Shown here: positions 1 through 37,085 of the stretch, in pieces
Layout: the number at the start of each line of letters is the position of its first letter
How positions within the stretch are numbered: position 1 is the stretch's first letter
Program-made: the position numbers and the translations under genes
The notes under the pieces: generated by a model
Told to the model about the DNA's origin: nothing
Seen by the model: the letters and a program-made list of their open reading frames with translations, nothing else
Databases searched by the model: none
Virus record (IMG/VR): IMGVR_UViG_3300038393_001148
From: a virus
Taxonomy: Duplodnaviria; Heunggongvirae; Uroviricota; Caudoviricetes
Direction: 5' to 3' (one strand)
DNA: 37,085 nucleotides

Positions 1-231
1 ATGATTTTCCTTCTTCAGAGCCGCGAGGGCGTCTACGAGCCTTTGGCGCTCTGCCCCTTCCCGGATGCCCCTTTGCTCCCATAGCTCACATTCCTTATCA
101 AGGTTACCCTTTTGTTGCTCAAGCGACTCGTTTTGCTCCTCAAGTTGAGCCACGCGCTGACGAAGAATTTCAACATCGTGGTCGAGTCCCCGCAGCCTCC
201 ACAGTTCCTCTTCGAGGGCGTCCTGATCCAT
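1..231 (-). CDS. Coiled-coil hypothetical protein, truncated by the window edge (MDQDALEEELWRLRGLDHDVEILRQRVAQLEEQ...)
   Basis: Open frame translated by hand and absent from the ORF track. ATG lies 7 nt after a TTGGAA-17-TAGAAT promoter. Confidence 0.7.
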   Translation of the reverse strand, partial: MDQDALEEELWRLRGLDHDVEILRQRVAQLEEQNESLEQQKGNLDKECELWEQRGIREGAERQRLVDALAALKKENH

Positions 232-238
232 GCCAGCC

Positions 239-267
239 ATTCTAGCCGGTCTTCCGGTATATTCCAA
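239..267 (-). promoter_or_regulatory. Sigma70-type leaderless promoter
   Basis: TTGGAA-17nt-TAGAAT-7nt-ATG on the minus strand. Confidence 0.65.
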
Positions 268-383
268 GGATGAGCCAATCCCCGTATTGCGCGCGGCCCT
301 ACTGCGCCTGCGCGCTCAAGGACGTGGAGTGCGAGGCGGTCGAGCGCGAACGGATTTTCTTCCTAAAGATGTGGAAGAAACAC

Positions 384-412
384 TTGCGAATCTATCTTGA
401 CCCTGGTAAGAT
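384..412 (+). promoter_or_regulatory. Sigma70-type promoter with extended -10
   Basis: TTGCGA-17nt-(TGG)TAAGAT-8nt-ATG(421). Confidence 0.7.
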
Positions 413-420
413 ACGGCTCC

Positions 421-732
421 ATGCTCACCGAGACCTGGAAGCTCCATAGCCACATCGGAAGCACCTGCACAGTGAGCCGCAATATCGATGGCCGCGAGAC
501 GGTCTGGACCCTCCGCAAGGGGGAGAAGGGCTGGCGCGTCTATCAGATCAAATTCTCCAAGCTCAACATGGGGTGCAACTTCCACTTGGAGCGGACCAAG
601 ACCTACGACGGCCAGTGCCAGCACTTCGAGGGCGGCTGCTGGGATGAACAGCGCCACGCGCACGGTATTCGCCTGACGGACTCCCGCATCGACCGCACTC
701 TCCGAGATTACGCAGAGGGGCGTCGTGTCTAG
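421..732 (+). CDS. Hypothetical protein
   Basis: ORF with GC-biased codons; start reassigned to the ATG after the promoter. Confidence 0.75.
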   Translation: MLTETWKLHSHIGSTCTVSRNIDGRETVWTLRKGEKGWRVYQIKFSKLNMGCNFHLERTKTYDGQCQHFEGGCWDEQRHAHGIRLTDSRIDRTLRDYAEGRRV

Positions 733-1093
733 TCACAACAACGCTTATCTTCCTCCGGGAACATGGTTTTACGATCCCGAGTCTGAAGTTATTCTTGAGG
801 TGCTTTCCTCAAGGGGTATGTACGTCGCCGGGCTGTACTACTATACCGTTCGGGTGATCAGGGGTGGCACATGGTCACTTGATGTCAGGCAGCCGTCGAT
901 CTCCCCGAGGAGGTTTGTAGACGGCGAGTCTCAGCTTATTCGTGAGGCACACCTTAGACTGTATTTTACTCGCTGCTCGCATGTCCCTATCGGGTTTTGC
1001 CCCGAGTGCGAGGACGACGATTCGATTTTCTACGGCGAGGACTACATCTGCGCGTTCTGCCGAGATAGGCTCGATGACCCATGGCCCGAGTAA
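725..1093 (+). CDS. Zn-finger-tagged small protein
   Basis: C-terminal CPECEDDDSIFYGEDYICAFCR. Confidence 0.8.
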   Translation: MSSHNNAYLPPGTWFYDPESEVILEVLSSRGMYVAGLYYYTVRVIRGGTWSLDVRQPSISPRRFVDGESQLIREAHLRLYFTRCSHVPIGFCPECEDDDSIFYGEDYICAFCRDRLDDPWPE

Positions 1094-1407
1094 CCAAGTT
1101 ATACAAGTACGAGGTGGGAGACCACGTTCGTCTCAGGGCGGTGGCGCTAGGAACGGAGACTGAATGGTCCGCCTATAACGAAGCCGTTGAGGGCGTTACA
1201 CCTGGGACGGAAGGCCGCATTTTTGAGATGGCGGACACCTATCCTAATTCGGGATCGGTGATCGTTGTTCGATGGAGCCATGGCGGCACGAGTTCGCTAA
1301 ATGAGGTCTGGGTAGAGAAGGTCACTAGGCCATGTGGAAGTTGCGAAGCGGATTGCCTACATGATGATTATCTTTGCGGGAGGTGTCGAGATGCCATTGG
1401 ATCATAA
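1081..1407 (+). CDS. Zn-finger-tagged small protein with SH3/KOW-like N-terminus
   Basis: YEVGDHVRL...GTEGRI...VVRW; C-terminal CGSCEADCLHDDYLCGRCR. Confidence 0.8.
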   Translation: MARVTKLYKYEVGDHVRLRAVALGTETEWSAYNEAVEGVTPGTEGRIFEMADTYPNSGSVIVVRWSHGGTSSLNEVWVEKVTRPCGSCEADCLHDDYLCGRCRDAIGS

Positions 1408-1678
1408 ACGCATCTATCTTATTAGTAGTGGTGACGCTCTTGGCCTCGTCTGGAAAATGAAGGGAGACCCCGGTGGAGTATGGCGTCTCTGGTGGGATAC
1501 GTGGGGAACATACAAAATGGATGGAGAAGGGGTCAGCGAGCGAAATGTCATGATCTATGCCCCTACGACCAATGTGAGCCACCTCCCGGTGATGTCTCGT
1601 TGTGCCGAATGCGAAAGAGCGCTTGTCGTAACGGACTATCTGTGCAAGGGGTGCCGAGATGCATTGCGCCCAATGTGA
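1391..1678 (+). CDS. Zn-finger-tagged small protein with Trp-rich N-terminus
   Basis: GGAGG SD before ATG 1391; C-terminal CAECERALVVTDYLCKGCR. Confidence 0.8.
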   Translation: MPLDHKRIYLISSGDALGLVWKMKGDPGGVWRLWWDTWGTYKMDGEGVSERNVMIYAPTTNVSHLPVMSRCAECERALVVTDYLCKGCRDALRPM

Positions 1679-1701
1679 TACTGATTCGAGATATATAAGC
1701 C

Positions 1702-1730
1702 TTGACAAGTCTTCCATAAGCTGGTAAGGT
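1702..1730 (+). promoter_or_regulatory. Sigma70-type leaderless promoter
   Basis: TTGACA-17-(TGG)TAAGGT-7-ATG. Confidence 0.85.
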
Positions 1731-1737
1731 TCCACCC

Positions 1738-2598
1738 ATGAGCAAGTTCACCGCCGAGCAGAAGAAGGAGTACGCCGCCGCGAAGCAGGAAGAGCAGCGC
1801 ACCATGCTGGCTGATGCAGTGCAGCGCCTCTGCACGTCGGAGGGCTGGCTCCGCTACCTGGAGGCCACGGCCAAGTTCCCCGGCCGCTCTTTCAACAACC
1901 GCATGCTGATCGCCTTCCAGGATCCCGAGGCCACGCTGGTCGAGGGCGGCAAGACCTGGCCCAAGAAGTGGGACCGCAAGGTTCAGCCCGAGGGCTACGA
2001 GCACCCGATCATGATCCTCGCCCCGATCATGGGCGACGTGAAGGATAAGGATGGCAACGTCATCAAGGGTCTCGACGGCAAGCCCAAGCAGCGGGTCATC
2101 TTCTACAAGTCGGTCAAGATCTACGACGTGCGCTGGACGGAGGGCAAGCCGATCCCGGCCCGCCCGGAGCCCCAGCCGGTCACCGGCGACTCACACGAGG
2201 AGTACATCCTCCGCGCCTCGCAGTACATCGAGGGCATGGGCGCGAACGTCACCGACACCGCCGTCGAATACTTCACCGAGGACGAGGCCCTGACCTTCCC
2301 AATTTCCGCGAACGCGGTCAATGGTCAGGTTCGCGAACTGGTTCGCGCCGCTGCGCGCATCGGTGCCGTCACCCCGATGGCCGAGGCCGAGCTTTCGCTG
2401 AGCGCCGCTCAGCAGGAGGTCATCATCGAATCCGCCGCCTACATGGTCTGCCAGAACATCGCCCTGGACACCACCGGCATGACCGTCCCCTACATCGCTT
2501 CCTGGGACGAGGACCCCAAGAAGGCCCAGTCCATCATGCGCGACTTCGCGGCCATCATCGATGAGGTCGCGACGGCCGTCACGGAGGCCATCTCGTGA
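1738..2598 (+). CDS. ArdC-like ssDNA-binding/antirestriction protein
   Basis: WLRYL..AKF..SFNNRMLIAFQ.PEATLV.G..TW....RKV, IMILAP and IYDV..TEG match the ArdC N-terminal pattern; C-terminal E..IES.AY.VC...LDT....YIASW. Confidence 0.75.
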   Translation: MSKFTAEQKKEYAAAKQEEQRTMLADAVQRLCTSEGWLRYLEATAKFPGRSFNNRMLIAFQDPEATLVEGGKTWPKKWDRKVQPEGYEHPIMILAPIMGDVKDKDGNVIKGLDGKPKQRVIFYKSVKIYDVRWTEGKPIPARPEPQPVTGDSHEEYILRASQYIEGMGANVTDTAVEYFTEDEALTFPISANAVNGQVRELVRAAARIGAVTPMAEAELSLSAAQQEVIIESAAYMVCQNIALDTTGMTVPYIASWDEDPKKAQSIMRDFAAIIDEVATAVTEAIS

Positions 2599-2726
2599 TA
2601 TTCCTCTGGCTCATTATCTACCTAGTAGAGGGAACTCCGAATATCATCAACAACAACGGCAATGACGCCGCCTGGATTATCACCGGCGTCATCTGCCTAA
2701 TCCTTACCATCCTGGGGAGGGACTAA
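2595..2726 (+). CDS. Small membrane protein (43 aa)
   Basis: VIFLWLIIYLVEG...AAWIITGVICLILTILGRD; GTGA and TAATG overlaps with neighbours. Confidence 0.55.
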   Translation: MIFLWLIIYLVEGTPNIINNNGNDAAWIITGVICLILTILGRD

Positions 2727-3025
2727 TGGGCTGGTTGCGAAATTACGGTGCCATGAACGACGACAAGCTCCTGCGCACGATCAAGGAGTTTCAGAGCGGC
2801 TACGGGACCGCCATCACCCGCGTGCAGGATAAGGGCGGGGATATGGACGAGAACCGCGCCAAGGCCGAGTACGAGGCCCGCAGGCGCGGTCTCATTGACG
2901 ACAACTTTATGCCGCCCGAGGGCACCGAGGTCTTCACCGAGGCGCGTTTCTGCCCGGAGTGCGAAAAGAAGAAGCCCTTCCGCCTGGATGATTACATTTG
3001 CCGATTCTGCCGGGATGCCCAATAA
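2726..3025 (+). CDS. Zn-finger-tagged small protein
   Basis: C-terminal CPECEKKKPFRLDDYICRFCR. Confidence 0.8.
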   Translation: MGWLRNYGAMNDDKLLRTIKEFQSGYGTAITRVQDKGGDMDENRAKAEYEARRRGLIDDNFMPPEGTEVFTEARFCPECEKKKPFRLDDYICRFCRDAQ

Positions 3026-3080
3026 GATGCCTACGACAGATAAGTAACCGACCATGCCCGCCGCCAGCCACCACCGTCGG

Positions 3081-3191
3081 ATGCGCGCCCTGCTGTGCAA
3101 GCTCGGCTTCCACGGCCGCCACCTCGGGCCCGGCGGGCTGTTCTCCAAGCGCTGCTCCGCCTGCACCCGCAGCGTCTACTGGGGGCCCTGA
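3081..3191 (+). CDS. Tiny Cys/His protein (DUF1660-like pattern)
   Basis: MRALLCKLGFHGRHLGPGGLFSKRCSACTRSVYWGP; GC-biased codons. Confidence 0.5.
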   Translation: MRALLCKLGFHGRHLGPGGLFSKRCSACTRSVYWGP

Positions 3192-3203
3192 ACCCACCGG
3201 CGC

Positions 3204-3413
3204 TTGCAGCATCGCGATGATCCGCTGCGCTTTGTCGTCCCAGACGGAAAGTATCAGATGACGCGGCTAGTCCTGGCGATTCAAGAGATTTTTAATCGCC
3301 TTGACGCAGAGTACGGGCCTATCCGTATGACCATCACTGCGAGTGATGGTCTGTCGGAGAACCACACTGCCCTAGTTGTATATGAAAGGATTCCTAATGG
3401 CACACATGTATGA
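3204..3413 (+). CDS. Hypothetical protein, paralog of 20300..20557
   Basis: Shared RL..AI....N.LDAEYGP motif. Confidence 0.6.
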   Translation: MQHRDDPLRFVVPDGKYQMTRLVLAIQEIFNRLDAEYGPIRMTITASDGLSENHTALVVYERIPNGTHV

Positions 3414-4050
3414 TAAGGCTCCTCCCGCCTTTGCCAAGGATCCGTGGGCGTGGGATTACACCCGCGACCGCATGGAGCAGAACACCGGGATCCTCTACCC
3501 GGACTGGCAGGGTAAACACTTCGCGGGCGCAGCCGCCATGTACAAGAACGTGGTCAAGAAGTACTCCGGCAACGTTGTTGCAGGAAACCTGACCACTCCA
3601 AAGGAGTGCGTGGACTGCGGAGCCACCAATCCCCACTACGTTGATGACTACGTGTGTAGGGATTGCCGAGATGCCATCGAGAGCGCTGGCTCATACGAGG
3701 AGGCGGCAAGTACCATCACTCGCCCCGACTCCATCGACGCCATCCGCGAGCAGCTTTACAAGGCCCTGGGTCACGACAAGAAGGACGCCAAGGCCGGTCG
3801 TGTGCCGTCCGATTTGAAGGGCGAGGACACGTCGCCCACGGCTGATTCCTATAACGAGGTCACGAACCTGATCACCGGCGTGGCCGGGGTCAGCCGCAAC
3901 TACAAGGCCATGGGTGCCGATAAGCTGGCACGCTGCATCGCGGAGCTTGAGGCTGGCACCGGCAATGCCGTTAAGCGGGCGCAGGCCAAGGGCGAGAGCG
4001 TAGCCGACCACCTGGAGGCTGCCTACCGCGCACAGCAGGAGAAAGCATGA
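3397..4050 (+). CDS. Protein with an internal copy of the Zn-finger tag
   Basis: Internal CVDCGATNPHYVDDYVCRDCR; AAGGA SD. Confidence 0.8.
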   Translation: MAHMYDKAPPAFAKDPWAWDYTRDRMEQNTGILYPDWQGKHFAGAAAMYKNVVKKYSGNVVAGNLTTPKECVDCGATNPHYVDDYVCRDCRDAIESAGSYEEAASTITRPDSIDAIREQLYKALGHDKKDAKAGRVPSDLKGEDTSPTADSYNEVTNLITGVAGVSRNYKAMGADKLARCIAELEAGTGNAVKRAQAKGESVADHLEAAYRAQQEKA

Positions 4051-4391
4051 ACCCCGCTATTTGTTCTAGCTGTGGCGAGACCTATGTTTCGCATTGGGGA
4101 GATCTGGATGGCAACATGTGCCATTCGTGTCAGAAGGACAGGAGGCAAGACTTCGGTAAGTACCACGATAACTATTATCACTTCAAGAAGAAGTCGCAGT
4201 ATCCACCTGTGTGGAAGGAGGCGAGTGCCGAGGCCGCGACGAAGGAGAGGCGGAAGAGTGCGCGGATTGACGCAGCGGTCATGAAGCCATGTTCGGAATG
4301 CGAGCAGGATCGGCCCCATGACCCCGACGACTACATCTGCATTATTTGCCGCGATGGCCGCGAGGCGCTTCCCAAAGGCTACGTGCTTTAA
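4047..4391 (+). CDS. Double Zn-finger protein, tagged
   Basis: N-terminal CSSC..CHSC and C-terminal CSECEQDRPHDPDDYICIICR. Confidence 0.8.
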   Translation: MNPAICSSCGETYVSHWGDLDGNMCHSCQKDRRQDFGKYHDNYYHFKKKSQYPPVWKEASAEAATKERRKSARIDAAVMKPCSECEQDRPHDPDDYICIICRDGREALPKGYVL

Positions 4392-4418
4392 TCGCCCAAA
4401 ATATTTCGCCAGAATCCC

Positions 4419-4447
4419 TTGACAAGCACCCTCTGACCCCCTAAGAT
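4419..4447 (+). promoter_or_regulatory. Sigma70-type promoter (leadered)
   Basis: TTGACA-17-TAAGAT; AAGGAG upstream of ATG 4508. Confidence 0.75.
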
Positions 4448-4507
4448 ACGTCAAGTTGAGTCCACCGGGCAATCCCGCCCAAGTTTCAAGGAGCTACGCT
4501 ACACCTC

Positions 4508-5650
4508 ATGACGGTTTCCTCCCTTATCCCGAAGGCTGACCAGTACTACGACCTGGAGTACAACGTCCTACTGATCGGCCTGCACGGCGTCGGCAAGACC
4601 GAGGCCATCGTCTCGCTCGCTCGCGAGAAGGGCGCAGTCCTCAAGTACTACTCGTGCTCGACGCTGGACCCGTTCACCGATCTCGTCGGCGTCCCGACGC
4701 CGCGATACTACGACACGGTGAACCGGATCTACTTCAACACGCCGACGCACCCGACGACGGGCAAGCACATCAGCGAGGACCCCACCGTCGTGGAGACCCT
4801 ACGCATGGTCCGCCCGCGCGACGTGGATGAGGCCGAGTTCATCTTCTTCGATGAGTTCAACCGAGGCGACGAGAAGACGCAGAACGCCATCTTCGAGATC
4901 ATCCAGTTCGGGACGATCAACGGCGAGAAGCTGCCGAACCTCAAGTGCTGCTGGGCGGCCATGAACCCGCCCGATGGCGACTACAAGGTCTCCGATCTCG
5001 ACCCGGCGCTCATCGACCGCTTCGACACGTTCATCGACATCCAGGCCAAGCCGTCCGTGGCCTACATGTCGGGGCCGGGCGGGCTGCCGAAGCCCATCGC
5101 CCAGGCGCTCTACTCCTGGTGGGGCGAGCACAACACGCAGCGCCGGGGCATGGAGAATTTCATCTCCCCGCGCCGCCTCATGAAGATCGGTCGCGTCTTC
5201 CATGAGACGGGCGACTTCCGCCCGGCGCTCCCGAAGTGGATCAACGCCGACCGCTCCAAGCTCGCCGCGCTGCTGGACCGGGCCAAGGAGGACGTGGCGA
5301 AGAACCCGCCGAAGACGGGCAAGCTGGGCGACGGGCCGAACCCCTCGTTCCAGTACGACGAGACGTGGCTCGCCGAGAAGCGGATGACCGTGGCGAAGTA
5401 CATGGAGAACAACCCGGAGGACTTCGACACGCACAACGCGGTCCTCTCCGTGATCGAGAGCAAGCAGGGCCGGACCCTGGCTCGCGACTACGCGGAACTG
5501 CTGGAGGCGCTGAAGCCCGCGCTGCTGGAGGGCTTCATCAGCCGCCTCAACGCGGGCAAGCTCAACAGCCTCACCGAGGCCGTCAAGGAGCTTCCGTCCC
5601 ACCGGTACGACACGCTCACCAACCTGCGCCGCGAGTTGTCGCTGGCGTAG
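4508..5650 (+). CDS. MoxR-like AAA+ ATPase
   Basis: Walker A GLHGVGKT, Walker B IFFDEFNR, sensor AAMNP, arginine finger LDPALIDRF. Confidence 0.9.
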   Translation: MTVSSLIPKADQYYDLEYNVLLIGLHGVGKTEAIVSLAREKGAVLKYYSCSTLDPFTDLVGVPTPRYYDTVNRIYFNTPTHPTTGKHISEDPTVVETLRMVRPRDVDEAEFIFFDEFNRGDEKTQNAIFEIIQFGTINGEKLPNLKCCWAAMNPPDGDYKVSDLDPALIDRFDTFIDIQAKPSVAYMSGPGGLPKPIAQALYSWWGEHNTQRRGMENFISPRRLMKIGRVFHETGDFRPALPKWINADRSKLAALLDRAKEDVAKNPPKTGKLGDGPNPSFQYDETWLAEKRMTVAKYMENNPEDFDTHNAVLSVIESKQGRTLARDYAELLEALKPALLEGFISRLNAGKLNSLTEAVKELPSHRYDTLTNLRRELSLA

Positions 5651-5667
5651 CTCAAGGCGGACTCAAC

Positions 5668-5705
5668 GGGCCGGGAGTAGAAATACTCCCGGCCCCCGCT
5701 TTATT
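5668..5705 (+). terminator. Hairpin terminator
   Basis: GGGCCGGGAGTA-GAAA-TACTCCCGGCCC followed by CCGCTTTATT. Confidence 0.7.
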
Positions 5706-6017
5706 ATGAACACGTTCTTTCAAATCTTCTCACCGCTGATCATGTTGGTCTCAGCGGTGTGTTGGCAATTATTCTGCCAGCGCATAAATCTGGAACGGCT
5801 GCGCAACCAAGATGAGTTGATTGCCAAGCTCCGGGATCATAATAAATGCATAAGCCAAGACCTTGCGTGGCTTCTCCAGCAGAACCAAATGCTCCAGGAG
5901 AGGCTAGGTAAATTGGAAGCGACGTGGAAGCATGCCGCACTCTGTGTCGAATGTGACCAGCCTAATCCCATCGATGATGGCGACTACATTTGTAAGGAAT
6001 GCCGATCCGCCAAATGA
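5706..6017 (+). CDS. Zn-finger-tagged protein with N-terminal TM and coiled coil
   Basis: Hydrophobic N-terminus; C-terminal CVECDQPNPIDDGDYICKECR. Confidence 0.75.
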   Translation: MNTFFQIFSPLIMLVSAVCWQLFCQRINLERLRNQDELIAKLRDHNKCISQDLAWLLQQNQMLQERLGKLEATWKHAALCVECDQPNPIDDGDYICKECRSAK

Positions 6018-6022
6018 ATAGC

Positions 6023-6051
6023 TTGACTCCAACCTCTAACCCTGGTACAAT
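6023..6051 (+). promoter_or_regulatory. Sigma70-type leaderless promoter
   Basis: TTGACT-17-(TGG)TACAAT-7-ATG(6059). Confidence 0.8.
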
Positions 6052-6058
6052 CATTCCT

Positions 6059-7561
6059 ATGAGCAAAGCTCCTGACACCGGCCAAGTGCCGAAGGAAGTA
6101 CAGGAGGCAATCGAGCGCGCGCAGAAGGAAGCCCGCGAGCAGATCGCCAACTGTGACCTGAAGCTTCACTACCTGGACGCCATCGATTATCTCGATGAGA
6201 ACTTCGCGTTCTTCCTCACCCACGTCCTGAACATGGGTAAGCCGCAGTGGACCCGCGCCATCAAGACGGCGGCGGTCGCGCTACCTCATGACGGCGCGAG
6301 CATGGACGACTTCATGTACGTCTTCAACGACGTATTCGCCGCGCTGCTGACGCCCGAGGAGTTCGCGTTCATCCAGGCGCACGAGACGATGCACGTCCTG
6401 CTGAACCACCTCAAGCTGCTGGAGAAGGGCAAGAAGCGGGGCAAGTTCAAGGACCCGCAGAAGTTCAACGTGGCGGCTGACTGCGTGATCAACGATTACC
6501 TCGTCAGTATGGGCCTCGACGCGGGGCGTATCCGCGACATGGGCTGCTTCGGCCCCGATATCGTCGGCTACGACTGCTCCAACTCCACCGTCTCCGAGGT
6601 CTATCTCGACATCCCGGACGAGGACTCCGAGAACGGCGACGGCGAGGGCGACGGCCAGGGTGGCGGCGGTCAGATCGACGGTTCCGGCATGGGTTCGCTG
6701 GGCGACTACATGGATGGCTCGTCCAAGTCGCAGATGACCGGCGACCACGACTGGCTCCACAACCCGCAGGACGCCAAGGGCCAGTCGGCTGCGGCCGACC
6801 AGATGGGCCAGTCCTCCAACATGCCTCAGGACTTGGAGGATAAGAAGGCCGACGACGACAACAAGGGCACGCCGGGTGCTGGTCCGGGCTCCGAGGCTGG
6901 CGCTATGCGCAACTTCGTTGAGCAGAAGGGCGTTTCGATGCGGTGGGCCGAGCTTCTGAAGGAGGTCAACCCCGACTACTTCAAGAGCGGTGGCCCGAAG
7001 CCGCGCCCGTCCTTCCACAAGCGCAGCCGCAAGATGGCGGGCGTCTATGAGCGCTACGACATCGGCGTGTTGCCGGTCAAGCGCGACCCGGATAACCCGC
7101 GTGGCATGACGCCGAGCATCGTCATGTTCATGGACGGGTCGGGCTCCTGCTCCGACTGGATCCAGAACTTCGCCACCCTGGCGAAGTCGGTCAACCCCAA
7201 GATGATCCACCTGCGGGCCTGGACGTTCTCCACCTACACCACCCCGTTCGATGTCACGTCGGATAAGAATCAGATGGCGTCGGGCGGCACCTCGTTCTCG
7301 CCCATTGAGGACGAGATCCGGAAGTCGGTGGTCCCCGAGTTGGGGCACTACCCGCACGCGGTGGTCGTCATGACCGACCTGGAGGGCTCGTTCCCCGGCT
7401 CGAAGCCGGACGAGAAGAACAAGGACAAGTGGCTCTGGCTCGCCACCCACCAGGGCCGCTACGACTACCGTGGCGCAGACAAGTTCGGCAAGACCATCAA
7501 CATCGAGGAGTTCTGCGATGGGATGCCTGGCATCCAGAAGGTCGGCAATCGCGGCTGGTAG
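6059..7561 (+). CDS. DUF2201-type putative metallopeptidase plus VWA domain protein (MoxR partner)
   Basis: HETMH (HExxH), FNVAADCVIN, acidic/Gly linker, MIDAS DGSGS, GGTSF, MTDLEG. Confidence 0.85.
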   Translation: MSKAPDTGQVPKEVQEAIERAQKEAREQIANCDLKLHYLDAIDYLDENFAFFLTHVLNMGKPQWTRAIKTAAVALPHDGASMDDFMYVFNDVFAALLTPEEFAFIQAHETMHVLLNHLKLLEKGKKRGKFKDPQKFNVAADCVINDYLVSMGLDAGRIRDMGCFGPDIVGYDCSNSTVSEVYLDIPDEDSENGDGEGDGQGGGGQIDGSGMGSLGDYMDGSSKSQMTGDHDWLHNPQDAKGQSAAADQMGQSSNMPQDLEDKKADDDNKGTPGAGPGSEAGAMRNFVEQKGVSMRWAELLKEVNPDYFKSGGPKPRPSFHKRSRKMAGVYERYDIGVLPVKRDPDNPRGMTPSIVMFMDGSGSCSDWIQNFATLAKSVNPKMIHLRAWTFSTYTTPFDVTSDKNQMASGGTSFSPIEDEIRKSVVPELGHYPHAVVVMTDLEGSFPGSKPDEKNKDKWLWLATHQGRYDYRGADKFGKTINIEEFCDGMPGIQKVGNRGW

Positions 7562-7583
7562 GGAATCCACAGTTCTGGAGGAC

Positions 7584-7613
7584 AAAGGCCCGGAGAAATC
7601 CGGGCCTTTTGTC
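7584..7613 (+). terminator. Intrinsic terminator
   Basis: AAAGGCCCGGA-GAAA-TCCGGGCCTTTT. Confidence 0.8.
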
Positions 7614-7653
7614 TGCCTTAGAAAGAGCCCCGAGCTAGCAGGTAAGGTATGCA

Positions 7654-8088
7654 ATGGAAGATTCCCTACCACTAGAGGAGCCGGAGGCTGGGGGTGCGTC
7701 CACCTTCAAGGCGATGGCGGTCGCCGCCATCGTGGCCTTCGTCGTCGGCTGCGTCCCGGCCTTAGGCGCGGCCATAATTTACGGCGATCAGATCGACCAA
7801 CGCGCCCATGAGCGAGCGGTGGATACCTGCAATAGCACCAACGCAGGGCGTAAGGCCGCGAACCTCCGCTTCAGGGCAAGCAAGATTAACCTAGAGGCCG
7901 ATATCACATTATACGAGGTGGTCCTTAAGCTTACGCCAAAGACTCTGCCTAAGGGTTCGCCCGCTAATCAACAAGCTAAGTTGACTACGTACCGCAATAC
8001 CTTGGAAGACGCGCTCCAGACCAAGAGGGAAAAGGTGTTGCCGCTGACCAAGCCATATAAGTACGAAGACTGCTCAAAGGTCAATTAA
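7654..8088 (+). CDS. Single-TM membrane protein
   Basis: Hydrophobic segment MAVAAIVAFVVGCVPALGAAII. Confidence 0.7.
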   Translation: MEDSLPLEEPEAGGASTFKAMAVAAIVAFVVGCVPALGAAIIYGDQIDQRAHERAVDTCNSTNAGRKAANLRFRASKINLEADITLYEVVLKLTPKTLPKGSPANQQAKLTTYRNTLEDALQTKREKVLPLTKPYKYEDCSKVN

Positions 8089-8465
8089 TGTGGGGCCTCA
8101 CGCATAACTTCGCGCACCTCGTCATTTTCCTAGCTTCGCTCATCGGGGCGTTTGAGGTCTCGCGTTCCTTTAACGCGCTGATCCGGCTCCAGTGGAAGAC
8201 CAGGATAAGCGCCAAGGTATTCTTCATCACCTGCGGCCTCACACACTTAGGACTAGCACTTGGTGTAGGAGACTCTACCTTCTTTGTGATCACCGATCAT
8301 TTGCAAGCAGTTGGTCTTGTTTCGTTCCTGCTTCTCTTGTCATATGACCTGACAGGGGCGCTCAGGTTGCTGCGTCTTGTGTTCAAGGCGGTCCAGAGCG
8401 AGTATGGGGCGGACGGTGACCGCATGATCGCAACCGTCATTGCGGCCCTCCGCAGAGGTCATTAG
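8088..8465 (+). CDS. Multi-TM membrane protein with a CGxTH motif
   Basis: About three hydrophobic helices; VFFITCGLTHL. Confidence 0.7.
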   Translation: MWGLTHNFAHLVIFLASLIGAFEVSRSFNALIRLQWKTRISAKVFFITCGLTHLGLALGVGDSTFFVITDHLQAVGLVSFLLLLSYDLTGALRLLRLVFKAVQSEYGADGDRMIATVIAALRRGH

Positions 8466-8977
8466 TGCTGACGGTTCTCATCGCGGTGATGGTGACGATT
8501 CTGACGGCTATCGCAGCCCATATGTGGGGCGCAATAGCGACAAGCATACTAGTGGGGCTCTCTACCCTCGCAGCTATCTCGATTAACGCGACTGTCATCC
8601 CGGTTCTTATTGCCATACTCTCGTCCGGTTTTATCTTCGGCTTGTTCAAGATCATGCCCGAGAGACGGTCGATCCTAGTGCAGGCGTCTGAGAACGCCGT
8701 TAAAGTGGTCAACGAAGCTATCGGGACCCTTCAGAAGGAGTTGACGGAGGCCCGTCTAGAGATCGCCCGCCTAGAGGGTGAGTTATCGACCGCCAAGCAG
8801 CAGCGCGAGAAGTTTGAAAATGAGATCATCGAGCTACGTAGAAAAATCACCCGCCTAGAGACGCAGCTAGAGATCTACCAACGCATCCAAGGAGCCCGTG
8901 TTCGTAATTACCCTCTCCACGACACTGAGCGCAGGCGTGATACCCCTGATGTTCCCGACCCGCCATTCGAAGATTAG
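8465..8977 (+). CDS. Membrane-anchored coiled-coil protein
   Basis: Hydrophobic N-terminus followed by a heptad-rich helix. Confidence 0.7.
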   Translation: MLTVLIAVMVTILTAIAAHMWGAIATSILVGLSTLAAISINATVIPVLIAILSSGFIFGLFKIMPERRSILVQASENAVKVVNEAIGTLQKELTEARLEIARLEGELSTAKQQREKFENEIIELRRKITRLETQLEIYQRIQGARVRNYPLHDTERRRDTPDVPDPPFED

Positions 8978-8978
8978 T

Positions 8979-9110
8979 ATGTCTGACCAGTCTCCCTCCG
9001 AAGAGCTACAAGAACTGTTGCAGCAGCACCGAGATAAAACGCTGCGCCCTCCACCTGAGCCCCCATGGACCGAAGATCCCGATTCGGAAGAGGCTACAGG
9101 AGAGCCTTGA
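8979..9110 (+). CDS. Small acidic/Pro-rich hypothetical protein
   Basis: ATG follows the upstream stop directly. Confidence 0.45.
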   Translation: MSDQSPSEELQELLQQHRDKTLRPPPEPPWTEDPDSEEATGEP

Positions 9111-9134
9111 CCTAGGCTCGCTACCTGCTACACT
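9107..9134 (+). promoter_or_regulatory. Sigma70-type promoter
   Basis: TTGACC-16-(TGC)TACACT. Confidence 0.6.
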
Positions 9135-9163
9135 TGTTCTCCATCGAGGAGAAGGGACCTCAA

Positions 9164-9622
9164 TTGGAATACGTAGACCCCAAAATTGTCAAGGGCTTTC
9201 GGAGCGAAGTGACTCAACAGCTTGCTGAGTCCGTCGATTTCGCTGTCCAGCAACTAGAACACAGTGGCGAAGTCGTTGAGGCAGACGCTATTCGTCAGAC
9301 GGCCCAGGATGCTTTGTCGGAGTTGATGACTCCGATGGTCGAGGCGACCATAGACGCCTATAAGAAGTCCGAGCAATTCGTGGACTTCGATGCGGTAGCT
9401 CAGTTGTTTAATCATCTGGCTATCCGCGCCAGATTGATGGCACTCTGTGCCCGGGATTCAAGCCATCCGGACCGATTCCCTACCGTGCTCGCTAAGACAC
9501 GTCGCGGGGACGTTGAGGGCACCTTGTATGATGTCCTGTTGAAGGACAACATGGAGACCGCGCATATCGGTGACGAGTACATCCCGGTAGTTGCCATTCT
9601 AGAAATTAAATCTGAGTCTTGA
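9164..9622 (+). CDS. Hypothetical protein
   Basis: ORF; TTG start after GAGGAG (start uncertain). Confidence 0.65.
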   Translation: MEYVDPKIVKGFRSEVTQQLAESVDFAVQQLEHSGEVVEADAIRQTAQDALSELMTPMVEATIDAYKKSEQFVDFDAVAQLFNHLAIRARLMALCARDSSHPDRFPTVLAKTRRGDVEGTLYDVLLKDNMETAHIGDEYIPVVAILEIKSES

Positions 9623-9648
9623 CAACGGGCTTAGAGGTGTAGTACCGT
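9619..9648 (+). promoter_or_regulatory. Sigma70-type promoter
   Basis: TTGACA-18-TACCGT. Confidence 0.55.
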
Positions 9649-9682
9649 TAGAGCATCACAAACAACTTCCCAGGAGGAAGCG

Positions 9683-10060
9683 TTGACCGCAGAAGTGAAG
9701 GATCCTGAGGGTCGAGTCGAGTCGATCCTTGATGAGGCCCGCGAGGCGCTAGAAGCGCAGCTTGAGGAGCTTCGTCCCGCGCATGAGGCGTTTGTGCGCC
9801 TGGAGCGCATCGTCAGTAATTACGACGCTGTGACTTCGGACCAGCCGATCACCGGCCGTAGCGGAGACCGCGCAAGCCGTGGTAGCCGTCCGCAGCAGTT
9901 CCTCGCGATTGTCGCCGAGGCTGGCGACGAGGGCGTGACGGTATCTGAGGCCCTGCCGAAGATGGAGGGCATCAACAACAACTACCTCTACCGCATTGCC
10001 GCCGATGCCGTCAAGGAGGGCATCGTCCGCAAGGAGGGCAAGCGCTACTTCACGGCCTAG
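9683..10060 (+). CDS. Coiled-coil plus winged-helix DNA-binding protein
   Basis: AGGAGG SD; C-terminal GVTVSE...GINNNYLYRI...EGIVRKEG wHTH pattern. Confidence 0.7.
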   Translation: MTAEVKDPEGRVESILDEAREALEAQLEELRPAHEAFVRLERIVSNYDAVTSDQPITGRSGDRASRGSRPQQFLAIVAEAGDEGVTVSEALPKMEGINNNYLYRIAADAVKEGIVRKEGKRYFTA

Positions 10061-10080
10061 AGGCTCAGAAGTGGAAAGGG

Positions 10081-10111
10081 AGGCCCGGCATAGTCCGGGC
10101 CTTTCCTATTT
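10081..10111 (+). terminator. Intrinsic terminator
   Basis: AGGCCCGG-CATAGT-CCGGGCCT-TTCCTATTT. Confidence 0.7.
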
Positions 10112-10121
10112 AACAACAGGC

Positions 10122-10150
10122 TTGACAAGAGCAATACCTACAAGTACACT
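10122..10150 (+). promoter_or_regulatory. Sigma70-type leaderless promoter
   Basis: TTGACA-17-TACACT-6-ATG. Confidence 0.8.
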
Positions 10151-10156
10151 GTTCGC

Positions 10157-10714
10157 ATGACACTCATCAGCCAACGGGAGCGGACCGAGCTACGACGGAT
10201 CGTCAAGGCTCGCTTCGACATCCTGGATCGACAGCTACACAATCGCGAGCAAGAAGTCGCACGCTTGGTTCGCCAGCAGATCGAGCAGGAATATTCTGAC
10301 GCGGCGACCAAGATGATGAACAAGGTCGAGAAGCTTCAGGAGAAGATGGAGAAGATTGCGGCCGAGGCGAAGGCCGTTGAGCAGGAGGCGGCTGAGCTAG
10401 GCCTGATCTCCGACGACCGTCGAGGTCGAGGCCGCGTCCTGACCTACGAGTTCACAGAGGGCTTCTCGCCAAAGGACTTGGGCCCGCGCGTCAAGCGCGC
10501 GGTGGCCGAGATCAAGAGCCAAGCCAGCCTCCACGGCGAGGACTTGGCCCTCAAGCGCCTGGAGCTTGAGGAGGAGCTAGCCATTGGCGCGTTGGAAACG
10601 GATAGCGCCAAGGGCTTCCTGGAGAAGGTTCCGGACATCGATTCGCTGTTGCCGCTGAACGGCAACATCGCCAAGGCCATCGAGGCGACCGCGACGGAGG
10701 CGAAAAATGACTGA
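10157..10714 (+). CDS. Coiled-coil hypothetical protein
   Basis: ORF, helical composition. Confidence 0.75.
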   Translation: MTLISQRERTELRRIVKARFDILDRQLHNREQEVARLVRQQIEQEYSDAATKMMNKVEKLQEKMEKIAAEAKAVEQEAAELGLISDDRRGRGRVLTYEFTEGFSPKDLGPRVKRAVAEIKSQASLHGEDLALKRLELEEELAIGALETDSAKGFLEKVPDIDSLLPLNGNIAKAIEATATEAKND

Positions 10715-11108
10715 GGCGACGACCCAGACCAATTACGCAGAGATCTTCTTCGGTTCGCTCTGGCGCATCGATGAGGATCATCGCGCGGAGGCCGAGCAGA
10801 TCCTCCGAGACGCCCTCACCACCGATGAGGACTTCGATGACATGCTCGACACGCTCGCCGAGAAGTACAATGCCAAGGTGAGCTACGACGGCGAGGAGCG
10901 CACCATCGTTTTCGGACGGCAGATCACCACGATTTCGCACTCCGACAATTCCTTCGATGAGATGTCGCTCCTGCGGGTGATGGATCTCGATAAGGGCGTC
11001 CTCCTGGAGGAGGTCCGTAACGAGGTCAAGCAGCAGCTTGAGGAGGTTCCCTATAACCTCCGCGAGCACCTGTCCTCCCCCGGCTTCTGCACTGTCTGGG
11101 CGTCATGA
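10707..11108 (+). CDS. Acidic hypothetical protein
   Basis: ORF with GGAGG SD and GC-biased codons. Confidence 0.75.
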   Translation: MTEATTQTNYAEIFFGSLWRIDEDHRAEAEQILRDALTTDEDFDDMLDTLAEKYNAKVSYDGEERTIVFGRQITTISHSDNSFDEMSLLRVMDLDKGVLLEEVRNEVKQQLEEVPYNLREHLSSPGFCTVWAS

Positions 11109-11266
11109 CCGAGATGGATGACGTAGAGAATGGCGTAGAAGATGCGTACATTCTCTACGTCCTCTCCACTTCCAGTGAGGGCCTCACCCAGGAGCAGATT
11201 GCCGAGCGAATTAAGAGCCTCTCTGCGGAAGAGAGGCTGAAGGCGCTGGCCGACTATGACTCATGA
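11105..11266 (+). CDS. Small hypothetical protein (53 aa)
   Basis: MTEMDDVENG...GLTQEQIAERI; ATGA overlap; translated by hand. Confidence 0.55.
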   Translation: MTEMDDVENGVEDAYILYVLSTSSEGLTQEQIAERIKSLSAEERLKALADYDS

Positions 11267-11546
11267 GTTCGAGGTTGGCGATCTCTTTGTGGCGTCCTGT
11301 TCTATGGGTAATGTAGAACAGGGCGAGACATATCGAGTTACTCGGATATACCCCGTTAAGTCGCCGGGGCCTTGTGACCTGATGATTGAACCTTCTGATC
11401 AGAGGCTCCCAGAGTCCCAACAATGGGGCTGGTCGTCAGCCAATACGGTGCCGGTCGTAAGTACACTAACCTGGCTCACCTGTCCTGAGTGCAGAGAGCC
11501 GATGTTGATCACAGAGGATTATCTGTGCTCTAGGTGTAGGTCTTGA
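11256..11546 (+). CDS. Zn-finger-tagged small protein with SH3-like N-terminus
   Basis: FEVGDLFV...GETYRV; C-terminal CPECREPMLITEDYLCSRCR. Confidence 0.8.
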   Translation: MTHEFEVGDLFVASCSMGNVEQGETYRVTRIYPVKSPGPCDLMIEPSDQRLPESQQWGWSSANTVPVVSTLTWLTCPECREPMLITEDYLCSRCRS

Positions 11547-11571
11547 CAGACCTTCCATATCCTGGTAAGGT
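11543..11571 (+). promoter_or_regulatory. Sigma70-type leaderless promoter
   Basis: TTGACA (overlaps the TGA stop)-17-(TGG)TAAGGT-7-ATG(11579). Confidence 0.85.
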
Positions 11572-11578
11572 GTGCCTC

Positions 11579-11782
11579 ATGCTGATTCAGGATCGAGGTG
11601 ACGGCTGGAGGGTCTACGATGAGTGGTCCGATGGTGTCGAGCGCCCCGTCTTTACCGGCTTCAAGGACAATGCGCCGCGCGAGGCGTTTATGAATTCCGA
11701 GACGGCCGCCGTCGCCCTCCAGGATTGCTTCGATTTCGTGCGCGAGCGCGAGAGCTACCTGGCCGAGGAGGACGCGCGATGA
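11579..11782 (+). CDS. Hypothetical protein
   Basis: ATG after the promoter; ATGA overlap with the ligase. Confidence 0.7.
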   Translation: MLIQDRGDGWRVYDEWSDGVERPVFTGFKDNAPREAFMNSETAAVALQDCFDFVRERESYLAEEDAR

Positions 11783-12747
11783 CCTGGCCCGCCCCGGATA
11801 AGCTCTGCCAGAACGCAGCGCCACCCGTAGGCGCTCCGTCCGCCATGGATCTCTCTGGCCTCGTCATGGAGCCCAAGCTTGACGGCTTCCGGCTTCTCCT
11901 ACATGTTGGTCCCAACGGCGTCGATACGTTCACGCGCACCGGCAAGTCCCAGAAGGGAAAGCTCCCGCATATCGAGGCGGCGTTGTCCGACCTCCCCGAG
12001 GGCACATGGCTGGACGGCGAGCTTGTAGCTTTTGACGACAAGGGCTTTCCCGAGTGGGGCAAGGTGCAGACCGTCATGGGCTCCACCGTCAAGGGCGCAG
12101 CGCTCAAGGCCCATATCTTGACCTACGTGGTGTTCGATATGTTGGCCTACAATGGGCTAGACGTTCGCCCTTTGCCTCTTGCTGAGCGACGGGCCGCAAT
12201 GATGACCGTCCTTGGCGGTAATGCTCAGACGGGTGAGACTGCATGGAATTGCCTACAGGTGGCGATTCAGGCTCCCGCCTCCCATGAGTACCACGATAAC
12301 TTAGTTGCTCAGGGGATGGAGGGAACCATCGTCAAGGACCCCGCCAAGCCCTACGCCTCAGGCAAGCGCGGCCATGGCTGGATCAAGTTCAAGGCCAACG
12401 ATGAGATGGATGTCGTCATCATTGGGTACAAGCCCGGAGAGAATTCCTTCACCGGGATGATCGGAGCTATTGAGTTCGGTCAATACCAGCCCTGCACCTG
12501 CGCCAACGCAAAGGTGGCTATGATTCATCCGGCCTGCGGAGGCCTAGGTAAGATCCTGGTCCCTCGTGGTCGATGCTCAGGCATGGACATGAAGACCCGC
12601 ATCGACATTACCAACAACCAACAGCAATACCTTGGCAAGGTCTTCAGCCTGGCCTTCATGGGGATCATGCCTTCGGGCTCCCCGCGTCACCCGCAGTACA
12701 AGCGTATGAGGATCGACAAATCTCCCATCGATTGCGAGTGGACATAA
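11779..12747 (+). CDS. ATP-dependent DNA ligase (compact, LigC/LigD-ligase-domain-like)
   Basis: Motifs I EPKLDGFR, III LDGELV, IIIa YVVFDML, IV EGTIVK, V WIKFK, VI PRHPQYKRMRIDK; GAGGAGG SD. Confidence 0.92.
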   Translation: MTWPAPDKLCQNAAPPVGAPSAMDLSGLVMEPKLDGFRLLLHVGPNGVDTFTRTGKSQKGKLPHIEAALSDLPEGTWLDGELVAFDDKGFPEWGKVQTVMGSTVKGAALKAHILTYVVFDMLAYNGLDVRPLPLAERRAAMMTVLGGNAQTGETAWNCLQVAIQAPASHEYHDNLVAQGMEGTIVKDPAKPYASGKRGHGWIKFKANDEMDVVIIGYKPGENSFTGMIGAIEFGQYQPCTCANAKVAMIHPACGGLGKILVPRGRCSGMDMKTRIDITNNQQQYLGKVFSLAFMGIMPSGSPRHPQYKRMRIDKSPIDCEWT

Positions 12748-13173
12748 ATGGTCATCTTTTTCAGCGTCCTCGTAATCGCGGCAGCCCTACTTGTGGCCGC
12801 TCACCCGATCCTGCGAGATCCCCAGAAGGAGATCCGCAGGACTTGGGATCTCACCATCGCCGATTTACTGCGGGACATTGCGAGGCCGCACGAATACGCG
12901 GTCTCCAGTAAGGAATGGGAGGACATCCTCCCAGCAATCGCCGCCGCCGAGCGGGCCGCAGGCGATATCATGGATAATAACTCCCCGATCTATCAGCAGC
13001 TTGTAGCGGACCTGGAGGATGCGCGCAAGGATGTTGAGATAAAGATCGAGGAGGCGAAGGCGGCCGAGGAGCAGGAGCGCCTAGCGACGAAGGACGATAT
13101 CTGCCCGGAGTGCGGAAACAAATTCGCCTTCGTAGATGATTACCTATGTCCAGATTGTAGGGCTAAAACATAA
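12748..13173 (+). CDS. Zn-finger-tagged protein with N-terminal TM
   Basis: C-terminal CPECGNKFAFVDDYLCPDCR. Confidence 0.8.
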   Translation: MVIFFSVLVIAAALLVAAHPILRDPQKEIRRTWDLTIADLLRDIARPHEYAVSSKEWEDILPAIAAAERAAGDIMDNNSPIYQQLVADLEDARKDVEIKIEEAKAAEEQERLATKDDICPECGNKFAFVDDYLCPDCRAKT

Positions 13174-13604
13174 TGAACTTCGACAAGGACAAGGCGCGGA
13201 AGGATCTAGCACCGCGCCCCATGAACGTCACGCAGAAGGTCGAGCCCGGACAAGTCTGGGTATTTTTCGATGCCGACCGTGAAGGTAAGGTTAAGTGGCT
13301 TGTCGAAAGCTTTGTGGAAGTGGAAGAAAGCTCCGCGAACACTCGAACCGATGATCGACAAGTCAGGATCCAAAAGCTTACGGGTAGAGATGCTGGATAC
13401 ACCACCAACTATCCCGTTGAGACGATGGAGGCGGGCCGTCCTTGGGCGTTCGAGGGCGAGGGAGATGTTGAATATCTTTGGCCCTGTCCTGAGTGCGAGA
13501 AGGACCGCCCTATCATGAGGGGCGACTACGTGTGTATTGATTGTCGTGCCTTGACAGATGACTCTGATCCTGGTAAGGTTGGAAACCATGAAGGCAATCG
13601 CTAA
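13173..13604 (+). CDS. Zn-finger-tagged protein (PGQVW N-terminus)
   Basis: CPECEKDRPIMRGDYVCIDCR. Confidence 0.8.
   Translation: MNFDKDKARKDLAPRPMNVTQKVEPGQVWVFFDADREGKVKWLVESFVEVEESSANTRTDDRQVRIQKLTGRDAGYTTNYPVETMEAGRPWAFEGEGDVEYLWPCPECEKDRPIMRGDYVCIDCRALTDDSDPGKVGNHEGNR
13551..13579 (+). promoter_or_regulatory. Sigma70-type leaderless promoter for Ku
   Basis: TTGACA-17-(TGG)TAAGGT-8-ATG(13588). Confidence 0.85.
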
Positions 13605-14379
13605 CACCACCATCCGCTTCGGCCTCATCAATCTTCCTGTGGGAATCTGCAAGGCCACGGGCGAGATGGAGGATGTCAAGTTCAACCTTGGCGACTCCCA
13701 GGGCCGACGCCTCATCCAGCAGTACGTCGATCCCGAGAACAAGGTCGTCCCCTCCGATGAGCAGACCAAGCTCTACGAGGGCCACATCATCGACAAGGAT
13801 GATCTGGCGACCATCGCGGAGCAGACCAAGCTGCCGGACCTGTCCGTCCTCAAGATCGAGGAGCGCGAGCGCTTCGACGCCGAGGCCTACCGGATCACCG
13901 GCCACTACTTCCTCCAGAGCACCAAGAAGACGGGCAACATCAATGCCTACAAGCTCTTCGCGGACGCCCTGAAGGCCACCAACAAGGTCGCGGTCACGAA
14001 GTTCACCTTCCGCACCCGCCAGCAGATCGTCGTCCTCTGGCCGAACGAGGACGGCATCCTCTGCGCGTCCACGATGGCGTTCCGCTCCGACGTTCGCGCG
14101 CCGGACGAGAATGTGCGCGCCCACCTGGCCGGGACCTACACCGAGGCCGAGATGGATATGGCGAAGCAGCTTTTCGAGGCGCTTGGCAACTCCGAGACCG
14201 ACCCGCTGGAGATGGAGACCGACGAGGCCGTGGCGAAGCGTTACGCGCTCGTCCAGCAGGTCATGGCGGGCGAGCCCATCGAGAAGGCCGAGAAGGTCGA
14301 GGTCCAGCAGGCCAACACCGCCCTGGCCGACGCCCTCGCGCAGATGCTCGCCGCCCAGAAGGAGGCCACGGTCGCATGA
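13588..14379 (+). CDS. ku: Ku DNA end-binding protein
   Basis: MKAI..TIRFGLINLPV, AYKLFADALK...KVAV.KF.FR.R, E.E..MA.QL match the prokaryotic Ku pattern. Confidence 0.88.
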   Translation: MKAIANTTIRFGLINLPVGICKATGEMEDVKFNLGDSQGRRLIQQYVDPENKVVPSDEQTKLYEGHIIDKDDLATIAEQTKLPDLSVLKIEERERFDAEAYRITGHYFLQSTKKTGNINAYKLFADALKATNKVAVTKFTFRTRQQIVVLWPNEDGILCASTMAFRSDVRAPDENVRAHLAGTYTEAEMDMAKQLFEALGNSETDPLEMETDEAVAKRYALVQQVMAGEPIEKAEKVEVQQANTALADALAQMLAAQKEATVA

Positions 14380-14501
14380 GTTCCCAGCAAATGAATTCCC
14401 AAAGCAGCCAGCCTCCGAAGGTGATCTACCCGAGGCCGGACCGGATTGCGTGTCCGGCGTGCCGGGCCATGGCGATCGCTAAGACCGGAGAGCAGTCATG
14501 A
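14376..14501 (+). CDS. Tiny ORF (41 aa) ending AIAKTGEQS
   Basis: ATGA-coupled; translated by hand. Confidence 0.5.
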   Translation: MSSQQMNSQSSQPPKVIYPRPDRIACPACRAMAIAKTGEQS

Positions 14502-14647
14502 AGTACATGTGGAAGCCGCGCGTGGGGCCGCTCGGCCTGCGCATCCATCCGAACCGGCCGCGTGGCCTCTACTTCCTGTGGCGTCAGCGGCCGTACTGCA
14601 TCTTCGATCGGCTGGCGATCGCTGCCAAGACCGGGGAGCGATCGTGA
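14498..14647 (+). CDS. Tiny ORF (49 aa) ending AIAAKTGERS
   Basis: ATGA/GTGA-coupled with GGAG SD. Confidence 0.55.
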   Translation: MKYMWKPRVGPLGLRIHPNRPRGLYFLWRQRPYCIFDRLAIAAKTGERS

Positions 14648-14856
14648 AGGCCAAGCTGAACGTCGATCGGCTCGCGCGAGCGCTACACGCCGTCGATGCC
14701 GCAGAGGGGCGAGCGGTCACAGACGACTTCGACTTCGGACCCGCCGAGTACATGCGCCACGTCTATCGGAAGCGAGCCAAGGCCACGCTGCGCGCGGCTC
14801 GCGCCATCGCAAAGAGCCGCGAGCGCTCGACCGAGCGGCAGGGCGGAAAGCGATGA
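14644..14856 (+). CDS. Small hypothetical protein
   Basis: GTG start, coupled to neighbours. Confidence 0.55.
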   Translation: MKAKLNVDRLARALHAVDAAEGRAVTDDFDFGPAEYMRHVYRKRAKATLRAARAIAKSRERSTERQGGKR

Positions 14857-15026
14857 TCGGCGGCGTTTGTCCGGAGTGCGAGAGGGCGGGTCGTACGGAT
14901 GAGATCCCGTGCCCGCACGTTCGCGAGATCCTTGGGGATCTGCCGTACGTCCCGATCACGGATCCGGCCTGGACGCGCCTTCTGGGCCGTCTGGAAGCGT
15001 CGAGCCGCGACCTGCCTGAGTGCTAG
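14853..15026 (+). CDS. Small Cys-containing protein (CPEC...CPH)
   Basis: ATGA-coupled. Confidence 0.5.
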   Translation: MIGGVCPECERAGRTDEIPCPHVREILGDLPYVPITDPAWTRLLGRLEASSRDLPEC

Positions 15027-15030
15027 ATAC

Positions 15031-15378
15031 ATGCAACTTAATTTCCACTGGGATGGAAGGCCGCTTCCTACCTGGGAAGCGATCTTCGAAGCGGCCTTCG
15101 AGATCGCTTCTAATCACCCGGCCCGCGCCGGGGAATTCATGGACGAGTTTGTCGCCGAGGTTCATAGGGCGGGCTTAGACATTGATCCGCTAAGCTTGTT
15201 CTATGAGAACCTTGGCTATATGGGCGGATACTATTCCCATGACGAGCGTGTCAAGGTGTATGACGTGTTTAATACCAAACACCCGTTCTTCGGTCGCAAA
15301 GACATCAAAGCCACGGAAGCCTTTGAGATCGGTAAGCAATGGGGTGAAGCCATGAAGCGTGGGGAGAGATTCCCGTGA
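15031..15378 (+). CDS. Hypothetical protein
   Basis: ORF MQLNFHWDG...; GTGA-coupled downstream. Confidence 0.7.
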   Translation: MQLNFHWDGRPLPTWEAIFEAAFEIASNHPARAGEFMDEFVAEVHRAGLDIDPLSLFYENLGYMGGYYSHDERVKVYDVFNTKHPFFGRKDIKATEAFEIGKQWGEAMKRGERFP

Positions 15379-15563
15379 GCCTTTCCCCTGAGGAGCTAGC
15401 TAAGCTAGCTCAGTTGTATGAGTTGGAAGCGAGTCAGCCCGGCCCCGGATTGCTCAAGGAGAAATTACGCAATGTTGAGGGCGAGCTACGAGATTGCGCC
15501 GGATGTGGGCATGTCAAGCTCCATGATCCTGACGATTACCTCTGCTACGAATGTCGAGACTAG
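15375..15563 (+). CDS. Zn-finger-tagged small protein
   Basis: CAGCGHVKLHDPDDYLCYECR. Confidence 0.75.
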   Translation: MSLSPEELAKLAQLYELEASQPGPGLLKEKLRNVEGELRDCAGCGHVKLHDPDDYLCYECRD

Positions 15564-15565
15564 TC

Positions 15566-15624
15566 TTGCATTCCGCTCCGGAATGTGCTAGACCATTCGG
15601 AACCCGAATCATTCGGGGCCGAAC
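15566..15624 (+). promoter_or_regulatory. Promoter overlapped by three palindromic operator-like sites
   Basis: TTGCAT-17-(TGC)TAGACC; CATTCCG-N3-CGGAATG, ATTCGG-N3-CCGAAT, ATTCGG-N2-CCGAAC. Confidence 0.55.
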
Positions 15625-15702
15625 ATGAGCTATACTGTCGGCATAGGAACAGGCAGGGTTGGGTAGGATTCCCGCCATGCCAATCGATAAACAGGAGGCA
15701 GG

Positions 15703-16371
15703 ATGAGCATCCAGGCTGAATGCCGGGAGGCTATGAATCGTCTTGCGGCCAAGGGTCAGGTATTTACCGAGTTCGACGTAGCGAATGCGGCCAGCCATGA
15801 GGGCTGGTCAACCAAGCATTTCGAACAGGCGGTAAAGCATGCATACAGCGTGCTGCAAGGCGACTACAAGAAGGGCAAGCTTGTACGATTTGGCCCCGTA
15901 GATTTCAAGGGCACGAAGGACTATGCCCGCAGAGGGACCAAGATCATGTATACGTCGGCGACAGTCGGCCCGCAGTCGCTAGAGACTCCCAACGGGGAGT
16001 TCCCGCGCATGTTCGCGGCCTCGGACAATCTAGTCCGCGCCGGTCGCCGCGTTGGCACCGGCCGCGACGATACAAAGCCGTGGGCCGATCAGCAGGTGAC
16101 GATCAAGCGCGAGTCGCGCGGTCCGGGCGTGGACCCCGCTCCGTTGCTGAAGGAAATCCAGGAGTTGCGCGAAGCCAATAGCCGCTTGGAAAAGTTGCTG
16201 AAGGCTACCGGCGACGGCGGCAACGGGCGTCAAGTTATTCATGACGATGACGCCGTAGAAGTCCCTGGGCGCTTCGGTGAGCTTGTGGCATTGCTCGCCG
16301 ATAGGTTGGCCGAGGATCCGCGTCTGCTGGAGGGTGTCAAGACCTCCATGGCCGAAGCGTTGATCTCCTAG
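15703..16371 (+). CDS. Hypothetical protein
   Basis: AGGAGG SD, 222-aa ORF. Confidence 0.8.
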   Translation: MSIQAECREAMNRLAAKGQVFTEFDVANAASHEGWSTKHFEQAVKHAYSVLQGDYKKGKLVRFGPVDFKGTKDYARRGTKIMYTSATVGPQSLETPNGEFPRMFAASDNLVRAGRRVGTGRDDTKPWADQQVTIKRESRGPGVDPAPLLKEIQELREANSRLEKLLKATGDGGNGRQVIHDDDAVEVPGRFGELVALLADRLAEDPRLLEGVKTSMAEALIS

Positions 16372-16387
16372 AACAGAAGGGAACATA

Positions 16388-16597
16388 ATGGCATTACGTC
16401 GCTTCCTAGCGGATGGCACGGAGAATCCGTGCCATAAGTGCGGGCGAGACTTTCGCCCTGGCGAAATGAAAACACAGCGGCCGTCCGGGAAGCCGGGCCT
16501 ACCCGGCACCTTTAGCGTCGGCGGCAAGGCCTACGTCTGGGTCCACGAAGGCTGCGGCCCACAGCGCACCAAGACGCACAAGCGCGTCAAGGTGTAG
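16388..16597 (+). CDS. Small Zn-binding protein (CxxC...HxxC)
   Basis: CHKC...WVHEGC. Confidence 0.65.
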   Translation: MALRRFLADGTENPCHKCGRDFRPGEMKTQRPSGKPGLPGTFSVGGKAYVWVHEGCGPQRTKTHKRVKV

Positions 16598-16609
16598 ACA
16601 TTCGTCCAG

Positions 16610-16636
16610 TCAGGCCGGGGATACTCCCCGGCCTGA
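16610..16636. terminator. Strong hairpin, possible terminator
   Basis: TCAGGCCGGGGA-TAC-TCCCCGGCCTGA. Confidence 0.6.
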
Positions 16637-16648
16637 TAAGCTCCGCGA

Positions 16649-16702
16649 ATCGGTTTCGTCCGGTTCCTAGCCGGACGAACTACTAGATTTAGTCTAGCCG
16701 AT
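16649..16702. ncRNA. Candidate structured RNA (three-way junction)
   Basis: ATCGG/CCGAT closing stem encloses TTCGTCCGG/CCGGACGAA and CTAGA/TCTAG hairpins. Confidence 0.35.
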
Positions 16703-16751
16703 GGTCTAGTATCAATCCCTCCTTGGGGATACACACAGAGGAGAGGGCTCG

Positions 16752-16979
16752 TTGTCAGTTGTTGTGGAACTTACGGCCGTGCCGTATATGATTTCTCCGC
16801 GCACCGAAGAGGAGGCGCGTCATGGTAAGCCTACCTTGTTGACTGACTGCGACATCGCTTTGCTTGTCGCGGCCTTGCCGAAGATTGAAGTTCCGAGCGC
16901 ATGTAGCGAAGAAGCCGCTGTGCGGTTGTGGAATAAGTTGCTGGCGCTCTGGACCGAGGACAACACGCCCGGCTGCTAA
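16752..16979 (+). CDS. Hypothetical protein
   Basis: GAGGAG SD, TTG start. Confidence 0.55.
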   Translation: MSVVVELTAVPYMISPRTEEEARHGKPTLLTDCDIALLVAALPKIEVPSACSEEAAVRLWNKLLALWTEDNTPGC

Positions 16980-16988
16980 GCTGGGGAC

Positions 16989-17330
16989 ATGTTTGAGATC
17001 AATATCAATACATTGGCTTTGGATGCTGAGGTTCCTTCACAAGAGGCCTTGGATAATGGAGCCAATGCAGTAGTTGCAGCACAAGTGGTGGGAGGCTCCT
17101 CCCTACCCGTGGCGGATCCAAATAACCCAGGACAGCCATTGGTGTTTCCCTCCATTGCGGTTAACTTTGCCCTCTCGAAAGAGAATGCAATTGCCTTTGC
17201 TGACTTGTTACGTAAGAAGGCAGAGGAACTTCCTGATACCCCTGCACCGACTTCAGGAAAGATCATCACCGCGCAAACTCTCTCGGAAGCCGAGAGAGTG
17301 GCACAGGTTCATAATGGCCTAACGCGGTGA
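16989..17330 (+). CDS. Hypothetical protein
   Basis: ORF preceded by TGCTAAGCT (extended -10-like). Confidence 0.7.
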   Translation: MFEININTLALDAEVPSQEALDNGANAVVAAQVVGGSSLPVADPNNPGQPLVFPSIAVNFALSKENAIAFADLLRKKAEELPDTPAPTSGKIITAQTLSEAERVAQVHNGLTR

Positions 17331-17332
17331 AC

Positions 17333-17361
17333 TTGACATTGGAGGGGAGGACTGATATGTT
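17333..17361 (+). promoter_or_regulatory. Sigma70-type promoter
   Basis: TTGACA-17-(TGA)TATGTT. Confidence 0.7.
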
Positions 17362-17371
17362 CTCCCCTCTA

Positions 17372-17635
17372 ATGTCACGTACACGTAAGACCATCGACAT
17401 TGAGACGCTGAAAGCCAGCGTGAACGACGCACTCGCGAACGCCGACTATCAGGATCGCGAGATGGGAGCCGCTTGCGCCCGCGTCTATCGGCAGGGCATC
17501 GCTGGAGTCCTGGAGTCGGCCCTTCACACGACGGGCAATTACAACGGCTTTCGCTACGCCGACCCCAATGCCGAGTACGACGACCAGGGCATTGTCGAGG
17601 GCACCTACGACGACACCCGACGCAACTACTTCTAG
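17372..17635 (+). CDS. Phage hypothetical protein
   Basis: ORF with LES.LH.TGNYNGFRY segment and GC-biased codons. Confidence 0.7.
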   Translation: MSRTRKTIDIETLKASVNDALANADYQDREMGAACARVYRQGIAGVLESALHTTGNYNGFRYADPNAEYDDQGIVEGTYDDTRRNYF

Positions 17636-17638
17636 CCC

Positions 17639-17806
17639 ATGCCCAACCTCAAAATTGTAGCTACGTCCGATCTCCATGGAGATCTTCCCGAGATCCCCGA
17701 GTGCGATATCCATGGGGCTAGAGGGGCCTACCGGCACGATCACACGATGGTGTACAACGCGGCCGAGACGGTCATAGAGGTCCCGCTGGAGGCGTGCTAT
17801 GCCTAA
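17639..17806 (+). pseudogene. Internally deleted calcineurin-like metallophosphoesterase remnant (55 aa)
   Basis: KIVATSDLHGDLPEIPECD (DxH motif) joined directly to IHGARG...TMVYNAA; GDxxD and GNH motifs missing. Confidence 0.6.
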
Positions 17807-18095
17807 GCTCTTCTATCCACCACCCTACAAGCCGGTGATGTATGCCACATACATTTCCAGTCGGATCCCGAAGTGGAAGATCCATACAGCGAAGGGACAC
17901 GCCACCAATGCCATCCAGTACGATAAGAAGGCTGGTGGCGTCATGTATGAGTTGGTTGATGGCGAGTGGCAGGAGTTCCGGCGTATCGAAGGTTTGGGCA
18001 CACAGAACGCGGCCCGCCCTCGTACCTGTCCCGAGTGTGAGCAAACCCGCTTCTTCGACCCTGAAGACTATCTCTGCCTGACGTGCAGGGGATAG
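17799..18095 (+). CDS. Zn-finger-tagged small protein
   Basis: CPECEQTRFFDPEDYLCLTCR. Confidence 0.8.
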   Translation: MPKLFYPPPYKPVMYATYISSRIPKWKIHTAKGHATNAIQYDKKAGGVMYELVDGEWQEFRRIEGLGTQNAARPRTCPECEQTRFFDPEDYLCLTCRG

Positions 18096-18104
18096 ATTCC
18101 TGCC

Positions 18105-18133
18105 TTGACATAGGAATATATTGCTGCTATAGT
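18105..18133 (+). promoter_or_regulatory. Sigma70-type leaderless promoter
   Basis: TTGACA-17-(TGC)TATAGT-7-ATG. Confidence 0.85.
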
Positions 18134-18140
18134 TCCTGGC

Positions 18141-19388
18141 ATGGACTTCGCTGACGCCCACTCCAACGGAACGCTGGTCGATGGTGGTCAGGTCTTCCTG
18201 ATCCCCGTGCAGTTCATCGCCGAGCTTCAGGAGAAGGTCGGCAAGCTGAATAAGAAGGCGTCCAAGCTGGGTACCCCGCCGATCACGCTGACCCTCACCG
18301 ACGAGATCGTCACGAAGGAGGTCAAGGTCGGTGGGAGCATCGCCCGGCAGACCGGCCCGCGCCTCACCTACCAGGCCCGCTACGTCATCCTCAAGGGCTC
18401 CACGCCGGTCATCGAGGGCTGGCAGTTCGTGGCCGTCATTCGGCACCAGCGCACCGGCAACGAGTTCGTCCGCATGCCGCAGGCGTTCGCGCACCTCGCG
18501 GACGAGAACGAGACCACGCTCTCGCACTACGTCTTCGCCGACAAGGTGTGCGACCACTGCAACCTCAAGCGCGTGCGCAACGCGACCTACCTCCTCATGA
18601 ACGAGGAGGGCGAGTTCAAGCAGGTCGGCTCCGCGTGCCTCGGTGACTTCACCGGCTATAACAACCCGCAGGCTGCCGCCCGCGCCTTCGAGAACATCTT
18701 CAAGATGTTCCACACCTTCGAGCAGTATGAGCGCCAGGTCCCGCGTACCACCAAGGTCTTCATGCTGGCCGAGTGGATGGCCTTCGTCGCTCGTCAGGTC
18801 CGCGAGGATGGCGGCTTTGTCTCGCGCTTCGTGGCCGGTCCCAACTCCACCGCCGACCAGGCCAAGATCAACATCCTCAACTACGTGCAGGATCCCAACG
18901 CGACGGTCGTCCCCAACGACGCCGACTGGCACAAGGCTTGGGAGATCATCTCCTGGGTCCGCTCCACCGACGATCAGGGCGAGTTCATGGTCAAGCTGCG
19001 CGCCGCCATGGAGCACAACGACGATCTCCGCGAGGAGGATATGGGGATCACCGCCGCCGCCTTCAAGGCCATGGAAAAGGCGCAGATCGAGGAGCGCAAG
19101 CTCCGCAACCAGTCCGTCCAGGAGTTCTTTGGGATCCCCGGCCAGCGCATCGATGCCCGGCTCACGGTCGAGCGCGTCGGCAATGCCTACAACGGCGGCT
19201 ACGGCGTCTGCTACGCCCACACGCTCGTGGACGCCGAGGGCCACAAGTTCATGATGTGGTACAAGAAGCAGCTTGGCGTCGGCGAGTCCTACAACGTGCG
19301 CGCCACGGTCAAGGACCACAAGGTCAATAACTACACGGGCGACAAGGAGACGGTCATCAACCGCCCGAAGATGGAGGTCGTCGCGTGA
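18141..19388 (+). CDS. Phage protein with CDHC motif and probable C-terminal OB-fold
   Basis: CDHC..KR.R..TYLL...QVGSACL.DF; C-terminal beta-rich ATVKDH..Y.G.KETVINRPK. Confidence 0.75.
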   Translation: MDFADAHSNGTLVDGGQVFLIPVQFIAELQEKVGKLNKKASKLGTPPITLTLTDEIVTKEVKVGGSIARQTGPRLTYQARYVILKGSTPVIEGWQFVAVIRHQRTGNEFVRMPQAFAHLADENETTLSHYVFADKVCDHCNLKRVRNATYLLMNEEGEFKQVGSACLGDFTGYNNPQAAARAFENIFKMFHTFEQYERQVPRTTKVFMLAEWMAFVARQVREDGGFVSRFVAGPNSTADQAKINILNYVQDPNATVVPNDADWHKAWEIISWVRSTDDQGEFMVKLRAAMEHNDDLREEDMGITAAAFKAMEKAQIEERKLRNQSVQEFFGIPGQRIDARLTVERVGNAYNGGYGVCYAHTLVDAEGHKFMMWYKKQLGVGESYNVRATVKDHKVNNYTGDKETVINRPKMEVVA

Positions 19389-20029
19389 CCGCAGATCATT
19401 CGGATACCGTACTCATCGGGTTTGCCGTCTGGGCGCTCCCGCTGTTGGCTGCGATAGTCATAGCGGCCGGGATCGTGGACGGTATGGGAGCCCAGGAGAG
19501 CGACCACGCAGGCCCCGTCCCTGCGGGCGTCTCAAAGGTCTCCAATAAGGTCTACGTCCAGCCCGCGTCGATGCTCCCCGTCTGTGGTCAGGAGGCGGAT
19601 AGCGTGGCGATGAATGTAGAGATTGGAGCTAACCGTCTGGTGAAGTGCGGCTATGATCAGCACTGGAATGTCAAGGACGCCATCTCACCGAATTATCATA
19701 CGGCACTGGGACGGGTCCTCTCTTCCCTTCCGTTTTGGATTCTAGCGCCGCTATGGACCCTCCTGGTATGGGGAGGTCTCGTGATCCCCACCGCGCTCAG
19801 AACGGAGCACAGTGCGCGTCTGAGCGAGCGAACTGGACAAGACGAGGCTCGTATCCTAAGGGAGGAGCGCCTGGCCCTGGCTGAGCGGGATAGGACCACG
19901 GCTCTCCAGCTACGTCTAGAGGCGGAAGAGCACCGTAGAGAAATGAATCTTTGCGGCCAATGCAATGCGCAATGCACCATCGATGGTGACTACCTCTGCA
20001 CCGATTGTAGGAAAAAGGAGGCGGCATGA
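19385..20029 (+). CDS. Zn-finger-tagged two-TM membrane protein
   Basis: Two hydrophobic segments; C-terminal CGQCNAQCTIDGDYLCTDCR. Confidence 0.78.
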   Translation: MTADHSDTVLIGFAVWALPLLAAIVIAAGIVDGMGAQESDHAGPVPAGVSKVSNKVYVQPASMLPVCGQEADSVAMNVEIGANRLVKCGYDQHWNVKDAISPNYHTALGRVLSSLPFWILAPLWTLLVWGGLVIPTALRTEHSARLSERTGQDEARILREERLALAERDRTTALQLRLEAEEHRREMNLCGQCNAQCTIDGDYLCTDCRKKEAA

Positions 20030-20316
20030 CCGCTTCGCTTATCGTCCTCCTCATGGGCTGGGCAATGCTCGTCCTCGGTATGTGGATATTCACAAAGGCC
20101 GCTGAGCTTCTTCAACAGGCTCAGGCGTTTAGGATCCATGCGGAGCGCGACTCAGAAGAAGCGTTTGAGACTATGAAGCGCGTAAATGTCATACACCAAC
20201 AAACGCTTCGCGCACGCAAGGAGATAGGTGCGGTCTACCGAGAGCTACAGGATCGCGCCCATGGAGCAGATTGGGAAATACCCTCGCACTGGCTAGACGA
20301 TGGCGAAGATAACTAG
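20026..20316 (+). CDS. Single-TM hypothetical protein
   Basis: AGGAGG SD, hydrophobic N-terminus. Confidence 0.7.
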   Translation: MTASLIVLLMGWAMLVLGMWIFTKAAELLQQAQAFRIHAERDSEEAFETMKRVNVIHQQTLRARKEIGAVYRELQDRAHGADWEIPSHWLDDGEDN

Positions 20317-20557
20317 CATGTATCCTGGGCCCGAGGCTCCGTTAGAGGCCCCACGCTATTTTGGTAGCGGGATGGAGACTGTCAATAAGTCAGACATTCC
20401 AGCCTGTAGGCTCATGGACGCTATCTACGATGGCATGAATGCCCTAGATGCTGAGTACGGACCGGTAGAGATTGTGACGATATCACATCATTGGGATCGT
20501 ATGGCTGGAGCCGTCAACGGCTCCGCAGTCGTAGTGTTCAGGAGGCGCGATGCCTAA
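20300..20557 (+). CDS. Hypothetical protein, paralog of 3204..3413
   Basis: LDAEYGP motif. Confidence 0.65.
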   Translation: MAKITSMYPGPEAPLEAPRYFGSGMETVNKSDIPACRLMDAIYDGMNALDAEYGPVEIVTISHHWDRMAGAVNGSAVVVFRRRDA

Positions 20558-20885
20558 TTCTCCTGAGCCGCAGCAATGCATGTATCCTGGTTGTACTCAT
20601 ACGACTCGCTACCTCTCCGATATGGAGGTAGAATGGGGAGTCGTCTTTTGCGACATTGATGTCGGCCCGGACGAAAAGAAGGACCCAAAGGACCACGCGG
20701 TCCTCCCACGGCACTGGCGTCAACTCAAAGAGTTCCTGGATAATAAGGACCATGAGGGGCTCAAGGCCTGGCTGAAGGAAATCGGCGTCCCCTGGAAGGG
20801 TATGCCCGAGCCTCCCTGCGCAAGCTGCGATGGCCTAGCACAAGACGGCGACTATTTGTGCGAGTCCTGCCGCCAGATTTCCTAG
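20550..20885 (+). CDS. Zn-finger-tagged small protein
   Basis: AGGAGG SD; CASCDGLAQDGDYLCESCR. Confidence 0.8.
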   Translation: MPNSPEPQQCMYPGCTHTTRYLSDMEVEWGVVFCDIDVGPDEKKDPKDHAVLPRHWRQLKEFLDNKDHEGLKAWLKEIGVPWKGMPEPPCASCDGLAQDGDYLCESCRQIS

Positions 20886-20935
20886 CGCGGTATATTCTGC
20901 TATGCTCCGCGCGTCACCCATTCCAAGGAGGCAAT

Positions 20936-21106
20936 ATGCCCATCTCCGCAGGGCTTACGCCCGCTGAGAACCTAATCATCAAGACGATGCAGGACGCCCT
21001 AGAGGACGGCTATAACCACGGCAGCGCCTTGATCCGGGCCTCGCACACGCTCGGCCTTCCTCGCAAGCGGGTCCTCCAGGCTTGGATCCGCTTCCTCTCC
21101 GTATGA
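20936..21106 (+). CDS. Small hypothetical protein
   Basis: AAGGAGG SD. Confidence 0.65.
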   Translation: MPISAGLTPAENLIIKTMQDALEDGYNHGSALIRASHTLGLPRKRVLQAWIRFLSV

Positions 21107-21288
21107 ATATCTCCAAGGTCCAGCCTGGAGATAATGTCACTTGTAACGTTAAGGGCAGAGAATTCACCGCTACCGTGGAGGAAAAGGTAGACGGCGGTTT
21201 GCGTATCAGCCCTGACAGCAAGGGCATCACATACTTCCATGTTACCGCGCGTCAAATCACCAAGATCAATAAGAAGGCCAAGGAGTAG
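21103..21288 (+). CDS. Small SH3-like protein
   Basis: VQPGDNV.C.VKGREF.ATV. Confidence 0.65.
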   Translation: MNISKVQPGDNVTCNVKGREFTATVEEKVDGGLRISPDSKGITYFHVTARQITKINKKAKE

Positions 21289-21291
21289 GAG

Positions 21292-21528
21292 TTGACCGAC
21301 GCGAAGCAGGTAGCATTAGACGAAGTGCATCAAGCAGCAGAGACATTTCGTCAGGCCCAGCAAGCTACCTCTCAAGCTCGTGAAGCATTCATCGACAAGA
21401 TCATCGAAGCCCGAGATCTGAAGGCAACACAGCAGGAGATTGCTGAGCAATGTGTGACAGATGAGCCAGAGGGTCATCTGAGCAGACAAAGAGTGGCACA
21501 GTTCATCAATGAAAGGAAGCAGGGATGA
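21292..21528 (+). CDS. HTH DNA-binding protein
   Basis: ATQQEIAE...LSRQRVAQFI. Confidence 0.65.
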   Translation: MTDAKQVALDEVHQAAETFRQAQQATSQAREAFIDKIIEARDLKATQQEIAEQCVTDEPEGHLSRQRVAQFINERKQG

Positions 21529-21788
21529 ACTATGATAACGCTATCTTTTTAAAACGATTCAAAGAGTTAGAAGCCAAAGAGGGATTGACCCTCGCCGAAG
21601 TCGCAAGTCGTATAGGTTGGACGGCAAAAGATTCCCGATCCAAGAAAGAGAAACCCGACTCCAGTCGGGTTGCTCGGTCGCTAGGTATGGTGAAGGAAAA
21701 TGGCGTCTACCGAAGCTATGTTAACTATGCTAATGCAACAGCCTTATCTAAGGCTTTACACCTAGATCCGCATGAGTGTGATCTGTGA
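21525..21788 (+). CDS. XRE-like HTH protein
   Basis: EGLTLAEVASRIGW...ALSKALHLDP. Confidence 0.6.
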   Translation: MNYDNAIFLKRFKELEAKEGLTLAEVASRIGWTAKDSRSKKEKPDSSRVARSLGMVKENGVYRSYVNYANATALSKALHLDPHECDL

Positions 21789-22003
21789 TTAAGTGCGCCC
21801 AATGTGACAAGGCGGCATCAGGCGTGGACTATCTGTGTCGTGTATGTCGCTGGCGGGCGGATCCCGAGGGCCGGTGTGATTATTGCGGTTATTATCTCCC
21901 GCCGCAGCGAACTGGTCGGTTCCAAGGGCTATGCCCTGACTGCGTAGTCATTGCTGAGGAGTCGGTGCCCATTCTCAAGGACTACTATGCAAGCCAAGCC
22001 TGA
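21785..22003 (+). CDS. Double Zn-finger protein with the tag at the N-terminus
   Basis: CAQCDKAASGVDYLCRVCR followed by CDYC...CPDC. Confidence 0.7.
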   Translation: MIKCAQCDKAASGVDYLCRVCRWRADPEGRCDYCGYYLPPQRTGRFQGLCPDCVVIAEESVPILKDYYASQA

Positions 22004-22352
22004 CGTGATTTACTACCGCTGGAGCTATTCTCCTACAACCGGGGATGTGACTCTCGCTCATAATCATGAAGGGCATCCGGCCGATATCCGCTTCCACTCC
22101 GAGATGGAGCTAGAGCGTCCCGAGAAGGATCTTATCCATGGCTTCGCCCATCGCAACGAGAGCGGGTGGACCATCATGGACGAGGAGAGTAAACCAATCG
22201 GGGATCCTCATATCATCGAGTCGGTAGAGCGTGCCATTGAGGCCGATAGCACGCAGCGCATGTCTGCCTACCAGCATAAGGACACGCCGGAAACCTTTTG
22301 GGAAAGGATGCGTCTCATCCATGGAGAAGACGTTGGACCAAGTAAGGATTAA
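21987..22352 (+). CDS. Hypothetical His-containing protein
   Basis: AAGGA SD; ORF. Confidence 0.65.
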   Translation: MQAKPDVIYYRWSYSPTTGDVTLAHNHEGHPADIRFHSEMELERPEKDLIHGFAHRNESGWTIMDEESKPIGDPHIIESVERAIEADSTQRMSAYQHKDTPETFWERMRLIHGEDVGPSKD

Positions 22353-22764
22353 ACGACTACGGGATGTCGAGCTTCCTAAGTATCAGACGGTAGGGGCGGC
22401 GGGGTTTGATCTCGCCGCTGGAGTAGGACTAGTAGTCGGGGCGCAGGGTAAGGCGCTGATTCCTACCGGGCTGGTGATCGAGTCTCCTCCCGACCACGCC
22501 CTCCTGATTACGCCACGTTCGTCGTTGTTCTACAAGAAGTCCTTGTTATTGGCAAACGCGCCAGGAGTAATTGACGAGGACTACTGTGGCGACGAAGACG
22601 AGATCCTGTTGAGCGTGTTCAATCCAACCAACGAGTCCGTGCATGTTTCCCCAGGGGAGCGTCTAGCACAAGGTCTCTTCGTTCCCGTGAGCCGAGTCCA
22701 ATTTAAGGGCGTGGAACAAATGGGAGGCCAAAGCCGTGGCGGATTCGGAAGCACCGGGCTATAG
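22321..22764 (+). CDS. dut: Trimeric dUTPase
   Basis: Motifs AAGFDL, PRSS, GVIDEDY.G, ERLAQ, RGGFGSTG. Confidence 0.95.
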   Translation: MEKTLDQVRIKRLRDVELPKYQTVGAAGFDLAAGVGLVVGAQGKALIPTGLVIESPPDHALLITPRSSLFYKKSLLLANAPGVIDEDYCGDEDEILLSVFNPTNESVHVSPGERLAQGLFVPVSRVQFKGVEQMGGQSRGGFGSTGL

Positions 22765-22901
22765 CTTTCGCTATGAGCACTGTGACGTTCCCGAGGGTAT
22801 GACGTTGGCCCAATGGCGTACATCACATGTGTCATGCAAGAAACGTTTTCTTGATAAGAATATCTTACGCCTAATTCGCAAAAGGAAGGAACGCGAATTA
22901 G

Positions 22902-23105
22902 ATGGCCCAGACCAAAGTATCAGCTAAACTTGTCTACATCGCCAAGAGCAGCGATTGGACGGGACGACGCCTATACCTTGGTGGGCATCGAATACATCAC
23001 GGGCTGACCGGGATCTTGTTTACCTGCCTCGGTGTTATACTAGCGGTCCACGACAGACATGATTGGAAAGTATGGATCAGGGATCTTTGGAACGAGATGA
23101 CCTAG
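22902..23105 (+). CDS. Small membrane protein
   Basis: RIHHGLTG plus a hydrophobic helix. Confidence 0.6.
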   Translation: MAQTKVSAKLVYIAKSSDWTGRRLYLGGHRIHHGLTGILFTCLGVILAVHDRHDWKVWIRDLWNEMT

Positions 23106-23284
23106 CCCTAGCTGACAAAGTTGTAGCACTTGATGGTGTCAGGTTCAAGCTCACTGTAGTACGAGACGGTCGAGGAACGCATGCCTTGGTTGAAGCCGAA
23201 GAACAGAGGCCAGGATATCCAACAGGAGCGCGAGAGCACTCCTGGATCTCCATCCACTCGCAACCATATGATAGTCAACTATGA
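23072..23284 (+). CDS. Hypothetical protein
   Basis: ORF fills the gap. Confidence 0.5.
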   Translation: MDQGSLERDDLALADKVVALDGVRFKLTVVRDGRGTHALVEAEEQRPGYPTGAREHSWISIHSQPYDSQL

Positions 23285-23486
23285 GTTGACTATTTGGATT
23301 TCGGGCGGCGAATCCACATGGTCCAATGAATATCGATTCGTAGAGCGTCCGGCCTTCGAATCGATTCATTTCTTACTACGCGAATGCGAGGCGGCATTCG
23401 CGGATCTCTACTCGGCTCAGATTGAGGACCGCCATGTCTCAGTGGCCTACTTGTGCAATGAGGATCGGGTAGAGATCGATGTATGA
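23268..23486 (+). CDS. Hypothetical protein
   Basis: ORF fills the gap. Confidence 0.5.
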   Translation: MIVNYELTIWISGGESTWSNEYRFVERPAFESIHFLLRECEAAFADLYSAQIEDRHVSVAYLCNEDRVEIDV

Positions 23487-23652
23487 ACAAGAGGAATGGA
23501 ACGTATTGTTAAATAGGCAGATCCGCAGAGAGCTAAGTAGGGAATATGCGGCCCGCCTTGCCTATATGCTCAAGGAATGTCCCGAATGTTTCAAAATGTC
23601 AGTAATTGGAGGTAATGATTATTTATGTCACAAGTGTCGGCAGCAAGTGTAA
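23479..23652 (+). CDS. Zn-finger-tagged small protein (57 aa, missed by the ORF track)
   Basis: MYEQEEW...CPECFKMSVIGGNDYLCHKCRQQV. Confidence 0.75.
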   Translation: MYEQEEWNVLLNRQIRRELSREYAARLAYMLKECPECFKMSVIGGNDYLCHKCRQQV

Positions 23653-23654
23653 AG

Positions 23655-23921
23655 GTGGACCAGGAGTATTGTCCTGGGTCCTATAAGAAGGCCGAGAAGA
23701 AGGGTAGCAAGTACATTGGCAACAGGCTGAAGTACCTGTGTCCCGACTGCCATAAGCATTACACACGCGATGCTTCAGGGCGGATCACAAAGCACGGCTA
23801 CAAGGTTGTCGCCAACCGTAAGGGCGAGAAGACCTGGGTGAGCCATTGTGCTTCATGTCGAAAGAAATTCGAGGGATTGGATTATCTATGTCCGAAGTGC
23901 CGCCTGAAGTCCGAAAGGTAA
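23655..23921 (+). CDS. Zn-finger-tagged small protein
   Basis: CPGS...CPDC...H; C-terminal CASCRKKFEGLDYLCPKCR. Confidence 0.78.
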   Translation: MDQEYCPGSYKKAEKKGSKYIGNRLKYLCPDCHKHYTRDASGRITKHGYKVVANRKGEKTWVSHCASCRKKFEGLDYLCPKCRLKSER

Positions 23922-24202
23922 TCCGAGGAATCCACGCTGCCGCACTCGCTCAAGCGAAGCGGGGGATGGAGGATGTGACTCTTTGCCAAGGAGATGTACT
24001 CAATTGGTCTGTTAGTTATCAGGGCTATCATAATTCGGGTGCCTCCTGGAAGTCGGATGAGGTCGAGATCAAGTTCGCCGCCTGGCAGTGGATCAGGGAA
24101 AATGGATTTCCTACAGACGAGGTAGCCACCGGGGTATGCGCTGAGTGCGAAGATACCTTCGACTACCTGTGTCCCTCATGCCGCTTGACATCTGAGGACT
24201 AG
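23888..24202 (+). CDS. Zn-finger-tagged small protein
   Basis: CAECEDTFDYLCPSCR. Confidence 0.78.
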   Translation: MSEVPPEVRKVIRGIHAAALAQAKRGMEDVTLCQGDVLNWSVSYQGYHNSGASWKSDEVEIKFAAWQWIRENGFPTDEVATGVCAECEDTFDYLCPSCRLTSED

Positions 24203-24213
24203 CCGAGTACCAT
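24185..24213 (+). promoter_or_regulatory. Sigma70-type promoter
   Basis: TTGACA-17-TACCAT, directly after the CR codons of the tag. Confidence 0.7.
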
Positions 24214-24224
24214 TTGAGGTTCGT

Positions 24225-24494
24225 ATGGAACCCGAGAAATTTTGGCCTACCGGTACGCGAGTCCTCCTTGCTAGTCGCCTGTCTGGGACGCTTGGGGTGG
24301 TCACGGGCCGCAGGTCCGAAAACGGCATTGATTTCAACGTCGTTAAGTGGGATCGCGGTTCCGGTCAGGGGGATGGCGGGTATCTACCGGAGAACCTAAT
24401 ACCCGCTACGAAGAATCAGTATCTCTCTGTCTGTGCCGAGTGCGGCGGCTGGGCGCTGAACGATTACCTCTGCGAGGAATGCCGTGGAGCGTGA
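24225..24494 (+). CDS. Zn-finger-tagged protein with SH3-like N-terminus
   Basis: GTRV...GVV...VVKWD...YLPENL; CAECGGWALNDYLCEECR. Confidence 0.8.
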   Translation: MEPEKFWPTGTRVLLASRLSGTLGVVTGRRSENGIDFNVVKWDRGSGQGDGGYLPENLIPATKNQYLSVCAECGGWALNDYLCEECRGA

Positions 24495-24810
24495 CACCTA
24501 CGTGATCCATGTGAATCGACCGGGCCAGGTAGGACTAGTCCTAGCGGACTCTCAATCGCGGGCCATGAAGAAGGACGAGATGGTCCTCACCCTCTGGGAG
24601 ACCGAGCAGGGCCAGGAGGTTTGCTGGTCGGAGGCCATTCTTCTCCAGGAGTTCAGATGGGGTACGTGCCTGGAGTGCGAGCGCGATGGGCAAATCGAAC
24701 CAGGCTATTGGAAGTGCATTGGATGCGCGGAAATGACCGATGACGATGACAGGATCTATCCTTGCGTCCTCTATTCGGACCCACGAAAGAAATCTGAGGA
24801 AGGCCCTTGA
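24484..24810 (+). CDS. Small protein with a degenerate Zn-finger tag
   Basis: CLECERDGQIEPGYWKCIGC. Confidence 0.7.
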   Translation: MERDTYVIHVNRPGQVGLVLADSQSRAMKKDEMVLTLWETEQGQEVCWSEAILLQEFRWGTCLECERDGQIEPGYWKCIGCAEMTDDDDRIYPCVLYSDPRKKSEEGP

Positions 24811-24835
24811 CATTCTCATCTGAGGCTGGTACCTT
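24807..24835 (+). promoter_or_regulatory. Sigma70-type leaderless promoter
   Basis: TTGACA-17-(TGG)TACCTT-7-ATG(24843). Confidence 0.8.
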
Positions 24836-24842
24836 AGTTGAC

Positions 24843-25127
24843 ATGAGCACTTCCACCAACTCCAACAAGTCTGCTCCGAAGACCACCCCGACGCTTCTCG
24901 CTCTTCTCGTCAAGCTCTTCGAGGCCAAGAAGGCGTCGGCCAAGGATCTGGACACCAACGCGGTGTACATGGGTCGCCTGGAGAAGGAGGGCCTGGTCAA
25001 GGTCGTCGGCAAGGTCGAGACCGGCAAGCGCGGTCGCCCGGCGCACATCTACGCCGTCACCGACAAGGGCCGTGGCCGCGCCAAGCGCGCCGCCGACAAG
25101 CGTCAGGCCACCGAGCAGGTGGCCTGA
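24843..25127 (+). CDS. Winged-helix DNA-binding protein
   Basis: RLEKEGLV...GKRGRPAHIYAVTDKG wing motif. Confidence 0.75.
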   Translation: MSTSTNSNKSAPKTTPTLLALLVKLFEAKKASAKDLDTNAVYMGRLEKEGLVKVVGKVETGKRGRPAHIYAVTDKGRGRAKRAADKRQATEQVA

Positions 25128-25342
25128 TGTCCCGCCTGAATTGGCGGCTGTGGCTCAAAATCTCCATCGGGATGCTGATCGTGGCATGGGCGATTTTCGT
25201 CATCATCATCGCCGCGTCGATGACCTCCGGTGCATGCGCTCAAAGTCCTCTCCTGAATCCCTCCAACCCAGCGTCGCCGCTCAACCCGATGTACAGTCCC
25301 GGACTGTACGCCGACGATGATCCCTCCTCAAAGGGCTGCTAA
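25127..25342 (+). CDS. Small membrane protein
   Basis: TM segment plus LNPSNPASPLNP. Confidence 0.6.
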   Translation: MSRLNWRLWLKISIGMLIVAWAIFVIIIAASMTSGACAQSPLLNPSNPASPLNPMYSPGLYADDDPSSKGC

Positions 25343-25355
25343 TTAGCAGCCCTTT
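25330..25355. terminator. Perfect 26-bp palindrome, likely bidirectional terminator
   Basis: AAAGGGCTGCTAATTAGCAGCCCTTT. Confidence 0.7.
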
Positions 25356-25359
25356 GTAC

Positions 25360-25388
25360 TTGACAGATCACTCCTACCCTGGTAAATT
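25360..25388 (+). promoter_or_regulatory. Sigma70-type leaderless promoter
   Basis: TTGACA-17-(TGG)TAAATT-7-ATG(25396). Confidence 0.82.
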
Positions 25389-25395
25389 AGTACCT

Positions 25396-25725
25396 ATGAG
25401 CGCTACCACGACTTCCGCGAAGATGGTCACCCTTCACTGCCAGGCCGGGAACCACACTTGGGAGCGCCCAAGCCAGCGCGGCAAGCGCCCGTTCAACTGC
25501 CCAGAGCACGCCGGGCAGGCGTCTGAGAGCCCGGCCCCGCGCACGTCGGAGCGCCGCCTCCCCGAGGAGCTTCAGCCCTACCTCGGCCGCGAGCCCAAGA
25601 ACTACACCGAGCGGAAGCTCGTCTACATCGCCGCGCAGGTGGCATCCGGCAAGCGCGAGCAGAGCGAGGTCACCGACCTTCTCTACACCGCGCGCCTCGT
25701 CCTACGGAGCATGAAGCTCTCGTGA
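25396..25725 (+). CDS. Hypothetical protein with a C/H Zn-binding motif
   Basis: CQAGNHTW...RGKRP..CPEH. Confidence 0.72.
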   Translation: MSATTTSAKMVTLHCQAGNHTWERPSQRGKRPFNCPEHAGQASESPAPRTSERRLPEELQPYLGREPKNYTERKLVYIAAQVASGKREQSEVTDLLYTARLVLRSMKLS

Positions 25726-26024
25726 CCGGGAAGTTACTCCGCAACGTAGCGAGCGACGGCCTTTACCTCTGCGAGGAGATGTCCAGCGGCGAGATTCATT
25801 TCGTCGTCGGCATTAAGTCCGACGAAGACTCCGACGAACCTCATGTCTGGAAATGGAAACGCCTGGCTTGGAATGCGGCGACGGCAAAGGCTTATCTTGG
25901 GGACGGGACGTATGAATACGTGGATAATTTCAGCCCGCTGCCGGTGAGGTCCCGGTGTGCGGAATGTCAGGCCGCCCTGATGGTCGTGGACTATCTCTGC
26001 GAGGAATGCCGTGCCCAGGATTAA
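25722..26024 (+). CDS. Zn-finger-tagged small protein
   Basis: CAECQAALMVVDYLCEECR. Confidence 0.8.
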   Translation: MTGKLLRNVASDGLYLCEEMSSGEIHFVVGIKSDEDSDEPHVWKWKRLAWNAATAKAYLGDGTYEYVDNFSPLPVRSRCAECQAALMVVDYLCEECRAQD

Positions 26025-26355
26025 GTACCGAAAGCATCGGGAGTCCGGGATCCTCATCAAGCCCGGCCAGGTATGGCGCGTTACGTTCACGGGCATACTC
26101 ACCTCATTGCGACCCGATTGGGAGGATTGGCAAGTAACTCATCTTGAGCGGGGCACGCCCACCGCAGTCTGCATTTCTTCTCACGACGGACACCGCGAGC
26201 ACCCGATTGGGAAATCTCAGGAGGTATCCATAGGTGATGCAGGCGTATCTCGCTTCTGGAGTATCATCGGGCATCCCTGCGCTGAGTGCGGAGATATCAT
26301 CAGTGGGATCGATGACTACCTCTGTTCGGATTGTCGCTTGACAAACCCAACTTAG
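26011..26355 (+). CDS. Zn-finger-tagged small protein (PGQVW N-terminus)
   Basis: CAECGDIISGIDDYLCSDCR. Confidence 0.8.
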   Translation: MPRIKYRKHRESGILIKPGQVWRVTFTGILTSLRPDWEDWQVTHLERGTPTAVCISSHDGHREHPIGKSQEVSIGDAGVSRFWSIIGHPCAECGDIISGIDDYLCSDCRLTNPT

Positions 26356-26366
26356 AGCGGTATATT
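26338..26366 (+). promoter_or_regulatory. Sigma70-type leaderless promoter
   Basis: TTGACA-17-TATATT-7-ATG(26374). Confidence 0.82.
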
Positions 26367-26373
26367 CCCATGT

Positions 26374-26799
26374 ATGCCTTTCGAGATCCTCATCTTCTCC
26401 ACCATGAGCGGCCGCCAGTGGGAGGGGAAGGCGTCCTCCAGCGACCTGGAGGAGATCTTCCGCGAGTTCAATCGCGTGGACGAGGCCGATAACGCTCGGC
26501 TCGAAGCCCTCGGCTACGATCTCCCGTCGCTCTCGTCGGGCGACTTCGTGCGCGTCAACGACCGCTGGTGGCTCTGCGCGAACGTGGGCTGGGTCGAGGT
26601 CGATGACCGCCAGGCCATCATCCCTCAGTTGGACTACGCCAATGCGCGCAAGCTGGACCGCGATGCCCGCCCGCCGATGTTCCTGGAGATGTGCGGCTCC
26701 ACGCTCGTGTACATGATGCCCAGCGGCAAGTGGAAGTCGATTCCCGCGCAGAGCGCGACCGAGGTCCACGACGAGCATCCCTACCGGGGCCAGGCGTGA
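26374..26799 (+). CDS. YodL-like domain protein
   Basis: LEEIFREFN...PSLSSGDFV...WLCANVGW resembles the YodL LE.IF..FN...SLSVSD.V pattern. Confidence 0.6.
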   Translation: MPFEILIFSTMSGRQWEGKASSSDLEEIFREFNRVDEADNARLEALGYDLPSLSSGDFVRVNDRWWLCANVGWVEVDDRQAIIPQLDYANARKLDRDARPPMFLEMCGSTLVYMMPSGKWKSIPAQSATEVHDEHPYRGQA

Positions 26800-27026
26800 T
26801 CTTCCACGCCTATATCTGGGACAACGACGGCGGGCGAATACGTACCGTCATCGAAGCCGCCTCTCGCAGCGAGGCTCGTAAGAGCGCTGGTGATAGGATC
26901 CCGGATGCAAAGGCTATTGGTATTCTAACCAGCCTTGAGTACGCCGGGACGGGCACATATGAATACAATCTTGAGCACATGCGCCTCACAGCTATGGAGG
27001 CCGGGTATCGCCAAGGGCTAAGATAG
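26796..27026 (+). CDS. Hypothetical protein
   Basis: GTGA-coupled. Confidence 0.6.
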   Translation: MIFHAYIWDNDGGRIRTVIEAASRSEARKSAGDRIPDAKAIGILTSLEYAGTGTYEYNLEHMRLTAMEAGYRQGLR

Positions 27027-27029
27027 TCC

Positions 27030-27058
27030 TTGACAAACCTTACATGGGCTGGTAAGCT
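27030..27058 (+). promoter_or_regulatory. Sigma70-type leaderless promoter
   Basis: TTGACA-17-(TGG)TAAGCT-6-ATG(27065). Confidence 0.82.
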
Positions 27059-27064
27059 TTAGCT

Positions 27065-27202
27065 ATGTACTACCGCATCGAAATTCGTAAGGACATCGAC
27101 GCCGACTCCGACGACGAGGCTCTCCGCATTGCGCAGGAGGAGGCCAACAAGATCGGCGGCGAGGTTACGGCGGTCTTTGACGAGAACTGGGACGAACTGT
27201 AG
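27065..27202 (+). CDS. Small acidic protein (45 aa, missed by the ORF track)
   Basis: MYYRIEIRKDIDADSDDEALRIAQEE...DENWDEL. Confidence 0.7.
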   Translation: MYYRIEIRKDIDADSDDEALRIAQEEANKIGGEVTAVFDENWDEL

Positions 27203-27204
27203 CC

Positions 27205-27405
27205 ATGGCCCTTCCGACTCCCTGTCAAACGCCCGGTGCGCAGTTCCATACGCGCATCACGCAGGATTCCGTGGGCGTGGACGTAGATCTGCCGCTTGGG
27301 CTGGATCTGACGGTCGAGCAGGCCGAGAGGCTTGAGGCGAACCTTCATAACGCGGTCGAACTTGCGCTCGCGCCTTTTTTCAGCGACTTGACAAATCTTA
27401 CATAG
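27205..27405 (+). CDS. Hypothetical protein
   Basis: ORF. Confidence 0.6.
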   Translation: MALPTPCQTPGAQFHTRITQDSVGVDVDLPLGLDLTVEQAERLEANLHNAVELALAPFFSDLTNLT

Positions 27406-27416
27406 CCTGGTAAGGT
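27388..27416 (+). promoter_or_regulatory. Sigma70-type leaderless promoter
   Basis: TTGACA-17-(TGG)TAAGGT-7-ATG; 34/39 nt identical to the 1702 promoter-start segment. Confidence 0.85.
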
Positions 27417-27423
27417 TACACCC

Positions 27424-27687
27424 ATGCCCGCTATCCTTTCCGCCGCCGAGATCGTTGAGATCCTCGGCGTCGTTCCTGCCGCCAGTATGACCTTGAAGCC
27501 CGCCAAGCGCGATGCCCAGATCGAGGAGGCCGTGTCCTACCGGGATTCCCTCCCGCCGCGTTCGTCGCGTCAGACCGCTTGGGGCCTGACGCGCCCTGAG
27601 TGGGAGCGCCGCCTGCTGGCTCTCCAGTCCGTGGCCTTCTACTCGCGGGCGGAAGTCGTCGCCGCCTCGCGGGGTGTCTGCCCGTAA
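27424..27687 (+). CDS. Hypothetical protein
   Basis: ORF after the promoter. Confidence 0.7.
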   Translation: MPAILSAAEIVEILGVVPAASMTLKPAKRDAQIEEAVSYRDSLPPRSSRQTAWGLTRPEWERRLLALQSVAFYSRAEVVAASRGVCP

Positions 27688-27724
27688 GGTAGCCTTTCAG
27701 GCCCCTCCTGTAACATAAGGGCTG

Positions 27725-30319
27725 ATGGATGTCACGTCAGCCTTTGTCGGTATCACAGTTCCACTCAGCGATCTCTACCAAGAGATCGCTGTTCGTGGTT
27801 GGGAGGTCTCCAAGCTCGACACCAAGGAGGGCCAGTATGTGGCGGAAGCTAAAAATCCGCACGGGGAAACGGTCTCGAAGGTCGGGCGGGATCCTCAGAC
27901 GGCGCTCGCGGCCGTTCTCCAGACGATTGTGCGGCGGGAGTTTATTCGCCAGGGCGCGTGGACGCAGCACTGGGCCGATCAGCTTGAGCCCATCGCTCAG
28001 GCGTACGCTAAGGCCCCTGTATTCGATTCTAAGGCTGCCGGAGCATGGCAGGAGCTAGCGGCCGACTGCATCGCCCGAGCGGAGGCTCTAGGGCAGCAGC
28101 TAAAGATCGAGGTGGTGGACGAGCCCGAGCCCTACCACTCGCCGCGTGACATGTGGGAGGACGTGGAGAAGAAAAAGCGCCTCAAGGTCACGCGCGCCGA
28201 TTCCGATCACCCGCTGTGGAACGAGCAGCAGGTCTTGGCCTACCGCATCGTTCATGATGTCCTTGGTCACGCAGCGGCAGGAGGGGACTTTGGCTGGACA
28301 GGAGAGAATCTCGCCACGGCCGCGCATATGCCGTATCTGTCTCCCAGCGCCCAGGCCGCTCTATTCTCTGAATCAATCGGGAACGCTGCGTACAGGCACT
28401 ACTACAAGGGCCTGGGTCCGAAGAAGATCACGTTCCTGAACGAGTTCCTTAATCCCGCTCAGACGGAGAATAACCCCGCTGGGCATGGCGGGCTTCCGAT
28501 TGAGCATTCCTTGGCTCCTGGAGCCCTGCCAGCGGGTCGTACGGCCAATAGTCGAGTAGCAATCGACTGGGGCAGCTACTACAACGAGGTGGACCAGCAG
28601 CCGGTGAGTATCGATCCTTGGACGCCGGGGACAGCGGGCAAGGCATTTATGGACCGGGCCACAGGTCGGGTGCATCACTGGAGGACCGACGCCCCGCATG
28701 ACAAGCCCAGCGTGGGCGTGCCGCATCACACCTGGGTGGCTCAGGAGTTGGGCATCGAGTATCCTTTTGCAGCAAGCGCATGGATTGGTCCAGATGGCTC
28801 AGTGGAGTTCCCGTATCTGGACAGCGAGCCGTCTACGCCTGAGCAGATGCAGGCCGTGAGGGATGAGATCGCTAGGGCTTCGCGCTCGTCGCTGAATACC
28901 TTAGCCCCCACTTCATACAGGAAGGGTATTCGGCAGGCGCTTGTTAATCATCTCGGGTTGGAAGCTCCGCAGGGTGACGTACTAGATGATGATGAGCTTT
29001 GGAAGGAAGCTCGTCGCAAGGTAGCTGCGCTCACCGATCCCAACGCGGGATACGACACGGGGATCATCCCGCCTGCCGTTAACGCGGTATCAGCCTATGG
29101 TGATCCTCTTGACCACATGGGCCTCAAAGATGTAGCACATAAGTTGGACACCGGCTGGTCGCAATGGGAGACGCCGGAAGGAGAACCTGACCGCGAGCGC
29201 ATGAAGCAAGCTATTGTGAATGCCTTCCGTGTGGCCCTGCTGAGCCCGCGTAAGGCGTTGCGCTGGAATGCTGTGCAGTATCAGGATTTGATGCACGTTC
29301 CTTACCATACGACCGACCCCAAGGTCTACTGGGATGCATTGGAGCAGGCGCGCATCAATCACAATCGCGCAGCCGGTGTACCGAACCCAGAGATCGCCCA
29401 TAAGGCCCACTATGAGGCTCTGCTGGACTTCTATCGCTACTATCAGAAGCTCCACCCTGATATGAGCCCCAGCGAGGCTAAGGAGCACGCAGACCGAGAG
29501 GTTCAGGTCATGCAGGCCGAGGTCGAGGAACGCCTATGGAAGGAGTCTCCCGAGCCCGAGATGGACATCTTTGAGCCACGAGTGTTTAAGGAGTTGGACA
29601 AGCGTCTCAAGGCCATCGTCAAGGACGACAAGTCAAGGGCATTATATTCTGCATCGGTGGATCCTAACCCGTATGTGGCCCCGGATCGCTATGGCGGATT
29701 CTTTGCTCGTCCGCTCATCTCCATTGCCAAGGTCTCCCAGAACGCAGATATATTACTTGACGCTGCGCTCAAGGATGTACATGAACATGATGGAGCCGGG
29801 CATCATTTCCGTCAGGTTGCGCTAGCCCTCGGCATCCCATTCCTGGGCCCAAAGGTCGTCAGCTTCGCGTGGCTGTTATTGCAGCCTATGACAAGCCAGC
29901 TTGCTACTATTGACACTCACATGGCGGACTGGCTAGGCTACAAACACAGCCAGGAAGGCATACCACTACGCGATTACTTCCGCTACGAGCGTGAGCTACA
30001 GGCTGGGCGAGACGCTGCCGGTTATTCACACGTCCCGCTCGGCCAGTTCCAGTGGGGCACATGGGATATTAAACGCAATGGTGAGGGAATGCATCAGGAC
30101 CACTCTCCGCTGCGCGTATGGCAGCCACAAGCCCATCATACGGTGGACTGGAATGCTCATGGCGAAGGCTATGGACAAAAAGGCGAGGACTTCGAGCCAC
30201 CGGAATGGTGGAAGATCACCGAGCCATACCGTCAGAACGAAGTGGCTAAGTGGAACATCGATGTGGCTCCATACTTCCCTAAGGGTCAAGTACCATATCT
30301 AGAGGATGTCAATGTCTGA
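27725..30319 (+). CDS. Large modular (polyvalent-like) protein: HDxxGH domain, WTPG-HH domain and C-terminal HhH glycosylase-like domain
   Basis: RIVHDVLGH; WTPGTAGKA...PHH; DDDELWKEA linker; LGPKVVSF...LATIDTHM. Confidence 0.75.
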   Translation: MDVTSAFVGITVPLSDLYQEIAVRGWEVSKLDTKEGQYVAEAKNPHGETVSKVGRDPQTALAAVLQTIVRREFIRQGAWTQHWADQLEPIAQAYAKAPVFDSKAAGAWQELAADCIARAEALGQQLKIEVVDEPEPYHSPRDMWEDVEKKKRLKVTRADSDHPLWNEQQVLAYRIVHDVLGHAAAGGDFGWTGENLATAAHMPYLSPSAQAALFSESIGNAAYRHYYKGLGPKKITFLNEFLNPAQTENNPAGHGGLPIEHSLAPGALPAGRTANSRVAIDWGSYYNEVDQQPVSIDPWTPGTAGKAFMDRATGRVHHWRTDAPHDKPSVGVPHHTWVAQELGIEYPFAASAWIGPDGSVEFPYLDSEPSTPEQMQAVRDEIARASRSSLNTLAPTSYRKGIRQALVNHLGLEAPQGDVLDDDELWKEARRKVAALTDPNAGYDTGIIPPAVNAVSAYGDPLDHMGLKDVAHKLDTGWSQWETPEGEPDRERMKQAIVNAFRVALLSPRKALRWNAVQYQDLMHVPYHTTDPKVYWDALEQARINHNRAAGVPNPEIAHKAHYEALLDFYRYYQKLHPDMSPSEAKEHADREVQVMQAEVEERLWKESPEPEMDIFEPRVFKELDKRLKAIVKDDKSRALYSASVDPNPYVAPDRYGGFFARPLISIAKVSQNADILLDAALKDVHEHDGAGHHFRQVALALGIPFLGPKVVSFAWLLLQPMTSQLATIDTHMADWLGYKHSQEGIPLRDYFRYERELQAGRDAAGYSHVPLGQFQWGTWDIKRNGEGMHQDHSPLRVWQPQAHHTVDWNAHGEGYGQKGEDFEPPEWWKITEPYRQNEVAKWNIDVAPYFPKGQVPYLEDVNV

Positions 30320-33300
30320 TTATCAAGTCCACGAGATCCCCGAAGATAAGATCGATCTCGACACTCGCGCGCTGGAGAATTTCAAGAGTGGGATTAGCAG
30401 TGGATGGGATGACTGGATTAGCAATCGCAGAGTGTTTTTGTATCACCCTCAGACTAAGACGACTTATTTAGCCCCCCTTGGTACTCATCATGGCTGGGTA
30501 GAGAAGTATGTGGCGAGCCTCGGCAACATCAATGAGATGTATGAAGGGATGATCCATACCAATCAGAACTTTGACGAGGGGCACGGGCCGATCCATTGGT
30601 GGTACCGACCAAAAGATCAAGAGGCTGTTGAAAACCACCTATATCAGCAGGGCCACGCTGTTGATTGGCGAACCCAGCCTGAAGAGGAGCTAGATATGAA
30701 TGACGACAACTTGTGGAAGGAGGCTTCCGCGTATCAAATTTACGATCATGGGCAGGAGATGTATGCGCCTCCGGCATCGCAATTCGGATCGAACTGGCGT
30801 GAGCAGTGGATCCTGCATCGTAAGCCATTCCTCTATGACCCTGACACCAAGTCCATCCACGTCGGCCCCCAAGGCGTACATCATGGAGCGTTACACGATT
30901 TCCTTGAGTACAATAAGAACATGGGAGTGGGGAACACTCGCGGCTTCCATGAGGGCATGATCCATCTGGCTCCCGAGACCACTCCCGAGTATTATGATGC
31001 TATCGACTGGTGGAATCCTCCTCTTGATCGTTCTCAAGTAGAACAACAACTCATCCAAGAGGGACATGCTGTGCCATGGGAACGGCAAAATGATGCTGTT
31101 GACATGAATGATGAGGATCTATGGCACGATGCAAGCGCTCGAACGGCTAACGCCTTCGAAGGGATCGCGCCCACCGTCAGCGAACATGACTCACGTATGA
31201 AACGCCTCCATGATTGGAGCACAAGGCCATGGATCTACGACCACGATACGAATGTTATTCATGTCGGTCCCTTGGGCTCATTTCATACAGACATGATCGG
31301 TGTACCTGCCGTGAACAATTGGTTGGGTAACAACCAATATACCGGAGGCCGCATTCAGGGTCCAGAAGTCAGCGCCCGTGATATTCGTGACGAGCATGGC
31401 AACTTCAAGCCGGATGTATACAACAAATGGCAACCCGAGCATATTTTTCCCTATAGGGGATATGATCGTTATTGGAATCATGTGGCTCCTGCACTCGCAG
31501 CATATTTCCCTACGGCGTCCGATCAGGAGCAAGACGACGACGACGATCTTTGGAATTATTCTTCTTCTCACACTTCGGCGTCACGAGATGAAGTACATCT
31601 GTCTCTTGATGTACCAGAACGCATTCGTAAGCGCATCGCCCTCTGGGTTAAACAGCTTGAGCTTCCCGAAGAGGAGTACCTAGACCCGAGTGAGTACCAC
31701 ATTACCATGGCCTACGCAGAGCATGGCCTACATGATGATGTTGTGCGCCGTGCAGCGGATCGCTTCAACTACACCGGATTGAAGTTCGAGGGCAAGCGCC
31801 TGACCAAATTCAACGACGCCGTGGTCATCGAGCTACGCTGCGAGCACTTCAACGAGTACGCGGACGAGCTAAATACGTGGCTGGAAGAGCAGGGCGTCAC
31901 AGTAGCCCGCTACGAGGGCGGCTTTAAGCCCCATATCACGGTCGCCTACAGCGAATCCAGCCCTAGGGCAGCCCTGCCGCCTCTGAGCTTCAGAGCGGGC
32001 CGCATGAACTTCTCCACGCCTCGTCCGCTGCGCGAGGCTGCCGCACGCTATCCGTTCAGCCTCTCCGTGTCCCCGCCAGATCACTGGGTCGGTCAGGATT
32101 ACAATAAGGATGGTGCCTCTCATGAGTGGCGCGATCACGAATACACTCAGCGTATGCCGTTGGCCTACGACAAGGATCGCAATGAAATGTACATTGGACG
32201 GCCAGGACAGTATCACATGCACTTGAGTGAAGAGTATGGCCTCCCACCGCTAGAGGGTCAATGGGAGTCTCAGAAATACAATCCCAAGAGCATGCATGTT
32301 GGGTATATCCATCTTCCTAAGCCCAATGAGATCGGGGAGCCGTATGACTACAAAGATGGGAAGCTAGGTTGGTATGGAACGCCGCCAGAAAATAACGACG
32401 AGCTACTAAATCATCTTGGCATTCAGCCCATGGAAGACCTATCACAAGATGAAAGTCTATGGAAGGAGGCCGGAGGCTGGGATCGGCTTGGGTGGACTCC
32501 CGGCTCTCCAGGCAAGGCCATGTACATTGCTAGGCCGTTCTCTCCTCCAAGGACAGTAACTTGGAATGTAGATGCCAATAGCAGCATGGCGGGACCGCAT
32601 CACGCAGCCATGGCAAGGCAATTAGGAATGTCTGATGAGGACTTCCACGGCGATCTAAGGCGCGGTCATATCTCCTTGATGCGTATCGAACCCAATGGCA
32701 ATATCTACGATACGTATACTGGCGCTAAGGTCCCAGAGCCAGTTCTTAAAGCACATCCCGAGTTAAGCGTTGGGGGACCTGACTACGCTGATGATGAGAT
32801 GTGGAAGGAGGCTAACGAGCCGCCGAGTGAGTTACCGACTATCCGCGAAGAACAGTCAAGTTATAAAAATGGTCCACATGATAATCATACTAGGCCGTGG
32901 ATCTATGATCACACCAAAAATATCATCCATGTTGGTCCGCTAGGATCGCATCACGTAGATATGATGAACGTGCCTGCGACGAAGTATTGGCTCGGCGGAC
33001 AGTTTACGGGCGGGCGCATTGCAGGCAACCCGGTCCCAGATGTATTCACCAATGATCTGAAAGATCCTGAGCAGCTTGCCCGTGTTACTCAACAATGGAC
33101 GCCCCAGAGTGTCTACTCTTATCCGGGAGGGAGTTTCGCACGTTATGATCAACATGTAGATAAAGTTATGCCAGCGTTTGAGCGCTGGCTTCCGGGTGTT
33201 AAGCGACTGTCACCGACTTGGGCCGACGATAGTGGGTGGGATGATTATGATGATTACGATGACTTGGACGTGTTTCGCACGCCGCCACGCACGTCAGAGA

Positions 33301-33518
33301 ATCGCTGGCCCGGCGCTCCCAACGACCCGCTCATGCTCAAGCAAGTCCAGGATCCCAAGCCATCCTGGGAATGGATGAAGCATGAACATGATCTTGATGA
33401 GCACAATCGCTGCCGCACATGCGGAGAGCAGCTAGAGCTATCTGCCATCGGCGATGGCGCAGATAGCCCGCTCGACGCGCCTAGCGATCCTGTGACCGAT
33501 CTACAGCGACCAGTCTAG
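30312..33518 (+). CDS. Large modular protein with repeated His-containing domains and a 2H phosphoesterase
   Basis: Five Y[DH]...G.[HFY]H repeats, one WTPG-HH domain, HITM/HITV pair, acidic LWKEA linkers. Confidence 0.8.
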   Translation: MSDYQVHEIPEDKIDLDTRALENFKSGISSGWDDWISNRRVFLYHPQTKTTYLAPLGTHHGWVEKYVASLGNINEMYEGMIHTNQNFDEGHGPIHWWYRPKDQEAVENHLYQQGHAVDWRTQPEEELDMNDDNLWKEASAYQIYDHGQEMYAPPASQFGSNWREQWILHRKPFLYDPDTKSIHVGPQGVHHGALHDFLEYNKNMGVGNTRGFHEGMIHLAPETTPEYYDAIDWWNPPLDRSQVEQQLIQEGHAVPWERQNDAVDMNDEDLWHDASARTANAFEGIAPTVSEHDSRMKRLHDWSTRPWIYDHDTNVIHVGPLGSFHTDMIGVPAVNNWLGNNQYTGGRIQGPEVSARDIRDEHGNFKPDVYNKWQPEHIFPYRGYDRYWNHVAPALAAYFPTASDQEQDDDDDLWNYSSSHTSASRDEVHLSLDVPERIRKRIALWVKQLELPEEEYLDPSEYHITMAYAEHGLHDDVVRRAADRFNYTGLKFEGKRLTKFNDAVVIELRCEHFNEYADELNTWLEEQGVTVARYEGGFKPHITVAYSESSPRAALPPLSFRAGRMNFSTPRPLREAAARYPFSLSVSPPDHWVGQDYNKDGASHEWRDHEYTQRMPLAYDKDRNEMYIGRPGQYHMHLSEEYGLPPLEGQWESQKYNPKSMHVGYIHLPKPNEIGEPYDYKDGKLGWYGTPPENNDELLNHLGIQPMEDLSQDESLWKEAGGWDRLGWTPGSPGKAMYIARPFSPPRTVTWNVDANSSMAGPHHAAMARQLGMSDEDFHGDLRRGHISLMRIEPNGNIYDTYTGAKVPEPVLKAHPELSVGGPDYADDEMWKEANEPPSELPTIREEQSSYKNGPHDNHTRPWIYDHTKNIIHVGPLGSHHVDMMNVPATKYWLGGQFTGGRIAGNPVPDVFTNDLKDPEQLARVTQQWTPQSVYSYPGGSFARYDQHVDKVMPAFERWLPGVKRLSPTWADDSGWDDYDDYDDLDVFRTPPRTSENRWPGAPNDPLMLKQVQDPKPSWEWMKHEHDLDEHNRCRTCGEQLELSAIGDGADSPLDAPSDPVTDLQRPV

Positions 33519-33648
33519 TCTTGCTCGCTAGCAGCTTCTTGGCTACAACTCGATAGTCGCAGCTAGGGCACGGAGCTTCGGGCTCCTGTATTCGAATATC
33601 CTTCCAGGAGCAGCGCTCACAGGCAACGAACCATCTATCGGAGTTCAT
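33481..33648 (-). CDS. Small Zn-ribbon protein
   Basis: AGGAG SD; CERC...CPSCDYRV. Confidence 0.6.
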   Translation of the reverse strand: MNSDRWFVACERCSWKDIRIQEPEAPCPSCDYRVVAKKLLASKTRLVAVDRSQDR

Positions 33649-33790
33649 TAGATCTCCTGAGTGGTTGCGAGCCAATTTTGGATAAGAGGCTTTGACATTC
33701 ATTGCATTTACCATTTTCCGCTTCCTGTACGTGACCGAAGCGAATGCACTGTTCGTGCCAGCATACACCCTTGGGGTTGAGTAGGCTCAT
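33635..33790 (-). CDS. Small Cys/His protein (51 aa, missed by the ORF track)
   Basis: MSLLNPKGVCWHEQC...CNEC; ATG 7 nt after TATACT. Confidence 0.55.
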   Translation of the reverse strand: MSLLNPKGVCWHEQCIRFGHVQEAENGKCNECQSLLSKIGSQPLRRSNELR

Positions 33791-33797
33791 CCGGCCC

Positions 33798-33825
33798 AGT
33801 ATACCCACTTCAGGTCGCTATGCAA
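33798..33825 (-). promoter_or_regulatory. Sigma70-type leaderless promoter
   Basis: TTGCAT-16-TATACT-7-ATG. Confidence 0.65.
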
Positions 33826-34091
33826 CTCCTACAAGCTGGGCAGAGATAGTCGTTCGCGGGGAGGCCTCTCGACCCGCATTCTCCGCATGGCCTTAGGGTC
33901 ATTGCGATCTCCCTATATATCCACGCTATGTAATTGACGCCGCCACTAGCCCCGTGTGCGTCCCACTGAGCAGCGTGGTAGGCACACGTATATTTACTGT
34001 CATGGGGTGGCTTATCACAGATGGGACAGGATTGATTCTCGTTCCACCATCGAAGCATTTGCTCATATGTTAAATTAGCGGGGATTGGCAT
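33810..34091 (-). CDS. Zn-finger-tagged small protein
   Basis: CPIC...CAYH; C-terminal CGECGSRGLPANDYLCPACR. Confidence 0.78.
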   Translation of the reverse strand: MPIPANLTYEQMLRWWNENQSCPICDKPPHDSKYTCAYHAAQWDAHGASGGVNYIAWIYREIAMTLRPCGECGSRGLPANDYLCPACRSCIAT

Positions 34092-34314
34092 GGCGACACC
34101 ACATGCAAATATAATCGTGTTGCTGGTGGAGGCGGTCCTCTCCACACTCCGCACAGTTGCGTGACACAAGGCCACGACCTTCTAGTACTTTCTTAGCCTT
34201 CTCTACCGCGTTGATACCCATGGGGCCAACACCATCAACTTGGTCCTCAAGGAGCTTGACGATCTCCCAGTCCTTGAGGCGGCTCCAGCCGCTTGACTCT
34301 AGTGACTCATCCAT
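34075..34314 (-). CDS. Zn-finger-tagged small protein
   Basis: CAECGEDRLHQQHDYICMWCR. Confidence 0.78.
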   Translation of the reverse strand: MDESLESSGWSRLKDWEIVKLLEDQVDGVGPMGINAVEKAKKVLEGRGLVSRNCAECGEDRLHQQHDYICMWCRHANPR

Positions 34315-34387
34315 AGTGCTATGACATCGAGGAAATGTAGGACGGTGTAGATCCCGAGAACGCTTAGGATGCTGCGCTGAAGCGTGG

Positions 34388-34546
34388 TCATCCCACGGAC
34401 CTCACTGGGTAATTCGTCTTATGGATGTAGTGCAGGATCATGAGTTGGAACTGCGGGTCATCGATCTGCGCCTTGAGCAAGGCGAGATGCTCCCTCGTCA
34501 TCTCAGGAAGCTCGGGCACCTCTGGGCCTTCTCGGTCGTCGGGCAT
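34388..34546 (-). CDS. Small hypothetical protein (52 aa, missed by the ORF track)
   Basis: MPDDREGPEVPELPEM...; ATG 6 nt after the -10. Confidence 0.6.
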   Translation of the reverse strand: MPDDREGPEVPELPEMTREHLALLKAQIDDPQFQLMILHYIHKTNYPVRSVG

Positions 34547-34552
34547 GCTCAC

Positions 34553-34581
34553 ATGCTACCAGGCGGGAATATTAGACTCAA
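34553..34581 (-). promoter_or_regulatory. Sigma70-type leaderless promoter
   Basis: TTGAGT-17-(TGG)TAGCAT-6-ATG. Confidence 0.7.
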
Positions 34582-34591
34582 TAGGCGCGAC

Positions 34592-34903
34592 CTAGGTCGC
34601 CCGACACTCAAGACATAGGTAATCTAGATCAACAACTCTAGGCAAATCACATACCGCACAGAGGCCACGCGGCGGGAGCGGACAGAAGTTGATGGTCTCT
34701 TCTGAGCAGACAGGGGGAGACTCGGGATGCCAACTGCGCACCATCCCATCCTCTTCTATGCCCCACCAGCGGCCGCTCTCGTAGTACACGAGGACAGCAA
34801 CGCCAGTCTCGCTCCGTCCCCCATCGTGTTCCATGTTGGACTGGCCTAGCTCCCACACAGGGACAAAGACCATCTCTTGTACTTGGGGATCATCGAAGTT
34901 CAT
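34592..34903 (-). CDS. Zn-finger-tagged small protein
   Basis: CAVCDLPRVVDLDYLCLECR. Confidence 0.8.
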   Translation of the reverse strand: MNFDDPQVQEMVFVPVWELGQSNMEHDGGRSETGVAVLVYYESGRWWGIEEDGMVRSWHPESPPVCSEETINFCPLPPRGLCAVCDLPRVVDLDYLCLECRAT

Positions 34904-35184
34904 GTTGACCTACAATTCGAGCACAAAAAGTCCTGATATGATGGCCTACTACACTCTGCGCAGTACAGCGTAGGAATTCGCGAGAAGTTGGGTTGCTTCT
35001 GATGCACACCGGGCCACTCATCCCTACACATGTCTAGGAATGGTGTCATACGTTCTTGCGCACGCACGTAACTACGGTTTGTCCATAAAATCCTCCAAGG
35101 GTAGTGGGTGCCGCCAGTAGAAACACCTGGCTCAGGCCACACCAAGCCCTCGCCGTTTGGGATCGAGAAGTAGTAATAGTCCAT
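34900..35184 (-). CDS. Zn-finger-tagged small protein
   Basis: CAECSRPSYQDFLCSNCR. Confidence 0.8.
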   Translation of the reverse strand: MDYYYFSIPNGEGLVWPEPGVSTGGTHYPWRILWTNRSYVRAQERMTPFLDMCRDEWPGVHQKQPNFSRIPTLYCAECSRPSYQDFLCSNCRST

Positions 35185-35597
35185 TACTGTCTGCACCTAC
35201 TACAGAGGTAATCCAGGAACGATGGTTGCTGACACTCAGCGCAAGTAAGCGTCGGCATAGGGCATGTAAGTTGTAGCCGGGTATAGATGGGCGACCGCCA
35301 CGCTTTCGCCCCGCCCGTTCCGTCTGATCGACCCGGAGCCAGCACCGGCCGGGTCGATGTGAACTCTCCGTCCCTCTTATGTACGGCAAGCGCGTACCAG
35401 CGGCCTTCCTCCTTCCATACCATATGGAAGGAGATAGGACTCTCGTAGATATGAACGTCGTCGTTCATTAGCCCTTCATGCGGCTCCCAATCGCAAGGCC
35501 GAACGCAATCCCGCAGAGGAAGATGATCAGGTCGCTGAGGATAAGGAAGGTCACGCTCATGGCGCATTACCATAGCATGTACATTAAGTTGCGTCAA
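35184..35597 (-). CDS. Zn-finger-tagged small protein
   Basis: CAECQQPSFLDYLCSRCR. Confidence 0.8.
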   Translation of the reverse strand: MTQLNVHAMVMRHERDLPYPQRPDHLPLRDCVRPCDWEPHEGLMNDDVHIYESPISFHMVWKEEGRWYALAVHKRDGEFTSTRPVLAPGRSDGTGGAKAWRSPIYTRLQLTCPMPTLTCAECQQPSFLDYLCSRCRQ

Positions 35598-35820
35598 TGT
35601 CTGCGATCCACTCGCTATCAGCTAGTGTAGGGAGGGGGATTAGCAAACTATAGTTGGGTGCTGGGGTCAACTCGTCCCGCGCGGAATTACAGCGTGGACA
35701 CGGCAGATCGTACCAATAGCAAATGCGCCGCATCCCCGTCCTCCGTCTGCCGCAATTGGCGCACTCGGAGCTATAGTTCAGAAAGGCCCTTTCGTTAATT
35801 GGCGGTTTAGAAGCTTCCAT
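35584..35820 (-). CDS. Small Zn-finger protein (degenerate tag)
   Basis: CANC...WYDLPCPRC. Confidence 0.6.
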   Translation of the reverse strand: MEASKPPINERAFLNYSSECANCGRRRTGMRRICYWYDLPCPRCNSARDELTPAPNYSLLIPLPTLADSEWIADIDAT

Positions 35821-35860
35821 GGCAATCACTATATGTAACTATGTCGCCTAGGAAGCTGCC

Positions 35861-36181
35861 TCAAGCTTCCATTTTCCAGGATGGAGACTTCCGACAATAG
35901 GGACAAAGGTAGTCGAGGAACGCTGGCTCATCACATTCGGCGCACACACTCCAGGATAGCGGCGAGCAAGCGCCCATCGGATAGAAGACGGCTCTTACCC
36001 CGACCGGGGAATTGAGGTCAAAGCCCTTATCCCTGGATGGGCAATCCTCAACAAGAAAGACTCGGCAGTCCCCACCACGATTGTGTTGAACCCGATCTAT
36101 GGTGCCGACCACGCCGTGCCATGACTTGTTGGTGGTGGTTGATGTGAAGGCGACGAGATCCCCAGGCTGGTGGTCACACAT
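35861..36181 (-). CDS. Zn-finger-tagged protein with SH3-like N-terminus
   Basis: QPGDLV...GVVGTI; CAECDEPAFLDYLCPYCR. Confidence 0.8.
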   Translation of the reverse strand: MCDHQPGDLVAFTSTTTNKSWHGVVGTIDRVQHNRGGDCRVFLVEDCPSRDKGFDLNSPVGVRAVFYPMGACSPLSWSVCAECDEPAFLDYLCPYCRKSPSWKMEA

Positions 36182-36512
36182 TCCGGCACCTCAGGCAGAG
36201 ATAGTCCAGGCCGTAGACTACACCATCACAATCACCGCAGGGCCGAGTCGTCAGCATCTCGTAGGCCCACAAGAACTCCCAGCGTAGGAGCGGGTCCTTG
36301 ATGTCTTGCCAATTATCGAACACAAAGGCAGGAGCGCTATGCCCCGCGACATTCTCTTCTTCATACCACGTCTCGCCCTCAGGATAAATAAAGATCTCTA
36401 GCGGCGTTTCTTGGTTCGTTCGCCACGAGGCCGGGGCTGCTCGAACGATAAAGGGCCGACCATCCTTCTGGGCGGCATCGACAAGCTCGGGGCTGGAGGG
36501 TTGCCAGTCCAT
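36174..36512 (-). CDS. Zn-finger-tagged small protein
   Basis: CGDCDGVVYGLDYLCLRCR. Confidence 0.8.
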   Translation of the reverse strand: MDWQPSSPELVDAAQKDGRPFIVRAAPASWRTNQETPLEIFIYPEGETWYEEENVAGHSAPAFVFDNWQDIKDPLLRWEFLWAYEMLTTRPCGDCDGVVYGLDYLCLRCRNV

Positions 36513-36513
36513 A

Positions 36514-36780
36514 TCAGGTCCTAGTCCTACATTCGGAACAGAGATAGTCGTTGTAGGAGATCTCACCACAGTCGGAGCATTTCAGCCACGGCAGCTTGGA
36601 ATGCGGACGGGCGAAGGTCCAATTATTGTTGACACGCCTAAAGGAATAGCCGGTATGGAAGTTATACAGTGCCCCGCTCTCCATATGTTTCCATCGGCCT
36701 TCGGCATCGTTCCACCAAATCAGGAAGGGTTCCCCGCCACCGTTACGGGAAGCCACCAGGACATGCTCTCGATGCCTCAT
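36514..36780 (-). CDS. Zn-finger-tagged small protein
   Basis: CSDCGEISYNDYLCSECR. Confidence 0.8.
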   Translation of the reverse strand: MRHREHVLVASRNGGGEPFLIWWNDAEGRWKHMESGALYNFHTGYSFRRVNNNWTFARPHSKLPWLKCSDCGEISYNDYLCSECRTRT

Positions 36781-37049
36781 GTCCTACACCTACGACAGAG
36801 ATAATCGTAATACGCTGGTTCGTCACACTCGGCACAACGGAGATGGGGCACAGGAGAATAATTTGGCCCGACCGAATAGCCTAGCTCCTCGCAGGCTGCA
36901 AGCGTGGTCGCTACGACCTCGCGCTGATGAACCCCATAGCCGGGGCAGAGCGGATCGAAGAGGAGCCGCCATTGTTCGTCCTCCCTCCAGAGCAGCCAGG
37001 CGTTGGTATGCCTAGCATCGCTGCCTGTGGTGACGTAGTAGTAGTTCAT
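36777..37049 (-). CDS. Zn-finger-tagged small protein
   Basis: CAECDEPAYYDYLCRRCR. Confidence 0.8.
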   Translation of the reverse strand: MNYYYVTTGSDARHTNAWLLWREDEQWRLLFDPLCPGYGVHQREVVATTLAACEELGYSVGPNYSPVPHLRCAECDEPAYYDYLCRRCRT

Positions 37050-37085
37050 GGCTTGCACTCCGGGCAGAGGTATTCCGCATCCCAG
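37046..37085 (-). CDS. 3' end of another Zn-finger-tagged gene (truncated by the window)
   Basis: ...WDAEYLCPECKP-stop, ATGA-coupled to the next gene. Confidence 0.7.
   Translation of the reverse strand, partial: WDAEYLCPECKP

Follow-up and report, generated by a model that had tools for sequence, protein, structure and literature searches.

Dozens of otherwise different small proteins of large soil phages share one zinc-finger tail, which looks like an address label for a single shared partner. The window analysed here, a stretch of 37,085 nucleotides from one such phage, contains 30 open reading frames (ORFs) with the strict motif CxxC-x(4-10)-D[YF][LIV]CxxCR, compared with none in 120 Markov shuffles (order 2 and 5). 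A 31st carrier, the ORF that ends at 37046, is truncated by the edge of the window. Across 47 kb of the same phage we counted 45 copies, a lower bound for the genome, since its 165-kb contig was read in part. The initial annotation had listed these ORFs, and we recovered the motif in 21 of 21 on the plus strand and 9 of 9 complete ones on the minus strand; its partial EYLC copy at 37046 continues in contig L205 as an EYLC variant whose last residue is K instead of R. Two details needed correction: the spacer before DY, given as 3–9 residues, measures 4–10, and the supposed degenerate copies at 24484 and 35584 are CxxC...CxxC pairs that lack the D-Y-hydrophobe and should not be counted.

In an alignment of 29 window tags, the four Cys, the D and the R are invariant, and the Y is present in 28. 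Across 80 tags from many phages, the four Cys are again invariant, forming two pairs of putative metal ligands as in a treble-clef zinc finger, and the D, Y and R, which are not ligands, show at least 90% conservation. One orthologue of a tagged protein has His in place of the last Cys. The tag is nearly always C-terminal, with an internal copy in ORF 3397 and an N-terminal copy in ORF 21785, and many small ORFs adjoining the tagged genes have no tail.

Tagged genes and their bodies

On the plus strand, the window opens with carriers at 725..1093 (β-rich body, SH3-like by eye; tag 998–1063; syntenic tagged orthologues in G001 and L231), 1081..1407 (SH3/YorP-like body; tag 1333–1389) and 1391..1678 (Trp-rich hairpin class, alternative start 1334; tag 1601–1657). 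A helical segment, domain X, precedes the tail in 2726..3025 (tag 2951–3013) and follows it in 3397..4050, the best-conserved carrier (orthologues at 59–70% identity), which consists of an N-domain, an internal tag (3607–3669) and domain X. A single-sequence fold of ORF 2726 was unusable (pLDDT 47). The ORF at 4047..4391 has an extra N-terminal C4 finger (tag 4290–4352). A MoxR-type AAA+ ATPase (4508..5650; Pfam AAA_5 and alignment) and a metallopeptidase (HExxH)-VWA protein (6014..7561; Pfam DUF2201_N; invariant H123, E124 and H127, and D374, S376 and S378), both on the plus strand and both candidate partners, flank a tagged ORF with a hydrophobic N-terminus and coiled coil (5706..6017; tag 5943–6005). 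Further plus-strand carriers lie at 11256..11546 (β-rich; tag 11481–11540), 12748..13173 (N-terminal membrane helix and coiled coil; tag 13102–13161), 13173..13604 (SH3-like body family; tag 13485–13547), 15375..15563 (short helical body; tag 15495–15557), 17799..18095 (tag 18027–18089), 19385..20029 (membrane protein with coiled coil; tag 19952–20011), 20550..20885 (tag 20817–20873), 21785..22003 (N-terminal tag 21794–21850), 23479..23652 (short helix; tag 23578–23640), 23625..23921 (CCCH-type body, start 23625 or 23655; tag 23847–23903), 23888..24202, which starts within the preceding gene's tag (tag 24137–24184), 24225..24494 (SH3-like by eye; tag 24432–24485), 25722..26024 (S-P-L-P linker class; tag 25956–26012) and 26011..26355 (SH3-like by eye; tag 26278–26337).

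The minus strand carries 33810..34091 (alternative start 34175; tag 33828–33887) and 34075..34314 (short helical body; tag 34093–34155). Its tandem array includes 34592..34903 (tag 34601–34660), 34900..35184 (DF variant; tag 34909–34962), 35184..35573 (tag 35190–35243), 36174..36512 (tag 36183–36239) and 36777..37049 (tag 36783–36836). The same strand holds 35861..36181 (SH3-like by eye; tag 35891–35944), 36514..36780 (Trp-rich hairpin class; tag 36526–36579) and the truncated 37046..37085 (EY variant, K for R). The array runs past the window edge into four further tagged genes.

The body classes include SH3-like, membrane plus coiled coil, helical and CCCH; feature searches, which informed SH3-like calls, scored below 0.9 and give leads only. 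When one SH3-like body family was tested with a profile, the result was weak (2–3 of 7). Pairwise, the proposed lack of similarity between bodies held, with no window–window body pair at E ≤ 0.05, and 207 carrier bodies fell into 129 clusters, the largest with 11 members. However, the minus-strand array shares an S-P-L-P-like linker with ORFs 1391 and 25722 and in part also the Trp-rich hairpin body. Partly counter to the proposal, this tandem array of about 10 carriers resembles an expansion of diverged paralogues. Tags of neighbouring genes resemble each other more than randomly paired tags do (P < 2e-4), and the tail is spread partly by local duplication. In orthologue comparisons, the tail was retained in 11 of 12 cases; the exception is a homologue of ORF 17799 in L230 (35% identity, E 5e-10). 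In these comparisons, the tail is detachable from its body and otherwise kept over long distances. Membrane-anchored carriers recur across many phages. Codon bias is weak in carriers (GC3 0.60–0.65), as against 0.88–0.95 for MoxR, VWA and Ku.

Predicted fold and known families

The tail models as a small, one-zinc, treble-clef-like domain that is predicted to fold on its own, with strands at residues 5–8 and 15–18 and a helix at 26–31 (pLDDT 88). Fold matches were weak (FmdE, E 2.3, Z 2.0–2.1), and sequence and fold searches of the PDB and of viral structures gave no significant match, an absence that does not show a new fold. The best Pfam family matched 33 of 80 tags weakly, the best PHROG 10 of 80 (E 0.001) and the best NCBIfam 2 of 80; single-protein zinc-finger matches were all below curated cut-offs. 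The tail is in none of the curated families searched, and none of the Pfam, PHROG, NCBIfam and PDB sets gave a significant match. The nearest Pfam entries are treble-clef and double-zinc-ribbon families (DZR_2 PF18912, zf-Tbcl_FmdE PF23475 and Zn_Ribbon_TF PF08271), which have a similar CxxC...CxxC spacing and probably a similar fold; the matches are weak, with a best E of 6e-4 for DZR_2 and of ~4e-5 for any family. With a mean charge of −1.6, the tail is acidic, unlike a DNA-binding finger.

The initial annotation had also pointed to the N-terminal zinc-binding domain of ClpX. That domain is likewise a C4 finger with an aromatic–hydrophobe pair preceding the second CxxC and a helix after it. 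However, it has 18 residues between Cys pairs where the tail has 7–13, and V and I at the positions of the tail's invariant D and R, and most tails end too early for the dimer helix. Alignment of the 80 tags to a Solirubrobacteraceae ClpX domain gave an hhalign probability of 12.5%, and PF06689 is absent among the 25 Pfam families listed for the tags. On loop length, the D/R mismatch, the room for a dimer helix and the low hhalign probability, we reject the link.

Distribution and host

A profile search returned 466 protein clusters (50% identity), mostly of 60–150 residues with a C-terminal tail. Genome-wide variants occur: 7 of 7 tags in L229 and 2 of 2 in L242 end in [YF]G, and 2 of 2 in L228 have no Arg. 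The tail marks a clade of large myovirus-like soil phages, whose host is probably among the Solirubrobacterales; an untagged coiled-coil/winged-helix protein (9695..10060, plus strand) is common to the phage and this order and serves as a host marker. A search of ~800 Actinomycetota genomes gave no conserved host protein carrying the motif. The one chromosomal copy is flanked by two helix-turn-helix-like segments, as judged by eye. Two tagged Ferruginibacter MAG contigs (3–4 kb) were set aside as host evidence, being probably mis-binned phage DNA. Tags were not found in four cultured terminase relatives, and one tag searched against 50,697 phage records gave no real match, a weak test for 31 residues.

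A proposed docking module and its alternatives

The reading to which we lean, giving it slightly better than even chances, is that the tail is a docking module, portable between proteins and read by a single partner. The four Cys would bind one zinc and present D, Y, the hydrophobe and R as a constant surface. One partner, more probably phage-encoded than host-encoded, would read this surface and so gather dozens of variable small domains, whether soluble, membrane-anchored or helical, at one machine or site. The per-genome variants in L229, L242 and L228 are what would be expected if all copies track one partner. However, such variants can also arise when a single ancestral tail has spread recently, D, Y and R may instead have a structural role (for example, a D–R salt bridge), and the ~10 carriers in the tandem array appear at least partly paralogous.

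We considered whether the repeat acts in cis, as DNA or RNA (a recombination site, promoter element or translational-coupling signal), with the peptide as a by-product. Several downstream genes begin within or directly after tail DNA, and ORFs 24225 and 25722 have one identical 19-nt run in common, although with P ~0.03. A −35 box lies within 30 nt after 5 of 45 tags, as against 0.5 under a null that was uniform rather than drawn from untagged gene ends; we do not count this adjacency as evidence, because promoters follow gene ends anyway. In contrast, identity at third codon positions of tags is at chance (0.50), codon identity between tags is 2394 observed and 2422 expected, the distance from tail to stop codon is variable, and in a strain comparison all four changes within the tag of 23625..23921 are synonymous. 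The strain contigs compared have no joint at a tag, although they cannot exclude one. Codon usage in window tags is mixed (GAC 18 and GAT 12, TAC 15 and TAT 14, TGC and TGT about 50:50, all six Arg codons). Because synonymous sites are saturated and codon identity is close to expectation, we conclude that the constraint is on the peptide, as had been proposed from synonymous variation, and we give a cis-acting role scarcely any probability.

At the peptide level, the tail could set protein fate without a dedicated hub, acting as a degron or stability cap that depends on zinc: once folded, the finger would shield the C-terminus from host proteases, or zinc loss or oxidation would expose a degradation signal. 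Such a device would work with any body, and would suit both the strong C-terminal bias (in 104 of 137 database carriers, no more than 8 residues follow the last Cys) and the nature of carriers as small accessory proteins with weak codon bias. We nevertheless think it unlikely, given that internal and N-terminal copies exist, that the internal copy in ORF 3397 is the best conserved, that an invariant D-Y-hydrophobe-R is not obviously required by a cap, and that many adjacent small ORFs are tailless. Equally improbable, in our judgement, is a lineage-specific zinc-finger expansion whose copies act singly, for instance in nucleic-acid binding or transcription. There is a precedent in Bacillus phage G, for which Iyer et al. 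(2021, PMC7824862) describe ~35 zinc-ribbon copies (YP_009015343.1 family) of unknown function, proposed to be transcription factors or structural DNA binders. The local duplication signal, the partly paralogous array and the helix-turn-helix-like flanks (by eye) of the chromosomal copy agree with an expansion of this kind; the acidity of the tail, the spread of bodies over membrane-anchored coiled coils, helical and SH3-like types in 129 clusters, and the genome-wide variants, which independent functions do not predict, argue against it. Tail-to-tail assembly into mixed oligomers or a membrane-tethered compartment is very unlikely. Self-recognition would also fit the genome-wide variants and the membrane-anchored carriers of many phages, and some treble clefs dimerise, among them the ClpX zinc domain and the HPV E7 C-terminus. 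However, the helix past the last Cys usually has 2–8 residues, short for known dimer interfaces, and a net negative charge disfavours self-association.

MoxR and VWA proteins as a candidate partner

For a docking module, the phage's own MoxR AAA+ ATPase, together with its metallopeptidase-VWA protein, is the most concrete partner candidate, although in absolute terms we consider it unlikely. In MoxR systems, VWA adaptors hold clients by their acidic residues, and the tail would therefore label clients or adaptors that are to be remodelled or cut. Tags lie near 6 of 6 sampled phage VWA homologues. However, MoxR/VWA pairs without tags also exist, L227 and L231 lack the tagged gene that separates MoxR from VWA, and the co-occurrence is confounded by shared ancestry. 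A search for MoxR in cultured phages did not return any of the four tagless terminase relatives, and scanning viral contigs for the MoxR pattern yielded no relative. Complex prediction with tag, VWA, MoxR and zinc gave a median of 0.33, compared with 0.28 when VWA was replaced, which is evidence neither way. The window encodes the same pair that has been described in T4-like jumbo phages, with a proposed role in virion assembly (Iyer et al. 2021, PMC7824862), and in haloviruses (PMC7911831); the accessible parts of those descriptions include no client tag.

Discussion

Large phage genomes consist to a great extent of small hypothetical genes, which tend to be studied singly. A detachable tail common to at least 45 of these genes in each genome links them to a single mechanism, and a single pull-down could therefore explain dozens. 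The clade of soil phages with tailed proteins is widespread, and for annotation the 466 clusters constitute a new domain family. Should there be a real partner, the tail would be a transplantable docking tag of 25 residues, and its natural lineage variants would permit swaps of specificity.

The earlier proposal of a constant module on many unrelated bodies under peptide-level selection is borne out by the 129 body clusters and the free codon variation. In phage G, too, one small C4 zinc module occurs dozens of times in one large phage genome; it is described as one expanded ribbon, whereas here an acidic, treble-clef-like tail sits on many unrelated bodies across a clade. We did not find this architecture, a shared zinc tail on many bodies, in the literature searched, outside of which lie most subscription papers. 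A further step, which we think rather unlikely, is that the tail docks on the phage MoxR/metallopeptidase-VWA pair or another single hub and that the fast-evolving bodies are exchangeable receptors delivering host proteins, defence factors for instance, to be remodelled or cut. Such a system, if real, would be the phage equivalent of an F-box adaptor library. F-box/PRANC, SOCS-box and SspB-type adaptors combine a variable domain with a constant docking module, and the same logic is seen here, a constant module on variable, non-homologous bodies with one array partly paralogous. The sequence and fold, however, are unrelated to those adaptors, and the bodies here are of 40–150 residues and several folds.

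Tag count and selection on the peptide

A six-frame scan of the window with the pattern CxxC-x(4-10)-D[YF][LIV]CxxCR gave 30 matches, and no match was found across 120 Markov shuffles of the same sequence. The tagged ORFs located in the initial annotation were borne out. Its total of about 31 comprises these 30 complete matches and a further ORF that is truncated by the window edge and has an EY variant, whereas both copies it had described as degenerate lack the D-Y-hydrophobe and were left out of the count. Together, the window and the following 9.7 kb include 45 tags in 46.8 kb. Past the right end of the window, three minus-strand ORFs (L205:2334-2591, 4506-4712 and 4963-5301) have tags in which the loop is long or the first Cys pair is CxC; these variants show that the spacer can exceed 10 residues.

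Synonymous codons are freely used at all fixed residues, as expected from the earlier suggestion that selection acts on the peptide. Given that third-position identity between tags is 0.50, and that identical codons are about as frequent as expected (2394 observed vs 2422 expected), we conclude that the repeat is maintained as peptide rather than as DNA. Strain contigs of low depth differ in the tagged ORFs by 24 codon changes, of which 15 are synonymous and 9 non-synonymous (40 of 78 differences listed; some may be errors); among the differences listed from these contigs, all four changes inside one tag are synonymous.

Carriers and modularity of the tail

In one phage clade, many small proteins that are otherwise unrelated carry this tail, an old, detachable zinc-finger module under selection as a peptide. 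No pair of bodies in the window matches in pairwise comparison, and 207 bodies from across phages form 129 clusters. These bodies include SH3/YorP-like barrels (e.g. ORF 1081), a membrane helix with a coiled coil (ORFs 12748 and 19385, and many database matches), short helical domains and a CCCH-type finger (ORF 23625). The claim that bodies share no similarity holds for pairwise comparison in the window, but most of a set of 12 carriers could be linked by profile: in leave-one-out profiles of these carriers, which were chosen by eye and mostly from the minus-strand array, 10 of the 12 were recognised with an S-P-L-P-like linker and 4 of the 12 without it. Tags of neighbouring genes are also more similar than random tag pairs, and both observations indicate that local duplication spread part of the set. 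Despite this, modularity of the tail is direct. The same helical domain (domain X) lies before the tail in ORF 2726 and after it in ORF 3397. The tail was retained in 11/12 orthologue comparisons, and a homologue of ORF 17799 (in L230) ends without it.

Fold and identity of the module

AlphaFold, run on an 80-row alignment, gave a confident model with two strands and a helix (pLDDT 88), as would suit a finger of the treble-clef type; fold searches gave weak matches only. In some orthologues the last ligand is His or the first pair is CxC, and such changes are consistent with metal binding at the Cys positions. The tail is not covered by any family in Pfam, PHROG or NCBIfam; the likeness to the ClpX zinc-binding domain that the initial annotation pointed to fails by score, spacing and key residues. 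The tail is acidic, with a mean charge of -1.6. Variants are lineage-specific: Arg is followed by [YF]G in 7/7 tags of one sequence (L229) and 2/2 of another (L242), and both tags of a third (L228) lack the Arg.

Distribution of the tag

A profile built from 80 tags matched 466 clusters at 50% identity. The motif is present in 137 of the best 150 of these, and in 104 of those 137 the last Cys is ≤8 residues from the protein end. Other soil contigs are as tag-dense as the window phage: L116 has 9-10 tags in 9 kb and L208 has 20-25 in 20 kb, the ranges reflecting how strict a pattern is applied. Tags occur close to each of the six phage VWA homologues that were sampled, whose identity runs from 81% to 41%; none was found around the chromosomal VWA homologue examined, or in phiRSL1, I3, Skog, Finch or Myrna. 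Only one of ~800 Actinomycetota genomes searched, a Solirubrobacteraceae, has a clear tag, which argues that the tail was not copied from a conserved host protein visible to these searches. This tag lies in a three-gene chromosomal island (G278:C1 ~340,500-343,100, equivalent to L223:15498-18085, minus strand) that encodes a GHKL-type ATPase, the tagged protein and an integrase-like gene. The tag is internal, flanked by helix-turn-helix-like segments, and at least 24 contigs encode the tagged protein. The island could exploit the phage partner of the tail or sense it.

The phage and its host

The window is a piece of a large phage that encodes MoxR, a metallopeptidase-VWA, an ATP-dependent ligase and Ku, and its sequence is contained in a 165-kb contig of a separate assembly. 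G001, a relative of 107 kb that is syntenic with the window, encodes 37 tRNAs, among them one whose anticodon reads TAA, and a tmRNA (the locus noted for these RNA genes is L190:4899-5757); by eye, it also has tail-sheath and baseplate-like genes. Its terminase is nearest to those of Bxz1-like mycobacteriophages, Skog and Finch (~32%). Its 7-9 tags are all in small accessory ORFs, and the large ORFs for structure or replication have none. The ligase (11779-12747) and Ku (13588-14379) are a phage end-joining pair kept in L227 and L231; speculatively, they could promote illegitimate joining events by which tails pass from one gene to another.

The host is probably a member of the Solirubrobacterales, since homologues of untagged ORF 9695 are concentrated in that order (34/61 genomes vs 2/201 phylum-wide, both from the same order). 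The 34 include the unpublished G446, without which the host assignment stands; named genomes with a homologue are Thermoleophilaceae and Solirubrobacteraceae. ORF 9695 (9695-10060) encodes a coiled-coil/winged-helix protein, possibly nucleoid-associated, common to the phage clade and Solirubrobacterales chromosomes, where its homologue adjoins malate dehydrogenase.

Several other features were seen. Three untagged minus-strand ORFs past the right end of the window (L205:2035-2337, 3682-3972 and 4220-4513), two of them clear paralogues, have another C-terminal motif in common, RP[TI]AE-x-[WLF]YE-x-[ML]R; scans of other phage loci did not show it. Ten promoter-like sites, TTGACA-N16-18-TANNNT (1702, 10122, 11543, 13551, 18105, 24807, 25360, 26338, 27030 and 27388), several with the common core TGGTAAGG, have an ATG 5-8 nt downstream of the -10 box, a spacing that points to leaderless transcripts. 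Two large proteins (27725-33518), with similar proteins in L202 and L208, are built of repeated modules that contain His and are separated by acidic linkers resembling D-D-x-[LM]W-K-E-A, of which six were found; one of the two has a 2H-phosphoesterase-like segment. Two basic winged-helix-like ORFs of this phage (24807-25127 and L202:4835-5107) appear paralogous by eye.

Possible roles of the tail

We lean towards a model in which the tail would present a constant surface that is read by one partner. A phage-encoded partner is mildly favoured over a host-encoded one, since the searches turned up no family of host ligands that has the motif, and since variants track phage lineage. MoxR/VWA is a concrete candidate, given its co-occurrence with tags and that VWA adaptors bind acidic client residues. 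However, this co-occurrence is confounded by shared ancestry, and conservation does not extend to the tagged gene that lies between the two. In MoxR itself (4508-5650), the Walker A region is followed by an insert that varies among homologues (alignment A4 columns 66-92): four have a CxxC...CxxC ribbon, the window copy has a loop free of Cys, and two lack the insert.

Alternatively, the tail could be a stability cap or degron, which we consider unlikely. Ordinary expansion, in which the copies have independent or nucleic-acid functions, seems to us just as unlikely. Self-assembly via the tail is more doubtful still, and, for a repeat maintained as peptide, a cis-acting element is the least probable.

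Comparison with known systems

Literature searches found no description of the tail module. We conclude that the domain family is real and so far undescribed, and that its architecture is striking. The closest precedent is Bacillus phage G, with a ~35-copy zinc-ribbon expansion of one family for which DNA-binding roles are proposed (PMC7824862). For a variable body joined to a constant docking module, as initially envisaged, the adaptor logic is like that of F-box and SspB tails, a resemblance that goes no further than analogy.
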